IMG/VR virus record: IMGVR_UViG_3300032053_011398
Origin: a virus
Reading direction: 5' to 3' (one strand)
Length of the DNA: 64,000 nucleotides
Below, one piece after another: positions 1 through 64,000 of the stretch. Under the pieces are notes generated by a model. It did no database searches. It was not told the origin of the DNA and was given only the letters and a program-made list of their open reading frames with translations. The translations under genes were made by a program, and so were the position numbers. Numbering within the stretch: position 1 is the first letter of the stretch; each line of letters opens with the position of its first letter.

Positions 1-135
1 GCTTCTGCCGTTGAAGCTGGGGTCGGGGCTTCTGCCGTTGAAGCTGGGGTCGGGGCTTCTGCCGTTGAAGCTGGGGTCGGGGCTTCTGCCGTTGAAGCTG
101 GGGTCGGGGCTTCTGCCGTTGAAGCTGTGGGCGGG
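1..135. repeat. 27-bp tandem repeat (GCTTCTGCCGTTGAAGCTGGGGTCGGG), about 5 copies, coding
   Basis: Four exact copies plus a degenerate fifth; in-frame 9-aa repeat on the minus strand. Confidence 0.95.
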
Positions 136-242
136 CAGCCGCCGCGCAGGATGTTAATCGCTTGCCGAAGGCCGTAAATACGGGCTTGGGCATCCAGGCC
201 GATGCGGTCGCACTCGGCTTCCAATTGTTGAATTACGTTCAT
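1..242 (-). CDS. Hypothetical protein, runs off the window, with a PTPASTAEA repeat linker
   Basis: ATG at 242 preceded by AAGGAAG; translates MNVIQQLEAECDRIGLDAQARIYGLRQAINILRGGCPPTASTAEA(PTPASTAEA)n. Not in the ORF track because it has no stop in the window. Confidence 0.75.
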   Translation of the reverse strand, partial: MNVIQQLEAECDRIGLDAQARIYGLRQAINILRGGCPPTASTAEAPTPASTAEAPTPASTAEAPTPASTAEAPTPASTAE

Positions 243-271
243 TGGTCTTCCTTTTTCATTGAAACACGGAA

Positions 272-3200
272 TTATTTGAAATCCTGCAAGGTAGCGATCA
301 GGCCGGGCTTCTTGGCCACGAGGCGGCGGCGCTTGAGCCAGTGCTCCAGATTGTTCAAAGATTCGAGCTGGAGGCCCCAAATGTAGTCAACATCCAGGCT
401 GCGCGGGTAATCTCTGAGCTTGCTGCCAATGCCCTGGCCGCGAGCCGCGCTGACCAGGCCCAAAGCCACGCCCTCGACGCCCTGCTTCTGCTCGTAGCCG
501 GACAAGTCCTCGACCGGCTCCATCTCCTCGTCCGCAATGCCCTTGGCGACCGTGCGCCTGCCCAGGAAGTAGAAGCCGAGCGCCTGGTCGCCCTCCATCG
601 CCGCGACCGACAGGTCCATATCGGCAACCGCCTGGATGTATTGGACCACCCAGGCCGCGTGCTCCGCGAAGACTTCCAGGACGGCCTTCTCGACGCCGGG
701 CCAATTCCGCTCATCTATCTTGACGAGCTGAACTTGCTCAGCACTCTCGTTGACCTTGGCCGGAACCTCGAAGTAGAAGTATTCGCGGGGCTTCCAGATT
801 GTCACAATCTCCTCCGGCGTATAGCTGATCTCGCCCAGCCAGGGATCGTTGACCTGAAAGCGGGTGCCGTCGAAGTCATAAACCACAATCCAGTGCTTGA
901 TGCCTCTGGTGAGCGTCCGCAGGATGATGTAGCTGCCACTGTCCAGGGCGTCGGCCAACGCCTCAGCATCCTTGCCTTCGCCGACCTTGAAGGGCACGCC
1001 TGCCGCCTGGAGGCCCGTGGCCATCTTCTTGTCGTCGGTGCCGGTCACCGGATCGCTGCCCGCTGCCCGAACGATGTCGGCGATCTTCAGCTCGCGTCCG
1101 ATGCCCAGCGCATTCGCAACCATCTTGATGCAAGCGGGGCCGCAGTCATACCCGCACTCCTGGCGCATGTGCTGGACCCGGCCTTCGCCCAGCCCCTCAA
1201 AGTTTACAATCGAAAACATCGACTCGCCCGGTTGATCTTGCCAGTCTCTCGCATCCTCGTGGCTAAGTATTCCAGCCTCCATTACTTGTTGGGCTGCTTC
1301 CCTACTTTTGAACAAAGTTGCTTTCTGCCGGGACTCCACCCACTTCCAATTTTCAGCCCTCCCGCCTTTCCAGCGAGTGATACGCGCGTAATGTGGCCCA
1401 ATAACCCACTGTCCATTAACCTCCTTTGAAATTCGGCATTGAATAGCCCAGCAACCCGGCCCGACGACCTCTTTCCAGCCGGTGTCTTCCTCGTCTTCAA
1501 CCAGAACCTCCTCCACGCCCTCCGAAGAAGGCGTGGTGGTCGTTGCATTGCAGCTCGGCGCATCGCACCGCAGCTCATTTCGGCGCATTTCATCACACCG
1601 AGTCGCGGGGCAAGGCAATTCATCCACGCTACTCTCTTGCTCAGCCTCTTGCAAACCCATTTTTTGAGCGACCTCTTTGATGAGCGTCTGATTATCAAAA
1701 GCCAGCTTAGGCAGGTCGTCGATTGCTAACCATTTCAGCCGTTGAGCGTCATCTCCGGCTACTGCTTTTTGAGTCTCCGGTAACATACACCCAAAAACAA
1801 ATACCGTGGCGTTGCGCTCCTCGTTGGGCATCTTCTTGATGAACGTCAAATCGTCCAGATCGAGCTTGGTCTCCTCCTTCATCTCGCGCTTGGCGGCGAC
1901 CTCGATGCCCTCGCCTTCCTTGGCGTGCCCGCCCGCGATCCCCCACTCACCCTTGGCTGGTTCATACTCGCGCTGGCAAACCAGGCAGGTATAGCCCTTG
2001 CCCTCGCTCTTTTCCCTCCCGCACTGACCACAAGCTTTTTCGTCGCTCTTTTCTCTGAAAACAGCGACGATGGCCACACGGTTGTCGTCGCCTTCATTCT
2101 TGCCTTCGGCCAGGTCTTCACCGTGGACATCCTCGATGCCGGTCATCCGGCTGGCTTCCTCGCGGGTGACGAACTCGCCGCGCAGGGTCAGAAACCCGAT
2201 CTCGACCTGATTCCAGATTTTGTTATAGGCCCGGTTGGATCGAACTCCCAAGTCCTCCAGGTCTTCAAGGCTCTTGATCTTGCCGAAGTAGCCCTGCTGG
2301 AGCAGTGACCCCATCGCCTCGGAATGGGTTGAGCCACTAGCAACTATGCCCCTGCCCTTAATCATGACGGCAGCAGCGACAATGGGCCTCTTTGACGCCT
2401 CTTGCAGAGCGGTTTGGCTAGCACAAACGGTGAACTTGCCGGTTTTTGCATCGTAGCTTGCCCCGCTCTTGTCAACGGCAAGTGCTTCTGCAAGAGCATC
2501 CAAGCTCTGGCCCCTGTGCCATTCACCTTTGATTTCTACAAGTCCCTGTTGCTCAGAATCTTGCACTTTTCGCACGGTGCCGCCCTGTTCCATGATCCGG
2601 CTGATAAGACCCGGTGCTTCTGATTCGATGCGACGGCGCTTTTGAGGCTTGGCAAAAAATTGCCTCGGAATGACAACCACAAAGCCACTCTCGTTATTGG
2701 GTATGGTTTTGAGCCGCGAATAGCTGATACCCATTTTCTCCAACCGGTCCTTGGCGGCATACATGTCCGCAGTCGTCCAGCCCGGCCAGCTACAAACAAA
2801 CCCGTCAAACTTGGACGTATAGCGAAACACCGTCACCGACTGAGCACCCGTAGCAACTAACGCCGCCTCGATGTCTTGCTGGGTGGGCTGCGAATGAACC
2901 ACGTCCTTCCAGGAGTCTTCGTCCCCCGCCGCCTCGCCCAGCAAACCCTGAGCAATGGAGATGTCCAAGGTGCCCGTGGTCGGCTCGTAATGGTAACCGA
3001 TCAAAGCCCTATTGCTACGGAGGCCCAAGTGACACACGATTCGCCGAACCAGTTCAGCGGCATCGGCATCCTTCTGGCTGTAGAGCCAGGTGCCCTGGAA
3101 GTGGGTGTTATGCCAACCCGGCAGGACCAGGACGGAGACGACGCCAAGCTCCCCCATTGCTTGCTCAACCTCTTGCCGAGTTAAATAGCGTTCGGGCATC

Positions 3201-5125
3201 ACGTCTTTCCAGGCACCGCCTTCCTCGGCAGCAATCAAGTCGTCGTCCCCAAGTCCTTCTCGCAGTTCTGCCAAGGCAGCTTGTGCCTTAGCTAATTCCT
3301 GCTTGTAAAGTTCCAGGTTGTGCTGGATGATTTGCCGATAGCTGTTAGACTTGTTTCCTAACTGCTTTTGGTAGAACTCGATCTGGCTCTGATAGTAGGC
3401 TTGGGCTACTTCGGCTGGTTTTAAGCTGATTTCCACTATCCCTACTGCGGGAGTTGGCCGAACAGGCAGTATGTTCTTGAGCAGATTGGCTGGTCCTACA
3501 AATACACCCCTTTCGTCCCGCCTGCGGCGATCAAACCAATTTTTAGGCCGCGCAGCTTCCGGGGGAACACGGCCATCCAGCAGCCCAGTGTTCCCCAGGG
3601 TCCAGGCTAAGAAATTTTGGTTTTCGTCAGCGCGGACAACAACGAGCACCGTTTGAGACTTACGATTTGCATAGTTTACAATCCAAAAGTCTTGCGGTTC
3701 CCAGCTACGCTCAGTTTCGATGTTGGCATCCAGCGCCTCCCCAATTTCCCTACGGCTTTGGATGTCCGGGTCGCCCACGAACCAAGTGATCTCCCAAGCT
3801 CCGGGGTCCGCCTTCCACCGGCTAATATAGTCGATTTCATCGGTGCCCAGGATTTCGTAGAGGCTCGACTTGATCTGGCGGCAGAAGTTCTCCAACTCCG
3901 GGGTCGCGGTGCCGCTGGCCGTCCAGGGCTTTTTGCTGTCGGGGACAATGATGGTGTCCACAATCCGCTGGGGCCTGCCCAGGTCGCCCCAGCCCTTGTC
4001 TGCCGGTTCCTCGAAGACCTTGAAAATCTTCAGCCCAGCCAAGCCGAATAGGTGCCGGATCATGGCCCCCTTCTCGGTCGGGGCCTGCATCTCCTTGCCG
4101 GTGATCTCATCCTCGTCGTCCAGGGCCTCAACCTGTGGGCGCGGGCGTTGTTCGAGGGCAATGATAAGCTGTTCATTCGGATCAGCCTCGATGATGATCG
4201 AGAACCAGGCAGTGCCTTGCTCGGCGTAAAAACCGGCCCTGCGGAGCGCCAAGTCCATCATTGAGTGCATGGAGTGGCCCCCGCCCTCCGCCGCAAAGTA
4301 GGGCATGTGAGCACCGCCATCATGGGTGACGATCAAGCAACTACCTCCCCCATACTCCTCGCCCCTGGCCTTCCATTGCTCTGGGGTATAAAAGACGTGG
4401 CTATGCCCGCCAGAATATAGATCATCCCCTCGGTTGAGCACCCCAATAATAACCGCCCAGGCCCTTTCCGCGCTCGGCGAGGCTCCCTCCGGCAATGCGA
4501 AGTCCGGGGGCACCCCAGGCCCATAGACCTCTTTGGAGTCCATGAAGTCCTCCTCTGTGGCCTCGACCAGCATCAGGTCCAGGTTCCACATGTCGTTCCA
4601 GTGGTCGTGCGCCAGGCGCGTGGGCCTGACCAGGACGCCTTCAGGCACCAGGCCGCGCACTGCCTCGGCCAACTCGCTGCTCAGCGCCTCGCAGCTCTCG
4701 CGGAGCATCTGCTTGCTCTCGCTCTGCGGCAGCGCCAGCTTGGCGGTCAGGAATTGCCCGGCCAGGACATGATTGCCGACGTGCTGGCCGTGGCCCCAGT
4801 CGAACTCGAACAGCAGGCCGTTCTGGTGGAACATTTCGCCTGCCTTCTCGATGAAATCCAGCCCCAGCTTGGCCTTCAGATCGTTGCCTACTACCCCGAC
4901 CACCGGCAGGGACTCCGCCATCTTGACCCATTCCCCGCCCTCCGGCATCTGGAGGTCTTTCATCTCCAAGTGATCGAAGATGTCGGCCTGCGAATAGCTG
5001 ACCCAACCATCCTCATTCGACCAGTAATCCCCAGCGGCATTGCGGACCATGAAACGCGGATAAACCGCCATTTCCTTCAGGTCTCCACACTGACCACAAA
5101 CATCTTGCTCAAAAATCGTGCTCAT
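272..5125 (-). CDS. Multi-module polyprotein-like protein (unknown modules + Nudix hydrolase + C39 peptidase + GNAT); putative internal head protein
   Basis: Nudix box GGHAKEGEGIEVAAKREMKEETKL; C39 motifs QECGYDCGPAC, HWIV and VNDP; C-terminal GNAT-like ARGQGIGSKL; modules separated by LxE sites and acidic linkers. Confidence 0.8.
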   Translation of the reverse strand: MSTIFEQDVCGQCGDLKEMAVYPRFMVRNAAGDYWSNEDGWVSYSQADIFDHLEMKDLQMPEGGEWVKMAESLPVVGVVGNDLKAKLGLDFIEKAGEMFHQNGLLFEFDWGHGQHVGNHVLAGQFLTAKLALPQSESKQMLRESCEALSSELAEAVRGLVPEGVLVRPTRLAHDHWNDMWNLDLMLVEATEEDFMDSKEVYGPGVPPDFALPEGASPSAERAWAVIIGVLNRGDDLYSGGHSHVFYTPEQWKARGEEYGGGSCLIVTHDGGAHMPYFAAEGGGHSMHSMMDLALRRAGFYAEQGTAWFSIIIEADPNEQLIIALEQRPRPQVEALDDEDEITGKEMQAPTEKGAMIRHLFGLAGLKIFKVFEEPADKGWGDLGRPQRIVDTIIVPDSKKPWTASGTATPELENFCRQIKSSLYEILGTDEIDYISRWKADPGAWEITWFVGDPDIQSRREIGEALDANIETERSWEPQDFWIVNYANRKSQTVLVVVRADENQNFLAWTLGNTGLLDGRVPPEAARPKNWFDRRRRDERGVFVGPANLLKNILPVRPTPAVGIVEISLKPAEVAQAYYQSQIEFYQKQLGNKSNSYRQIIQHNLELYKQELAKAQAALAELREGLGDDDLIAAEEGGAWKDVMPERYLTRQEVEQAMGELGVVSVLVLPGWHNTHFQGTWLYSQKDADAAELVRRIVCHLGLRSNRALIGYHYEPTTGTLDISIAQGLLGEAAGDEDSWKDVVHSQPTQQDIEAALVATGAQSVTVFRYTSKFDGFVCSWPGWTTADMYAAKDRLEKMGISYSRLKTIPNNESGFVVVIPRQFFAKPQKRRRIESEAPGLISRIMEQGGTVRKVQDSEQQGLVEIKGEWHRGQSLDALAEALAVDKSGASYDAKTGKFTVCASQTALQEASKRPIVAAAVMIKGRGIVASGSTHSEAMGSLLQQGYFGKIKSLEDLEDLGVRSNRAYNKIWNQVEIGFLTLRGEFVTREEASRMTGIEDVHGEDLAEGKNEGDDNRVAIVAVFREKSDEKACGQCGREKSEGKGYTCLVCQREYEPAKGEWGIAGGHAKEGEGIEVAAKREMKEETKLDLDDLTFIKKMPNEERNATVFVFGCMLPETQKAVAGDDAQRLKWLAIDDLPKLAFDNQTLIKEVAQKMGLQEAEQESSVDELPCPATRCDEMRRNELRCDAPSCNATTTTPSSEGVEEVLVEDEEDTGWKEVVGPGCWAIQCRISKEVNGQWVIGPHYARITRWKGGRAENWKWVESRQKATLFKSREAAQQVMEAGILSHEDARDWQDQPGESMFSIVNFEGLGEGRVQHMRQECGYDCGPACIKMVANALGIGRELKIADIVRAAGSDPVTGTDDKKMATGLQAAGVPFKVGEGKDAEALADALDSGSYIILRTLTRGIKHWIVVYDFDGTRFQVNDPWLGEISYTPEEIVTIWKPREYFYFEVPAKVNESAEQVQLVKIDERNWPGVEKAVLEVFAEHAAWVVQYIQAVADMDLSVAAMEGDQALGFYFLGRRTVAKGIADEEMEPVEDLSGYEQKQGVEGVALGLVSAARGQGIGSKLRDYPRSLDVDYIWGLQLESLNNLEHWLKRRRLVAKKPGLIATLQDFK

Positions 5126-5146
5126 GCCCCAACTTTCTTCACACCA

Positions 5147-5153
5147 TAACTAC
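5147..5153 (-). promoter_or_regulatory. GTAGTTA motif (putative late promoter) upstream of the polyprotein gene
   Basis: The same heptamer precedes the portal, wedge, tube-like and other structural genes. Confidence 0.55.
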
Positions 5154-5268
5154 AGAAGGAAGACCTCACCGGAGCAGGGCCTTTGCTTCGCACACCCTCA
5201 AATCTGCACCACCGCGAAACCACGATGGCCGCATTCTCGTGAAAGGTTCATGAGCGCCCCCAGTCAGG

Positions 5269-5715
5269 TCAAGTGTTTACCGCCGTAAACGGCGGCGTGC
5301 TGTTATAGGCAATCCAGTCACCCGGAGGACGGTATTTGGCCAAGATGTCCGCCACACCCCCACTGGCTGCCAGTCGCAGCGCCATGATCCTGACAGGCGG
5401 GAGCGACTTGAGGTAATCATCCCACCAGTTGAACCAACGCCAGAAGAAGGAAGAGAATTGCCCATAGCGGAGCACGGGCAGCATGATGTCGAACCGAGTT
5501 GTGGACTCAGCCGTAAAGCAAAGCTGGTGGAGCACCGAATTGAACCTGTGGCTGAAGACCTCCTGGCTCATCTTGCCCTGGTGGAGCACAGCATAAGTGG
5601 TCTTCAACTCATTCACCAAACCGAAACAGGCCATGAAGACCGAGACTTCGCAGGCATTATCTGCGAACTCCTGGTCTTTGACTTTGGCCGGTTTCGGTTT
5701 GGCGGTCGTCTTCAT
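5269..5715 (-). CDS. Hypothetical protein
   Basis: ATG start (MKTTAK) chosen downstream of the 35-bp repeats. Confidence 0.65.
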   Translation of the reverse strand: MKTTAKPKPAKVKDQEFADNACEVSVFMACFGLVNELKTTYAVLHQGKMSQEVFSHRFNSVLHQLCFTAESTTRFDIMLPVLRYGQFSSFFWRWFNWWDDYLKSLPPVRIMALRLAASGGVADILAKYRPPGDWIAYNSTPPFTAVNT

Positions 5716-5718
5716 GTA

Positions 5719-5795
5719 ACGAGTTTCCGCACTGACCACAACATTTTCAACTTACGAGCTTCCGCACTGACCACAACTTTTTCAAATTACGAGCT
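5719..5795. repeat. 35-bp imperfect tandem repeat (2.2 copies), each full copy carrying TGTGGTCAGTGCGG on the minus strand
   Basis: ACGAGTTTCCGCACTGACCACAACATTTTCAACTT / ACGAGCTTCCGCACTGACCACAACTTTTTCAAATT / ACGAGCT. Confidence 0.85.
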
Positions 5796-6054
5796 GAATT
5801 TCATCTTCCAAAGCAAAGAACTGAAAAGCTCTGGCGATCACTTCATCCCGGCGCATGTTTACCGCATCAAGGCCGTTCCTGGCTAGTTCGGCGACCATGC
5901 TCACAGTCAGATTGCTATACCGTTTCTGGATGCCACGGCGATTTCTGAGGACGCACGTTCCAGAATCGCGTATCCGACCCCTGAAGAATGGGTCGCTTGC
6001 CAGGACTTGTTCGATCACGTCCATCCGTCCGGGAGCCAGTAAACTGCTGTTCAT
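5782..6054 (-). CDS. Hypothetical protein
   Basis: 90-aa ORF directly downstream of a sigma70-like promoter. Confidence 0.65.
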   Translation of the reverse strand: MNSSLLAPGRMDVIEQVLASDPFFRGRIRDSGTCVLRNRRGIQKRYSNLTVSMVAELARNGLDAVNMRRDEVIARAFQFFALEDEIQLVI

Positions 6055-6062
6055 AACATGTG

Positions 6063-6091
6063 AATATCGTTTACAATTTCTTCTAAGTCAA
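6063..6091 (-). promoter_or_regulatory. Sigma70-like promoter TTGACT-N17-GATATT with a TTGTAAAC motif in the spacer
   Basis: Hexamers and 17-bp spacing read directly; ATG 8 nt after the -10. Confidence 0.6.
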
Positions 6092-6107
6092 GAGGAAACG
6101 GTTTCGT

Positions 6108-6512
6108 TTACACAAAGTCTTTCGTTTCAAGGCTTTGCGCCACAGCCTGTTGAGGTTGAGCCGCATCCACGATGACCTTTACGGGCGCGAATAACTTTTT
6201 TGACACCCGGCCCGCCTGCCAAGGCTGAACCGCAACCCTGATCCGCTTGTAGAGCCGAGGATGCGCTTTGTCCGCCGCCAGCTTGATCCAGGACTTGATC
6301 TGGCGGTCGGGCATTCGATAAGCGCGGCCCCCCGGCAGAGGTTTTTCGTAAACGGCCACATCCAGCTCGTAGCGCCGATTGCGGCGGCGAACCTGAACAT
6401 TGCCAAACATGTCTCCGAGCTGCCTCTGGAAAAACGCAACAACCCGGCGTAACCGGGTTTCATCACTGATCTGGCGCTCGGTCAGAGCTATGATTAGTCT
6501 GCGGACGCTCAC
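6108..6512 (-). CDS. Hypothetical basic protein
   Basis: GTGA overlap with the upstream gene; N-terminus LIIALTE resembles other putative propeptides. Confidence 0.65.
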   Translation of the reverse strand: MSVRRLIIALTERQISDETRLRRVVAFFQRQLGDMFGNVQVRRRNRRYELDVAVYEKPLPGGRAYRMPDRQIKSWIKLAADKAHPRLYKRIRVAVQPWQAGRVSKKLFAPVKVIVDAAQPQQAVAQSLETKDFV

Positions 6513-7075
6513 GCACTATCTACGGCGCTTACGCGGCGGCTGCGTGAGTTGCCGCTCACCCACAAGAATGGGTCGATGACCTTGCCATCGGCATGGTCGC
6601 GCACCGCGCCCCGGTGCGTGTCGTCGTAACGCAGAACTGTAAACAATCTTTCGTTCCACTGGATCACGTCGCCAGGGGCAAAACCGCGTGTATGGATTTT
6701 GAGCTGGCGCTTCTTCCAGAAGTCCACGAGCTGCTTCACGCGCTGCTTGGACAGCGGCTTGAGAATTTCCTTGCCCGCAACGATGAACCGGCGCGGGTTC
6801 CGGCGTCCGACATCCGCCAGAGTAGCCCCTGGTTCCGTGGCGTCGCGCAGAATCTTCATGGTGCGGACATCCGGCACGATAAGCTTGCGCCCGCCGTGCG
6901 GTCGGCCCTGGCACTTGGCGATGCGAGCCAGGTTATTGATGGTGCTGAGGCTGACCTCGTGCTTGGCCGCGATCTCGGTCAAGCCATAGCGGTAGTCGCC
7001 GTTGGGCAGCTTCTCCTTGTAATTTTCGATGATTTGCACCTGAACTTTTCCACTGATATAACGAATTCGCTTCAT
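6509..7075 (-). CDS. Helix-turn-helix DNA-binding protein
   Basis: LTEIAAKHEVSLSTINNL HTH; second HTH-like segment TLADVGR...LSKQRVKQL. Confidence 0.65.
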   Translation of the reverse strand: MKRIRYISGKVQVQIIENYKEKLPNGDYRYGLTEIAAKHEVSLSTINNLARIAKCQGRPHGGRKLIVPDVRTMKILRDATEPGATLADVGRRNPRRFIVAGKEILKPLSKQRVKQLVDFWKKRQLKIHTRGFAPGDVIQWNERLFTVLRYDDTHRGAVRDHADGKVIDPFLWVSGNSRSRRVSAVDSA

Positions 7076-7106
7076 GGCAAAAATGGGATTGACCGGCCCA
7101 ACCCCG

Positions 7107-7310
7107 TTATTTTACTCCTCCCAAACGGTTATTCTCAGAACACCAGGATTTGTGAACTTGAAAATCCCAGGCCCCGCAACAGCTACATACCGAAAGTTGC
7201 CCGCAAACCGGGCACTCCGCGCCCAGCAAGTGCCGCTGGAGTCCTACTCCAATGTCCACTTCTTCCGCGACCTCTATAGCATTTACAGCATTACATTTTG
7301 GGCAATTCAT
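7107..7310 (-). CDS. Small Cys-rich zinc-ribbon protein
   Basis: CPKC, CPVCG, CSCCG and HxxxC motifs. Confidence 0.6.
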   Translation of the reverse strand: MNCPKCNAVNAIEVAEEVDIGVGLQRHLLGAECPVCGQLSVCSCCGAWDFQVHKSWCSENNRLGGVK

Positions 7311-7352
7311 GATTTTTCTCTTTGAACAATGCGCACCAGCCTCCAGGGCTAA

Positions 7353-7550
7353 TCACCCCGACAATACCACTCGCACACCTGCGCAAAACTCAGGGTCAAA
7401 AGACGTGGCTGGCTCAAAAACTCTAACCCGGCCAACCACGTTGTTTATTTCGTTTTCCTCCTGGTCATGATCGCGCCACGCAACCAAAGCTTTCTTTGGG
7501 TGCTTTTTCAACTCCGCAATCAATTTCTCAACAGTCAACGCTCGTTTCAT
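7353..7550 (-). CDS. Small hypothetical phage protein
   Basis: LTVEKLIAELKKHP N-terminus typical of small phage early proteins. Confidence 0.65.
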   Translation of the reverse strand: MKRALTVEKLIAELKKHPKKALVAWRDHDQEENEINNVVGRVRVFEPATSFDPEFCAGVRVVLSG

Positions 7551-7574
7551 AGCCAGTTGGCCAGTTAGAACCGT

Positions 7575-8273
7575 TTACTCGGCTTTTTCGCCCTCGGCAG
7601 CCTTGGGCTTGGGCACAAAGTTGGTCTGGTTCTTGATGACCAAACTAATCTTCTGGTTGGTCTCCAAGTCGAAATCCATCCAGCGGCGGCTGTGGAAATC
7701 CGGGAGGGGCTGCACGGTCTCGCTGGTCGAGAGCGGATTGATGATGCCCAGCTCCTTGCTCACTTCGGCCAACGCACCCGAAATCTTGTCAAACCGCTCC
7801 TTGTTAAACCGGCCATCCGCGCCCAGGAAGGCGGCGCTGTCGAAGGTGCCGACCATCGTGCGGATCAGGTAGTCATTGATGTCGGGCTTCTTCCCAGCTT
7901 TGGTCCTGATTAGCAGGAATAGGGCCTCGGCCATCGCCGGAGCCACGGCGCTATACTTGGCCGTGAAGGTGACACAGGTCACTTCCTGGGCGTCGTCCTG
8001 AAGCTTCACGCTGGCGAGCGCGTCCCAAGGGCGCTCGCTGTTATGCCGGAACAGCTCGGCCAGGGCGTCGGGGAGCATGACCGGCTTGAGGTCATCCATC
8101 AGGGCCTCGGCGGCTTTCTTGACCGCAGCGGCTTCGTTGTAGCGAGTCGGGTAGTCGCCCTCAACCAGGATGGTGGGGATGTCGCCCTTCTTGACCGCCC
8201 TCTCGATGGATTTGACCTTGAGGGGAGCCAGGATGTTCTTCGGAGTTTTGCCGTTTTTCGTGGTTTTGCTCAT
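7575..8273 (-). CDS. Hypothetical protein
   Basis: 232-aa ORF with strong GC3 bias, within the minus-strand operon. Confidence 0.75.
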   Translation of the reverse strand: MSKTTKNGKTPKNILAPLKVKSIERAVKKGDIPTILVEGDYPTRYNEAAAVKKAAEALMDDLKPVMLPDALAELFRHNSERPWDALASVKLQDDAQEVTCVTFTAKYSAVAPAMAEALFLLIRTKAGKKPDINDYLIRTMVGTFDSAAFLGADGRFNKERFDKISGALAEVSKELGIINPLSTSETVQPLPDFHSRRWMDFDLETNQKISLVIKNQTNFVPKPKAAEGEKAE

Positions 8274-8300
8274 ATTTCTGTCTTTCGATTATTTAAGCCG

Positions 8301-8501
8301 TTATTTCCGTTCCGTAACTTCAATCTGCGGATTTACGCCGCGACGCGGCACAAAACGGGCGATCACAGTCGTAAGCTGCACTATCCCCTGGCGCAACAAC
8401 CGGGGATCGCACAATCCGATGGTGCAGGTGTCTTCCTCGCGGGCCACACCTTTTCGGACCACAACCGCCCGCATCTGTTTCCAGTTCATGTTCGCGTTCA
8501 T
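8301..8501 (-). CDS. Hypothetical protein
   Basis: ATG 9 nt downstream of a sigma70-like -10 box. Confidence 0.5.
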   Translation of the reverse strand: MNANMNWKQMRAVVVRKGVAREEDTCTIGLCDPRLLRQGIVQLTTVIARFVPRRGVNPQIEVTERK

Positions 8502-8510
8502 CTGGTCTAA

Positions 8511-8539
8511 AATGTAAACTATCTTCGGTTCCACGTCAA
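8511..8539 (-). promoter_or_regulatory. Sigma70-like promoter TTGACG-N17-TACATT overlapped by a TGTAAAC motif
   Basis: Near-consensus hexamers with a 17-bp spacer at the head of the small-gene operon. Confidence 0.7.
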
Positions 8540-8603
8540 GGGGGAACGTGCAAAAAGACGAAAAAAGTTTCAGCGAGGGAAGTTGCTGAAGCTCAGGACT
8601 TTA

Positions 8604-9815
8604 TCACGTATGCCAGACCTGAACGGTCACGAAACTTTGAATAGAGACGGCGGCAGTGGCATTAAATCGGTCGAAAACCGTAAGCTGACCGCTGATATTT
8701 CGCGGGCCAGCCTGGAGCGCGGCCTGGCTGTAGTAATCGTATTGGTCGGGGCGAATCATGATGGTTTTGCCCCATAACTGAACTCCGGCTGGCTCGGAAA
8801 AGTCCCAGCGATAGTTGAGCAGAAGATGGTTGAGGTCGGTCGCCGTGCCAGTGAAATGGACAGAGCTGGTGCGGACAACTTGATAGACAGCGCCAACCAA
8901 CGGAGCGTCGGTGGTGATGTTCTTGATGACGGGCGTCTGCGAAGCGTTGAGCTGAACGGTCTGCCGGAGCACGAGGCTCTGGCCGGTGGTCAGGTTCGTA
9001 ACCGTGCAGAGCGCCGTCTTCAGGCCCGGATACTCGGTGGACACATTGCGAACGAATTGGCTGCGGTAGGAACCATTGGACAACTGCGCGGGCGTTAGAG
9101 TGGAAGTGCTGTCCGAAGCCCAGCCATTGGTCGTTAGCAGTTCCCACTTGAACTGGAGCTGACCCGGATTCAGGTCAAGCGCATAGACCGTGAACGTGAC
9201 GGTCTGGCTTGGGCCGATGATGACTTCGCCCAGGTTGTTCGTGCTGCTGATGATCGAGTTGCTGCTGGCCGATCCGCCCCCGCTCAACCCGGCTGCGGAC
9301 TCGCCCCGGAGGGAATAGTCCAGCGACGTGACGCCGCCATTAACATCCGTGATCTTTTGCGTTAGCGTCCGGTTGGCCGTGATGGCAGAGGGCGTGTAAG
9401 TGTTCTGGTAGGTGCCCGCCGAGGGAATGATGGTGACGCCCGCGCTCAGGTAGGTCGCTCCCTCATACCAGCCGAACGAGAGCGCCCCGGCAGCCTCCGG
9501 GTCGTAGGCCGTGGCCCGACAGTAGGTGCTAAAGGGAAAGAGCAAATCGTTGTTGAGGATAGTCGGCAGGCCCACGATGACCGGAGGCGCATTCACCGTG
9601 ATCGTGCTCGTAAGCGTGCTATAAGCCCCTTCCGCATTGCAATATTGGCAGGTGAGGGGCAGATTGACCCCACCCTGGTTGAGCCGCTTTTGAATGGTGG
9701 GCACCGCCGTCACTTGGACATCTTGATCCCAAAAATGCCAAACATAAGTCAAGTTGTCGCCGCCCGGAGGAGCAGCGGCAACCGTGAAAGTCTTGATGTC
9801 TCCTGTATTATTCAT
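8604..9815 (-). CDS. PKD/Ig-like repeat virion structural protein
   Basis: Repeated LTYVWHF, LSFGW, LQFKW and LNYRWDFS beta-sandwich motifs; Thr-rich; follows the wedge gene. Confidence 0.7.
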   Translation of the reverse strand: MNNTGDIKTFTVAAAPPGGDNLTYVWHFWDQDVQVTAVPTIQKRLNQGGVNLPLTCQYCNAEGAYSTLTSTITVNAPPVIVGLPTILNNDLLFPFSTYCRATAYDPEAAGALSFGWYEGATYLSAGVTIIPSAGTYQNTYTPSAITANRTLTQKITDVNGGVTSLDYSLRGESAAGLSGGGSASSNSIISSTNNLGEVIIGPSQTVTFTVYALDLNPGQLQFKWELLTTNGWASDSTSTLTPAQLSNGSYRSQFVRNVSTEYPGLKTALCTVTNLTTGQSLVLRQTVQLNASQTPVIKNITTDAPLVGAVYQVVRTSSVHFTGTATDLNHLLLNYRWDFSEPAGVQLWGKTIMIRPDQYDYYSQAALQAGPRNISGQLTVFDRFNATAAVSIQSFVTVQVWHT

Positions 9816-12800
9816 GTAATAACTATTGGCCCGTAGGTGGGCAGCACCGGCGGCGGCGGATCAGAGATCATCGCGGGTGCCCCCATAAGCAAATCCTGAC
9901 GGCGCTCGCCCGTCGTCGCCGTCAGCACGTTCGAGATTGGATACCGCGAAGTATAAGTGTCGTTCGCGCTGTAAATCTTGGACTCATGCGTGTAGCCGTA
10001 GGCCGTGCCCCAGCTTGTCAGCGCCGCCATCCAACCGCCTGGCGTCGCGGGGAAGTCGTTGCTCCCGGTGCTGACCTCGGTCAATTGGCTGCCTGTGGCG
10101 ATAAGCTTCAGCTCGTAGAGCGTCGTGTTGAGCCGGATCAGCCGGAAACCGGAAATGGCGAGCTGGCGGGCGGTGCCCCGCGCCGCATCCCGCAAAGCGT
10201 TATACCAATTGAAGTCCAGCAGCCACGTGTTGTTGTAGCCGAGCGTCCGGCCCGGCAGCACGTGCGGCAGCGTGAAATCGAACGTGTCGATCTGGCTGAA
10301 GTTAGCCCCGATCTTGCCCTGGCAGAGCCGCGCTTCAAACGGGAAATCTCCCACCGTGACGACGACCTTGAACCCGTCGAAGTTCTCATCCACCTGGCCG
10401 ATGTTGCCCGATATGACCTCCAACCGGTAGTTGCCCGGCAACGCTGTCTGGTCAAGCTCAAACGTAATTTGACCGTTGTCGGCCAAAGCCGCCACTCCCT
10501 GGGAGAGGCCGAAGCCGCTCTCGTTGGCCCAGTGCCCATAGGCAACCGCGCCGGACTCGTTGACGACGACTTCCTCGTTGCCATACATGTAAATCCAGGG
10601 TGAATAAAGCGTGCCGGAGTAGGCAGCGGCATAGACCTGGCCCGCCGCGTTCACGCGGAGCTGCGTGTGGTAGCCGCAGTTGGTGAGCGCGACCTCCGCG
10701 CCCGTGGGCTGGTCCGCGTAACGCAGCTTGGCCGGATGCAGGATTTTAGCGGACCCCGGCGTGCGGAGTTGAACGTCGTAAGTGCCCGCCGAAGGCAAAA
10801 CACTGCCGCCCAGAATGGCTCCGCTGGAGGTGATGGCCCATGCGCCGTCGTCGGTCGTGGTGTCGGTGCCATAAACGACCACGAGTTGGCCGGGAAAGAC
10901 GGTGCCATAGGACGTAACGCCCACGCAATGGGTTCCGCCCAAGCCTGCCGAAGCGACAACTTGCAGCAGGGGCGAATAAGTGCCCTCCGTGCCCGCAAGC
11001 ACCAGCTCCGCATCCGTCCGTAGGGTGAAAATCCTCTCTGCGGCTAAGCCGAAAGCGTTGATTCCGCTGCGGATGACCTTGACTTCATAAACGTAGCTGT
11101 CGTCGCCCCTGACCCAAATGCGGTCGCGGCAGGCATTAGTTGCCTGGAGCGGGTTGGGCCAAGGGCGGAGGATGCCGGTGTCGATGTAGGTCGGCGGGAT
11201 GCCATAGATCGTGCTGCCTGATTGAAGCAGTTGCAGCGCGAGCGGCGTCGGGCAATCAAAGAGCCATGCGGTATTGACGCCGCCGTATCCGCTTCCCCAA
11301 GTCGAAACGACCACTGTGCCTGCGGCAGTCAGGGTGTCCCACTGGAGGCCCAAGAATTGCTTAGCTGGCAGGTTGACGCCGGAACCGATGCCTGTCTCCT
11401 TGAAGCGGGATTGGGCTTGATACTGGCCGGTCGCGTCGTAGCGCGAGACCCAAGCTTCCGAAGGCGTTTTGATGGATGACGGCAGCAGGTCAGGCGAGAT
11501 GTAGCCGCTGTCCAGCACCCGGACGCCATAACGGTCGTAATCGTTGACGCTCGTTAAGAAGGCCGGGCGGTAGAGGCACGCCGTAGGCGTCGGGTTGTGG
11601 TAGCGAACCAGTTCCAGCTCCTCCATTGTTTTGGCGGAGTTCCAGACGCGGAGGTCGTGGACGTAAAAACCTCCAGCACAGCCGGTGACCGAGATGGGGG
11701 CCGTGTCGCTCCAGGTCTGGCCATTCCAGGTCTGCGAGTCCACGAGCACGGCGGGAGTGTCCATCCGGCCTTGGTAAAACTTCCAGTAGCCGGTGCCGTC
11801 GGCTGGATCGTAAGTGAAGGCGCAGAAAGTCCAGCCCGGATTGAGAACAGCCCCGGCCAAGATCGGGTGCAAAGCCCCGGTGTTATCCGTTCCATCCACG
11901 CTGATCGCGCTGCCCATGAGCAACTTTATCGAACCGATGCCCAAGATTTCTGTGCCCGGAGCCGAACCTTCGGGGCGCATGATCCAGAAGCTCACTGTGA
12001 CCGGCCCGGCCAAGTTGCGCGTGCGGTCGGTGGAACCGAGCGAAAGCCCCACGTTTGCGTGCAGGTGCCAGCCGCGCCACGGGTCATATTCGCGGCTCAA
12101 AGGGACCACGTTCCGGTGCAGCAGGCTGTCCCCGATAACCGAGTGGTCGGCGGTCACGGTCGAATTATAGGGGTGCTCGTTGAAGGGGAACCAAGCGACC
12201 AGGTTATCACGATGATGCTTTCCAAAGAACTTGACGGGATCAGCGACCAGGACGCCTTGAACCAGACCGAAGTGGTAGAGCCTCCAGCCGGGGTTAAACG
12301 CCCAGTCCATGTCATCGACGCAGTGGTCAACACCCAAGTCTTCGACCCAAACACCATCAAGGGTCTCCTGGGACAGCGTGCGCCGGGGCAATTCTTCCCG
12401 CTGGCGCGGATTAAGCGTGGCCAGATCGCAGAAAGTTCCCGTATAACCAATGGCCATTTGGCCCGGCTCATAGGGGGTCAAAGATCGAACCTCAACCTGG
12501 AAGTTGGGAGGATGCGGCCCATGCGCGGCCAAACTGACATCGTATTGCGCCCCGGTCTGGCTGAAGACCGCGATGCTTTGGCCAACTTGCGTGACCGTCA
12601 CATCCGGCGTCGGCGGATTGTAAGTCGCCCGGTCAATCAGTTCGCCGCCATTCACCAGGTCGCGCCGCCAGGGATACTCGTCGGCCAAGTCCATCATCGG
12701 CTCGTCCAGCTCATCTTCCGGCCTCTCCTGATAGCCGCGCACGCATTCGGGCTTGGTCAAGCTCCAGTCGTCGATGGTCGCGCCGTAAATCGTCTCCACG

Positions 12801-15800
12801 TGAGCTTGCAATCGGGTGGGCGTAGCAACCAGCAGCATGGCCCCGGAATCCGTCGTTGCCGTGACCGGATAGGTCGCGCTTGTCGCATACTCCACAATGG
12901 CATCAGGATCGTGATAGTCCGTGCCTGCCGTGCTAAACACAGCCGGACCAGGAGGTCCGTCCAAGCCGATGATGATGCGCGTAAGCCCACCCGAAAGCGA
13001 CCGAGCATAGGCATGAACATGACCGCTCATGGTCAGGTCAGCGCCCCAGCCTTTCCAGGGCCAATCCGTGCGCGGATACTGCCCGGCCCCGTGACCGCTG
13101 TTCCACGCATCGGACTCCCAATCTGGATGGTGATACATCACGATCTTCCAGGGCGCTTGAGACCGTTTTAACCAGTCCTTGATGAGCGCGGCCTGGATGC
13201 TGTTCATCCGGTCGATCCGAACCCGCCCCGTGACAATCGCCGCCGTGTGGTCAAGCACCATGTCGGCCTGGATCACATCGCCGCCATAATAACGCTTGCC
13301 CTGGTAATCGACGTAATTGCTGCCAGGATTGGCGATGACGCGGTATTTTCGAGCCTGGCGCAGCACGACCCAGACCGGAGCGGGGTCAAGGCAAGGCTCG
13401 CCGTAGGCCAGAGCATACGTCGGCCCGGCCAAGTCGGCGACGAACGTCATCAGATTGGTGTAGGTGCCGCCCTGGTAAACCACGTAATTGGGGCGGAGCC
13501 GGTCGCCTTTTTCCCCGTAAGAGATTTCGGTGTGAACAGTGTAGGTTACCCCCGCTTCGACCAGGATCGGATTGGCGGACGCCGGTGCCTTGGCACCCGC
13601 GCCAATCGGAGAAAACGGGGCCTCGCACCAGTTTCCGTCCGGTTCAGGCGGCTTGCGGTTGTTGCCGGTGAAGCCGGGGTCGCCAGCGTTGTTATAGCCG
13701 TCGTTGACCACGAACAGCTCCACATGCCCGATGCGAACGTGGTAATAGCGGCCATTGCCCGGCAGGTAATCGAGGTAATTGTTCTCGATTGACAAATCCC
13801 AGTTGTTATTGAACTCGGCCCTGCGGCGAACCCAAGCGCCGCCTGTAGTCGTGAAGGTCGTGACGCCATTGATGCCGGTGAAGGTGTCGCCGTTATGGTA
13901 GATAACACCATTGTAAGTCACCGTATCCCCGCCTGTCAACGGCCAGACACGGTAAGTCTGACCCCAACCCTTGATGTCGCCGCTCGAAACCGGTTCAAAA
14001 TAAACCGGCGAATCAGGATTGTAGAAATCATGATTGCCGGGGCACCGAAAAAACTTGCCCGCGTTGATGAAATCCTGGGCGTTGATGAAGTCTCGGAAGA
14101 CGTGGCCCGGCCAGCCATACACCTGGCTGGCGTCGCCACAATGGAAGAAGGCATCCACGTTCCAGCCCCGGACCAGATTGTTGGCAGCCGCCTGCTCCGG
14201 GCTGTAGATCGAATCGCTCGTCACGCCGATATAGGTTGGGTCGCTCCAGATGGCGGGTTGCTCGCGCACGATCTCGGTCGAGGTCGGCTGGTAGTGGGCA
14301 TAGACCTTGATGTCCGAACCCGCCCCGACTCCAGCGGGGAAGTTGAACATCCACGACGAGTTGCTGTGGTCGTAGGTGCCGGTGACACTGAGGTCGGCGC
14401 TGCCGATCCTCATGTAGTCCGAGTTGTAAGGATCGCGCTCCTGGGTCAGCGCGGAGACCGCGTCGCCGCTTTGCACGCTGAAGGTGACCGCGTAAGGCGG
14501 GTAGGGATAGCCGGACAGCGTGCCACTGTAGGTCGCTATGCCCGCAACTGCCGCAAAGACCGTCCCGAAAGAGCAGTAGTCCGCATAGCCCACCTGATCG
14601 CGCATCAGGTAGCCCATATTGACGTTGCGAGGCTGGCGCGTCGCGGGGCGCACTTCCTCCATCGCCTGAATGACCTGGAGGCCCGCCGCCGTGACCTCGG
14701 CGTGGTTGAGCTGCCGGTCGCCCAGGTCGGCCTGGGTGCGGTAGCTGACGGCGGTTTGCGAAGCCAGAGGATCGGTTTCGGTCAACCAGTCATGCAGGAC
14801 GGTCGCCTGCGCGAACGACCCGTTCTTCCAGGGCCGGTAAGGCGAACTGGCCTGCGAACCGAAATTGGCGCTGGTGCCGCTGGCCTGAAGGTCTTTGTTG
14901 GGGTCGGCGACGCTGACCCCAAACCGCGTCTCGGCCCGGTCAAAGTCTATGGCCAGGCTGAGATCGAAATAAGAGCTGCGATACTTAATGGCCGACAACT
15001 GCTCGTTCACCGAGATCAAACGATGCGTCCCCTGGTTCCAAGACTGAACATGAACGGCCAAGCCATTGAAACTGGAACCTGCCGCGACGGCCTCGAACTT
15101 CATCCCCGTGCCGGACGGGTTGACGAAGGCTTTGGTCTCCGGCCCGCCGCCCGTCAAGATGTAGGGCGAGAGCGCCGGGTCAAGGTCAATCGGGTTGGTG
15201 CCGATGATTCCGACCTTGAAGAAGGGGTTGAAACCATTGATGACCTGCGTGTAAAACTCGGTGCTGTTGGTGCCGAACCGGGCCGTGGCCGTGCCCGACC
15301 AGGCGTAGTAGGGGCCGTCCGTCAAGTTCCACGGATCGTAAAAATTGTCGCGCACCTGCTTCGGGTAGAAGTCAGGCACTTCCGAGAAGTCCGGGTCGTT
15401 GGCCGGATCGCCCACATCATTGGGCACGCGGGGGCTGAGACGCTGCCACAACGGGGTCATCCGCACGTCGTCGAAGCCCAGAAGACGACCCAGTGTCTCG
15501 AAGGACTCCGCCGTGCCCTTGAATTGAAGACGGGGAAACCAGGTCTGAAGCAGGCGGCGAGAGTCCGAGTTCTCGTTGACCGGATCGAGAGCCGCCGACC
15601 GATAAAGCACCGCGCCCACTGTCGCGGCCAGGTAGGGCAGCACGTTGGCGTCCACCAGCCGGAGCATGTCCACGCCATAGGCCGCGCTGAGCAGGACGTG
15701 TTCTTCATCGAGCTGAAGTTGAGCCGCAACCCAAGTAATGAGGTCGGCGCTGCCGCTCGCGGGGGTGTCATCCTTGATCTCCAAGGAGCGATTGTAAACT

Positions 15801-16042
15801 TTTCCTTTCGGAGACTGAATCCGGGCGATGACGGCATTAGGGGCGGCTCCAACGGCGTCGGACTCCGGCAATCCCTGGCCGGTGACCAACAGCTCGAACT
15901 TCGACATGTAGGCGCGGAGGTCGTCAACGCGGTCATTATACCCGCCAACAACTGCGCTAATCAGCCCTTGCTCATCAAGCGAGATTATCCCTTCCGGCAG
16001 AAGGTTATACAGCTTGTCCTCGCTGAGGTTTTGCAGACTCAT
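9812..16042 (-). CDS. Giant baseplate wedge-like protein with an inserted metallophosphoesterase and a LamG-like domain
   Basis: N-terminal LPYLAATVG...KGTAESFETLGRLLG (P2 gpI/T4 gp7-like); TSD, CGD, PGNHD, YHHP and GHVH calcineurin-like motifs; VSFWI, CAFTYD and DLRVWN LamG motifs. Confidence 0.75.
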   Translation of the reverse strand: MSLQNLSEDKLYNLLPEGIISLDEQGLISAVVGGYNDRVDDLRAYMSKFELLVTGQGLPESDAVGAAPNAVIARIQSPKGKVYNRSLEIKDDTPASGSADLITWVAAQLQLDEEHVLLSAAYGVDMLRLVDANVLPYLAATVGAVLYRSAALDPVNENSDSRRLLQTWFPRLQFKGTAESFETLGRLLGFDDVRMTPLWQRLSPRVPNDVGDPANDPDFSEVPDFYPKQVRDNFYDPWNLTDGPYYAWSGTATARFGTNSTEFYTQVINGFNPFFKVGIIGTNPIDLDPALSPYILTGGGPETKAFVNPSGTGMKFEAVAAGSSFNGLAVHVQSWNQGTHRLISVNEQLSAIKYRSSYFDLSLAIDFDRAETRFGVSVADPNKDLQASGTSANFGSQASSPYRPWKNGSFAQATVLHDWLTETDPLASQTAVSYRTQADLGDRQLNHAEVTAAGLQVIQAMEEVRPATRQPRNVNMGYLMRDQVGYADYCSFGTVFAAVAGIATYSGTLSGYPYPPYAVTFSVQSGDAVSALTQERDPYNSDYMRIGSADLSVTGTYDHSNSSWMFNFPAGVGAGSDIKVYAHYQPTSTEIVREQPAIWSDPTYIGVTSDSIYSPEQAAANNLVRGWNVDAFFHCGDASQVYGWPGHVFRDFINAQDFINAGKFFRCPGNHDFYNPDSPVYFEPVSSGDIKGWGQTYRVWPLTGGDTVTYNGVIYHNGDTFTGINGVTTFTTTGGAWVRRRAEFNNNWDLSIENNYLDYLPGNGRYYHVRIGHVELFVVNDGYNNAGDPGFTGNNRKPPEPDGNWCEAPFSPIGAGAKAPASANPILVEAGVTYTVHTEISYGEKGDRLRPNYVVYQGGTYTNLMTFVADLAGPTYALAYGEPCLDPAPVWVVLRQARKYRVIANPGSNYVDYQGKRYYGGDVIQADMVLDHTAAIVTGRVRIDRMNSIQAALIKDWLKRSQAPWKIVMYHHPDWESDAWNSGHGAGQYPRTDWPWKGWGADLTMSGHVHAYARSLSGGLTRIIIGLDGPPGPAVFSTAGTDYHDPDAIVEYATSATYPVTATTDSGAMLLVATPTRLQAHVETIYGATIDDWSLTKPECVRGYQERPEDELDEPMMDLADEYPWRRDLVNGGELIDRATYNPPTPDVTVTQVGQSIAVFSQTGAQYDVSLAAHGPHPPNFQVEVRSLTPYEPGQMAIGYTGTFCDLATLNPRQREELPRRTLSQETLDGVWVEDLGVDHCVDDMDWAFNPGWRLYHFGLVQGVLVADPVKFFGKHHRDNLVAWFPFNEHPYNSTVTADHSVIGDSLLHRNVVPLSREYDPWRGWHLHANVGLSLGSTDRTRNLAGPVTVSFWIMRPEGSAPGTEILGIGSIKLLMGSAISVDGTDNTGALHPILAGAVLNPGWTFCAFTYDPADGTGYWKFYQGRMDTPAVLVDSQTWNGQTWSDTAPISVTGCAGGFYVHDLRVWNSAKTMEELELVRYHNPTPTACLYRPAFLTSVNDYDRYGVRVLDSGYISPDLLPSSIKTPSEAWVSRYDATGQYQAQSRFKETGIGSGVNLPAKQFLGLQWDTLTAAGTVVVSTWGSGYGGVNTAWLFDCPTPLALQLLQSGSTIYGIPPTYIDTGILRPWPNPLQATNACRDRIWVRGDDSYVYEVKVIRSGINAFGLAAERIFTLRTDAELVLAGTEGTYSPLLQVVASAGLGGTHCVGVTSYGTVFPGQLVVVYGTDTTTDDGAWAITSSGAILGGSVLPSAGTYDVQLRTPGSAKILHPAKLRYADQPTGAEVALTNCGYHTQLRVNAAGQVYAAAYSGTLYSPWIYMYGNEEVVVNESGAVAYGHWANESGFGLSQGVAALADNGQITFELDQTALPGNYRLEVISGNIGQVDENFDGFKVVVTVGDFPFEARLCQGKIGANFSQIDTFDFTLPHVLPGRTLGYNNTWLLDFNWYNALRDAARGTARQLAISGFRLIRLNTTLYELKLIATGSQLTEVSTGSNDFPATPGGWMAALTSWGTAYGYTHESKIYSANDTYTSRYPISNVLTATTGERRQDLLMGAPAMISDPPPPVLPTYGPIVIT

Positions 16043-16590
16043 GCCGCTCTAACTACGGAGGGAGATTCGCTTTGGTGAGGGCACACACCGCGCAGCCCGT
16101 AAGCCATATTACAGTTCGCGCACAATGTTCGGTATCCAGGCGGGAAACCCTCTCGCCTGAGCTTGAACAACAGCTTCAAGCTGGTTAAACCGCCCTGTCT
16201 CTCTTTGCCGCCGCCTCCGCTGGCATGATCGAGGCACAAAAACTCATAGTGAGCTTCGCCACAGCAAATGCAAGCCAGCACACCATTCCCGTAGGCGGTC
16301 AAAACCTTCTTTCGTAACTCTGTCTGATACAGCTTGTTGGGTCCACGGGCACCCGCTGAAACACACTTCTTACACCGAGCAATAAGACCAAAAGTATTTT
16401 TCTTGCTTCGGTTCGATCCGAAAAATTTAGCCGTGTAGGGCTTTGTTTCGCCACATTTGGTGCATTTCTTAGATAACGGCTTAATCTTCATGCGGCGTCG
16501 CCCACCGGCGCACCGAATCGAACAGTATTTTAGCTGAGCACTGCCTGGGTCTAGCGGGCTACCACAGTTGAGACAATTCTGATATGCCAT
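16039..16590 (-). CDS. HNH endonuclease (free-standing)
   Basis: CICCGE...LCLDH...GYRTLCANCN; N-terminal zinc fingers. Confidence 0.8.
   Translation of the reverse strand: MAYQNCLNCGSPLDPGSAQLKYCSIRCAGGRRRMKIKPLSKKCTKCGETKPYTAKFFGSNRSKKNTFGLIARCKKCVSAGARGPNKLYQTELRKKVLTAYGNGVLACICCGEAHYEFLCLDHASGGGGKERQGGLTSLKLLFKLRREGFPPGYRTLCANCNMAYGLRGVCPHQSESPSVVRAA
16050..16056 (-). promoter_or_regulatory. GTAGTTA motif 7 nt upstream of the wedge gene ATG
   Basis: Recurrent motif; lies inside the 3' end of the HNH gene. Confidence 0.6.
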
Positions 16591-16641
16591 GCCTCAATAC
16601 TGGTATATATTCGGCTCGCACTCAAGCCAATTCCACCTTAT

Positions 16642-18588
16642 TCATTCGATTAGATTTGGTTTACCTAAAAAAAGGCGCAGCTTATCCCCCGTTCCGGCTT
16701 TAGAAAACAAAACTGATTTGACGAGAAACCTAAGATCAGCAGGAGTTGGCTCAGCCAACAGCCGTTTACCCACTAATTCCCGGCACGTTCCTTTGGTAAT
16801 GTAGCAGACAGTTAAGTGGGGGCGAAATTCTGGATGTTCATCGGAATTTGGTAGCTGGCTAAGGCGTGCGTTCAACTGGCGCAAAACGTCGCTTTCCACG
16901 TCAAACTTGAGCACATCGTAATCCGGTGAAGATTCAAACAAAGAGCAACCCATTACCTCGATCTCAAAAGGCTGCGTTTCTTCCAGAATTTTAAGAAGTT
17001 GAGGTCCAGGTTCCGTCTCACAAAGACCATACTTGCAAGTGACGTGCGGGTCCGTCTCGCGGCCAAAACCCGGCTCGTCACCAGTGTAAATCTCATCATC
17101 CATCACATACATCTGGCCCCACTTGATGAGAGCATCGGCCAGATTATCCGGGGCTTCGGCCAGCAGGCAGGAATACTCGCGGCTCTCGCACAAGCTCTCC
17201 AGCTCCAGGCGAAACTGGTTCTGGTCTTGCTCCGGGAACATCCATTGGCGCACCATGTGTTCGCTCGTGGTGCCAACCACTTTATCTAAATGGAGCGATT
17301 GGTCCCCGCCCGTGTCTTCGTCCCACTCCTCCCCCGCCAGGTCGCGGGCATTGTCGAACAGGGCGAAAAACTTGCCGTCATCCTCGAAGTCCAGCAGCGC
17401 ACTCTCCAGGTTGGGGAACTTGACGGCAAGGGCCTGTCGATAGTCGCGCTTGATCCAGCCGGTCCAAGCCTCCCAACGCTTCTCTTCCTCCAATTCGCTA
17501 TGGCCTTCCTCGTCGAGCAGGGGATAATTTTCCAGGCTCAGATAATCGGCCTGGAGATTGATAAACTCGTCCGGCGGGATGCTGGCCAAGTCCTCCTCGT
17601 CGATACCGACCTCCTCGCCGTTGTATCCCAACTTGTGGATGGCAAGCCAGGGATACTTCCGCTTGAAATAAGCGGCGTTGGCCTTCTCCACCAGGCTGCC
17701 GCTGTAATCGGAGTGGGCAACCAGGGTGTAAAACCCATTTTGCTCGCTAAGGTTTTCCATGAGCCAGGCCAGCATCACTTCGGGGTTGGCGATCTTGGAT
17801 GAGCGCATCACGTCGGAGAGCATGTCCTCCTCCTCGTCATCGTCCAGCGCAGCCTCGAACATGTCCAATTGCTCCTCCTTGGGCCGGTCGCCCAGGGAGA
17901 GCTTGAGCTGGTTCTTGGCGGAATACATGGCATCGTGGAGCTTGGGCCAGGTTACCGCATCGGCCACATGGTCAACACTGATCGAAGGTTTATGCGACGT
18001 GTCCGTGTCCCAAAATTCTTCGGCTTTGGATGCCATCCGATTGAAAAACTGGAGTCCGCGTGGTCCGAAGATAAAATTCTCGATTTCGGCCCGTGGGTTC
18101 GTGGCCTTGAACTCCCCGCCGAACCTCTCCAGCATCGACTCCGCAAACTCCTTGGCATAGGTATCCTTCCAGGTTCTCTCGATGGCCTGCTGGGCGACCT
18201 CGCTCATGGTGTCATCATCGAGCGCATGACCGTGGATCGCTCGTTTGACATAACCCCGGAATGGATTCCACAGGGGCATCCAATCCAGCTTCTCCGGCTC
18301 CAGGAACAGCCGGTAGCTCAACTCGCTGCCATCCTGCTCCAGCCAGGGGAAAGTGCGGAGCATGAATACGTGGTTGGCGTGCTCGACCGTGCCCGGAAAC
18401 ATCATGCTGTAATCGGTGCCAGGTATCTCCCACATTTTTCGATCTTCGTCCCAATAGAGATTTTGACGCGCCCAATCCTCGCGGGACTCATATTCCCCAC
18501 TGCCTGCCAGCTCCTTCACGTCCAGCTCCGGCTCGTCATCCTCCAGGGCCTCGCCGATGTGCGGAATCAAATCAATCTCGTCACTCAT
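16642..18588 (-). CDS. Acidic multi-module protein with a C-terminal 2H phosphoesterase (Acb1/T4 gp57B-like)
   Basis: Two HxT motifs (DPHVTCKYG, RPHLTVCY); start set at the ATGA overlap with the upstream gene; acidic linker tags. Confidence 0.75.
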   Translation of the reverse strand: MSDEIDLIPHIGEALEDDEPELDVKELAGSGEYESREDWARQNLYWDEDRKMWEIPGTDYSMMFPGTVEHANHVFMLRTFPWLEQDGSELSYRLFLEPEKLDWMPLWNPFRGYVKRAIHGHALDDDTMSEVAQQAIERTWKDTYAKEFAESMLERFGGEFKATNPRAEIENFIFGPRGLQFFNRMASKAEEFWDTDTSHKPSISVDHVADAVTWPKLHDAMYSAKNQLKLSLGDRPKEEQLDMFEAALDDDEEEDMLSDVMRSSKIANPEVMLAWLMENLSEQNGFYTLVAHSDYSGSLVEKANAAYFKRKYPWLAIHKLGYNGEEVGIDEEDLASIPPDEFINLQADYLSLENYPLLDEEGHSELEEEKRWEAWTGWIKRDYRQALAVKFPNLESALLDFEDDGKFFALFDNARDLAGEEWDEDTGGDQSLHLDKVVGTTSEHMVRQWMFPEQDQNQFRLELESLCESREYSCLLAEAPDNLADALIKWGQMYVMDDEIYTGDEPGFGRETDPHVTCKYGLCETEPGPQLLKILEETQPFEIEVMGCSLFESSPDYDVLKFDVESDVLRQLNARLSQLPNSDEHPEFRPHLTVCYITKGTCRELVGKRLLAEPTPADLRFLVKSVLFSKAGTGDKLRLFLGKPNLIE

Positions 18589-19010
18589 GGCCATTTGGTT
18601 CCTGGTGATTCGTTCACTACGATGGTCTGAACGTCGTTGGCCCAGTAGGGTGGGCGGTTGTTGGTGCCCCAAATCTCGATGTATTTCTGGCGCAGCGTGC
18701 CGATGTCATTCGTCCCGATGTAAATATAAACGCTGAAGCTGTCCGGCCCGCCTACGTCCACCGAGAACCGGCCCCATGGAAACTGATTCATCAGGCGTTC
18801 GACCGTGTTGAGGTCGGCCACGCCTTGGCCCGCGTAAACAGAGCAATCCCCCTGGCCCAGCTCGCGGTCGATGGGGGCCTGCCGCAGTTCCGCGTTGATG
18901 AGCCAACTGCCCCGCGTGGCCAGATAAACGATCTGCTCGTAGCTGAGCATGGGCTGGTGCTGGGCATTGATCTGCCAGACGTTGTTGTAGATGCAGATTT
19001 TGGGGATCAT
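18585..19010 (-). CDS. Hypothetical protein
   Basis: 141-aa ORF translationally coupled between two polyprotein-like genes. Confidence 0.7.
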   Translation of the reverse strand: MIPKICIYNNVWQINAQHQPMLSYEQIVYLATRGSWLINAELRQAPIDRELGQGDCSVYAGQGVADLNTVERLMNQFPWGRFSVDVGGPDSFSVYIYIGTNDIGTLRQKYIEIWGTNNRPPYWANDVQTIVVNESPGTKWP

Positions 19011-19013
19011 TTA

Positions 19014-20054
19014 TTATGCCTGTTGAAGCCAATCCCATAGGTCGGACGTATCCGGGTTAAATGGCTGCTGCGCGTCTTTGGCTCTTATCCGTGGCTCCAG
19101 ATGCCTTAACACCGATTGATTTCGGATGTGAAACCGCCCGCCCCCAGCGTAGCGGTGGTTGTAGTAGATCGAGAGCATACAGCCTTCGGACTGCTTCTCG
19201 TAGCGGAACTCCCAGGGATCGTGGCTGAGATAGCCGCCCAGCAACTCCTTGGTGCTCTCCTCCTCGTCCTCATGGATGCCGTAACGGTCGGCGATCTGCT
19301 CGCGCATAGGGCGGAAGTCCCCAGCCTTAATCATGGCCTTGGCGTCAGCCAGGCCGTTGGCGCTGCCATGGTAGTGCATGAGGCCCTGCGGTGTATCCTC
19401 AGTCTTCACGAACTCGTAGATGACGTATTGCGTCCAAGTTCTCCAGGTGCCCATCTGCCCGAAGCTTCCAGGAACCCACCTGGCGTTCTTGAGCACCAAA
19501 AAGTTCCCATATTTGTAAACCTTCTCCGTCCCAAACCACCTGTTGTTCTGGCGGCTGAAGAAGCCCGGTTCGGCTGCCTTCATGTCCACCAAGCTGGCAG
19601 CACCCTCCCCACCAACTACTTCCTTAACATCAAAATCATCCTCCTCGGCCTCCTGAAGAGCTGCGTTGCGGTAGCCTACCGTGCCGGATGGGGTTCCGTT
19701 AACGATCAAGGGTGCGCCAAACAGGTTCCTCCAGCTCCTCAAGGCCCACTTTAGCGTTCCAAAACTAGCGAAACGCCCCTTCCAGCACCAGTGGTTGACG
19801 AAATCCACACGGATTCCGCCATGTCCCTTATCAAGCTCTTGAATCAGAACTCTTTGCACAGGCATCTGCGATACATATTCCCGGATACCCCTTAGATTCC
19901 GGCTTTTCCTGACTGCCCGCCCGCTCTCATCGTAGAGGTAATGGACTTCCGTGTAGGTCTCCGGCCATGACGTATCCGGGAAGGTGTGGGCTGCGTCTTT
20001 CCAGTCCAGGTCGTCTTCCGCCTCAAGCAAGTGCTTGATGATTTCGTCGGTCAC
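19014..20054 (-). CDS. Three-module protein with acidic linker tags; putative internal head protein
   Basis: Likely GTG start (VTDEIIKHLLE) 5 nt after GTAATTA; tags LEAEDDLDWKDA, QEAEEDDFDVKEVV and HEDEEESTKELL. Confidence 0.7.
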   Translation of the reverse strand: MTDEIIKHLLEAEDDLDWKDAAHTFPDTSWPETYTEVHYLYDESGRAVRKSRNLRGIREYVSQMPVQRVLIQELDKGHGGIRVDFVNHWCWKGRFASFGTLKWALRSWRNLFGAPLIVNGTPSGTVGYRNAALQEAEEDDFDVKEVVGGEGAASLVDMKAAEPGFFSRQNNRWFGTEKVYKYGNFLVLKNARWVPGSFGQMGTWRTWTQYVIYEFVKTEDTPQGLMHYHGSANGLADAKAMIKAGDFRPMREQIADRYGIHEDEEESTKELLGGYLSHDPWEFRYEKQSEGCMLSIYYNHRYAGGGRFHIRNQSVLRHLEPRIRAKDAQQPFNPDTSDLWDWLQQA

Positions 20055-20213
20055 AACCTTAATTACGCCCCTGGCGGGAGCCTCGCGCCGGGCCGTAAGG
20101 CCCGTGCCGAAGTTTTTCAACCTCGTTTTGGAACCCCGCATAGCGGGGCCTACTTCCAACTTACTTCCAACAGACCTGGTAAACCCTTGGTGGTGAGATA
20201 CAAAACCCATAAA

Positions 20214-20297
20214 AGGGGTGTGAATTTGGCGGTGAGGGGTGTGAATTTGGCGGTGAGGGGTGTGAATTTGGCGGTGAGGGGTGTGAATTTGGCGGTG
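20214..20297. repeat. Four perfect 21-bp direct repeats (AGGGGTGTGAATTTGGCGGTG); candidate iterons/origin
   Basis: Exact tandem copies with no spacers, immediately downstream of a rep-like gene. Confidence 0.85.
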
Positions 20298-20302
20298 AAA
20301 AA

Positions 20303-21067
20303 TCAGGCACAATCGGGATCATTTAGGATGGGGACGTAGATGACCTGGCGAACCCCTTTTTCGTTTACAATTTCCTGCTTAACCCTCTGGTGGAGCTTGC
20401 GCCAGCGGTCGAGACGACCTTCCCCTAAAGTGATCGTCCAGACTGGCACTCGGCCCTTGCGCCCGGCGATCACCAGCTCCCCCGTCCGCTGGAGCATTTG
20501 GAAGGCCCGCTCAATTGAGCGCAGGGGCGCGTAGGGGTGGAGCTTGCGCCACTCGACAGCGGAGATGTAGTGGATCGGCTCGTCCTCCCCTGCGGCTTCA
20601 TCCTCAGCGATCCAAAAGAGCACATTGTCGTGGATCACGGCTGCCAGGATGCCGTGCGTCGCGGCGATCTTGGGGTCGAAGGCATGGAGACCCCCGCGTA
20701 TGCGGTTGGCCAGAATATAGGTGTAGATCGCGCCATCCTGAAATCGGTTGATAAGTGGCGCATAACCCTTGACTTTGCCCAGAAGCTTGGGCAAGACCGC
20801 CCGCAGTTCTTCGATGCTCAGGTAAGGAAAGACGTTCAAGAGTCTGGCCTTGGTGCCGGTCCACTGGCCAAACTTCCGGCAGTGCCAGGTGAGGTATTGA
20901 TAGACCGCCGCCGCCAATAGGCCATGCGTCGCGGCGACCTCGATGTTGAACAAGTGGAGCTTGTCGCAGGGTTGGGGTTTGACCGTCAAGACCACATCTC
21001 TGGGCAGCTCCCTGGCTCTGAACTGTAAACTTTCTGCGCTAAACCGCGCTTCTTTTATAGCATTCAC
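20303..21067 (-). CDS. Tandem winged-helix protein, replication-initiator-like
   Basis: Internal duplication FNIEVAATHGLLAAAVYQYL / FDPKIAATHGILAAVIHDNV, each followed by a (F/H)PY..S segment, resembling phage initiator N-terminal domains. Confidence 0.6.
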   Translation of the reverse strand: MNAIKEARFSAESLQFRARELPRDVVLTVKPQPCDKLHLFNIEVAATHGLLAAAVYQYLTWHCRKFGQWTGTKARLLNVFPYLSIEELRAVLPKLLGKVKGYAPLINRFQDGAIYTYILANRIRGGLHAFDPKIAATHGILAAVIHDNVLFWIAEDEAAGEDEPIHYISAVEWRKLHPYAPLRSIERAFQMLQRTGELVIAGRKGRVPVWTITLGEGRLDRWRKLHQRVKQEIVNEKGVRQVIYVPILNDPDCA

Positions 21068-21121
21068 GATGGGCAGAACCGAATCGGTTCGCGTGCTGGA
21101 ATCCGACCAAAAAAGGATGTA

Positions 21122-21149
21122 TTGACAAAACTGATTTCATTGGTAAAGT
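21122..21149 (+). promoter_or_regulatory. Sigma70-like promoter TTGACA-N16-TAAAGT with extended TG
   Basis: Perfect -35; ATG at 21156 falls at the expected +1 (leaderless). Confidence 0.6.
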
Positions 21150-21155
21150 ATGCCT

Positions 21156-21854
21156 ATGGCTGAGCACATAACCACTATTGGCAAACCGAAAGTATCAACA
21201 GGCAGACCAGAACTTAAAGTGGGCCAGAAGTGGAATTTTTTGCTTATTCTGGCCGAAGCTGGCCGGGACAGGCACGGAGGTCGGCTTGTCCGTTGCCGCT
21301 GCGATTGCGGCAACGAAAAAGATGCCCAAGCTTATCACATCCGGGCAGGCAGGATCGTAAGCTGCGGGTGCTACCCGCGCCAGATGCGTAGAGGAAAGAA
21401 ACTGGGATATTGGCGAAAAAGCCGCAAAGGCGCTAAAACACCGGAAGAAGCAGCAAGGCGCAGCTTGTTTACGCACTACACCAGCAAAGCCCGCCAATTT
21501 CAACGATCTTTTGAATTGACCGAGCAGGAATTTTTCGCACTGACCCTAAAGCCTTGCTGCTACTGCGGATCACCGCCGAAACGCCTGTTCCACCGGGATA
21601 AGCGTGCCGTAACTGTTTGCCAGTGCCTATTCAACGGTATTGACCGGATTGACAGCGCCAAAGGCTACAGCAGAAATAATGTGGTGCCGTGCTGCTGGAA
21701 GTGCAACACGGCCAAAAACTCGATGAGTCAGGCTGATTTTGCTTCGTGGATTAAAGCCGTCCATGCTCATTGGGCACTAAAAGTCAATCAAGCTTCTGAT
21801 AGACTTTTGCCACAGCTATCGAATCCGGCCCCAGCACTGGGTGATAAAACGTAA
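21156..21854 (+). CDS. HNH homing endonuclease (CxCG/SCGC family)
   Basis: CRCDCG, SCGC, CCYCG, NGIDRIDS..GY..NVVPCCWKCNTAK. Confidence 0.85.
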   Translation: MAEHITTIGKPKVSTGRPELKVGQKWNFLLILAEAGRDRHGGRLVRCRCDCGNEKDAQAYHIRAGRIVSCGCYPRQMRRGKKLGYWRKSRKGAKTPEEAARRSLFTHYTSKARQFQRSFELTEQEFFALTLKPCCYCGSPPKRLFHRDKRAVTVCQCLFNGIDRIDSAKGYSRNNVVPCCWKCNTAKNSMSQADFASWIKAVHAHWALKVNQASDRLLPQLSNPAPALGDKT

Positions 21855-23589
21855 AACCACGGGTATCGAAAAGCTTTTTCCAAACACGACGGCCACTGCT
21901 TCGCAGCGTTGGGTGCTGCACGTCAATAAACGCGGTAATAAAAGCTTCGTTTTGATCTTTCTTCTTACGGATGAATCGACCTAGTATTTGCATCATCGGC
22001 TCCGCCCCCGCCACGTGGTCCGCTATAATTCCTCCTTTTAGTTCTGGAATCGACACACCCTCCTTGACCAGCGGGCTAATGAGCACTCCGCCCAACGTGT
22101 GCCGGAACCAATCAAAGGCTTCGTCGCGCTCCCTGGGCGTGTGATCGCTGAACAACACGCGTACCCGCGCCTGGCCAATGGTCGCGCCGATCATCGTTTC
22201 CAGAATCAGGACGTGCATGGTGCGAGTGCAGACCACCAGCGTCGGGAACTTGCGTTCCTGGCTGTAATACTCGGCCCAGCGCACGATCAGCTTGTTGCGC
22301 TCCTTGAAACCGATGATGGCCTTGTCGATAGTGCGCTCCAGGAGGCAATAGCGCGAGTCCACGTTGTAGGTTTTATCCTCGCCATCGAACTGGATGATAT
22401 GGTAGCCATCGACCGTGACCGGCTTCTCGACCACAATCCAATTGGCTGCCTTCACTGTGTCCACCTGACCCTCAGCACCGTAAACCTCGTTCTCCTTGGT
22501 GCCCTTCAGCTCACGCACCTTCCGCATCTTGATCTCGCCGTTTTCATCGCGCTCGTAAACCGGTCCAACGTAGGTGCCATGCTTCCACTCGTCGCCGACC
22601 AGTGCCCAAGCAGGAGTATCGGGGTCGGCCTGGTGGGGAACGTCTTGAAATCGGTTATGCCAGCGGCAATCGTCCACCAGGTAGATCGTGGGCTTGGCCG
22701 ACCGGCCCATGTCGATATAGGTGCCGACCGGCACCGTGTAGCGGATTGGCCCCAGGAGGCCCTGAATCTTGTTGGCGAGCGCCGGGTCGCTGTCGCGCCG
22801 GGAGTCCGACGCGCCCAACCGGAAGTAAGCCGGGAGCTGCATCATCAGCTTCGAGCTGGTTGGGGCGCAGATGTGATGGCACTCGTCTGCTAAAACGGCT
22901 ATAAACGAGGCGAACCACCTTTTGTCGATCAACTCTTGACGGTTGGCCCACAACATGGCCACGGTCGAAATCACCATGTTCTTGCCGGTATTGTCCTTCT
23001 TGCTGCCGCCGAACTGAGTGATGTCCCAGCCCGGCAGAAACGCCTTTATGTCCCGGTAAGCTTGGCGCACCAGGCGCTCGCTTTGCGTGACGTAGAGGAT
23101 GCGGGCGTCGGCAAACTTGGTCTGGATCATGGCAGCCGCCGTGGCGAACATCGCCGTCTTGCCGCCGTTGACGGCGATCTTGTTCACCCCCATGCCGTGG
23201 ACGAGCCAGTAGGCCACGGCCTCGCGCTGGTATTCATCCAAGTCGAACTCTGCCGCCAGGATGTCCACCGGGATGTCGTCTGAGACCAGATGCTCGAAGG
23301 GCGACTTCAGGCATTCCGACGTGTCCACCAGAAAGCCTTGCTTGCGGGCAAGGTCGATGATGGTGTCCCGGTGCCCTCGCAGACAGGATGCCGGTCGGCC
23401 CTCCGGGAAGGTGATGGGGCAGATGAAGCCGTCCCAACCATCCTGGCCCTCGGTCATGACGTAGGCTTTGTAGGAAGGGGCGTGCTCGAAGCCTTTGGGC
23501 CGAAAGCGAAATTTGGCGGCGATGGCCCTGATCTCAGAGTCGTCGCCCTCCAACTTCACCTTGGTTGGACCTTCAATGACACGAATCAC
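21784..23589 (-). CDS. uvsW: Superfamily 2 DNA helicase, UvsW-like
   Basis: YQREA Q-motif, NGGKT Walker A, DECHH, EGVSIP and QILGR; GTG start (VIRVIEGP) avoids overlap with the upstream gene. Confidence 0.8.
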   Translation of the reverse strand: MIRVIEGPTKVKLEGDDSEIRAIAAKFRFRPKGFEHAPSYKAYVMTEGQDGWDGFICPITFPEGRPASCLRGHRDTIIDLARKQGFLVDTSECLKSPFEHLVSDDIPVDILAAEFDLDEYQREAVAYWLVHGMGVNKIAVNGGKTAMFATAAAMIQTKFADARILYVTQSERLVRQAYRDIKAFLPGWDITQFGGSKKDNTGKNMVISTVAMLWANRQELIDKRWFASFIAVLADECHHICAPTSSKLMMQLPAYFRLGASDSRRDSDPALANKIQGLLGPIRYTVPVGTYIDMGRSAKPTIYLVDDCRWHNRFQDVPHQADPDTPAWALVGDEWKHGTYVGPVYERDENGEIKMRKVRELKGTKENEVYGAEGQVDTVKAANWIVVEKPVTVDGYHIIQFDGEDKTYNVDSRYCLLERTIDKAIIGFKERNKLIVRWAEYYSQERKFPTLVVCTRTMHVLILETMIGATIGQARVRVLFSDHTPRERDEAFDWFRHTLGGVLISPLVKEGVSIPELKGGIIADHVAGAEPMMQILGRFIRKKKDQNEAFITAFIDVQHPTLRSSGRRVWKKLFDTRGFTFYHPVLGPDSIAVAKVYQKLD

Positions 23590-23627
23590 ATGGGCAGTAT
23601 CCAGCCTGGCTGGAAAATGTAAACAAA

Positions 23628-24911
23628 TTAAGTTGCGGGCGCAGGGGTCGGCAGAGGCACGAACTGCTTGCAGGCGTCGATCACATCCTGGGGCGAGATG
23701 GCCCCCAGGCACTCGCATACCGTTCGGTTGGGCCGGGGCTGGCAATATTTGGGGAACACACCGCTATAGGCGAAACATGGGCTGAAGGGACAGGCTTCGC
23801 GTTTCCAAATCGGGATGTGGTTCTTGTAATATTTCGTCCGTTTGGCCGGGTCGCACAGGCCCCACAGTCCAACGCAGGGGATGTCCATTGTCCCGGCGAC
23901 GTGAACCATCATGGAATCGGGAGAGATCACAAGTGTCGCCTTGGTGGTCAGCGCCCATAACTCGCGCAGGGACGGCGAGACGTAAAGCTGAATGTTGGGC
24001 CGCAGGGTGCCTGATCCTTTGCACTTCAGGCAAATCTCATGAACAGGCGCGGAGGGCGCAACCGCCGTTCCGCTTTCCGTAATTGTGGTTCCGCTGGCCG
24101 TTACTTCAGGGACTTTCTCCAGCCTGCCCGTGCCGTTGCATTTGGTGCAGATCAGCGCCTTGCGATATGGCTCCGGGATGAACTCGTCATAGAGCGCCAG
24201 CCAATGAATATTCGGATAGGCATCGGCCAGCTTGCTCAAAATGAAGGCGCTGTCGTTGGGCGGCAGGCAGCGCACTTGGTTGGCCGCAGAAAGCTGATAC
24301 ATCCCAATCTGCTTCCCCTGGAAGGTGTTCGTGGACTGCATTTCCAGGAAAGTGAAGTTGGGCCGCACAACCTTCTGCTTCGAGTCGATGGTCTCCGGGT
24401 TGATGCCCGCCTTCCAAAGCATTACGTCCAGCGGATGTTGCTGATCCTGATGTTCGTCGGTGTTTACGACTGCTTCCAAGAGGAAGTAGTAGTCATACAT
24501 CTTGAACTGTTCGTGCTGCATGGGAAGGGTCTGAATCGACTTGATCCAGGGAAAGTTCCACCAGCAGGTCTGGTTGCCGGGGTCGGTCAAAACGTGAACC
24601 TCGAACCCATAGGTGGTCAGGATGCGGGCGAAGGGCCATGTCATGATCTGATCGCCGTAACCGCCGCTGCCGTTGTAAACCAAGATGCGCTGCGGGCCGG
24701 GCTTGCGGGCGAGCGCGTTGAAATTCTGGATACGGCTCTCAATTCGGCTCACTTTGAAGCACCGCTGATTAACGGCCTGCTCCTGGATGATGCGGTTGAA
24801 CTGTTGCAGGGGCAGAATATACTCCCGCCCAGCCTCGAAGGTCAGGGTTGCGGCCCCCGCCGACTTCTTGAAATTGATACTGACCGGTTCTGCGAATGTT
24901 ACGAGGTTAAT
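23628..24911 (-). CDS. GT9 (heptosyltransferase-like) glycosyltransferase with a CxxCxGxG zinc-finger insertion
   Basis: GGYGDQIM and SPDSMMVHVAG..DIPCVGLWG; CTKCNGTG and CLKCKGSG. Start is uncertain (ATT 24911 or GTG 24752). Confidence 0.75.
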   Translation of the reverse strand: MNLVTFAEPVSINFKKSAGAATLTFEAGREYILPLQQFNRIIQEQAVNQRCFKVSRIESRIQNFNALARKPGPQRILVYNGSGGYGDQIMTWPFARILTTYGFEVHVLTDPGNQTCWWNFPWIKSIQTLPMQHEQFKMYDYYFLLEAVVNTDEHQDQQHPLDVMLWKAGINPETIDSKQKVVRPNFTFLEMQSTNTFQGKQIGMYQLSAANQVRCLPPNDSAFILSKLADAYPNIHWLALYDEFIPEPYRKALICTKCNGTGRLEKVPEVTASGTTITESGTAVAPSAPVHEICLKCKGSGTLRPNIQLYVSPSLRELWALTTKATLVISPDSMMVHVAGTMDIPCVGLWGLCDPAKRTKYYKNHIPIWKREACPFSPCFAYSGVFPKYCQPRPNRTVCECLGAISPQDVIDACKQFVPLPTPAPAT

Positions 24912-25146
24912 AAGCCTGAATGGGTTAGAGGTTGAACGCTGTTCAGTAACGCGAACTCTCCCCAGTGCTGGAGAGCCGCCTGGTTGTAAACACGAGCAGC
25001 GCCTTCATCATCAAGGAGGGCTGTCTGGCCCCTCAATAAGCGAATTTCGGCCATATCAATTAGAACGGGGCAAATTTGTTTACAATTCCGATGAATGCCC
25101 CGCGTTGTAGATACCTGGAGGAGCCGCGTGCTTCTCGAATGGCATT

Positions 25147-25605
25147 ATGAAGATACAAAAAATTAAGGAAACTTTTAATGACTACAAAGTCGAACTGAGC
25201 TGGGGTCAACTCAACGCGATTTTCCGGGCATTGGAGCAGGATCATGCCGACCCGCTGGCCGACGAGTTGTATGCCGAACTTGGCTGGTATCTCGAAAACG
25301 TCCCTGGCCCCGGTGAAGACGAGGAGGAATACAAGGAGGCCAAAGACGCGGAGAAGCAGGCCATTGAGGGCGGCGATGAAGCGGGTATGCCCGGCGAGGA
25401 AGGCCGCGACCCCGAATTGCTCGGACAGGAAATTGGAGCCGAAGAGCCGGAAGGCGCTGAAGGCCCGGTGGACACCAAAGCCCCAATGGGCAGGGCGGGC
25501 AGCGAAGGTGAGGGCGGCGAGGAAGAATTTGGAGGCCCTGCCCCCGCCGAAAGCCCCGAAACCAAAGAGGCTGACAAGTTCCTGGAACGCCCGCCCGCAG
25601 ACTGA
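25147..25605 (+). CDS. Highly acidic protein, possibly scaffold or head-associated
   Basis: E/G/P-rich C-terminus ending ADKFLE; GTAGATA motif upstream at 25107. Confidence 0.7.
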   Translation: MKIQKIKETFNDYKVELSWGQLNAIFRALEQDHADPLADELYAELGWYLENVPGPGEDEEEYKEAKDAEKQAIEGGDEAGMPGEEGRDPELLGQEIGAEEPEGAEGPVDTKAPMGRAGSEGEGGEEEFGGPAPAESPETKEADKFLERPPAD

Positions 25606-25637
25606 GTTCTAAAAGCATGTGGTCAGTGCGGAGTTAA

Positions 25638-26255
25638 ATGAGCAACACAGCTTTAGCAACCACCGCCTCACGGCTGTCAGCGGCGCAAAACGTCGATAAC
25701 TATGCCGAAGGGGTTGCTGTCCATGTTAACGGCGACTGGGAGAAACATTATCAGATCACGTTCGTCAGCGCGAACTGGGTTGACTCGTGTGGAGATACGA
25801 TTGCCCTCAGCTCGCGGCTCCGTATTCCGCTGACCAACTACAATGCCGATGTGAACGTCGTCGTTCCGATCAAGCCCTTCGTCCAAGAGCTGGTTGGCGA
25901 CGCCCCAACCATCACTAAGCAGCCCAAAGCAGTCAATATCGGCACCGGCGAAACGGCTCGCTTCTACGTCCAGGCGACGGGCGCTCCGCCGCTCTACTAC
26001 CAGTGGTTTCACAACGGCAATCCCATTGAAGGGGCCATCTCCAACCAGTTCACCGTAACCAACGCCTATCTGGCTGACGCTGGGTTGTATATAGTGGAGG
26101 TCAGCAACGATTTTGGCCTGGTGATGAGCAGCGAGGTCAGACTCATCATCGTCTGGCAACAGAAGAACTGGCGAGAAAGCTCGTTTTGGGATGATGTGGC
26201 TGATTTCTTCGATAGTTACACCCCGGCTGGCTTGTTTTACGACCACACCGCATGA
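25638..26255 (+). CDS. Ig-like (I-set) domain virion protein
   Basis: PTITKQP..GETARFYVQATG..PLYYQWFHNG..DAGLYIVEVSN. Confidence 0.8.
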   Translation: MSNTALATTASRLSAAQNVDNYAEGVAVHVNGDWEKHYQITFVSANWVDSCGDTIALSSRLRIPLTNYNADVNVVVPIKPFVQELVGDAPTITKQPKAVNIGTGETARFYVQATGAPPLYYQWFHNGNPIEGAISNQFTVTNAYLADAGLYIVEVSNDFGLVMSSEVRLIIVWQQKNWRESSFWDDVADFFDSYTPAGLFYDHTA

Positions 26256-27349
26256 GCCAGAAACCAATAGTCACACAGGGCGAGCTGAAGAATACGATCA
26301 GCGGCCTGGACGCTTTGGCCAACAACCTGAACGATCACGTCAATTCCAGCATGTCGAAGTCACACGGCTGGACAGGCATGGATCACCAATTCTTCGATTC
26401 AGGCGGCTGCTGCCACACCAACACTCCTGGCCGGGTTCTCCGCATCGCCATGGGCAACCAGATTTACTATGCTCCAGCCCAGCTTTCGGGCGGCATTGAC
26501 GGCCATTCAGACCCAGTGTTGCCGCCCTACACTGGCATCATCTCCCCGCAGAACTCCGATCCGGCGCTCGATCTAACCGTGGGCAGCCCCACCGTGGCCT
26601 CTCTAGCCACTGAATTTGCCGGAAGTTTGAACATCATCGCCGGAGCTTCAGATACGACCTTGCTAACTCACGCGGGCATAGCCCCGGAAAGCGTCCATAG
26701 TGGCCTGGCCGGAATCACGCGCTACACCCGCGACAGCGCCGCGCACATCGTTGGTCGCCGGGGCGTCATCATCGTCATTGGAGGCAGCCCTTACCTGATC
26801 GTCTGCGACCACGTGGCCACAGGGCCAACCCAACCAACTCGATTCACGAACACCTGCCCGCAAATTCTTCCTACGTCGATCATCAGCCACGGCAGCTCAC
26901 TGACCTACCAGCAAACCTGTTACTGGAAAGACGAGACCAACGACGACCCGATGTGCGACTTCGTGGTCGAAATGCTGGTTCAGGGCACGCCTCCGATCCT
27001 TTGGAAGTATCAATACTGCACGAACGCCGCCAATCCTACCTGGACGAACTTGGGAGGCAGCGGGATTTACGGCGTCAACAATGGTTTTCAAATCGAAGTC
27101 CTTCAGGACGGCGCACACGCGGGCGATGACTGGATCATCGGCGACAATCCCTCCGGCACAACCAGCGCCAGTCCACCCGCAGTCACGCCGATCAGACTGG
27201 GCATTAGGCACCATCAATCAAACAAGAACGGCACTAATTTTGCCTACGGCATCCGCGTAATTGCGGACAACAGCGCCGTGGATGACGGCGCGGTCATCGC
27301 AAGCGATATGCTGTCGATGGCGATGGTTGACCACACCGGATGCTGCTAG
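26252..27349 (+). CDS. Putative structural/fibre protein
   Basis: ATGA-coupled to the Ig gene; Gly/Thr/His-rich beta-type composition. Confidence 0.65.
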   Translation: MSQKPIVTQGELKNTISGLDALANNLNDHVNSSMSKSHGWTGMDHQFFDSGGCCHTNTPGRVLRIAMGNQIYYAPAQLSGGIDGHSDPVLPPYTGIISPQNSDPALDLTVGSPTVASLATEFAGSLNIIAGASDTTLLTHAGIAPESVHSGLAGITRYTRDSAAHIVGRRGVIIVIGGSPYLIVCDHVATGPTQPTRFTNTCPQILPTSIISHGSSLTYQQTCYWKDETNDDPMCDFVVEMLVQGTPPILWKYQYCTNAANPTWTNLGGSGIYGVNNGFQIEVLQDGAHAGDDWIIGDNPSGTTSASPPAVTPIRLGIRHHQSNKNGTNFAYGIRVIADNSAVDDGAVIASDMLSMAMVDHTGCC

Positions 27350-27354
27350 AGCCT

Positions 27355-27825
27355 ATGCCAGACGTAATTTGTAAACAACTTAAAGTTCGCGGACTGATGA
27401 CGGAGACCGAGCACCAGCTCATCCGCGCCATGCTCCTGTGGGACGCGCAAAATCCATTCGCCTCCATGATGGCGACCTTTTACCTGGGCCGGGGGCGCGA
27501 ACTGGTGGACAAAATGCTGGCGGCGGGGGCCGACTGGAACGAGTGTGCGCAGCGCAACACGGTCATCCTCGCGCTGATACAACAAAAGAAGATGGCCGAA
27601 TCCTCCATCGCCTACGGCGACATGCTCGTGGATTACATGGCCAAATACTGGCCCGACTGCAAGGATGTCTTCTGGAAGAAGGCCGTGGAGCACTACGAGG
27701 AAGGTAAAGCCCGCGTAGCCAGAGGTGAAAGCCCGGAAGCAACCTGGCCCGCCTGTTCGGACGGGCCTCCACCTGCCTTTCCTTTCAGAGTTACCCTACC
27801 CGCTAATAAGACCGGAACCCAATAA
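27355..27825 (+). CDS. Hypothetical protein (possible fibre chaperone)
   Basis: Follows the fibre-like gene; coding-like GC3. Confidence 0.6.
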   Translation: MPDVICKQLKVRGLMTETEHQLIRAMLLWDAQNPFASMMATFYLGRGRELVDKMLAAGADWNECAQRNTVILALIQQKKMAESSIAYGDMLVDYMAKYWPDCKDVFWKKAVEHYEEGKARVARGESPEATWPACSDGPPPAFPFRVTLPANKTGTQ

Positions 27826-29479
27826 GGCCCAGGTAGATATTGCTGGCTTGGTTGGGCGTATTCGTAATTGTGATCTTGTCGTCCCACTGGCGCAGCCTCG
27901 GCCCGACTGCCGTCCCATTGGTCACAAATCCAGGAACGTCCACGGGTGGTGCCCCAGAGATCACCTGCGTTGGATGGGTGCCATAACTGGTAAAAGTTCC
28001 GGCGCTGTTGACGGTAAGCACCGTGTCCGCCGCCAGCCAATTCACTGTGGCCGCAGTCGGCACTGAGCTAAGGCTGGGGAGCACCAGGGTAATCGAACCC
28101 AGCCAGCGGGCATACTGAACGAACTTGAGGACGCACAAACCGTGGCCAATCGCCGCATCCGCCACTTTAAACTCGGTGAAAGTAGTGGTTGCGGTGCCAG
28201 GATAACTGAGCGGTATGCTAGCGTAAGGCCCATCCCCATCCATTGGCAAGAAGTCGGCCTCGACGTAAGCCTTTCCCGTGACGGTATTGAAGCCGTAAGT
28301 CGTCAACGGTGCGCCGAACATCAACTGCCAGCTCGTGTTGCCTGGAGGCACTTGATCCCAGCGGGGCGGAGGCACGGTCGGATTGATGGCGACATAGGTA
28401 GAAGTAACACCGCTGGCGGAGTAGTTGACCACATCGTTCAGCGCGTAAGGCGTGCTTGGATTGTCCACGGGCGGATTGCCCCAAACGCCACGATAGCGAA
28501 AACCGTCCGCGCCCTTGGCCGCAATCAAATCCCAGTCAGCAGGATAGCCGACCGGATCATGGCCTATGGCTGAGACCGTGACTACGCACACGTAGGAACT
28601 GCCCAGATATTCCACGCCATCGTTCAAGGCGTAAGCCAGGACCGGATCATAGATGCCCTTCCAATCAAACCCTGGATCACCTTTCTGAGCCAGATATTCC
28701 CACCAAGTGCTACCGTCGAACGGGGTGTTGCCCGTGTTGCCTGAAGCCTGGGACTTCCAGCAGGAGCCGTCCCAAAACACCACGTCCAAGGCACCATACG
28801 GAGTTGATGGATTGTAAGTCGATCTCCAGGCCAGGCCCGGACTTCCCGCAGGACCGACCCCCCCGCCTGCCCCGGCCTGCCCCGGTGGTCCAGCAACGCC
28901 AGGAGGCCCTGAAGGCGCGATTGTGACCGAAGCCAGGAGGAATGCGGACGTGGCCCCCAGGGGCCGCATGGTCAACAGGATCGAGGCGATCATCTCCAAG
29001 GTCGAGCCGCCACGATTCTTGAGCGTAATGATGAATTCGCCACTGGAGTAAAACTGAGTGCCGCCCGTGTATTCGACGGACGTGCTGACAATCTGAGCGC
29101 CCGTCGAGTTCCCGAAGCTGTTCGGCGTGTAGTAAATGTCCAGCTCGGCGCTGGAGGAGGCTGGGATCGAGGTCACGATGGCGTTGAGCACGCGGCACTC
29201 GAAGCCGGGCGGGATGCGGAAATTCTGAATGATCTCCTCGGCGTTGGGCGGGAGCGTCGTCCGCAGCACCGGCAAGGGCACGAACTGTTCTTTATTGTTT
29301 ACAATTTCTATCACTTCGTTGACTTTCGTGGCAATGGCCACGTCGCGCTGGGCCAGGTGTCGCGTGGGCCGGGAAATGCCCGGCACATCCATTGCGTCGC
29401 CTTCCGTGAAGTGCCTTACATCATTTTCTCCCCAATTGATAGCCGCTGCATCAGGTATGCTAATAGGATTTATAGCCAT
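27803..29479 (-). CDS. Tail fibre-like protein with a collagen segment and carbohydrate-binding-type repeats
   Basis: GPPGVAGPPGQAG collagen triplets; three (W/Y)..(Y/W)....Y...D.V...G..(W/Y) repeats. Confidence 0.75.
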   Translation of the reverse strand: MAINPISIPDAAAINWGENDVRHFTEGDAMDVPGISRPTRHLAQRDVAIATKVNEVIEIVNNKEQFVPLPVLRTTLPPNAEEIIQNFRIPPGFECRVLNAIVTSIPASSSAELDIYYTPNSFGNSTGAQIVSTSVEYTGGTQFYSSGEFIITLKNRGGSTLEMIASILLTMRPLGATSAFLLASVTIAPSGPPGVAGPPGQAGAGGGVGPAGSPGLAWRSTYNPSTPYGALDVVFWDGSCWKSQASGNTGNTPFDGSTWWEYLAQKGDPGFDWKGIYDPVLAYALNDGVEYLGSSYVCVVTVSAIGHDPVGYPADWDLIAAKGADGFRYRGVWGNPPVDNPSTPYALNDVVNYSASGVTSTYVAINPTVPPPRWDQVPPGNTSWQLMFGAPLTTYGFNTVTGKAYVEADFLPMDGDGPYASIPLSYPGTATTTFTEFKVADAAIGHGLCVLKFVQYARWLGSITLVLPSLSSVPTAATVNWLAADTVLTVNSAGTFTSYGTHPTQVISGAPPVDVPGFVTNGTAVGPRLRQWDDKITITNTPNQASNIYLGLIGFRSY

Positions 29480-29481
29480 AT

Positions 29482-30165
29482 TTAATAATCTCCGGTATGT
29501 CTGTAATTGTGACAGTTAGCACAGAGCATCCTGCATTTCACTAGCTCTGTCGCTATCGCTTCAAGCGATGATTTGTGCAAAAGCTTTGAAATTATTACTT
29601 CCTTAGATGCAGGATCAACGTGATCGAACTCAAAACTGGCTGCATTCTTACCGTTATAGGCCAAACCACATTGACAGCATACATTGCCAAAGAATTCCAT
29701 GCAGAGTCGCTTGAACTCATGAAATCTGTCTCGACTCTTTTTACGCTTCGTTTGGCCCCATTTTCGCTCTGCTGCAAGGTGCTCTGCTTCGGTTTTCCAC
29801 TTCAAGTAGTGCCCTTGAGCAAACTTCTTTGGTAAGCCACAGGATCGGAAAGCTGGTATTTCCGCTCCACACCCACAAGCACACAGGATTTTTGGAGCAT
29901 TTGACTGCCATTTTCGGGGTTGAACGACCAAGTTCTCCCTACGCATGTCATAGGAGTCTCCGTTCGCGTGTTTTACCAAAGTGTTGGACCGATTTAACAG
30001 GATTCCCGAAATTAACCATTTCATCCAAACAGTCCGAATACCCCTTCGATAATCCCTGGAATAAGCCACTCCGTGTTTATTCACATGCCAGGAATAACCG
30101 GCCACTTTTTCAAGATCGGCGTCATCCAATAGCACTCTGTGCCCCTCTATTTGCAGTTCAGCCAT
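29482..30165 (-). CDS. HNH endonuclease with two nuclease-like halves
   Basis: VLLDDAD...HANGDSYDMRRENL; CACGCG; CCQCG...FEFDHVDP...CRMLCANCH. Confidence 0.8.
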   Translation of the reverse strand: MAELQIEGHRVLLDDADLEKVAGYSWHVNKHGVAYSRDYRRGIRTVWMKWLISGILLNRSNTLVKHANGDSYDMRRENLVVQPRKWQSNAPKILCACGCGAEIPAFRSCGLPKKFAQGHYLKWKTEAEHLAAERKWGQTKRKKSRDRFHEFKRLCMEFFGNVCCQCGLAYNGKNAASFEFDHVDPASKEVIISKLLHKSSLEAIATELVKCRMLCANCHNYRHTGDY

Positions 30166-30179
30166 AACGCTTTAATTAC

Positions 30180-30524
30180 TCAGCCATACCAGTTCAAGTG
30201 CCGGGTGTTCATCCACTCCCGGTAAATTTTGAACCTGTATCTTATTCTTGGATCAAGGATGTAGGTCTGCTTCTGCTTGACAACGCCCCGATTGGGCGTG
30301 CGCCGGAAGCCCATCGTTACGGTGCGGGCTTCCTGCCACTGAGGCACCAAAGCTCCCAGCCTTCCGATGGTGACTTTACTGCCATCTGCGACGCCTTCCT
30401 CAAAGGTCGAGACCATTGTGCGGTAAAGCTGGCAGGCCACATCATAAGTGACGCCGCACTGCTGCATCCACTTGCGGATGAAGTCTTGCCGGTTGATGGT
30501 CTTCTTTCTTTCGGTCAGGCTCAT
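30180..30524 (-). CDS. HU/IHF-like DNA-binding protein
   Basis: INRQDFIRK...GSKVTIGRLG...R..RFK fold pattern. Confidence 0.7.
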   Translation of the reverse strand: MSLTERKKTINRQDFIRKWMQQCGVTYDVACQLYRTMVSTFEEGVADGSKVTIGRLGALVPQWQEARTVTMGFRRTPNRGVVKQKQTYILDPRIRYRFKIYREWMNTRHLNWYG

Positions 30525-31234
30525 GATTGCGTGAATGGCAGTGAGAGATTAAAGGTAGTCTGGTTCATCCGGGATAGGAACTTGGCGTTGACCAAGACCG
30601 CCCGTGCGCTCTCTCGGATCACTACCAAGGACTCTAGGGTGACCCGTGGCTCAAACTGGTTGATGGCCTCGTCGATTTCCTGTTGGATGATGCTAGTGAC
30701 GTTACCGTCGTTTGGCTCGAAGACAACCCGACGCAGGTTGGTGCCGTAAGTCGGGTTCATGACCCGCTCGCCCTTGCTCGTGATAAGCAGCATTTTCACC
30801 GATGACTTCAGCACATCCAGATTGATGCCCGTATGAAAGTTCCACTCGATTTCATTCGGAAACTTATCGTCCATGGGGAGGATGGGACCGAACAGGTAGC
30901 TGTCCGTGGTAGGAACAAGCTGTTCCGGCTGAACTACGATGGTGATGTAGTATGCGGCCAAGCCTGGGGTCGGCATCTGGTAGTTGTAAGCCAGGAGGGT
31001 AACATAGTAGGTGCCCAGCCGCAGCTCGCGGGTCTCGTTGATGTTTATAGGTTTCTGGCCGGGCGCGATCTGAACAGGCGGGCTGCCATCGTTCCAGTCC
31101 AGCGTGGTTCCCACGGTGTTCAGAGCCGGATTATTGTCCGTAACCGAGGCGGTCAGGTGGATGACGCCATAGTCCTTGCCCGGCAAAACCATCTGGTTCA
31201 CCGTGTGCGCCAGGTCGCAAGTGATCGTGAGCAT
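30521..31234 (-). CDS. Baseplate wedge subunit gp25-like with an N-terminal PKD-like domain
   Basis: LLITSKGERVMNPTYGTNL..VFEP...AINQFEPRV; LDWNDGS. Confidence 0.85.
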   Translation of the reverse strand: MLTITCDLAHTVNQMVLPGKDYGVIHLTASVTDNNPALNTVGTTLDWNDGSPPVQIAPGQKPININETRELRLGTYYVTLLAYNYQMPTPGLAAYYITIVVQPEQLVPTTDSYLFGPILPMDDKFPNEIEWNFHTGINLDVLKSSVKMLLITSKGERVMNPTYGTNLRRVVFEPNDGNVTSIIQQEIDEAINQFEPRVTLESLVVIRESARAVLVNAKFLSRMNQTTFNLSLPFTQS

Positions 31235-31236
31235 TA

Positions 31237-33150
31237 CTACATCCTCTCCGGGTAGAATTGCCGGTAAGGCTGTGCGGCCTTCGTTTCGTTGAGCGGGGCT
31301 GGGCCAGACTCAGGAGGACTACCAGCTTCGCTCTGGCGCTTCAGTTCCATCGGGTGACGGCCATAGGAGGAGACGATCACATCCCAGTCACCAATCTGCT
31401 TCTTCATGGCCATGCCCTTCACGCTCAGCATGTTTTCGTGGAGTTTGCGGTGAGCGCGGCTGCGGGCGGGAGCCGCTTCGCCTTTCAATCCCTGGCGCAG
31501 CTCCTCGCACAGGTTAACCAGCTCACCATTCTGGCGCACCTTGTCTTCGATCTCGCGCAGGATGCGGTAGCTGTAGGGAGCAGGTCGTTTTTGTAAACTT
31601 TCCATAGCTGGCTCCTCGATTTCGTTGGGGAGCGCGGTGATGAACATGTTGACAACCTCATCGGGCAGTCTCATGTAGCGTTTGAAAATCGTCTCGACCC
31701 AAGCTTCGCGGGGAAGGTTGTATTTGGCCATCACGTCGGCCAGGATGTCCATGACCTCAGCCTGCTGGCGCAGCATCTCCAGCTTCATCTGGTCTTCCAG
31801 CGACCCAATGGGCGGCATCATCGCCTTGATGTCCAGCTCACGGATGTCCTTGCCCTTGAGCACGGCATGGAAGTATCCGAGCCAGGTATAACCGTTGAGC
31901 AGCGGACGGCGGATGCCCTTGATCTTCCGCAAGAACCGCATGTCCTGGGCCAACAACGCCTTGCCGGACATGGCCTGGTCGCCCCCGCCGCTGCCGGTCT
32001 TGGCCCCGAACCAGGAGCGCGGCATACCGATGATCGAGTAAAACAAGTCGGTCAACAGCTCGATGTCGTAAACATCGGGGATGTTCTGCGTGCCCTGGAG
32101 CTTTTCGATGGTGTGCTCGAAGCCGGTTGGCTTGGCGACCCACAGGATCGTGTCCAGCGACCAGGCGTTGTAAAAAGCCTGGAAGCCCATCGGGTCGGTT
32201 AGGTCGGAGGTCAGCCCCGTGCTGCCTTGGTTCTGGAGGCCGAAGGACAACTTGCTGCGGAGCGTCTGCTTCCACCGTTGCACGGTCTTCATCTGCTCCA
32301 TCGGCGGCTGGTCTTTGGTGTCGATGTTGATGACATAGCGGTCGGGCTGAACCTGGGCGCGGTGAACGACCATCTGGTCGATGGCCAACCGGAGCTTTTT
32401 GTAAATCCCCTGCGCCTCGTCGAAGATCGGCTCGCCATGTTCGCTGATGCGGAGGCGATACATGCGGCGGAAGTGGAGCATGTCCCAGGGATACCAAAGC
32501 TCCTCGATGTTTTGTCCGTCGCTGATGGCCACGCGCTCAATAGGGGTCTTGTTGTCCGGGTGAACAAACGCGGCCTCTTTACTGGGCTTGTGACCCGTCC
32601 AGCGAAAGCCTACGACCTTGCGGTTCCGTTCGAGCCAGTAGCGGCGAATATCCATCGGATGGATGAACGACATGCCCATCACGCCCTCGCCAGGGGCGTA
32701 TTCCAACTTCTCAAAGTGATTGCCCAGGGCAGAAACGTAGTAAACTTGGGACGGCAGCAGTTCCTCAGCGTTGAGGTTAATGAGCATTCCATTCAAATCG
32801 TCCTCAAACTCACGGTCGTTGCACTGATACCAGAGAGTGGCTGGGCTATTCTGGTCTTGCTGCGTAGCTTCGTCAACAATTTCCACTAGGGCGGCAGCCA
32901 TCATGTCCCACCCTGCCATTTCATCCCACAATTGGAGCATCGCGTCGAACGTGACCGGACGGCGCATGTAGGCGTTGAACCTTGACCAGACATCGGGATT
33001 GGCGACGCGGCCAGCCTCCTGAAAATCCTTGAATAGCTCTTGATCTGCTGTGGGCGTGCCAGCACGCGGGACGAGGCTTCCGGTGGGCTGCCCGGATGTG
33101 CCGATCATCCCCAAATATTTTAGCAGGCTTGTCGCAGTCGTGTTTGCCAT
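31237..33150 (-). CDS. Portal protein, T4 gp20-like
   Basis: AALVEIVDEA, HFR, MVVHRAQVQPDRYVINIDT, IEKLQG, DMRFLRKI. Confidence 0.85.
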   Translation of the reverse strand: MANTTATSLLKYLGMIGTSGQPTGSLVPRAGTPTADQELFKDFQEAGRVANPDVWSRFNAYMRRPVTFDAMLQLWDEMAGWDMMAAALVEIVDEATQQDQNSPATLWYQCNDREFEDDLNGMLINLNAEELLPSQVYYVSALGNHFEKLEYAPGEGVMGMSFIHPMDIRRYWLERNRKVVGFRWTGHKPSKEAAFVHPDNKTPIERVAISDGQNIEELWYPWDMLHFRRMYRLRISEHGEPIFDEAQGIYKKLRLAIDQMVVHRAQVQPDRYVINIDTKDQPPMEQMKTVQRWKQTLRSKLSFGLQNQGSTGLTSDLTDPMGFQAFYNAWSLDTILWVAKPTGFEHTIEKLQGTQNIPDVYDIELLTDLFYSIIGMPRSWFGAKTGSGGGDQAMSGKALLAQDMRFLRKIKGIRRPLLNGYTWLGYFHAVLKGKDIRELDIKAMMPPIGSLEDQMKLEMLRQQAEVMDILADVMAKYNLPREAWVETIFKRYMRLPDEVVNMFITALPNEIEEPAMESLQKRPAPYSYRILREIEDKVRQNGELVNLCEELRQGLKGEAAPARSRAHRKLHENMLSVKGMAMKKQIGDWDVIVSSYGRHPMELKRQSEAGSPPESGPAPLNETKAAQPYRQFYPERM

Positions 33151-33157
33151 ACGCTTT

Positions 33158-33164
33158 TAACTAC
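33158..33164 (-). promoter_or_regulatory. GTAGTTA motif 7 nt upstream of the portal ATG
   Basis: Recurrent motif in a short divergent intergenic region. Confidence 0.65.
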
Positions 33165-33210
33165 CGAAAAGAACGGGAACCCTTGCTAACGATTCCGTTC
33201 TATCGAGCGT

Positions 33211-33423
33211 ATGGCTGAAAAAAAGCTCAAAGAATACATCGTGTCGTTTAGGATTCCGAAGGACCAGGCAACTATCGTGAGCAAAATGCTGGTCGATCAA
33301 CCAATCTTGGGTGTGAAGTCCGTCAATCAGTTTTTCCGCAAGATTGGCCGTGACCATCTGGCGGGAAGGCTGGCATACAAGAACCCTGAGCACGCGAGCA
33401 CTGACACGGACATTATGGACTAA
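33211..33423 (+). CDS. Ribbon-helix-helix DNA-binding protein
   Basis: YIVSFRIP strand followed by two helices (SVNQFFRKI). Confidence 0.65.
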   Translation: MAEKKLKEYIVSFRIPKDQATIVSKMLVDQPILGVKSVNQFFRKIGRDHLAGRLAYKNPEHASTDTDIMD

Positions 33424-33740
33424 ACTCTCTGCGCCTTCTGCGTCAAAGGGTTAAGCTCAAAATGAACGTCCAACTCGAACGTCGAAGTGCTCTCATGATC
33501 GGCAACGCGGCACGGTATCCGCACCGTGATCTTGTCTGCGTCAATCTTTTCAACCACTGCCAGTTCCACGCTTAGCGGCTCGTCCTGTTCCTTGATCGCC
33601 TCCAGCAACGCCTCCCGAAAACAACCAGCCCGGCACTCAGACTGAATCCACGCCGACAGCGGAGGCTTGGGAGAACGGTCATCCTCGATGTAAGTGCCTG
33701 CAATCCTTCGGGCAATCTCGGATGGAGTCACACTCATCAA
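33420..33740 (-). CDS. Hypothetical protein
   Basis: Coupled ORF in a small operon. Confidence 0.6.
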   Translation of the reverse strand: MMSVTPSEIARRIAGTYIEDDRSPKPPLSAWIQSECRAGCFREALLEAIKEQDEPLSVELAVVEKIDADKITVRIPCRVADHESTSTFELDVHFELNPLTQKAQRV

Positions 33741-34168
33741 AAAGCGTAGTCGTATTCCTCGCCAGGAAAGTCCTCCGGCTTCAGCTCAAGTTGAATACCG
33801 GTGCGGGCTTGGCCGTCCTTCACGAACCGAAAGAGTTTAGGCTCTCGCGGAGCGGCAATTAGCCGAAGGAGCGGCGTAATCACTTCCTGGGGAAGACGGC
33901 GGAAGGAGAGCTGGACAATGACCTCATCGGTGGGCGCTTCGGGCTTTTCCCGTTCCTCAGCCTCGTTGAACACGCCGTCTTCCACCTGGTCATCGGTATT
34001 ACTTTCGATTCCAGGCTTGAAAACAGCCACGTCCGCCAGATTGGCCATCAAAGCTTGTTGCGAGTGAAGACGGAGCATAAGCCGATTGACATAGACCGAA
34101 ATTTTCTTGTCGATACTCGCGTCCGCCAGCTTTTCGACCAACAATATGGCCAGTTCTTTGTAGGTCAT
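33737..34168 (-). CDS. Hypothetical protein, possible head protein
   Basis: GTAGTTA 4 nt upstream; N-terminus MTYKELAILLVE resembles the T4 capsid-targeting sequence style. Confidence 0.65.
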   Translation of the reverse strand: MTYKELAILLVEKLADASIDKKISVYVNRLMLRLHSQQALMANLADVAVFKPGIESNTDDQVEDGVFNEAEEREKPEAPTDEVIVQLSFRRLPQEVITPLLRLIAAPREPKLFRFVKDGQARTGIQLELKPEDFPGEEYDYAF

Positions 34169-34371
34169 GCTCTAACTACGTCCTGCAAGTCGAACTTGTT
34201 GCGCGGGCAAAAATACTCACCAAGGGCTTGGGTCACGACCTGGCGGAGCCACTTACGATCCAACTTTGGACGAATCGGCAGCCACGAGGGGACTTCGGCA
34301 GTGACCTCGCACACCATCCATCCGTTCACTTTTAAGCAGTAGAGCCGCACAACAATAACTCGCACACTCAA
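34165..34371 (-). CDS. Hypothetical protein
   Basis: ATGA overlap with the next gene; start uncertain. Confidence 0.5.
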   Translation of the reverse strand: MSVRVIVVRLYCLKVNGWMVCEVTAEVPSWLPIRPKLDRKWLRQVVTQALGEYFCPRNKFDLQDVVRA

Positions 34372-34469
34372 CAGAACGGAACAGAAAGCAGCGCCGAGTC
34401 GCGCCTAAGCGCATTATGGATCAATTTGTCACTACTATTAACTTGCTGGATTTGGTTCTATACGGCGGT

Positions 34470-35030
34470 ATGCCAGCACGGATTGAACGCAAGTCCGGCG
34501 ACCACAATGGGCGCTTAACCCTGGTCAAAGAGTCGGAACCCGACCGCTGGGGCGGTCGGCAGTTCCTTTTCAAATGCGATTGTGGCAGTGAAGTCGTTGC
34601 CCGGTGGGGGATTACGAGGAGCTGCGGGTGCCTCCAGCGAGAAACGACAATTCACATCACCAACTATAAAAAGCGTCTTGGTTGTGGCGAAGCCTGCTTG
34701 AACTTTGTTTACAACCGCTATCTCATGCGGGCACGGAACAAATGCCTTGAGTTCGTCATCAGCAAGGCCCAGTTTTTGGCACTGACTCAGCAGGCGTGCC
34801 ACTATTGCGGGTGTCCTCCCAGCAATATCGAGACAAAATACCACGATGCCTACGGCACGTTCACGTATAACGGTCTTGACCGGGTTGATCCCAAACGCGG
34901 CTACCTGCTGAGCAACGTGGTGCCGTGCTGCCGAATCTGCAACGTGGCTAAATCTATCATGACAAAAGAGGAGTTCATCGCTTGGATTGAACGTGTTCAT
35001 AATCATCAATATGCGTGCCTTAGTGTATAG
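34470..35030 (+). CDS. HNH homing endonuclease (CxCG/SCGC family)
   Basis: KCDCG, TRSCGC, CHYCG, NGLDRVDP..GY..NVVPCCRICNVAK. Confidence 0.85.
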   Translation: MPARIERKSGDHNGRLTLVKESEPDRWGGRQFLFKCDCGSEVVARWGITRSCGCLQRETTIHITNYKKRLGCGEACLNFVYNRYLMRARNKCLEFVISKAQFLALTQQACHYCGCPPSNIETKYHDAYGTFTYNGLDRVDPKRGYLLSNVVPCCRICNVAKSIMTKEEFIAWIERVHNHQYACLSV

Positions 35031-36045
35031 CGATTTACAGGCGACGGACGGCCACGAACGCTGTTTTGCGGACCCTAGCCGATCTCTCCAACTCTGGAGA
35101 ATAGACCGGTTTTTCAAAGAACTGAAACGGATATACCGCGAGCAAAAATGTGACGCCCTCTTTGATCTCGGTGATACTACGGACGACAGAAGCGCAATTC
35201 CGGTGCCAGTTATTGACCTTTTATGCGATCACTTGAAGGAATTTAAAGGGGAATGGAATCTAAAATTAGTGGGCAACCATGAGCAATGGTTACGCTCGCC
35301 AAAAATCCACGCCGGGAAGATGTTCCGGGCCTTTTTCCACGTCGTGGACGGCTGCGAGGCCGTTCCGTGCGGAAACGTAAACATTTTGTGCATTAGCTAT
35401 CACGACGACGAACGCTCGATCACGGATTTCTTGCGGCTGAACCGGCCCAAAAGACCTGCGCTGCTCCTCGGCCACTTCCAGGTCGCCGGGTGCCAGATGC
35501 CTGCGGGCACGGCGGCAGGCGGTTTCTCCAGGGGAGCACTAGATTTTGTAAACATTGGCCTGCTTGGACATATCCATAAGCCGCAAGCCCTCGGCAAGCT
35601 TCATTACGTCGGCTCCCCCTTCCAGCAGGATTGGGGCGAGTCCGGGGAAGCCAAGCGCGTGGCCATTGTGGACATCCAGGGAGGCCGGATAGACGTGTCC
35701 TGGGTGCCCCTGGAGGGCTTCCCGGCCTATCGTCAAGTGTCGCTCGACGATTTCCTGGTCAGCGTCAAGGCGGACTCGGAGGATCGCTACAAGGTCGTCT
35801 TGAAGGACATCGCGGAGGCTGAGCGGTATTATGCCCATCCCCTGGCTAACCGCGCCGACGAGGCCATCTACGACTTCGAGATGACCGTCGCGGGGAACAA
35901 AGAAGGGGAAGTGGGCAACCAGCCGATCCCGCGTTCCAAGCAGGACATCATGCTCCGATACTTAAAGCAAAATCCGCCGCAGAACGTGGGAATCGTCCTG
36001 GAAGACGATGCCATGCTGGCCTACGGGGATCAGATTTCTAAATAA
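35011..36045 (+). CDS. Recombination nuclease, T4 gp47/SbcD/Mre11-like
   Basis: SDLQ, LGDTTD, GNHE, GHF, LGHIHKPQ, YVGSPFQQDWGE. Confidence 0.85.
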   Translation: MRALVYSDLQATDGHERCFADPSRSLQLWRIDRFFKELKRIYREQKCDALFDLGDTTDDRSAIPVPVIDLLCDHLKEFKGEWNLKLVGNHEQWLRSPKIHAGKMFRAFFHVVDGCEAVPCGNVNILCISYHDDERSITDFLRLNRPKRPALLLGHFQVAGCQMPAGTAAGGFSRGALDFVNIGLLGHIHKPQALGKLHYVGSPFQQDWGESGEAKRVAIVDIQGGRIDVSWVPLEGFPAYRQVSLDDFLVSVKADSEDRYKVVLKDIAEAERYYAHPLANRADEAIYDFEMTVAGNKEGEVGNQPIPRSKQDIMLRYLKQNPPQNVGIVLEDDAMLAYGDQISK

Positions 36046-36119
36046 TCCGTTCTATTCGTTTGTGGTCAATGCGGGCACGGTCGGTGCGGATGCGTGGTGG
36101 TCAGTGCGGAGTCGGGCGC

Positions 36120-36365
36120 ATGAAAAAGCTATTACCACTCGTGCTGCTGGCGCTCACTGGGTGCGTGCCCCTGGGAAAGAGCACCCACCTGGTTCTCGGC
36201 CTCGGAGTGTTCCGCGTAAACAATACCAACCAGGTGACCGTGGTCAAAGCCAACACGCTGGGCGTTTACGCCGGGTCTGGCCGTGTAAACGTGGGCCTCT
36301 CCAGCGTTGTGGCGGCGAGCATCCCAACCAACAGCAGCACGATCCTGGAAATTAAAGGTAGGTAA
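36120..36365 (+). CDS. Small lipoprotein
   Basis: MKKLLPLVLLALTGC lipobox signal. Confidence 0.75.
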   Translation: MKKLLPLVLLALTGCVPLGKSTHLVLGLGVFRVNNTNQVTVVKANTLGVYAGSGRVNVGLSSVVAASIPTNSSTILEIKGR

Positions 36366-36370
36366 GTTGT

Positions 36371-36784
36371 ATGAGAAAGCTGCAAATTCTTTTCCTCGGC
36401 GCGGCTTTGGCACTCTGTGCCACGGGCTGCAAAAACCTGAACTCGGTCATCACCACGACCCAAACGGGCCTGGGCGTCAGCGTTTCGGAAAACCCATCCA
36501 CCCAGCTCTACGAGATACGCTTCGGGTATTTCAGGAGCGAGTTCGCTTTCGTCCCCGGCAATACCAACGACCCAGCCACGGTGCCCGACGTAATAATGGA
36601 GATTCGGATGGAGCACATCATCAAGGGTGGACTGGTTTACCAGCGCCTCGCAGTGGGCAAAAATGCCATTAGCCAGCCGGGGGCTTCTCTGATGTTCGCC
36701 AGGGACGCCAATGGCAACCTGAGCAGCAACGCAATTGATTTTATCACCCGCAAAGTGAACAACATCCCGGAAGCTCCGAAATGA
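36371..36784 (+). CDS. Lipoprotein
   Basis: MRKLQILFLGAALALCATGC lipobox signal. Confidence 0.75.
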   Translation: MRKLQILFLGAALALCATGCKNLNSVITTTQTGLGVSVSENPSTQLYEIRFGYFRSEFAFVPGNTNDPATVPDVIMEIRMEHIIKGGLVYQRLAVGKNAISQPGASLMFARDANGNLSSNAIDFITRKVNNIPEAPK

Positions 36785-36936
36785 ACACACGAGTCTTCCG
36801 CATTGACATGGCGACGGTCACCGATCTGGCCAACAGCATCGTGGTCCTCTGCAACAAGCAGCTCACCGAGGGGTTCAATTTGGCTGCCTCCTTCGTCTGG
36901 CAGACCAATCTCGTGCTGATTTTCCAAAAGGTGTAA
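36781..36936 (+). CDS. Small hypothetical protein (51 aa)
   Basis: ATGA overlap; MNTRVFRIDM...LIFQKV; below the ORF-track size cut-off. Confidence 0.6.
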   Translation: MNTRVFRIDMATVTDLANSIVVLCNKQLTEGFNLAASFVWQTNLVLIFQKV

Positions 36937-37070
36937 ACAAATTCTATCCCATCGAAGCGCCTTAACTCTCAATAGTGTTAGGCATCTTAAAAAGTGCTCG
37001 CGTGGTTACTTGTGATTAAGGCACTCCAGGCCAAGCCGGGAGTGCAAAACGCAGCAAAAACACATAACCT

Positions 37071-37613
37071 ATGAATCAAGCAAGTTTAGTTCCCTTTGGA
37101 ACAGACGCAACCCGGCTTTCCGGCTACGCACAGACGGCTAACGAGCGCCTGGGCGCGGTGGATTTCATCTTTGAAAACACCGGCTCAATCGCGGCCTACA
37201 TCCGCGTCAAACAATATGTGGCTCCCACCACAACCCCATCCGGCTACGCTGACGTGACGCCACTTGGCATCGGCGCATACGTCGGGCCGGAAATCACGGT
37301 TGCCGCACGGGGTGCCGTGACCCGCAGCTACAACCTCCTGAGCAAGCGCATCGGCTTCTTCGGGTCGGGTGTCGCCGCAACAGTCAACGGCATCGTCGTT
37401 CGCTCGACCACTGTCAACATCACGGCTGTCCTCCGCAACAAGAGCGACATTCGTGGGGCACAGATCGACATCAGCCAGGTCAGTCGTCAGGGCTGGGGCT
37501 TCGACCCGGCCTTCAACACCCCGAATCTCACCAAGAAGTGGGGTTCCCTCGACGCCACAACCGGCCAGCTCAACCCGGACGGTCTCAATTACAACGAGCC
37601 TGCCGCATCGTAA
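37071..37613 (+). CDS. Putative abundant virion structural protein (decoration-like)
   Basis: Appears monocistronic, with a 5' hairpin (37021-37045) and a strong terminator; beta-rich, T/G/A-rich. Confidence 0.6.
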   Translation: MNQASLVPFGTDATRLSGYAQTANERLGAVDFIFENTGSIAAYIRVKQYVAPTTTPSGYADVTPLGIGAYVGPEITVAARGAVTRSYNLLSKRIGFFGSGVAATVNGIVVRSTTVNITAVLRNKSDIRGAQIDISQVSRQGWGFDPAFNTPNLTKKWGSLDATTGQLNPDGLNYNEPAAS

Positions 37614-37646
37614 GCTTTTCGCGGACAAAGGCAGTCATACAGTCGC

Positions 37647-37674
37647 AGGCCGGGCCGAATGGCTCGGCCTTTTT
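37647..37674 (+). terminator. Rho-independent terminator
   Basis: AGGCCGGGCC-GAAT-GGCTCGGCCT followed by TTTT. Confidence 0.8.
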
Positions 37675-37686
37675 GTTCTTCCTGGC

Positions 37687-38295
37687 GTGAAGCAAATCGG
37701 TTTCATCGCCAACCAGGACGGGGCCGTCGTCAAATACGACCCCAGGATTCACGCTGTCCGCGAGCCTGCCCAGCCGCCGGGGCCGCTGACCCGGCACCAA
37801 CGGGCCACGCTCTATTTCAAGGCCCTTCGCGCCGCCAGCGCCCTGCTCCGCGAGGTTGGTTTCCAGACCGTAGCCGATGTGGGTCACTCCGGTTTCTGCA
37901 TCGAGATGGACCGGTTCATCCTGGAAATGATGGTTAAGGAGGCACCGCGCCTGGCCTATGTCACCAGCTATCCAGGCTACGTGTATGACCCACAGAATGT
38001 TACGGCCAGGGTCGAAATGGCTTCCTGCCCTACGGATAGCAACGATTACGTGATCCAGGTCGTCGCTTCGTATCCCAGAGGCACCTTTGCGCCGCGCTAT
38101 GTAATGATCCGCCAGAACTCCCCAGATGTGCTCAGGGAGGCATTCATGGGTATTCTGGCAGTGGCACGGACCTTCATCAGCAAAGACCCTCACTTGATGG
38201 CTAAAATTCAGGCCGCGCTGGCGAGGCGCGATCTGGAGAAAGACTTGGACCGGCTGAGCCGGGAGGACGCCCGGCAACTGCCGCCTATGGTATAG
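37687..38295 (+). CDS. Hypothetical protein
   Basis: GTG start after the terminator (VKQIGFIANQDG); the ORF-track extension overlaps the previous gene. Confidence 0.65.
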   Translation: MKQIGFIANQDGAVVKYDPRIHAVREPAQPPGPLTRHQRATLYFKALRAASALLREVGFQTVADVGHSGFCIEMDRFILEMMVKEAPRLAYVTSYPGYVYDPQNVTARVEMASCPTDSNDYVIQVVASYPRGTFAPRYVMIRQNSPDVLREAFMGILAVARTFISKDPHLMAKIQAALARRDLEKDLDRLSREDARQLPPMV

Positions 38296-41200
38296 AGATG
38301 GCCAAGTTGCAACCCACGGCACGGCCCAGCGGCCCATCAAGGCTGGTGTTCAGCATAGTGTAGTTGCCGTTCATCTTGACCACCAATGACGAGCTGCCGC
38401 CGCCATCGAGATTGAGCGCGTTATAGACGGCGTAGTTCCGCATCAAAATGTCCACGATGTCACCCACGGCCATGCCGCCGTTGCCTCCCAACGATCCGCT
38501 CACACCTTCGGCCACACAGACGACCAGGGTGCTTCTGTCGCTCTTCACGCCAACAACGGTGCGGGCACGCTTGAGGTTATACCACGAGTTGCTGTTCGAG
38601 TAGCCGCTCATGGCGGTGAGCTGGTTCGTGCCTGATCCATAGATCGGAATGGTTTTGACGCCGTTCGTAACGACCTGGGCGCTGCCCGCAACGCCATTCC
38701 ACAAGGCCACGCCCTCCAGGACGTGTTTGTTGTCCACGTAGGCTCCGTCGCGGTGGACGACCGTGGCCATGCCGCTGACGCCGATGTTTAGCGCCGGGGC
38801 ATACGGCAGGATCGCGTAGCTCTGATTGGCGTAGCCAATACCGATAGGCTGAGGCTCGAAGGGCGAGAAAACGATGCCTGACGACGCCACAAATCCAACA
38901 TCCGCCGCGTTCGGGCTGGCAGACGGGAAGGGCAGGAAGAAGTTGCCATTGAAGGCCAGGTCAGCGCCCACGCTGGCAGCAAAGTCAAGGGTCGTCTGTC
39001 GAACCGTATCCCGCGAGCCGCCAGGGCTGGTGACGAAGGTGCTGGAATTTATGAGATTGACCACAGCTACGAACATGCGCGTGCCGTCCGGCATCACCAG
39101 CATATCCACGTAAATGTGGTCGTTGACGGACATCCGGCTGCCGATGTTCCAGGGCAAAATGTTGTAGGCCCCGCCAGGCACGGTGCCAGCCCAGGTGTAA
39201 AGATCGGCATAGACCAGTGCGACGGGCCGATTCGGGATCGGCGGAGCGGCTACGACCAGACGGTTGCCGTTGTTTGCAATATAGGCGGAAGGCCAGCGAT
39301 AGGTGAAGGCCGAGTCCACCACCCGAAGGCTGTTGCGTTCGACCTCCGGCACCCGGTTAGTTGGCAGCGGGTCTCCGTATCGCACCAAACTTTGGTAGGA
39401 ATTGGCCGCGAAGATGGGTGCCAACTCTCCCTGTTCGGCCAGCCACACATCGAGATCGCCGTTTCCACCGGCATCTTCGCGCCCGGAATAGAGCTTGAAG
39501 ACCAGCGGGCCGACCAACGGGGTGTTGCTGCCATACCAAACGCAGGGAAACGGCAATGCCGGGACTGAATCGGTGATACCTCTGGCTCGCACCAGGGCGT
39601 ATTCCACGCCGCTCGCTTTAACTGTCAGGATGCTGTCGGGATTAACCTCGGTCATGGACACATCGGCGGGCAGCGTTCCGTAGAAGGCATACTCACTGCG
39701 ATTCGTCAGGCCGGTGAAACCTACGGCGCGGATTGGTGTCGGGGCCGTAGGATAAAGCGTGCCGGTCGCGTAGAGGCGAGGCCGGGGCACCCAGGGCTTC
39801 CAGGAGATGTGAATAGTCGCTCTCTTGGCATACATCCTGAAGTTGATCTGATCGCCTGCCCTCACGTCCATCTTCGTGACGAACGTGCCCAAGCGCATTG
39901 GGAATCGGGTTGGAACCCCGGCGCGATAGCGGATGAGTTGCTTGTCGTTGCTGCTCACCGAAACGATGAACTCCAGAGTGCCACTGCCAGGAACCACCAA
40001 AACCGGCTGCTCGACGACATTCTTGCTGACGATAACCGTTGCGTGGCCTTCGATCAAACCAGCCGCGCCGTCGTCGTAAGTTTGCGGCACGACACCTTGG
40101 AACGGAACTCCCGTGTCCATGTGGTTCATGTAAACGTCCACGTCGCGCTGGGTCTCGTGGTCGCGGTAACGCACAACCATGCCGCCCGTGGCGGAGCCGG
40201 TGCAGAAGGAGTCCTGGCAGTCATAGACCACATCCACTTCGTCGCGCCCGACCAGGCTGTAGCCGGTTGTGTAAGCTAGGCTGCCCGCGTTGCCGTAGCA
40301 GGTGCCGTTGTAGGCCACGTAGCCGGGAGGAATTGTCGTGCTGGGATAGGGAATGACCAGTGGATTGCTGGTGCCGTTGCAGGCCAGGAAGGCATAAGCC
40401 ACACCGCAGTAGCTCCCGTTCGTGTAGGCCACAAAAGGATCATAGGCGGGCAGGATGCCATCAGTGCCGACCCACTCCAAAGTGATGCACGGATTGCAGT
40501 AACAGCGCGTTACCTGGTCAGCGGGGGCCACGTAAGGAGCCGGATTATAGAGCGGCTGGAGGACATGGAGCTTAGTAGCCCCATTGTATTCGCCGTAGCA
40601 GAACAGGCCCGCTGGCACGCATTTTGGGTCGTAGCAGGCGATGATGTCAGCGACCAGTGGGTAGATGGTGCCGGAAGCGTCCACGGTGTAGGTGCCGTTG
40701 GCGCTAGCCGTCGTAGTGCCCATCATGGCGACCAACGGGCCGACGTTGTGATAGCACGCGCCGTCAAAACGGGCGAATGGACCTGAAACCATCGAGTAAA
40801 CCGTGCCTTGCAGCTCGGCTGGATCGGGCCGGGTAACTCCAACCGGCCAGGAGACGAGATCGGCCCCACTCTCGTCGAGGTTGACGATGCCAACAATGCC
40901 GTTGTCAATGAACTCAGCGTCGGAAATGTCAACATTTGCCTCTGCGATTTTGAGGTAGGTTTGGAGGTCAGGGCTGAAAGCATCCGCCATAACCGGCACC
41001 GCGACCGAACGAGTGCTGTAACCGCCTGCGGTGAGCAGGTTCACGCTGATGACTGTCCCCGCATTCACATAGCCATTGGCCAAGTAGATGGCGACCTTGC
41101 CCCAAACCCGGCGAGGACGCTGGATGATCGTGGGGTAGGCGGGCATCATGAATGAAATTGTGAACGGACGCGATTCCTCGATGGCATAGGTCGAGTGGGC

Positions 41201-42475
41201 ATCGACTTCCAGAAGTCCTTCAGTCGCCGGGTCATACGAAGTCGTCCAGTTTTGATCGGTGTAGAACAGCCGGTGCGACTGCTCCGAAATGTCGGGCCTG
41301 CCTTCCAAGCTGAGGGTGACCGGCAGCGTTTCGGGCAAGTCAGTTTCATAGGTCTGGATAGCGGTCGGCGAGCTGCCCATGCGGCCTTCGGGCGTATCCG
41401 TATCGGTCAGCAGGTTCACCTTGCTGAACAGGACGGCGAAGCGCCGGGCACGCTGGCCTGCTCCACCCTCGGACGTGGATTCAGGGCACAGCCTGAACTC
41501 ATAAACCTGGGTCTTATCATAAAAGCACTTCACCCGGATGCGGAAGCGGAATGGCAATTGCGGGCCGACCGACGTGGCGAAACCTTCGGTCGTGATCTGG
41601 AGCCGGAGGTCGGCGGGCGCGGGCACGAAGTAAGTGTTGCTCAGAAACTCGTAGGGCAGGTCAATCGTGCCCGGAGCTTCGCCTCGGACAGACCAGTTGC
41701 CTGTGGGTGTGCGGACGACGACCTGGCCCGGCGCACGCACCGTCTCTGGATCAAGTTCGACCTGGAAATAAGTCGTGCCTGGCAGCAGGTAAATTTGCTC
41801 GGCCATTGCGGTCATAGGCATAGCCACGGTGGATGAAAAGCTCGCCTCGCCGATCTGCTCGCCAGTATAAGCATAGCCCAGGAATTGCATTGTCTTGCCC
41901 GGCTGCGGCTGGAGGCTGGCCTGAATTTCGTAGTCGCCGACCACGACCGTTGAGCTGTCGCCAGTGACAGTGTTGTTATCGTTGTCAATGACCTTGGAGA
42001 CGATCCGGTAAACACCGTGATCGGCGTTTTCGTAGTGGATCGTGGCGGTGGTGCCTGATGCCTGCCAAATGCTGTTCCGGTAAAGGTTCCAAGTGAGCGA
42101 CTGGTAGTTCCGGCCCCTGGGGTCGCTGAAGACGATTTGAGCGTCGATAGGGTCGCTCTTGCGGTATTGAATCTTGCTCCAATTGATGGAGGTCGTAATC
42201 GGGCCAATGGGAGTGCTAACAACTTGAACGAAAAAGCTTTGGTGCTGAGCAGAACCGTCGCCTTTAACGACGAACACGTCGATCAAAGTGGTGACCGGAT
42301 CAACCGGCGTGAACGAAATCACCGGGGTCGTTCCAGAGGCAATTTCGACCGTCGCCCAGACCGACCAAACGGACTGCAACGGAACCTGGCCGTCCACCAG
42401 GATGCTCAGCGCCGCCGATACGTTGGCAGTCAGAATCGGTGGTAGCGGCTTGCCAGCAAACATCAGCGTTATCAT
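38285..42475 (-). CDS. Large virion protein with Ig/PKD-like N-terminus, Cys-rich repeats and a C-terminal phosphodiester glycosidase (NAGPA-like) domain
   Basis: AFNGNFF, ARTVVG, ALNLDGGGSS and RAVGCNL; GTAGTTA 5 nt upstream (42481-42487). Confidence 0.75.
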   Translation of the reverse strand: MITLMFAGKPLPPILTANVSAALSILVDGQVPLQSVWSVWATVEIASGTTPVISFTPVDPVTTLIDVFVVKGDGSAQHQSFFVQVVSTPIGPITTSINWSKIQYRKSDPIDAQIVFSDPRGRNYQSLTWNLYRNSIWQASGTTATIHYENADHGVYRIVSKVIDNDNNTVTGDSSTVVVGDYEIQASLQPQPGKTMQFLGYAYTGEQIGEASFSSTVAMPMTAMAEQIYLLPGTTYFQVELDPETVRAPGQVVVRTPTGNWSVRGEAPGTIDLPYEFLSNTYFVPAPADLRLQITTEGFATSVGPQLPFRFRIRVKCFYDKTQVYEFRLCPESTSEGGAGQRARRFAVLFSKVNLLTDTDTPEGRMGSSPTAIQTYETDLPETLPVTLSLEGRPDISEQSHRLFYTDQNWTTSYDPATEGLLEVDAHSTYAIEESRPFTISFMMPAYPTIIQRPRRVWGKVAIYLANGYVNAGTVISVNLLTAGGYSTRSVAVPVMADAFSPDLQTYLKIAEANVDISDAEFIDNGIVGIVNLDESGADLVSWPVGVTRPDPAELQGTVYSMVSGPFARFDGACYHNVGPLVAMMGTTTASANGTYTVDASGTIYPLVADIIACYDPKCVPAGLFCYGEYNGATKLHVLQPLYNPAPYVAPADQVTRCYCNPCITLEWVGTDGILPAYDPFVAYTNGSYCGVAYAFLACNGTSNPLVIPYPSTTIPPGYVAYNGTCYGNAGSLAYTTGYSLVGRDEVDVVYDCQDSFCTGSATGGMVVRYRDHETQRDVDVYMNHMDTGVPFQGVVPQTYDDGAAGLIEGHATVIVSKNVVEQPVLVVPGSGTLEFIVSVSSNDKQLIRYRAGVPTRFPMRLGTFVTKMDVRAGDQINFRMYAKRATIHISWKPWVPRPRLYATGTLYPTAPTPIRAVGFTGLTNRSEYAFYGTLPADVSMTEVNPDSILTVKASGVEYALVRARGITDSVPALPFPCVWYGSNTPLVGPLVFKLYSGREDAGGNGDLDVWLAEQGELAPIFAANSYQSLVRYGDPLPTNRVPEVERNSLRVVDSAFTYRWPSAYIANNGNRLVVAAPPIPNRPVALVYADLYTWAGTVPGGAYNILPWNIGSRMSVNDHIYVDMLVMPDGTRMFVAVVNLINSSTFVTSPGGSRDTVRQTTLDFAASVGADLAFNGNFFLPFPSASPNAADVGFVASSGIVFSPFEPQPIGIGYANQSYAILPYAPALNIGVSGMATVVHRDGAYVDNKHVLEGVALWNGVAGSAQVVTNGVKTIPIYGSGTNQLTAMSGYSNSNSWYNLKRARTVVGVKSDRSTLVVCVAEGVSGSLGGNGGMAVGDIVDILMRNYAVYNALNLDGGGSSSLVVKMNGNYTMLNTSLDGPLGRAVGCNLAISIP

Positions 42476-42522
42476 CGGCTTAACTACGCGCTTTACGCCG
42501 TGGCCCAGCCATCGCTATCTTT

Positions 42523-43107
42523 TCAATCCGTGGCCAGTGCGCCGTAGATGAACTGCTGATCGACGAAAGCCAGCTCAGTATTCTCGATAATCATGGGGTT
42601 GACCCGGCCTTTATCCGGGAAAACCTCCTGGCCGGTGTAAAATGGATAGCCAACGTCCGCACCGACCTGGCGCACGCTGAAATGGAGGTTTTCCCTCTTG
42701 GCATCCTCGGCGGTATCCGGCAGAACGATAAGGCTTTCGCGGCGAACAGACGGCTCGATGAGCACAAAACGCCCCACGATCTTGAACGATTCCAACTCGA
42801 TCACGTCCCTGGTGAGCCTGGCGATGATGTCCTCGACGTGGAGGAAGCAATTCAGCACGCCCTTGATGTCGAAGGTGAGACTCTCGACTAAAGACGGTGG
42901 AAGCTGGAACAGCACAAGATCGCCAGCGATGTAAGTCTCTTTGGTGCTGTGTTTGCCATCCGGCCCATAACCCTCCATCGCGCCGACCGCGATCACTTCG
43001 CCGATCTCGTAGAGCTTCGCCCGATTGGGAAGAAGCTGGATCGCGCCCTTGAGCTTCGTTGCGTGTTGCTTGACCACCACTCTGCCCGCCATAACTCTCA
43101 TATTCAT
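42523..43107 (-). CDS. Co-chaperonin with two tandem GroES-like domains
   Basis: GRVVVK..GAIQLLP..GEVIAVG..GDLVLF..EDIIA, then GRFVLIEP..LIVLPDTA..QVG. Confidence 0.75.
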   Translation of the reverse strand: MNMRVMAGRVVVKQHATKLKGAIQLLPNRAKLYEIGEVIAVGAMEGYGPDGKHSTKETYIAGDLVLFQLPPSLVESLTFDIKGVLNCFLHVEDIIARLTRDVIELESFKIVGRFVLIEPSVRRESLIVLPDTAEDAKRENLHFSVRQVGADVGYPFYTGQEVFPDKGRVNPMIIENTELAFVDQQFIYGALATD

Positions 43108-43171
43108 AGGCTTCGCACACCTTCTGCTTGTCCCCGCACTGACCACCTAAAAAGAACGCAGTTACTTTTGT

Positions 43172-44248
43172 TTACAATTTTGCTCCTGGATCGTGGGCCA
43201 GGCTGCCACGTGCGCCAGGGAAGTCTTTACCCAGGCGCATCATGGCTACGTCCTGCGGGAGTGGCGTTTGTCGTTCCGTCACGGCGTATAGGGCCGCTTC
43301 TACATCATCGTTAGCGTCATTGGTCAACCGGGCGGTGCCATCGGCACTTCGGCTGTGGGGCATCCGGGCAACCGTGACCGGCAGGAGCGCCCCAAGCCTG
43401 GCCCCGGTCTCGACGGCCAGGTCACTGGAATCGCTGTCGAACAGGATGCAGAACTCCTTGATGTGGCGGTATCGCTGGAACTTGGCAACCTGGGAGCGAC
43501 TGAGGCGATGGGTAAAAACGCAGACCGGTGCGATATGGGCCACATCCAGCTCGCGCAACTTGTGCCGGAGCGACAGCGCGTTAAGGATCGACTCCACGAC
43601 GATCACCCGGCTCACCTGGAGGTCAGTCAGGGCGTCTAGGTTGTAAACCCAATAGCTTGGCCCGTAGGGAACCTCTTTTTTGCCGGGAAACCGCTTGGTG
43701 CTCTCAAAGCCTTCGTCGTTGTAGGTGCGACCCTGGTAATACACGCATCGCATACCTTCGTAAACCGGGAAAATGCAGAACGGCTCCCATGGCCCCGTGC
43801 GCGTAAATCCAGCCCCGGCTTCCTCCAGGTCTTCGATGCTCAAGTGCTTGCGTTCGGCCATGTCCCGACAGAAACGCCAATAGCAGCTCTTGCGGTTATT
43901 GCTCAGCAGCTCAAACCCGGTCGGCAGTTCGATGTCCTGGACGGGCGTAACCGCCTTTCTCATGTCGCCTTCCATAAGCTGCTGCCCAAAGCCTTCAAAG
44001 CCATCGCTGCCCTCATCGTCGGCCCATTCCAAGCCTTTTAACTTGAACAGGGACTTGACGTGATGGGGCTGGGGGTCGTGGCAGCGCCAGCAATGTGTGT
44101 AGAGGGTCTTGACATTGATGCTCCGATTTCCTGTTTTGTCATCGCACCCGCTAACCGGACAGAGGATGTAGATTTCATCGTCCGTCGAACGGTTTTTGAT
44201 GACCTCGAAGGCATTGCCAATCTCGCGTTTGATCTTATCCGGCGACAT
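43172..44248 (-). CDS. DNA primase (zinc finger + TOPRIM)
   Basis: CPVSGC..CWRC; YYQGR; VESILNAL; FDSD; DAND; start MSPDKIK. Confidence 0.8.
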   Translation of the reverse strand: MSPDKIKREIGNAFEVIKNRSTDDEIYILCPVSGCDDKTGNRSINVKTLYTHCWRCHDPQPHHVKSLFKLKGLEWADDEGSDGFEGFGQQLMEGDMRKAVTPVQDIELPTGFELLSNNRKSCYWRFCRDMAERKHLSIEDLEEAGAGFTRTGPWEPFCIFPVYEGMRCVYYQGRTYNDEGFESTKRFPGKKEVPYGPSYWVYNLDALTDLQVSRVIVVESILNALSLRHKLRELDVAHIAPVCVFTHRLSRSQVAKFQRYRHIKEFCILFDSDSSDLAVETGARLGALLPVTVARMPHSRSADGTARLTNDANDDVEAALYAVTERQTPLPQDVAMMRLGKDFPGARGSLAHDPGAKL

Positions 44249-44270
44249 GCTGTAGTTAAGAACGAAGTTT

Positions 44271-44462
44271 ATGGAATTGAACCAAATGATCGACATTTCG
44301 AGAAAGTTCGAGCCGAACAAACAGCAGCAGGCCATCCAGCAGGACGGCCAGGCCAAAGCTGCCTTCGCCTTGAACTTGATCCAGCGGATGCCCCAAGAAC
44401 CTCCGAAGCCCGAAGAAGCGGTAAGAATTCCCTGTTTGGGGGTCTTAGCCATTCCGAGCTGA
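44271..44462 (+). CDS. Small hypothetical protein
   Basis: GTAGTTA at 44252-44258 upstream; fills the gap between the primase start and the sulfotransferase end. Confidence 0.55.
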   Translation: MELNQMIDISRKFEPNKQQQAIQQDGQAKAAFALNLIQRMPQEPPKPEEAVRIPCLGVLAIPS

Positions 44463-45203
44463 CGGGGCGGCTGCCTGAGCCGAAGAATCTAAAAGTTCGC
44501 TCCTCTTGCTTGTTCGCTCCAACAGCTCACGGTAGCACGGCCACAGATCGTTAGCGGTCATTTTACCCCTGGTGATGTGCGCCATTTTCGGCTGGATGAA
44601 GTCCCGCTTGATCGTGTAACTCAGCAGTGTCTCCAGGAAGGGCAGGATCGAGCCGTCGATCAGTTCGTCGGTCTCGATATAGCAAAAAGTGCCGTCGTCG
44701 TTGGCCAGCACATGCTCATAAGTATTGAGCCACATCTGCTCCAGGGCAGACCTCTCCTGGGCGATCACGGGATGATCCGCCCGCAAGCGCAGGGCACTAT
44801 CCACGAAATCGGATGGTTTGCGGAACAGGACGATGTTGACGTGCGGCTGAACGAAGAAAGGCTTCCAGGCCGGGTAGGTGAAAGAGAAGCGCGGGTCTTT
44901 GAAAGCATAGGGCTGAAACCAAAAGTAGCGCCGCACGGCCATCAGATCGGGGAACCTTGCCAGCGGCATTTTCTCGCGGGCTTCCAACGGGATGGGAGCG
45001 ACTAAAATGCCTTTGAAGTCGCAGACCTGCTTCAGCAGATCGTTGTTCCAGCAGCATACCCCGTGGTCTTCCCAGTAGCCCTGTGGCATCTGGCTGGTCG
45101 CACCGACCGGGTGCAGACCCGTGAACACTCCTGACTTGGCCAAGGCCCCCGCGAGGGCGGAAGTGCCGCACCTGCCAGAACCGAAGATAAGGCAATTTCT
45201 CAT
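44445..45203 (-). CDS. Sulfotransferase-family protein
   Basis: GSGRCGTSAL PAPS-binding loop, GYWED, KDPRF, LFRKP. Confidence 0.75.
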   Translation of the reverse strand: MRNCLIFGSGRCGTSALAGALAKSGVFTGLHPVGATSQMPQGYWEDHGVCCWNNDLLKQVCDFKGILVAPIPLEAREKMPLARFPDLMAVRRYFWFQPYAFKDPRFSFTYPAWKPFFVQPHVNIVLFRKPSDFVDSALRLRADHPVIAQERSALEQMWLNTYEHVLANDDGTFCYIETDELIDGSILPFLETLLSYTIKRDFIQPKMAHITRGKMTANDLWPCYRELLERTSKRSELLDSSAQAAAPSARNG

Positions 45204-45850
45204 AACTTATGCACCTCCGTTGACCAGCCATCGCGCACGCACGCCAGCATTCGTTCGCGGACTGTTTCTAAGACGGCAACCTTTCCGGCAGCCCAATAAT
45301 GTTTCATCCAGGCGTCCGGCCAAAAGTCGGAGTCTTGGTTGCAGATCAGCCACTCCGGGATGAACGAAATTTTGCTCCGAAAATCCGGGAAGAACTGCAT
45401 CAGGCACTTGATGGCGTTTTGCTCCCAGGCGTCACGGGTGCCAAACGGACCAACCGGATCAACCGTCCCCAGCATAGGCAGCAGATCAAAAAGAGCCTTC
45501 GACCAGGCGCAATTTTTGACCAAGAAAGCGCCAAAACACACGCCCCACTTATCCAGGGAGATGAGCAACGGCTTATTCCACGAAAAGGTATTGACGATCT
45601 CCTCCAACTTGATGTCCTGGCGCATCAGCACGATGTCCGCGTCGAGCCACATAATCCAGTCGCAGTCGTCCATCTGCGAGCACACGGCCATGAGCTTGTT
45701 CCAGGAAGCAGGCTGCTGCGGATTGAACAACGACCGGTAGCAGACAAATCCATAGCCGTGTTTGCTGGCATACGCCTGGACCAGCGGGGCGCTGACTTCC
45801 CCCAGCATCGCCCGGCCCTCGTCGTAGAGCATGACCAATTTTATCTTCAT
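45200..45850 (-). CDS. Glycosyltransferase, GT34/MNN10-like
   Basis: YASKHGY, SWNKL, WIMWLDAD (DxD) and WEQNAI. Confidence 0.75.
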   Translation of the reverse strand: MKIKLVMLYDEGRAMLGEVSAPLVQAYASKHGYGFVCYRSLFNPQQPASWNKLMAVCSQMDDCDWIMWLDADIVLMRQDIKLEEIVNTFSWNKPLLISLDKWGVCFGAFLVKNCAWSKALFDLLPMLGTVDPVGPFGTRDAWEQNAIKCLMQFFPDFRSKISFIPEWLICNQDSDFWPDAWMKHYWAAGKVAVLETVRERMLACVRDGWSTEVHKL

Positions 45851-46617
45851 TAGTAGTATAACCACTTTGGATAGCGAGACTGCGGTGCCGTCATTTTCCG
45901 GGCAGCCGTAATCAGGCACTCCTCGCGGATGATCTCCGGGAAGCTATTGGCTCTCAGGTGGTCGATCAAGTGGCGGTCGGTCTCGGTGAAATCAAGCGCG
46001 TAATTACAGCCTTTGACTTCTGTCACCTGGTAGCCGCTGGCTTCAGCCAGGTCTTTCAGCTCGCCGGGCGAGTATTCCCTGGCCAGGCGCGGCTCGCTGG
46101 AGATGATGTAGTTGCTGAAAAATCCGGGGTGGAACCCGTTCAGCACTTTCCAGACGGCCTTGATCGAGCAGGCGTTGGGCACGGACAGGATCAGGGTGCC
46201 GCCGACCTTCATGGTGCGGTTGATCTCATACATCATCCACATCGGGTCGCACTGCATGTAGGACAAGACCTCGCAGCAGAGCACGCAGTCGAACTGGGCA
46301 TCTTGGTAGGGAAAAGTGTCCTTCTCGGCATCGAAGAAGTCCATCCGGCTTTGGAACTCTTTACCCTCGCGGGACATGATGTTTGCGTTCCGCGTGCCTG
46401 TCCCCAAGTAGCAGGCATACACGTCCGGGTAGCCGCCGATGAACTTGCAAACCGGAGCCATCTGGAGATAGCTGCCCATGTCCAGCAGGGCCTTGCCGGG
46501 GCCTCCCTCCGGGACGCACTCCAGCGTCCTCAACAACCGGATACGATGAGACTGGACGTATGCCTCCGCGTCTTCGGTGACCGTCCAGTCAATTATCTGC
46601 GGCAGCGTAACCGTCAT
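45850..46617 (-). CDS. Class I SAM-dependent methyltransferase
   Basis: LLDMGS, FPYQDAQFDCVLCCEV, MKVGGTLILSVPN. Confidence 0.85.
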   Translation of the reverse strand: MTVTLPQIIDWTVTEDAEAYVQSHRIRLLRTLECVPEGGPGKALLDMGSYLQMAPVCKFIGGYPDVYACYLGTGTRNANIMSREGKEFQSRMDFFDAEKDTFPYQDAQFDCVLCCEVLSYMQCDPMWMMYEINRTMKVGGTLILSVPNACSIKAVWKVLNGFHPGFFSNYIISSEPRLAREYSPGELKDLAEASGYQVTEVKGCNYALDFTETDRHLIDHLRANSFPEIIREECLITAARKMTAPQSRYPKWLYY

Positions 46618-48902
46618 AGCTTTTGCAATTCATTCACGATTCCATCATCAAAGAACGCCATTCGGCAGCGGCAATCATTTTCGCCGAAGGTGACCAGCCA
46701 GCCGCGCGCGGCCCGGATTGCCCCGCAAGGGAAGATCACGGAGTGCTGGGAAGGCCGATTATACTGAATTTTCTCCTCCTCGCCCGCCAAGAGTGGCACT
46801 TTGGACATGTAAACCGGCTTGAAGGGAGGCTTGGGATCGAAGGCGTAAACGCCGATAAAGTATTGACGGATGGGGCCGTAGGACTCCTCACGGATGTTGA
46901 CGCTGGAGTGGAAAAACGACCAGAGCAGCCCGTCGTGCAGCACCGGCGAGGAGCCGCCGCGCAGGTCGCCCCGCGTCCAGTTGTGGTCGAAGCGGGTCTC
47001 ATATACGAACTTGGTCGTGTGGTCTTCCACGCTGACCTCAAGAACCTTGTGAGGCACAATGCCGTAGGTAGCGAACAGCCGACCTTCCGCCTCGAAGAAC
47101 GTCCAGTTTTTCTCCGGCCTGGTGTGATACCAGGGGCGCTCTAGGTAAAAACTCTCCGCCGTGGTCATGTCGTCGTTTAATCGGGCGATACCGACCTCAA
47201 GAGAGTCGGTGTAGGCCAACCACAAATTTTCTTTGTAAACAAAAAACCTTGGGTCTTCCACGCAGTAGTTGCCAAACTTGGAATGGAGATCGAACACTCT
47301 GGTCGTCTCCAGGATTGGGTTCCATTCCCGATCCAGTTCGTTGACGGCAACCATCGAGAGTCGGAACCAGGGGATACACTCGACGCGATAAGCCAGGAAC
47401 TTTTTACCCTTCCAGATGGCCAGGCTGGGATTGAACCACGCCTCAACCCGGCCCTTTCTGCCGAATGTCCACTGGATGGCGTTGCGCTTCATCGGCAAAG
47501 GCAGGGGAATGGCCTGAAGCATCCGGCTGTTGTCGAACAGGTGCGTGGAAGCCATGCCGATACTTCGGTGCAGGCCGCTGATCGTGGCCGGGACGCCATT
47601 GTGGGTGTAGAATTCCTCAAACTTAGTGGGCTGCTCGACGACGTTAATTTCCGGGGCCTGGTGCGTCAGTTTTCGGACGTGCCATTTCTCCTTCCGGCGC
47701 GGATTGAGCGGCAGGTGCCTCAGCTCAGGAATGTAAACAAATTTGTCCTGGCCGTAGATGGCGTTGGGCCGCTTGAACAAGCAATTGGCGAGCTGTGGAT
47801 AGGTTTCCTGGACGGTGTTCACCTTTAGCCCCTCGGCAATAGCGTAGGGACAGCTCTGGTTGCCGACGAACAAATGACAGCCCGCAATCAGCCGGGCCAG
47901 TTCCAGGAGGTTGGCCGTCTGCGCGTGCGGAATCAGGCCGAAGTCCGAAACAAACGAGGCATACTCCTCCGGCGTGCCGATGAATACCATGTCGCGCCGG
48001 AACCTGTTCACGATGTCGTGCCAGGGGAACTGCGGATTGCGCCAACGATGGCTTCGGTGGACGAGCACGCTGCGCTTGAGAATGATCGGGTCAACATCCA
48101 ACCAGGGCACCTGATCGTTGAAAAAGGTCTCGGCGCTCAGGCAGCAGGCGTCGAGGGATTGAGTGACCAGGTTCTTCCCTGGTGCCGCGAAGTTGCGGAA
48201 CAGGTTCAGGTCGTAGTTCACAACCGGCATCTTCTCCGTGAAGTAAACTGACCGGACATAGGGCTGGGCCAGCATCAGGGGCGCGATGTTCTTGACCACC
48301 TTGGGCGACATGACTTCGCGCAAGTCCGGTTTTGGGTTCATCTTGATCTCCGTGCCCAAGTAAAAGATGCCGTGGCCCATGACCTTCAAGGCAGGCATGG
48401 AATAGATGATGTCACCCAAGTTGCCGCTATGATAGAGCCGCCATCCCTTGGGGTCATGGTTGCCCTCCATACGCTCAACCAAGCCGACCGCACCGACCTG
48501 GTGGGTCTTCACCAGCGGTGAATCCAGGGCCTTGTAAGCGCGGCGGTAAAATGACGTGCTATAGACCGGCTCATGGAGGTCGTGGCGCAGTTCGATTTTC
48601 AGGTAAGTCGTGGTCAGCCGAGCGTGGATGCTGAGCACGTCCCTGTGATACCACCAGCCAAGCGTCCAAAGCACGCAAATCTGGCCCCTGGCTGCCCGCA
48701 CACCAGCAGCAATAGCGTTTTCACCGTTGATCGGCTTGACCTGAATGCCATCTCCGAGGTCTTTGTCCAAAAGGTTTACAAAAACCAGCTCTTTGTGCGG
48801 ATGGCTCTGCCGGTGAAAGCTCCCATGGATGGAACCTATTGACCCTACGGTCTTTTCGTCCACCACCACGATTGTCGAAATCAGGACTGGGACATCGTTC
48901 AT
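46614..48902 (-). CDS. Fusion of a degenerate GT2-like domain, a GT9-like glycosyltransferase and a GH130-like beta-propeller glycosidase/phosphorylase
   Basis: HSGNLGDIIYS and LARLIAGCHLFVGNQS; FNPSL, VEDPR, EKNW, LRGGS and VIFPCGA. Confidence 0.7.
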   Translation of the reverse strand: MNDVPVLISTIVVVDEKTVGSIGSIHGSFHRQSHPHKELVFVNLLDKDLGDGIQVKPINGENAIAAGVRAARGQICVLWTLGWWYHRDVLSIHARLTTTYLKIELRHDLHEPVYSTSFYRRAYKALDSPLVKTHQVGAVGLVERMEGNHDPKGWRLYHSGNLGDIIYSMPALKVMGHGIFYLGTEIKMNPKPDLREVMSPKVVKNIAPLMLAQPYVRSVYFTEKMPVVNYDLNLFRNFAAPGKNLVTQSLDACCLSAETFFNDQVPWLDVDPIILKRSVLVHRSHRWRNPQFPWHDIVNRFRRDMVFIGTPEEYASFVSDFGLIPHAQTANLLELARLIAGCHLFVGNQSCPYAIAEGLKVNTVQETYPQLANCLFKRPNAIYGQDKFVYIPELRHLPLNPRRKEKWHVRKLTHQAPEINVVEQPTKFEEFYTHNGVPATISGLHRSIGMASTHLFDNSRMLQAIPLPLPMKRNAIQWTFGRKGRVEAWFNPSLAIWKGKKFLAYRVECIPWFRLSMVAVNELDREWNPILETTRVFDLHSKFGNYCVEDPRFFVYKENLWLAYTDSLEVGIARLNDDMTTAESFYLERPWYHTRPEKNWTFFEAEGRLFATYGIVPHKVLEVSVEDHTTKFVYETRFDHNWTRGDLRGGSSPVLHDGLLWSFFHSSVNIREESYGPIRQYFIGVYAFDPKPPFKPVYMSKVPLLAGEEEKIQYNRPSQHSVIFPCGAIRAARGWLVTFGENDCRCRMAFFDDGIVNELQKL

Positions 48903-50629
48903 ACGCGGCGAATCTGCAACCCGGCCAAATAGCCAAGAACTTCGATTCTGATAGTAGAACCGGGAACAATATCCAGGCTGCTGAACAGAACGTAGTTGTC
49001 ATCCTGAATCCAGGAGGTTGCCCCCGTGGGGGTAGTCGTCGCGCTGAGGATGGTTCCGCCGTCCACCTGGACGTAGTAGTCGGAACCACTGCCACTGAAA
49101 GTCTGATTGCTGTAAAGGTAAAGCCCATAAATGCCGGGAGGCAGGCCGTGGAGCCGAAAGACGGTGGTATAGGGGACGCCGCCCATATCGAACCCGCCGA
49201 TCCAGGTCATCAGCATCCCGTTCCAGGTCGCTGTGACACCACTGTTATTCACCAAGGGAGCAACCCGTTCCAGCCAGATGCGCGTGTCCACCTGCTTGGC
49301 GTCCTTCAGGTAGATGTAAGACACCGAGGAGTAGGTGAAGCAGACTTCGGGTGTGCCGCCATAGCCGTAGGAGCAGTAGCAGTCCCGGTAATCCTTTGTG
49401 TAAAGCACCGGCACGTAGATGTTCCAGTAGTCGCTGGTGTCGCCGACCACCGCAGGCCCCCAGTAGCGGGTGACCGTGATCCCGTTCTCGGTGTCGAAAT
49501 TGTCGTTGAGCAGCACGGTGCTGCCGGTGAGGTCTTCGAGCACTACATCATCCAGCAGCGACCCAAAAGCTTGACCGGGATCGGTTTCCAAGGCGATTTT
49601 GCGGAACGAAATGGTGCCGGTGGAACCATCGCCAGTAAAATCGACGTAGTAGTCCTGGAAATCCTGCATCCAGTCGGTGATGTCCAGGTTGGCATCGACC
49701 AGTGCCCCGGCTTTGTAATTCAGAATTTCGTGGGCACGAGCAAGGCGCTGGTTGCCCGCCGCCCGCCAGCTTAACCGGAAGATGTGCCCGGTCGTGAAGG
49801 TAAAGGTCGTCTTGCTCTCCATACGGCCATACCAGCTCATCGAACCTCCGGCATTGCCGCTGCCCGCCATATCCACATAAAGGCCATTGCCGGGCCTGAA
49901 GTCATAAAATCCCCTGCCGATCAAATCGACGCTGCCGTTGTCCACCACGTTGAAGTTTATGAAAAACGAGTAGCTGAGCGCCCCCCGGCCTTCGAGCACG
50001 GTGCCATCACTGCCGTTGAAGTCAATGTCCGCCAGCACAGGCGGATGATAGCCAAAAATGTTTACAAAATAATGGACACCGTTGACGATGATCTGGCGGA
50101 TGACCGAAAGGAATGTCCGAGGGAGCCGGTCGGCAGCTTCTCGAATGAAGCCTGTGCGCCCAATCGCGTGGGTGCCGTCCTGGACCTGAAAATGGCGGCT
50201 GACCGAAGCTGGATCATGCGGCGTGCCCATCCATTTGATCTGGAAGAAAAGCTCGTCCGTCAGGAGGTTGCCGATCACGTCGCCGCGCACCACCGGCGTC
50301 GCCGTCTGAACCGTGCAGGAGGCCAGACCATGGACGGTCGTCCAGATTTCGTTGCCGTGGTCAATCGTGACCTCGTAGGTTGGCTGCGTTCCCAAGAGCG
50401 TATTGGGCGTGAATTTCCAGATCGAAAAAATCAAGCGAATCGAAATGACTTTGCCGTCCCCAGCAGCCAATACCTGCTCTCCCGGCTCGAAGCGGTAGCA
50501 GCACCCCAGGTTGGTTTCGCCCTCAACGGAGAAGTCCTCCAGGAGGAACAACTTCTTCCGGCTCGGCGGACGAAGTTTCTGGAGTGTCCACCGCGCTGGA
50601 AATTTCAATGGCGATAGGTCTGGAGTCAT
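48899..50629 (-). CDS. Virion protein with a degenerate M23 peptidase-like N-terminus and beta-sandwich domains
   Basis: VLAAGDGKV..VTIDHGN..HGL..VVRGDVIG; the catalytic HxH is replaced (ELFF). Confidence 0.6.
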   Translation of the reverse strand: MTPDLSPLKFPARWTLQKLRPPSRKKLFLLEDFSVEGETNLGCCYRFEPGEQVLAAGDGKVISIRLIFSIWKFTPNTLLGTQPTYEVTIDHGNEIWTTVHGLASCTVQTATPVVRGDVIGNLLTDELFFQIKWMGTPHDPASVSRHFQVQDGTHAIGRTGFIREAADRLPRTFLSVIRQIIVNGVHYFVNIFGYHPPVLADIDFNGSDGTVLEGRGALSYSFFINFNVVDNGSVDLIGRGFYDFRPGNGLYVDMAGSGNAGGSMSWYGRMESKTTFTFTTGHIFRLSWRAAGNQRLARAHEILNYKAGALVDANLDITDWMQDFQDYYVDFTGDGSTGTISFRKIALETDPGQAFGSLLDDVVLEDLTGSTVLLNDNFDTENGITVTRYWGPAVVGDTSDYWNIYVPVLYTKDYRDCYCSYGYGGTPEVCFTYSSVSYIYLKDAKQVDTRIWLERVAPLVNNSGVTATWNGMLMTWIGGFDMGGVPYTTVFRLHGLPPGIYGLYLYSNQTFSGSGSDYYVQVDGGTILSATTTPTGATSWIQDDNYVLFSSLDIVPGSTIRIEVLGYLAGLQIRRV

Positions 50630-50638
50630 AATGTCACT

Positions 50639-51448
50639 CTAAGTAGCGTTCTGAGGCACTTGTTGAATGTCGTCGGCGTAGAACGTCGTGGACAGCGTGA
50701 CGATCTTCGCCGCCTCATAGCTCAGATCGCTGATTTTGAACCCACCGAGCCAGCAGTTCACCAACCGGTATTCCATCGAAAACTCAAGGTCGTTAATGAC
50801 GGAGTTGTCAGCAGCGTAGTTGGACACGGCCTCGCCGACTGTTTGCAGGGTTGAAAAGCCGAAAGCTCCAGCCAGGGCGCTCGCAGTCATGAGGGCCTTT
50901 TGACCGGCAGCAGTGTCATAGACTCGCGGGTTGGAGCAGCCGCGCAGCAAGAGCAGGCGCACGTCGAAACAGTAGTCGATCCGGTAATCCGTGTTTAGGC
51001 GGATCGAGCTTTCGCCCGACATCGGGCCGCGCCCAGCCCGAACAACCATCCTCCAACCATCGAGCATCTGGTAGATGTCCGACTTGTAGGGCGACCGGTT
51101 GGCCGTGCCCGTGGCCCCGCTGGTGTAAGAGTCCAGGATGAAGGTCATCGTGATCGGCTCCAGGGCTTCCTCCCAGGCTGGTGTGGGGTAGGCCCGTGAA
51201 TCACGCCGGATCGGTTCTGCCCGCACTTTCAGCTCTGGAAGGGTGACGGATTGCGCAAAATACGACTGCAACTTGGGCGGCAGATAAAAAGCAGCCAAAC
51301 CGTCCGTCATCGGCTTGCTGTATAAGATGCTCAGGTTCAATCCCGCCAGGGCATCTTTGAAGTCCACGATCCAAAAATCGGAGCGTTGAGCTTCGAGGCC
51401 CGATGTTCGGCCCCAAAGATTGGTCTGGTTGTCGATTACGCGACTCAC
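50639..51448 (-). CDS. Tail tube-like / tube initiator (gp54/gp19-like) protein
   Basis: FAQSVTLP, ITMTF, YRLVNCW...DLSY...F.AD tube-fold pattern. Confidence 0.7.
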   Translation of the reverse strand: MSRVIDNQTNLWGRTSGLEAQRSDFWIVDFKDALAGLNLSILYSKPMTDGLAAFYLPPKLQSYFAQSVTLPELKVRAEPIRRDSRAYPTPAWEEALEPITMTFILDSYTSGATGTANRSPYKSDIYQMLDGWRMVVRAGRGPMSGESSIRLNTDYRIDYCFDVRLLLLRGCSNPRVYDTAAGQKALMTASALAGAFGFSTLQTVGEAVSNYAADNSVINDLEFSMEYRLVNCWLGGFKISDLSYEAAKIVTLSTTFYADDIQQVPQNAT

Positions 51449-51451
51449 GCT

Positions 51452-51459
51452 GTAACTAC
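51452..51459. promoter_or_regulatory. Overlapping bidirectional motif (GTAGTTA on minus, GTAACTA on plus) in an 18-bp divergent gap
   Basis: The two starts (51448 and 51467) are only 18 bp apart. Confidence 0.55.
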
Positions 51460-51466
51460 TCTGGAC

Positions 51467-52564
51467 ATGGGTTTGCCTGGAACATACGCCGGTTTGGTTG
51501 AAGACGACAAAGACCCGGAAAAGCTTGGCCGATTAAAGGTCAGAGTCCCGCACGCTTACGGAGCAGTCGGCGGCGTCTTTGGAGCGATCAGCACGGAAAA
51601 TCTGCCCTGGGCGCTGCCTGCGGGCCTGCCGAATGGCCTTTCCCAGCAGAGCGGCGGCTTCGACTGGCTCCCGATAATCGGCGACCAGGTGCTCGTGCGT
51701 TTCCTTGACGGAGAACCAGAAAAGCCCGTTTACGAGTGGTTCATGCAGACGCAAAAGGCCGCTCAGAGCTTCAAACTGCACCAATACAAGGACGCGCCAG
51801 GGAGCACTCCCGGCAGCAGTGGCGGCAGCCCCAAGCGCGGAGCACTGGTGCGCTACGGCCACACCGTGGAGTGGAACTCGGATGGCCTGATCCTAACCAC
51901 CAGCAAAGGCTACCGGCTGCTCCTGACCGACGCTAGCAAAGCGGGCAATGACGGCGACATCCAGCTCGCCACGGCGATGGGCCAATACTTCGAGTTCGAT
52001 GACCAGCTCAACCAGTGCAATTTGAACGTCAATCAGGACTGGCAGATCAACGTCGGCAACCAGATGGTCGCTATTTGCGACGCCATCAGCCTCCAAACGA
52101 TGGCCAACGAAATCGAGATGATCTCCGGCAGCTACATGTCCATCGACACCCTGGGCAATCTGGAGGTTACCATCGGCGGCGATTGGAAAATGGACGTAAC
52201 CGGCGATACCTTCTTGACGCTGGTTGGTGACGCGACTATCGACGTGACCGGAAGTTGGATAATGAGCGTGTTCACCGATGTCAATTTGACCGTCACCGGC
52301 CTTTTGGATGTCACCAGCACGGCGGGGATCAGTGTCGGCACCCCAGCGATCATGGCGCTGGACTTCGGCAGCCTGTTCCTGGGCACTGGGTCAACCGAAG
52401 CTTATGTCCTTGGAAATAGGCTGCTTACCTATCTGACCAACCTTGTTACGACCTTGCTCGGTCACACCCATACCGATCCACAGGGAGGCGCAACCGGCCC
52501 GATGTTACCTCCGCCAATCCTGCCCACCATTGCCCTGCTCAGCACCGTCATCAAGGGTAAGTAG
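51467..52564 (+). CDS. Baseplate central spike, gp5/VgrG/gpV-like
   Basis: DPEKLGRLKVRVP, LPWA and P.IGDQVLVRF OB-fold; beta-helix repeats; C-terminal HTH (HxH) metal-binding apex. Confidence 0.85.
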   Translation: MGLPGTYAGLVEDDKDPEKLGRLKVRVPHAYGAVGGVFGAISTENLPWALPAGLPNGLSQQSGGFDWLPIIGDQVLVRFLDGEPEKPVYEWFMQTQKAAQSFKLHQYKDAPGSTPGSSGGSPKRGALVRYGHTVEWNSDGLILTTSKGYRLLLTDASKAGNDGDIQLATAMGQYFEFDDQLNQCNLNVNQDWQINVGNQMVAICDAISLQTMANEIEMISGSYMSIDTLGNLEVTIGGDWKMDVTGDTFLTLVGDATIDVTGSWIMSVFTDVNLTVTGLLDVTSTAGISVGTPAIMALDFGSLFLGTGSTEAYVLGNRLLTYLTNLVTTLLGHTHTDPQGGATGPMLPPPILPTIALLSTVIKGK

Positions 52565-52600
52565 ATTTTGTAAACAAACCTTTCTCGTTCTTCTCGCTGT

Positions 52601-53518
52601 ATGGCATTCCAATCGAAGCTGACCAGCCTGGAACCGCGCAGGCTGCGATTTCAAAAGCGGATCAAGCTGCTGTCGGGCGGCTACGTGAAACCAGACTCGT
52701 TTCCGAACGGCGAGATCACGGTATTCCCCTGGGATGCCAACATCGACGATTGGCTCGCCGAGCGCGTCCGCAAGGGCAACCGGGATATGTTGCTGTTCGA
52801 CCTGTGCGCCCAGGTCTGCGATTTGAATGGCTGCCCCCTGGATGCGTTCGTGATCGGCGATGTGAACACGGTTCTGTTGGTCTCACGGTCGCTCCGTTAC
52901 AACGGCATCGTGGAATACGAATGCACGTGCCCCAACTGCCGCACCACGACCGTCGAGACGATCACCGTGCCCGATGAGCTTGGCCGGGTTGGTGAGAAAG
53001 ACACCAGCTACCCTGGCTTCGACACCCTCACGCTGCCGGAGTGCCAGGACGTGCTCCAAGTGCGCCCGCTCCAGGTGAAGGACGAAAGCATCATCTTGGC
53101 CCGTGAGCCAGCCTCCAAGGCGCTCATGACGGATCGGGTTATGCACATCCTGATGCCCATTGTCTCCATCAACGACGGCAAGCCAGACGCTTGGGAGGAA
53201 GCGACGCGCTGGTATAACGCACTGTCGCCCTCTGATGCCCAATACTTGGAGGACCGAGAGAACGAACTGTATCCCCACCTCGCTACTGAGATTCCGCACC
53301 TGTGCGACCAGTGCCAAAAAAAGTTCAAGCATACCTTGGACTTTACAGCGGAATTTTTTCGTCCAAGCCTCAAGCCGAGCCACGGAACTAAGATGGCATC
53401 AAATGTTCGACCTGGCGTGGAACGGGAAGGGGCTAATTTTAAATCTCAGGGAAGTGCCGGACCAATTTCTGGAGCAGATGGTGGGTTGGGCAAACGAAAA
53501 GATCGAAGCGCAAAATGA
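52601..53518 (+). CDS. Baseplate hub assembly protein / tail chaperone (T4 gp26-like)
   Basis: CTCPNC, VRPLQVKDE, CDQC...EFFRP. Confidence 0.7.
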   Translation: MAFQSKLTSLEPRRLRFQKRIKLLSGGYVKPDSFPNGEITVFPWDANIDDWLAERVRKGNRDMLLFDLCAQVCDLNGCPLDAFVIGDVNTVLLVSRSLRYNGIVEYECTCPNCRTTTVETITVPDELGRVGEKDTSYPGFDTLTLPECQDVLQVRPLQVKDESIILAREPASKALMTDRVMHILMPIVSINDGKPDAWEEATRWYNALSPSDAQYLEDRENELYPHLATEIPHLCDQCQKKFKHTLDFTAEFFRPSLKPSHGTKMASNVRPGVEREGANFKSQGSAGPISGADGGLGKRKDRSAK

Positions 53519-53546
53519 CCAATTAAGCGGATTGGCCGGACCATGA
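53352..53546 (+). CDS. Overlapping +1-frame ORF: frameshift extension, or a small chaperone starting at ATG 53403
   Basis: Helical, protein-like sequence (WHQMFDLAWNGKG..LREVP); its stop is ATGA-coupled to the next gene. Confidence 0.55.
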   Translation, partial: NFFVQASSRATELRWHQMFDLAWNGKGLILNLREVPDQFLEQMVGWANEKIEAQNDQLSGLAGP

Positions 53547-54421
53547 CCGATATTATCCTCGACGGAAATTCGCTCTTTGCCCGATGCTGGTTTGCCGTGA
53601 AAGAAGACCCGGAGGCAACCCGCAGAGTCTTTGTCCAGTCGGCGCTCCAGCTCCTCGATCAAAATGAGGGCCGGATCAACATGCCCATCACGCGGACGCT
53701 GTTCGGTTGGGACGGCCATGCCAAGACCGACAAGCCACGCCAACCCAAGCCCCAGGCTTATGCGGACACCCGCAAGCGTGTCCAGGAAGACATCCTGACG
53801 CTTTTTGACACCACCAACGGCTACCACCCCGACTACGAGGCGGACGACATTGTGGCGACCGTCGTGTTCAATTCCAAGGCCGAGCAAATCGTCGTCGTGA
53901 GCGGCGACAAAGACCTCATGCAGCTCCAGGGCGGCAACGTGGCCTACTACTGCCTGAACTCGAAATCAATGCTGCCGTCCCGCACGATCTGCCATAAATT
54001 TGCTGTCAAGCGCCCGTCCCAAGTCGCCATTGCCCTGGCCATCATCGGTGATCGCGGCGACGGCGTTGGCGGCATACCGAAATGGGGGCCGAAGAAGGTC
54101 GAGAAGCTGTTCAAAGCCGTGACCGAGGCCATGAATTTCGAGTCGGCCCTGGTGACCATCCAAGCCCAAATTCCCGGAAACTTGCTGCCCTTCTTCTTAG
54201 ACTCGCTAGACAAGACCCTGCTCTACAGTGATGTGCCTGGCGTGCCAGAACCATCCGAGTTGAGGTTCTGCTCCAGCCGCGAGTTGATGGCGCTGGGCAT
54301 CAAGGAAATCGCGCAAAGCTACGAGCGCGTCGCCCGGCAGTATGAAGACGGAGGAGGAGGAGAAGCAACCCTGGACGAGATGCTTAAATCAAGCCGTCCT
54401 GCAACAGCGCGGTCAGTATAA
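53543..54421 (+). CDS. 5'-3' exonuclease / flap endonuclease (T4 RNase H-like)
   Basis: ILDGNS, EADDIVA, SGDKDLMQL, GDRGDGVGGIPKWGPK. Confidence 0.9.
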   Translation: MTDIILDGNSLFARCWFAVKEDPEATRRVFVQSALQLLDQNEGRINMPITRTLFGWDGHAKTDKPRQPKPQAYADTRKRVQEDILTLFDTTNGYHPDYEADDIVATVVFNSKAEQIVVVSGDKDLMQLQGGNVAYYCLNSKSMLPSRTICHKFAVKRPSQVAIALAIIGDRGDGVGGIPKWGPKKVEKLFKAVTEAMNFESALVTIQAQIPGNLLPFFLDSLDKTLLYSDVPGVPEPSELRFCSSRELMALGIKEIAQSYERVARQYEDGGGGEATLDEMLKSSRPATARSV

Positions 54422-55157
54422 TTTTGGTATTGAGCGAAGATTCGTAGTGCTTCGCGTAGCCCTCGTCCTCGCTGCCGCCCGCGTAGTCAAAGCGAGACCT
54501 GTCATCCGGGCGTTCTCTTTCCCGCCGTTCTTTGCGCTGCTTCTTATTTGCTTCTACTTCCGCGTCCCCCTTCTTCTTCAATATATCGGCATCAGTGTTA
54601 AGTTCAGACCAGCAATCGTCGCACACCGATCCGCCAAGGGGAGGCATAAGAGCGTGCGTGCCTGGTTTTCCGCACTTCCAACAACGATCAAGACCGGGAT
54701 CTGGTTCTTGCGCTTTACCTTGTGCTTTTCCCCCGACCAGACCCGGCAGCATGTCTAAAACGCCGTAACCTAACCTGCCAAGCGCAACCTTGTTTCTTTC
54801 GTGCCAGCCGAGGGGATCATTGGGTGACCCGGACACAAGCGCCAAAGTTCTAGCATTCTTGTCAAGCTGATAAACCTGACCCGTGGCAGGCACCGCCCAC
54901 TGCTGGCCATCCTGCATCCGATTCAACAAGGCCGTAAACCAAGCGAGATGAGCTGGACTCGGCTGCCAAGCGGCAGGCGCGAGCACAGGGGTTGCAGCTC
55001 CGGCCATACTAAATGGATTGGCGCTGATGGCCCCCAGTATCTTGCCCATGAGGCCAAAGAATCCGCGCCTGTTCAGCGCCTCAGCGACTTCAGTGTCGTC
55101 CTCCAGCAGCGCGGCCAGGATAATCTCGGTGTTGGTTGGCGCAAGATAGCGGCTCAC
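54384..55157 (-). CDS. Hypothetical protein with an internal twin-arginine motif, a zinc finger and a duplicated terminal peptide
   Basis: LNRRGFF; CWKCG..CDDC; NTEIILAALLED / NTKIILTALLQD. Confidence 0.65.
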   Translation of the reverse strand: MSRYLAPTNTEIILAALLEDDTEVAEALNRRGFFGLMGKILGAISANPFSMAGAATPVLAPAAWQPSPAHLAWFTALLNRMQDGQQWAVPATGQVYQLDKNARTLALVSGSPNDPLGWHERNKVALGRLGYGVLDMLPGLVGGKAQGKAQEPDPGLDRCWKCGKPGTHALMPPLGGSVCDDCWSELNTDADILKKKGDAEVEANKKQRKERRERERPDDRSRFDYAGGSEDEGYAKHYESSLNTKIILTALLQDGLI

Positions 55158-55507
55158 AGATTCAAGATCGGAACCGCCCCACCTGAATCACGGTTGAAAT
55201 AGCGCGTGATGGCGAACTCCAGGAAAGCACCCCCGGAGGCGTTGCCAATCATTTGGATTTTGGAGTTGCTAGATTCGCACTCGATCAGCTTGGTCTCGTT
55301 CGCCGAAAGCGTGTTGTAGAAGTCGCTGCCGCTGGCTCCCATGTCCACCCAAATTGATCCGTTCCACTCCTGGAAACGGTAGTTCATTGTGTTGACGCCA
55401 GAGTTTTTGAGAATGATAGCGGCATCCACGGGCGACGGTTGGATGATGGTAAACAGCGTGCCAAGAGCCTCGCCAACCACTTGGCTGTCAGTAACATGTA
55501 TGACCAT
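55154..55507 (-). CDS. Small beta-rich structural protein
   Basis: Within the tail operon; coupled gene spacing. Confidence 0.7.
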   Translation of the reverse strand: MVIHVTDSQVVGEALGTLFTIIQPSPVDAAIILKNSGVNTMNYRFQEWNGSIWVDMGASGSDFYNTLSANETKLIECESSNSKIQMIGNASGGAFLEFAITRYFNRDSGGAVPILNL

Positions 55508-55510
55508 AAA

Positions 55511-56047
55511 TCAAAAGCGTATCCGCCAGGTTAAAGTTAGGCTGAAATCGGAGGTCTTGTTGATCCCGACGCTGCGGACTTTCCGCGCCAGGAGCGTGTT
55601 GTTGCCGGAGAACAGACCGAACTCGGTCAAGAGGTAGCCGTTGGCGTCGCCGACCGCGACATTGAAACCAACGCGCATGACGAAGGCCGTCAGGAAGTCA
55701 ACGCTGGTGATCTTGGCTACGGTCGCTCCGAACCCAGAGGCCAGCGCCACGGCAGATTCCAGGGCAACATCCGTTACTCTGGCGGCGGTCAAGCCAGTGC
55801 CCACCGCAAATTTTTGGACGGTGTAATTCTCGATAGGGGCACGGAAACCAAAGGCGTAAGCCAGAAGTTGACGGCCTTGGTCCAAAAATAAGTTTCGCCC
55901 CAGGCAAGCTTCATCGTGGCCGACACTCCAACCGCTCGGCGTTCGCTCCGGGGTGATCCATCCGTAATCACAAGCCTTGCGGAGTGGCAATTCCTTGCCA
56001 TCCGCAAGCGTGATCTTGGAAACCGTGATTAGACCTTCAGCTCGCAT
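55511..56047 (-). CDS. Baseplate/tail-fibre attachment (tail-collar-like) protein
   Basis: FAVGTG...TDVALE...ANGYLLTEFGLF...LLARK...INKTSDFSLTLTWRIRF. Confidence 0.75.
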   Translation of the reverse strand: MRAEGLITVSKITLADGKELPLRKACDYGWITPERTPSGWSVGHDEACLGRNLFLDQGRQLLAYAFGFRAPIENYTVQKFAVGTGLTAARVTDVALESAVALASGFGATVAKITSVDFLTAFVMRVGFNVAVGDANGYLLTEFGLFSGNNTLLARKVRSVGINKTSDFSLTLTWRIRF

Positions 56048-56781
56048 CAGTCAGCTCCAGGGGCCTCCAAGAGCCGGTCGGCGATGTCCTGGATCGACGC
56101 CCTGCCGTCCAATTGCTCCATCGCGGGCTGCATTGGATTGATGGCCGCTTTGGAGGGGACGCCACAGGCTTTGGGAGGCAGCTTGACTCGTTGACGGAAA
56201 TTCATTCGGCTCGGAGGAGCACCGCCGAGGCGGCGGCGAAGAGGCATACCCCGGCCTGCCCCCGCCATGCCCAAATCCTCCTTCATGGCCTTGTCCGGCT
56301 GTTCGCCGTCCTTGGTCTTGCCGACGCCCTCGTCCTTCTTCTTGCCGAAGGAGCCTTTGTTCTTGCAGAAGCCGCATTGGCAACCGGCTTTATGTCCGCC
56401 TTCGGACAGCAGCGCAGCGACATCAGTGTCGTCGCCGTCGATGAGCTGGCGCAAAGTCTCCTTCATGGCCTCCTTGCTGATTGCTTCGCCCTCGTCCTCG
56501 CTCTTGCCCTGGCCGGTGGTCGTGGCGTCCTTGCCGCTGGTCGGCGCGTGCGATGGGGCCGCAGCCACGGGGGCGGGAATCGACCCCGAAGGTTGCTTGT
56601 AAGCCTTCTTGACGGGTTCGCCCTCGTCCTCGCTCTTGCCCTGGCCGGTGGTCGTGGCGTCCTTGCCGCTGGTCGGCGCGTGCGATGGGGCCGCAGCCAC
56701 GGGGGCGGGAATACCGTCTTCGCTAACCCTGCGAGCGTGCCGGGCATCGTCCAATCTCGAAATGAACTCGAATGCTTTCAT
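56047..56781 (-). CDS. Low-complexity protein, putative prohead core/internal protein
   Basis: Start MKAFEFISRLDD..VSE at an ATGA overlap; several LxE sites; 32-aa duplication; H..GCQCGFC. Confidence 0.7.
   Translation of the reverse strand: MKAFEFISRLDDARHARRVSEDGIPAPVAAAPSHAPTSGKDATTTGQGKSEDEGEPVKKAYKQPSGSIPAPVAAAPSHAPTSGKDATTTGQGKSEDEGEAISKEAMKETLRQLIDGDDTDVAALLSEGGHKAGCQCGFCKNKGSFGKKKDEGVGKTKDGEQPDKAMKEDLGMAGAGRGMPLRRRLGGAPPSRMNFRQRVKLPPKACGVPSKAAINPMQPAMEQLDGRASIQDIADRLLEAPGAD
56485..56712. repeat. Exact 96-bp direct repeat (56485-56580 and 56617-56712)
   Basis: Identical nucleotide copies encoding IPAPVAAAPSHAPTSGKDATTTGQGKSEDEGE. Confidence 0.9.
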
Positions 56782-57350
56782 ATTGGTAATTGACTGAGAT
56801 GGCTGTGAGCACGCTCGATCCAAGCTTGAAAATCAGCGGCGCTCATTGTTCTTTTTGCTTTGTTACAGATTTCGCAGCAAGCCACACTATTCTCCGGCGT
56901 GTAGCCTTTGGTATTATCTACGCGGTCAATACCATTGTAATGGATCGAGCCAAACATGCCTATACGACCCCGGACATTCTGAGGTTCAGCACCACAGTAG
57001 CGACAATCGGAGAAAATCAATCGAACCACGTCCTCGCGGGTAAGCGCAAAGTCGAGTTGACGCTTTCTGGCAGCTTGAACATAGGTGTTTACGACCGAAT
57101 TGATCGCGTGCTCACCCGGTGCTTTACGGCGAAGTTTGCCAGAATTTGATGCTTTTTCACGCTGAAGACAGCCGCAGCTTTTTGTGCGCCCACGAGACAA
57201 AACAGAAGGCCGCGTGACTGTAATTTTTCCGCAAGCGCACTGAAGTTCGATTTGGCGGAGGATTTGGCCCCCACTAACCGTCCTTTCAAGTTCTCGAAGC
57301 ACGGTTAACCGTCCAAACTTTTGTCCAGCATTTATCTGTAACCCATTCAT
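56778..57350 (-). CDS. HNH homing endonuclease (CxCG/SCGC family)
   Basis: GQKFGRLTV, CACG, TKSCGC, CRYCG, NGIDRVDN..GY..NSVACCEICNKAK. Confidence 0.85.
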   Translation of the reverse strand: MNGLQINAGQKFGRLTVLRELERTVSGGQILRQIELQCACGKITVTRPSVLSRGRTKSCGCLQREKASNSGKLRRKAPGEHAINSVVNTYVQAARKRQLDFALTREDVVRLIFSDCRYCGAEPQNVRGRIGMFGSIHYNGIDRVDNTKGYTPENSVACCEICNKAKRTMSAADFQAWIERAHSHLSQLPI

Positions 57351-57967
57351 TATGGCACACTTACGATCATTGAGTCGATATTTACGGGGTAATACCTATC
57401 AATTTGGAGGGAGAGCTGGCAGTCCACCTTGCCGCTGGTGGTCATATCAGCATCCGAAAACTTGAAGCCCTTCAAGAGCACGCCTTCCAGGTAATACTTC
57501 AAGCCGTTTTTCATCGTATTGGGCATCGACTGGGGCACACCACGGATGTCCGCGTTTTGCGCGACCTGGTTGGGGACAATCCAGGTGAAAAACCCATCCG
57601 ACTTGACGAAGCTGGTCAAGCCCACGCCGCCTGTGAGCGGATTTCGGATGAGCCAAAACCACTTTTCCAGCGCCGTGGCAATGTCAGCGGCAAAAGCGTA
57701 GCGAACAGGAATTTCCACGGCGGGTGTCGGGGTGTCGCCGCCAATCAGAAAGTTGGTCTGTTGCATGTATTTGACACCGATGACTTCGATGCTGCGCTCC
57801 GGGAAAGGAAACTTCTCCACCGCGAACTCGACCTGATCCGTCCAATTCATGCGGAGAGCTTGGGGCAGATTGAGCGTGAACTTAAACAGGTCTTGGCGCT
57901 GCAAGTCCAGACCTTGCCCCTGTCCGGCTTGCCCGCCGAACGTGTTCTTGAATAGCATTCTGCTCAT
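57350..57967 (-). CDS. Tail tube protein (gp19-like)
   Basis: Directly follows the sheath gene; tube-fold pattern (FKF, FP.R, W, YYLEG, L.ID). Confidence 0.75.
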   Translation of the reverse strand: MSRMLFKNTFGGQAGQGQGLDLQRQDLFKFTLNLPQALRMNWTDQVEFAVEKFPFPERSIEVIGVKYMQQTNFLIGGDTPTPAVEIPVRYAFAADIATALEKWFWLIRNPLTGGVGLTSFVKSDGFFTWIVPNQVAQNADIRGVPQSMPNTMKNGLKYYLEGVLLKGFKFSDADMTTSGKVDCQLSLQIDRYYPVNIDSMIVSVP

Positions 57968-57972
57968 AAATC

Positions 57973-60192
57973 TTAGCCAGTTACGTTAGTGAGGTCTGCG
58001 CCCGATTCGCGGACAACAGCGTTGATGTAGATACGCTCCACGGCGTCAGTCGGCACGACGTAGAGATCGACAATCACTTCGCGGCGGTTCCGAGTCGTGG
58101 TGCTGTTGTTCGATTCGTCGCAAACCAGGTTGTAGGCTTCGATGCCCCGCAGGTTCTTGACGCCATCGAGGAACTGCCTCATGGCTAGTTCCAGCGAATT
58201 GAGCAGGGTGAGGTCATTCGGATCGAAGACGAATCGGCGACCGATAGCCGCCAACCCCTGAACCACATACTCGACCAGAACGAGGTTGTGGATCGCGGTG
58301 AGCTTGCTCTCCGTTCGCTGGAGGGTGCGCTCGCCGTAAACCATGATGACCCCGTTGCGCTGGATGATGGGGTTGACCGCGTTGCCAGAGCCATACATGG
58401 CTTCCTTGGCGTTGTCGGACAGGCGCGGGAAAGTGACCGAAGTCGCTTCACTGATGACGCCACGGTTTTCACCGGCAGCGGCAGACCACGGCTGGTCGTG
58501 CAGCCAGGTGTAGGCCATGACCCGCAGAGCGCCGATGGTCGGCGGGCACAGCTTGGGCTGCTGGGTGAGCGGATCACTCATCGTGAACCAGTTCCAGAAA
58601 CACGCCAAATAGGCGGTGTCCATCTTGCCACGATCTTTGAACTTGCCCTGACCGTTGTGCCAGTCGATGGCATCCCACACGTTCAACGGCACCCCATTGA
58701 AGCTGAGGGGCACGTCAATCAGGCCAATGGATTTGGTAATGTAAGCCGTGTCGCGCAACTGAGTGTGGATCGGCAGCTTAGAGGCGTCCGGCGAAGTCTC
58801 GCCAGGAGCACAGAGGACAGTAACATATATGTTGTCCAAGTCCTCGAAGGACTTGATGCCAGTCAGGGTGTCGTCCACGGGATTGAGCTTGCCAACGAAA
58901 TCCTGAGCACGGGCAGCCTCGCCGTTGCATCCTCTATCGAAGGCCCCACCGGGAAGCGGCACGCCGTATTTCGCCGTGTTTGTCGGAGCCTGCGGCACCG
59001 GCGTGGACGGGGAGCTGTTCCAAGGATCGACCGTGTTGGCCGGGACATAGTTGCCCAGCATCTTGATGGTGATGTAGCTGGAAGGCGCGTTGGTATTGAT
59101 GGTATCCGCGAAGTCCAACGGAGGCGCAGTCGTGGGAAACTGAGCCGCGACGCCCAGGTTGTCGTAAACCTCGACCAAAGCCGAATCCCAATAGATGCTG
59201 ATTTTCTTGGTGCCCGCTTGAGTTCCTGGACTGATCTTGACCTGCAACCCGCCAACCGGATTCGAGTTGGTCGTGTTGGCCCAGGTGCCTTCGGTGAGTG
59301 CGTAAATGAGGGCTGCGTTGGTCTTCGAGCTGACCTTCTCGACCGTCGCGGCAGTGTATGTGTCCTGGAGCGGAAGCGCCTGGTAGCCACGTTCGGTGTC
59401 ATCCGTGGCCTGAAGTTCGATGGTTGCTGAGGCGTTAGAACCAGACCCGATAATGGGATTCGTTTTGGCGCAGTAAACTTCGTAGGTCGGAAACTTGCCC
59501 GTCTGGGTGATCCGCAGCAGGTCGCCCACTACAATATAGGTCGGATTGCTCGTGACCGAGAAATAGTAGTTGCCCTTTTCACCGGAAACGACACCAAGGG
59601 TGGGGATGGGGGTGTAACTGTAACCTTCCAAGACGCCTTGGGCCTTGCTGGCGGCGTTGGCCCAATAGCTGAACTGAAGCAAACCGTTCGCGTAGGTGTC
59701 CGGCAGGGTATCCGTGTTCAGCGTGACCACGGTGCCGGAGACGCTGAGCACCTTCGCATTGACAAGGCTCTTCTTGCCATCCTCGGTGATCTGGACGTAA
59801 TAGTTGCCAGTCGGGGTATAAGTCTGATTTTTGTCCACCAGCGGAGCCGCTGCGGTGTCAAAAGTCGTCGCACCGGAGGTTCCGACCACGGCACTGACAA
59901 TGTTTCCTGGCAGATCATTGTATAGCAACCCAACCCGCACAACTATAGAGCCATCGCTGTATGGCGCAACCACGCCCACTGCCGTTCCCAGGAAATAATC
60001 GCCGTCAATCGGCTGGCCGAAAAGGCGGACAAAATCCTGGAGAGTGCGAACCTGGGTCGGCGTGTTAAATGGGCCTTTGCTGGCGACACCAATCAAACCG
60101 GGGCGGAATCGAGCAGTGTTCGTGTTCACGAACGACTGGTCGATTATCTGGGTATAAACTCCCGGAAAGTTCTTTCGCTTAATCGTTGCCAT
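57973..60192 (-). CDS. Contractile tail sheath protein (gp18-like)
   Basis: FPGVYTQIIDQS, KGPFNTP, FVRLFG, PWSAAAGENRG, VNPI, YGERTL, FDPND, CDESNN. Confidence 0.92.
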   Translation of the reverse strand: MATIKRKNFPGVYTQIIDQSFVNTNTARFRPGLIGVASKGPFNTPTQVRTLQDFVRLFGQPIDGDYFLGTAVGVVAPYSDGSIVVRVGLLYNDLPGNIVSAVVGTSGATTFDTAAAPLVDKNQTYTPTGNYYVQITEDGKKSLVNAKVLSVSGTVVTLNTDTLPDTYANGLLQFSYWANAASKAQGVLEGYSYTPIPTLGVVSGEKGNYYFSVTSNPTYIVVGDLLRITQTGKFPTYEVYCAKTNPIIGSGSNASATIELQATDDTERGYQALPLQDTYTAATVEKVSSKTNAALIYALTEGTWANTTNSNPVGGLQVKISPGTQAGTKKISIYWDSALVEVYDNLGVAAQFPTTAPPLDFADTINTNAPSSYITIKMLGNYVPANTVDPWNSSPSTPVPQAPTNTAKYGVPLPGGAFDRGCNGEAARAQDFVGKLNPVDDTLTGIKSFEDLDNIYVTVLCAPGETSPDASKLPIHTQLRDTAYITKSIGLIDVPLSFNGVPLNVWDAIDWHNGQGKFKDRGKMDTAYLACFWNWFTMSDPLTQQPKLCPPTIGALRVMAYTWLHDQPWSAAAGENRGVISEATSVTFPRLSDNAKEAMYGSGNAVNPIIQRNGVIMVYGERTLQRTESKLTAIHNLVLVEYVVQGLAAIGRRFVFDPNDLTLLNSLELAMRQFLDGVKNLRGIEAYNLVCDESNNSTTTRNRREVIVDLYVVPTDAVERIYINAVVRESGADLTNVTG

Positions 60193-60260
60193 ACACGTTC
60201 ATTCTTTCTCTTTATCTACACTTCGTCATTTCCTGGTTTTGGGGTCGAATTTGTAAACAA

Positions 60261-61430
60261 TTACGCCAAATCCCGGCTCCAACTCGACCGGAACACCAAG
60301 GTCAACGTGTGCGAGTTGTCTTTGATCTGCGGGCTATCCAAAACGAAAACGTAAGCAGTCTGGATCGACGCAAAGAAGTTGTTCGGATCATGGTATCCAT
60401 AACCGAAACTTTGCATGTCCACCCGATTGGCCGTGCCCACATTGAAAACAGCGGTCACATCCACGTAAAAACTGTTGCTCGCGTAAACCGCCCGTGTGAT
60501 GGTATCGGCGTAGCCCACATTGAGATGGCGGTCAACCGCCGTGCCGAAAGTGGCTGGCGCGGAACTGTTTGGGGACAAAAAGACGCCCCAGTGGGTTTGG
60601 CCAGCATTGGAAGGTTCCGAAGTCAGCCTCCCGGTAACCTGAGAGTCACCATTTGTGTTCACCGTCCCCATGTAGGAAATTTGAGCCTGCTCAGTGCCGG
60701 TCGTGCCCGTCCAGCCGGAGATTGCTGCCGAGCGCGAAATAGGTGATCCGGGATTCAAGGTGATCCGCAGTTCGTAGGTGACGCGAAGTTGCTGGCCAAT
60801 GTCCACAAAAACCGGGCCGGGCAGGAGAACGCGAGCGAAAGTCGTGCTGGCACCCGCTGCGGCCCAGGAGAACCCGACTTCGGTGTAGTTCTGCGGGGCA
60901 ACCTCGATAGTGAAGTCGAAGGTGCGCCGAAATTGGAACTGATTGGCAACCTGGGCAGTGCCGCAGTTGCCGACGCCCGTCAACTTGGTGTTGGTGCGCT
61001 TGGTTTCGACCGAGAGGGCTGTGTCTTGGGTGTTGTATTTGATGAAATGGCCGCTGGCCGAACCCGTGGCATCCGTGTAAACCGTGCTGGAGCTGGAGTA
61101 GCTGGTGATAATGGCGCGGGTGCCGTCATCCCACTCCAGCTCGGCTCCGACATCGCTGGGATCGAAAAATGGTGCGTCGCTGGAAATGGTTCCACCGGCG
61201 AGTGTGGCGTTGGTGGTCAGGCTGTCCACGGAGGTTGGGCGAACGCCGGTGCCACAGATCGCATACTCGAAGCTGCCGACCCAAGTTCGAGTGGCAATGC
61301 CGTTCAAGCCGGTATTCAGGATCAGGTTCCTGATCCAGTCCGGGCCTGAATCACGGATGACCTTGCTGGTCTTTCCCTCGACTACCGCCCACTTCAGGTA
61401 GCCGCCTGCTGTCTGTGCTGTCCAAGTCAT
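60261..61430 (-). CDS. Tail/baseplate fibre-associated structural protein
   Basis: NLILNTGLN..CGTG, TEVGF..FARVLL, and C-terminal KDNSHTLTLVF; GTAGATA 4 nt upstream. Confidence 0.7.
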   Translation of the reverse strand: MTWTAQTAGGYLKWAVVEGKTSKVIRDSGPDWIRNLILNTGLNGIATRTWVGSFEYAICGTGVRPTSVDSLTTNATLAGGTISSDAPFFDPSDVGAELEWDDGTRAIITSYSSSSTVYTDATGSASGHFIKYNTQDTALSVETKRTNTKLTGVGNCGTAQVANQFQFRRTFDFTIEVAPQNYTEVGFSWAAAGASTTFARVLLPGPVFVDIGQQLRVTYELRITLNPGSPISRSAAISGWTGTTGTEQAQISYMGTVNTNGDSQVTGRLTSEPSNAGQTHWGVFLSPNSSAPATFGTAVDRHLNVGYADTITRAVYASNSFYVDVTAVFNVGTANRVDMQSFGYGYHDPNNFFASIQTAYVFVLDSPQIKDNSHTLTLVFRSSWSRDLA

Positions 61431-61437
61431 AATCTAT

Positions 61438-63000
61438 CTACGCATACGCGCCAACCAAAAACAGGCCCGCCATACTGCCGGAGGCGAACCAGGTGCCAGC
61501 ATTCGCAACCCTCATCGAACTCGTTCCGATCAAGAAAACGGCTGCGGTCGTGCCCGCATCGAAGTAACTACCGCTATCCACCGAAGTCATCATATAAATG
61601 CCCGTTCCGAAGACTGCGGCTGTCGTGCCGGTCTCGTAGTAGGTGCCAATATCGACCACGGTCGAGACATAGGTGCCCATCGTGAACAAGCCCACCACGG
61701 TTCCGGCCTCGAAGTAGGTGCCGCCCGGTTGCAACGTGAGGACGTATGCGCCCTCGGTGAGACTGCCAGAGGATGCCCCGTCATCGAAGAGGATAAGCTT
61801 CTCGTTTGCTCCGTAAAGGAATCCGCCGTAGGTAGTTCCAGCTTCCACGATACTGCCGTAGTTGACGACCGTTCCCGCTGGGTAAATGTAATCGCCAAAT
61901 AAGAAGACGCTTGCGGTCGTGCCGGTCTCGTAAAAGGTTCCCGCACAGCGGGTTACCTCCGTCAACGTCGCCAGGCCGTAGCCGGAGGTTGAGGGAATGC
62001 CGCCCAAAAAATAGGGGCTGTTCGTGTTGCTGCTGTTGAACCCATAGAGCAAATAGCCGTTGGGCTGGAGACTGCCGCTCAAGTAAACGTCATGCCCAGG
62101 GTAGGTGCCGTAGGTTGCGTGTCGTAGATTTTGTTGACATTCTTCATCTGGCGGCACGTTCTGCCGGGCCAGCATGGTCGCGTTGTCGTCGCGGAGCCTC
62201 AAGTCTTCGGTCTGTTGATCGAGAGCTTCGCCCAATTCGTCGGGGTTAGCTGACTGCTCCTGACCGCGAATGATGAGCGTCCAGAGGGCAGGCAAGAATT
62301 GGATGTCTTGGTCAATCGAGTAGCCCTCCAGGCAGAGGGTAAACGTGGTGCGAAACTCGACGTGTTTTTGGTCCTCCGGCTCCTCCAAGGTGGTGTTTTC
62401 GATGTCCCCCTCGATGAACATGCGGATTCTGTGGAGACCAATTCCAGGGTAGTGGATCAAAACCCAGCATTGGGGCGTGCCCCCCGTGATCCACATGGAA
62501 CGCATCAGCTTCTCGACGAAATACGCCTGCGTGTCCGGGCGCATGGCGTAGTGGTCGATCTGCCAACGGTAATCCCAAGCCATCGGGCGGTAGCTGACGG
62601 CCACGTTGGCAAGCTGGCAGCGGCCCACCGGATTCGAGACCGTGGGCCAGTTCATCTTCCGCCACTGATGGATGGAGTAATTCTGCTCCGGGCGGTAACG
62701 CCAACCACGCCGAAAGATGGAAATCAGGGGATAACGGAGGTTGGCCGGATACGGTTCGTAAAGAGGCTTACCCTGCTCGTCCTTTAGGTCGAACAGGTAT
62801 TTGAACGGATTGGCATTGCTTTTCCACAACTTGTCGAAGTTCCCAAACGCATCCATTGGGGTGGAGAAAACCACCGGGATGGGAAAGCCTTCACGCACAA
62901 AAAAATTGGAATACAGCCAACGCTGCAAAGCCAATTCATGGTAGCGCATTCCCGTTGCGCCTACGGTGCCTGGCCTTACACTTAGGGTTTCGTCTGCCAC
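61438..63000 (-). CDS. Tail terminator/sheath stabiliser (T4 gp15-like) with a C-terminal ~25-aa repeat extension
   Basis: IPVVF, YPLISI, PMAWDYRWQID, FRTTFTLCLEGY; GTG start at 63000 avoids overlap with the HNH gene. Confidence 0.65.
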   Translation of the reverse strand: MADETLSVRPGTVGATGMRYHELALQRWLYSNFFVREGFPIPVVFSTPMDAFGNFDKLWKSNANPFKYLFDLKDEQGKPLYEPYPANLRYPLISIFRRGWRYRPEQNYSIHQWRKMNWPTVSNPVGRCQLANVAVSYRPMAWDYRWQIDHYAMRPDTQAYFVEKLMRSMWITGGTPQCWVLIHYPGIGLHRIRMFIEGDIENTTLEEPEDQKHVEFRTTFTLCLEGYSIDQDIQFLPALWTLIIRGQEQSANPDELGEALDQQTEDLRLRDDNATMLARQNVPPDEECQQNLRHATYGTYPGHDVYLSGSLQPNGYLLYGFNSSNTNSPYFLGGIPSTSGYGLATLTEVTRCAGTFYETGTTASVFLFGDYIYPAGTVVNYGSIVEAGTTYGGFLYGANEKLILFDDGASSGSLTEGAYVLTLQPGGTYFEAGTVVGLFTMGTYVSTVVDIGTYYETGTTAAVFGTGIYMMTSVDSGSYFDAGTTAAVFLIGTSSMRVANAGTWFASGSMAGLFLVGAYA

Positions 63001-63047
63001 AAAATAGATACGGCCACTCGCGGCCAGCCGATAGCAGTGGAAAACGA

Positions 63048-63076
63048 TTGTCCTATTCACGATCCACGGGTATAGT
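63048..63076 (+). promoter_or_regulatory. Sigma70-like promoter TTGTCC-N17-TATAGT
   Basis: The expected +1 coincides with GTG 63084 (leaderless HNH mRNA). Confidence 0.55.
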
Positions 63077-63083
63077 GCGGATC

Positions 63084-63644
63084 GTGAATACGGAAATATG
63101 TCCCGGAGACTCGTTCCATAGACTAACCGTGGTGGGCAAATCATCTTTGAGCGCCCGCCGCGCCTGGCACTACGAATGTCGTTGCTCTTGCGGCGGTATC
63201 GTTTATCCGCTGGGATCAAGCCTGAAAAACGGTAACACTAAAAGCTGTGGATGTTTACAAAAAGAAGCGGCAAGAAAAAACGGGATAAAACTGCCGTTCG
63301 GTGAGTCTTCATTCAGAAAACTCTTTAGAGACCGGCAGCGCGAAGCGGTGCATAAAGGACGAGAGTGGGCACTAACAAAATCCGAATTTCGGTCCTTAAC
63401 CGCCTCTCCGTGCCACTATTGCGGCGTTCCTCCAAGGCAGTCTTACCACGGGATCGAAGCCTTCGGACCTTACATCTACAATGGATTGGACCGATTGGAT
63501 TCAAGCGGCGGCTACACCGCCAAAAACGTCGTGCCATGCTGCTGGACGTGCAACATGGCAAAAAACGCCCAATCGTTAACCGATTTCATCGCCTGGATTA
63601 AGCGGGTCCACTCTCGCCTAGCTTACTTTGAGAAGCAGGCTTGA
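63084..63644 (+). CDS. HNH homing endonuclease (CxCG/SCGC family)
   Basis: FHRLTV, CRCSCG, TKSCGC, CHYCG, NGLDRLDS..GY..NVVPCCWTCNMAK. Confidence 0.85.
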   Translation: MNTEICPGDSFHRLTVVGKSSLSARRAWHYECRCSCGGIVYPLGSSLKNGNTKSCGCLQKEAARKNGIKLPFGESSFRKLFRDRQREAVHKGREWALTKSEFRSLTASPCHYCGVPPRQSYHGIEAFGPYIYNGLDRLDSSGGYTAKNVVPCCWTCNMAKNAQSLTDFIAWIKRVHSRLAYFEKQA

Positions 63645-63896
63645 CTGGACTGGCACCTTAATGCCGTTGGCCGTCTCCACATCCACCCAGCCGGAACCCT
63701 TAGCTGAAGGTCCAGCCACTCTGACTTTTAGGCCCGCCAGAGAATACGTGGGATCGTCGATGACGGCAACCATCTCGCCCGCCTTCACGTCCATGTCTTC
63801 GGACAGAATAGCGTTGGCGGCTGCCCTGATCGTGTCAGGCTTCCTCACGTCGGCTTGCGCGACCGCTTCTTGGATCGTTGTATCAATGTTCTTCAT
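63618..63896 (-). CDS. Small SH3/KOW-like protein with a propeptide-like N-terminus
   Basis: CTAGTTA 6 nt upstream; AILSE followed by VKAGEMVAV..G.KVRV..WVDVE. Confidence 0.6.
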   Translation of the reverse strand: MKNIDTTIQEAVAQADVRKPDTIRAAANAILSEDMDVKAGEMVAVIDDPTYSLAGLKVRVAGPSAKGSGWVDVETANGIKVPVQSSLLLKVS

Positions 63897-64000
63897 GCGC
63901 TTTAACTAGCGCCCTTCGAGAGCGCCAACAGTATTGCCGTATCAACATCAGGATGCGGGTCAAACCAGTTCGACCCACGCCGAAGCAAACTCAGCAGAGC

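Follow-up and report, generated by a model that had tools for sequence, protein, structure and literature searches.

Three genes in the 64,000-nucleotide window that we analysed (the whole stretch taken from IMG/VR virus record IMGVR_UViG_3300032053_011398) raise the question of why a phage should string unrelated proteins into long chains, and what purpose is served by the acidic peptide that recurs at their joints. In this uncultured giant T4-like phage, exchangeable enzyme modules make up three proteins, P0001, P0002 and P0003, encoded by the open reading frames 272-5125, 16642-18594 and 19014-20054 on the minus strand; all features located below in or ahead of these genes lie on that strand as well. 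P0001 has 1617 aa and about 12 modules. Its ATG at 5125 is backed by N-termini conserved among orthologues, and the public gene call, which begins 18 residues downstream, loses the N-terminal copy of the peptide. P0002 has 650 aa counted from Met, with the longest frame reaching 18672. P0003 is a three-module chain of 346 aa that starts at a GTG backed by homologues; its longest frame reaches 20312 and crosses a 21-bp repeat array.

The initial annotation described these genes as strings of unrelated modules, and chains of independent modules are indeed what we found, with pI values on the acidic side (4.2-6.2). P0001 combines a NUDIX hydrolase module (1685..1999, residues 1043-1147) with a near-complete Nudix box, a peptidase C39-like module (791..1177, residues 1317-1445), a C-terminal GNAT-like acetyltransferase module (275..745, residues 1461-1617) and about nine modules of no assigned function; a pairwise comparison of modules 5 and 6 detected no similarity. 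The C39 module scored 31.4 bits with PF03412 against a cut-off of 22, and its Gln, Cys, His and Asp motifs are present, as can be seen from Q-x4-D-C-G, H-W-I-V-V and N-D-P. The GNAT-like module has an R-G-Q-G-I-G motif and no Pfam match, and its putative assignment is a lead. P0002 consists of a 2H (2'-5' RNA ligase superfamily) phosphoesterase module (16717..17052) with both H-x-T motifs and two probably related modules of no assigned function that share only a weak mutual likeness. Matches in the phage collection were restricted to the NUDIX and 2H domains. A PDB sequence search returned NUDIX and C39 only for P0001 and nothing for P0002, and Foldseek gave no PDB match at E <= 0.001 for either low-confidence model. 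An Atlas search with the first P0002 module yielded sub-threshold matches only. In IMG/VR, the search for close relatives of P0001 gave none that was useful, and the search for shorter homologues gave a single match. We found no cultured relative of the phage; for the portal, the phage collection gave at best 23-26% identity.

The peptide at the joints is a composite tag. Its first half reads hydrophobic-x-Glu with Ala or Ser next; in its second half, hydrophobic-x-hydrophobic-Lys-(Asp/Glu)-hydrophobic-hydrophobic comes after an acidic run. Copies are found in two contexts, as N-terminal leader of stand-alone proteins, at residues about 5-30, and at internal module joints. The N-terminal leaders are 10-15 residues long with L-L-E at their end, and a short amphipathic helix lies ahead of the first half of the tag. 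In all three window proteins the leader ends in hydrophobic-x-Glu (MSTIFE, ..LIPHIGE and TDEIIKHLLE), as it does in the stand-alone homologues.

At least ten junctions had been said to share the tag; we located all ten listed copies in their places, and P0001 has two more, one N-terminal and one decayed. In what follows a slash marks the proposed cut. The N-terminal tag of P0001 (5060..5125, MSTIFE-QD...DLKEMA, that is I-F-E, then D-L-K-E-M-A) is conserved in four orthologues. Further along the chain come tag 1 (4517..4576, LMLVE/ATEEDFMDSKEVYG), with E188 and K198 invariant across five orthologues, tag 2 (4088..4138, PQVE/ALDDEDEITGKEM), which lies in a low-confidence linker of the model, and the decayed tag (3716..3748, EIGE/ALDANIE), at which the orthologues have a full tag and which is followed by a different module in every one of them. 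Tag 3 (3197..3238, LIAAE/EGGAWKDVM) includes the invariant K640, tag 4 (2894..2944, LLGE/AAGDEDSWKDVVH) the invariant E731, K740 and D741, and tag 5 (1460..1507) reads VLVE/DEEDTGWKEVVG. P0002 starts with a leader and tag (18502..18594, ..LIPHIGE/ALEDDEPELDVKELAG) and has one internal tag (17803..17859, FE/AALDDDEEEDMLSDVM), the counterpart of which serves an 862-aa protein of the relative G003 as N-terminal leader. In P0003, the leader and tag (19989..20054, TDEIIKHLLE/AEDDLDWKDAA) are followed by tag 2 (19611..19667, NAALQE/AEEDDFDVKEVVG), which moves with its downstream module in most of those among 35 library representatives that have readable upstream sequence, and by tag 3 (19236..19280, GIHE/DEEESTKELLG), where homologues have an extra module inserted. 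A similar acidic leader is found on the window protein encoded at 54384-55157.

The tag is far more frequent than expected by chance. A loose regular expression retrieved only P0001, P0002 and P0003 from the 65 window ORFs, together with one weak match. With a profile HMM, we obtained 47 matches of at least 9 bits in 20 of the 635 ORFs of the window and the three related phages G001 to G003, versus none in each of 20 shuffles that kept local composition and two in 500,000 residues of overlapping rejected frames. A profile trained on the relative G002 alone recovered the three proteins and no other window protein. On the capsid, scaffold and portal proteins of the relatives no full tag was seen. 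Plain amphipathic xxLLE leaders were set aside as evidence because they are enriched merely 1.5-2 times at N-termini.

Relatives differ in their module order exactly at the tags. Among homologues of P0001 and P0003, whole modules are gained, lost or replaced at these points, and modules also split off there into separate genes: the 2H module of P0002 is a gene of its own in G004, and module 2 of P0003 stands alone with its own leader in G003. This module has 35 representatives among 1.84 billion proteins, 22 of which could be located by the module start motif, and in about 20 of these 22 a tag-like acidic stretch lies directly upstream, for N-terminal and internal modules alike. Across the variable residues 460-745 of P0001 only five columns do not change, K640, G718, E731, K740 and D741, all of them tag residues with the exception of G718. 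Glu and Lys of the tag are almost the sole invariant residues of the variable regions, and internal tags hold them across orthologues that are 38-52% identical, while the neighbouring linker sequence is not conserved. The tag is a genuine signal under selection; it marks where modules start and also heads stand-alone proteins. As a linker for recombination at the DNA level it must be rejected, since tag copies share at most 12 identical bases; selection therefore works on the peptide.

If the tag marks borders, it should not lie inside folded domains. No tag lies inside a Pfam match, and segments modelled with pLDDT below 50 hold all three P0003 tags and four of the five P0001 tags. Tag 1 of P0001 (residues 187-202) is partly structured in the model and falls outside the low-confidence linkers, with LMLVE ending a strand at pLDDT 64-79. 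The test itself is weak, as the two models have a mean pLDDT of 62 and 56 and contain 27-40% low-confidence residues. Further domain starts had been placed at five joints that lack the tag. LQE/A (1646-1648) and LAE/G (2105-2107) lie on the two sides of the NUDIX module of P0001, LGE/G (1184-1186) and VNE/S (746-748) flank its Pfam C39 match, and LCE/S of P0002, with the Glu at 17182..17184, matches the start of a separate 235-aa G004 gene whose leader ends in LLE. By themselves these joints carry little weight because hydrophobic-x-Glu is so common, with 39 sites in P0001. In relatives, LCE/S, LAE/G and VNE/S nevertheless coincide with borders of genes or homology blocks or lie no more than about 15 residues away from them.

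Which enzyme might cut at the tag is suggested by the relatives, which served for all genome-wide tests. Peptidase_S77 (PF03420) scored above its cut-off in four of five of them, including the 96%-complete, syntenic G002. This T4 gp21-type prohead protease is fused to a coiled-coil scaffold and adjoins the major capsid gene; the tagged genes sit outside the head-gene block. S77 enzymes cleave after Glu, in T4 at L/I-x-E (PMC9026906) and in SPN3US at A-x-E (PMC10052503), and the first half of the tag fits this Glu-specific rule of T4-type prohead proteases. Its second half appears to be complementary in charge to the scaffold. In G002 and G003 acidic tags go together with a basic scaffold arm (net +13 and +4), whereas in the more distant G004 the x-Glu-Ala half is kept, the second half is basic (I-L-E-A-E-T/S-P-R-x-hydrophobic-hydrophobic-K, also at internal joints) and the scaffold arm is acidic (net -19), a covariation that comprises two tag types only.

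Expression late in infection may be signalled by a late-type promoter word, GTAGWTA, of which we counted 16 copies versus 3.05 expected. The motif used by structural genes had been noted ahead of both transcription units, and both copies were confirmed: GTAGTTA at 5147..5153, 22 nt before the P0001 ATG (5125), and GTAATTA at 20060..20066, 5 nt before the P0003 GTG (20054). In G002 the exact word stands at one of ten tagged genes, and in relatives generally at some tagged genes only.

From their sequences, we assume with a probability of roughly 55% that P0001, P0002 and P0003 are late-made head-cargo polyproteins that would be loaded into the capsid, cut apart by the head protease and injected. 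The unit of such a system would be one module, about 100-190 residues long, together with its composite tag, present as single genes or in fused chains. The polyproteins would be made late, and the first half of the tag would be the cut site for a predicted T4 gp21-type (S77) prohead protease of the phage. The second half, positioned after the scissile bond, would stay on the module that it precedes and might dock this module on the basic arm of the protease-scaffold fusion of this lineage, an interaction that would both bring the substrate to the enzyme and hold the released modules in the prohead. Once maturation is complete, the head would still contain the small acidic enzymes as separate proteins, and these would pass into the host together with the DNA. 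Such cargo would comprise the NUDIX hydrolase, the 2H phosphoesterase, the GNAT-like enzyme, the C39-like peptidase and many modules without assigned function. The injected enzymes could act before phage genes are expressed, plausibly against nucleotide-signal-based defences. The initial annotation had already proposed capsid-packaged, protease-released effectors. Modules, tag, fit of the cut site, the S77 protease in four of five relatives and the late-type word all agree with this proposal; packaging, cleavage after Glu, scaffold docking, ejection and host targets we infer. More tentatively, and with more doubt than conviction, we may read the tag as a two-part portable address, in which a conserved Glu cut site is coupled with a docking peptide that is specific to the lineage and complementary in charge to the protease-fused scaffold arm, so that any tagged protein would be recruited, released, kept in the head and injected.

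The same chains could also work uncleaved, as polyvalent proteins in which the tag is a docking motif and interdomain linker, either for a phage or host partner or for loading of the whole chain into the virion, and in which the enzymes stay together. The best-conserved part of the tag, the acidic run with K-D/E, would indeed be unnecessary for a Glu-specific cut, polyvalent proteins are transferable at full length (PMC5512222), and the partly structured P0001 tag 1 would suit an intact chain. We nevertheless regard this as rather unlikely, since the Glu is invariant at internal joints too, the same Glu closes the leaders of units that stand alone and have no need of a linker, and the frequent fission and fusion at tags suggests that the units function separately. 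A functionless tag is far less probable still. Internal tags would then be neutral relics of leaders brought in by gene fusions, as might be read from the decayed P0001 copy and from the fact that every internal tag precedes a module also found stand-alone with a leader; yet Glu and Lys would hardly persist among orthologues this divergent while the linker around them changes, nor would G004 retain its own, different tag at internal joints.

If the tags are cut, another protease might do so, either a host enzyme or the C39-like peptidase of P0001, which has apparently intact catalytic motifs and could recognise the tag end as a double-glycine-type leader, some tags ending in G-G or G-x. We give this very little credence: PF03412 is absent from G001 to G005 although G001 to G003 carry the tag, the C39 module occurs in just one P0001 orthologue besides P0001 itself, and G-G ends only two of ten window tags and about three of 21 in G002, with Gly not conserved. 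C39 is thus rejected as tag protease, and judged by its sequence and distribution the embedded peptidase is probably cargo and not a processing enzyme. Finally, the tag, cut or not, could send proteins elsewhere than to the capsid; the envelope, a secretion route or some other compartment made by the phage would be candidates. The position of the tagged genes outside the head-gene block would agree with such a destination, as would the acidic leader of the window protein at 54384-55157. But the modules are predicted soluble enzymes of cytoplasmic type that act on nucleotides, the leader has the form of the T4 capsid-targeting sequence (CTS), tag charge complements that of the scaffold arm in two lineages and a late-type promoter word is present, and we hence consider a destination outside the capsid improbable.

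Head-cargo polyproteins as proposed here have their closest known parallels in the T4 CTS and in phage polyvalent proteins. The T4 CTS comprises 10 residues, the last three being I-A-E, and gp21 removes it (PMC9026906). Like the CTS of IPI-III and Alt (PMC9026906, PMC3012670), the tag is a short hydrophobic-x-Glu leader on unrelated proteins. The lineage likewise has a Glu-specific S77 protease, here found in relatives, the promoter word would suit late expression, and the cargo of both systems is believed to work in the cell that has just been infected. Unlike the CTS, the tag is repeated at every joint of multi-module chains, and its conserved second half lies after the proposed cut and would remain on the cargo. 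The T4 internal proteins are small and basic, whereas the cargo here would be acidic enzymes, known from sequence alone. The polyproteins also lack sequence homology to T4 IPs or Alt; accordingly, neither Pfam nor PHROG gave a match of this kind in P0001 to P0003.

Polyvalent proteins (Iyer, Burroughs, Anand, de Souza, Aravind 2017; PMC5512222) are likewise large, combine several unrelated enzymatic domains, including 2H and NUDIX- or GNAT-type ones, and for them, too, packaging, injection and processing into separate units have been predicted. Among their domains, 2H is listed as specific to the phage type, and the same paper names NUDIX and GNAT among linked domains (PMC5512222). The chains described here have no MPTase, which is frequent though not universal in polyvalent proteins, and no constant embedded processing peptidase; a Pfam search of the polyproteins gave no MPTase match, with C39 as the sole peptidase. 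They differ further in the tag repeated at every joint and also heading single-module genes, an arrangement that suggests the head protease as processing enzyme, working in trans. We found no description of a repeated tag of this kind in PMC5512222 or in the literature searched. DarB of the Dar system of P1 (PMC9024508) is a further parallel, a very large anti-defence enzyme that is delivered to the host, with an N-terminal capsid signal of fewer than 30 residues. There, however, one signal serves one protein, no repeated internal tags are described, and the P1 lineage is unrelated. In SPN3US and PhiKZ (PMC10052503, PMC5694885) many head and ejection proteins are cleaved after x-Glu by an S77-type protease, some of them more than once. 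In these phages, multiple cuts remove long propeptides, whereas here they would release a string of different enzymes, and the motif of those phages is A-x-E without an acidic docking half.

Should the tag act as a portable address, these phages would carry a pre-made enzyme arsenal that is assembled and reshuffled as cassettes, and the single-leader T4 CTS would be extended to a cassette system that delivers many enzymes from few precursors. Phage counter-defence begins with the injected proteome, which otherwise stays hidden in metagenomes; a sequence rule of this kind, if true, would predict it for uncultured giant phages and would single out dozens of modules of no assigned function as candidates for effectors that act early. 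Through its charge match with the scaffold, the proposed docking half would in addition provide a testable handle on how heads select their cargo. A possible use could be to load capsids with foreign proteins, for which the T4 and P1 signals are already employed. With its exact sequence, the tag appears to be restricted to a narrow clade, because a search of IMG/VR with a DNA pattern for E-D-D-F-D-x-K-D gave nine places in all. Five of them look like chance, those in L090 and L094 being ambiguous; three lie in G001 and G002, and one is in the L095 contig, which encodes a protein with three tags.

The three genes on the minus strand and each of the ten tags claimed in the initial annotation were confirmed in the window sequence. 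The genes encode P0001 (1617 aa, 272-5125), P0002 (650 aa, 16642-18594) and P0003 (346 aa, 19014-20054); homologues back both the ATG start of P0001 at 5125 and the GTG start of P0003 at 20054. The tag consensus reads hydrophobic-x-Glu, Ala/Ser/acidic, three to six acidic residues and then hydrophobic-x-hydrophobic-Lys-(Asp/Glu)-hydrophobic-hydrophobic. A short copy forms the N-terminus of P0001, and a decayed copy lies inside this protein where orthologues have a full tag. The public P0001 gene call (1599 aa) begins at Met19 and thus loses the N-terminal tag (5072-5125), which is common to four orthologues. Four perfect 21-bp tandem repeats (caccgccaaattcacacccct, 20215-20312) are located between a 254-aa gene (20303-21067) and the P0003 start, and because the longest reading frame traverses them, the P0003 ORF call is inflated to 432 aa.

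The source of the window is an uncultured myophage with a T4-type portal (PF07230, 31237-33150), tail sheath and baseplate genes, a helicase and a primase. An ENA contig of 242,565 bp carries this portal protein, and the portals of the nearest cultured phages are 23-26% identical. For comparison, we analyzed five IMG/VR contigs at full length, given here with their portal identities: G001 (110 kb, a 62%-complete fragment, 92%), G002 (238 kb, 96% complete and syntenic with the window, 84%), G003 (102 kb, 82%), G004 (203 kb, 60%) and G005 (172 kb, 55%). The proteome-wide profile search proposed in the initial annotation yielded 47 tag matches (≥9 bits) spread over 20 of the 635 ORFs from the window and G001-G003, none of them on a replication or tail protein. 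Twenty shuffles keeping local composition gave no match, and rejected overlapping frames (half a million residues) gave two, both resembling real genes. A profile built from G002 tags alone, where the tag is present genome-wide, recovered the same three window proteins. The tag is real and highly non-random. Its family extends past the contigs found by portal, since a 770-aa frame on a 21-kb viral contig that looks unrelated (L095, IMGVR_UViG_3300035550_000027) has this acidic tag three times. A 257-aa window protein (54384-55157) opens with half a tag, i.e., an amphipathic helix ending L-L-E followed by D-D-T-E-V-A-E, the K-D/E part being absent; G002 has comparable half tags (20009, 198925).

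Across the variable region of P0001 (residues 460-745), only K640, G718, E731, K740 and D741 are invariant among five orthologues, and four of these five columns are tag residues. At the DNA level, tag copies have at most 12 identical bases in common, hence the conserved entity is the peptide. The expectation that tags lie outside folded domains held in large part: no tag falls within any Pfam match, with the NUDIX and C39 matches fitting between joints, and low-confidence segments (pLDDT <50) contain 3/3 tags in the AlphaFold model of P0003 (mean pLDDT 62), where they separate three folded blocks, and 4/5 in that of P0001 residues 1-745 (mean pLDDT 56). It did not hold for P0001 tag 1, whose L-V-E is predicted to close a strand (pLDDT 64-79). 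As 27-40% of model residues have low confidence, these structural tests are weak.

Tags occur in two contexts, at residues 5-30 of stand-alone proteins, behind a short amphipathic helix ending L-L-E, and at internal joints of polyproteins. Comparing module order in related phages, as had been suggested, bore out modular exchange: in P0003 homologues, whole modules are inserted, dropped or replaced exactly at tags. In G003, P0003 module 2 is encoded on its own and has its own leader. G004 has a separate gene for the 2H module that in P0002 comes after the tag-less joint LCE|S, and the product of this gene has its own leader ending L-L-E. A G003 protein has the second P0002 tag as its N-terminus and extends beyond the P0002 C-terminus, which itself ends L-I-E. 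Among five P0001 orthologues the tags stay in place while the intervening modules differ; the C39 module is found only in window P0001 and its orthologue P0014. A search of 1.84 billion representative proteins returned 35 members for P0003 module 2; the module start motif could be located in 22. In about 20 of these, an acidic, tag-like stretch immediately precedes the module, both where it is N-terminal and where differing modules come before it. Judged from these sequences, tagged units behave independently of each other. In G002, five adjoining small genes with one or two tags each (L078-L082, 150478-154757) resemble an unfused polyprotein. A 727-aa G004 gene (88920-91803) terminates A-L-L-E-D-A-D-E immediately ahead of the stand-alone 2H gene, and another G004 polyprotein terminates Y-V-E-D-E-E; as both C-termini stop within an apparent tag, they suggest recent gene fission at joints.

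Which enzyme might cut at the tags? Peptidase S77 (PF03420, the T4 gp21 family) scored above cut-off in G002-G005. G002-G004 encode it as a fusion to a coiled-coil scaffold with many hydrophobic-x-Glu sites, adjoining the major capsid gene. S77 enzymes cleave after Glu, at L/I-x-E in T4 and A-x-E in SPN3US (PMC9026906, PMC10052503). The C39 domain of P0001, with apparently intact catalytic features, was also considered as the tag-processing enzyme. This candidate was ruled out by its absence from all five relatives and by the unconserved Gly-Gly at tag ends, and for the same reasons we regard C39 as cargo.

The acidic tag was not found in G004. At least eight small genes there start with M-S-R-A-R-x-I-L-E-A-E-(T/S)-P-R-x-hydrophobic-hydrophobic-K, and E-A-x-(S/T)-P-R is also internal to polyproteins. 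These sites (L045-L055) map to two stretches of the contig, roughly 120-151 kb and 175-177 kb. Both lineages have the first half of the tag (I-L-E-A) in common but not the second, which is basic in G004. In the protease-scaffold fusions of G002 and G003, whose tags are acidic, the scaffold arm carries a net charge of +13 and +4, respectively; in G004, with its basic tag, the net charge of the arm is -19. This charge match, from two tag types only, hints that the second half may dock cargo on the scaffold arm.

We hence propose that tagged polyproteins would be synthesized late and that each tagged unit would dock on the protease-scaffold within the prohead core. Cleavage after the tag Glu would then produce separate units that would remain inside the head and be delivered along with the DNA. 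A putative late-type promoter word ahead of both transcription units fits late synthesis. This packaging, cleavage and ejection reading, all biochemical steps of which we infer, is plausible and consistent with several independent comparative tests. The modules that could be identified are nucleotide-directed enzymes, namely a NUDIX hydrolase whose Nudix box is nearly complete, a 2H phosphoesterase in which both H-x-T motifs are present, and a GNAT-like module. Such nucleotide-directed enzymes could destroy defence signals, and the modules seen here might conceivably do so.

The proposed system would operate in the manner of the P1 DarB signal (PMC9024508) and of the T4 capsid-targeting sequence and its protease gp21. 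The T4 sequence is a 10-residue leader with I-A-E at its end (PMC9026906), and the leaders seen here have the same form. The tagged proteins agree in domain architecture with the criteria for phage-type polyvalent proteins (PMC5512222) but are without an embedded constant peptidase. In full-text literature searches, a repeated cut-and-dock tag at phage polyprotein joints was nowhere described.

An HNH endonuclease-like gene (phrog_2255, 16039-16590) between a giant gene and P0002 is missing from syntenic G002, suggesting that it is a mobile insertion. The giant gene (9812-16042) has its own GTAGTTA word in front; its product of 2076 aa contains a calcineurin-like phosphoesterase domain and no tag. 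At a similar place in G001, a giant protein (L072, 57810-64265) contains three tagged inserted modules at residues 1364-1567.
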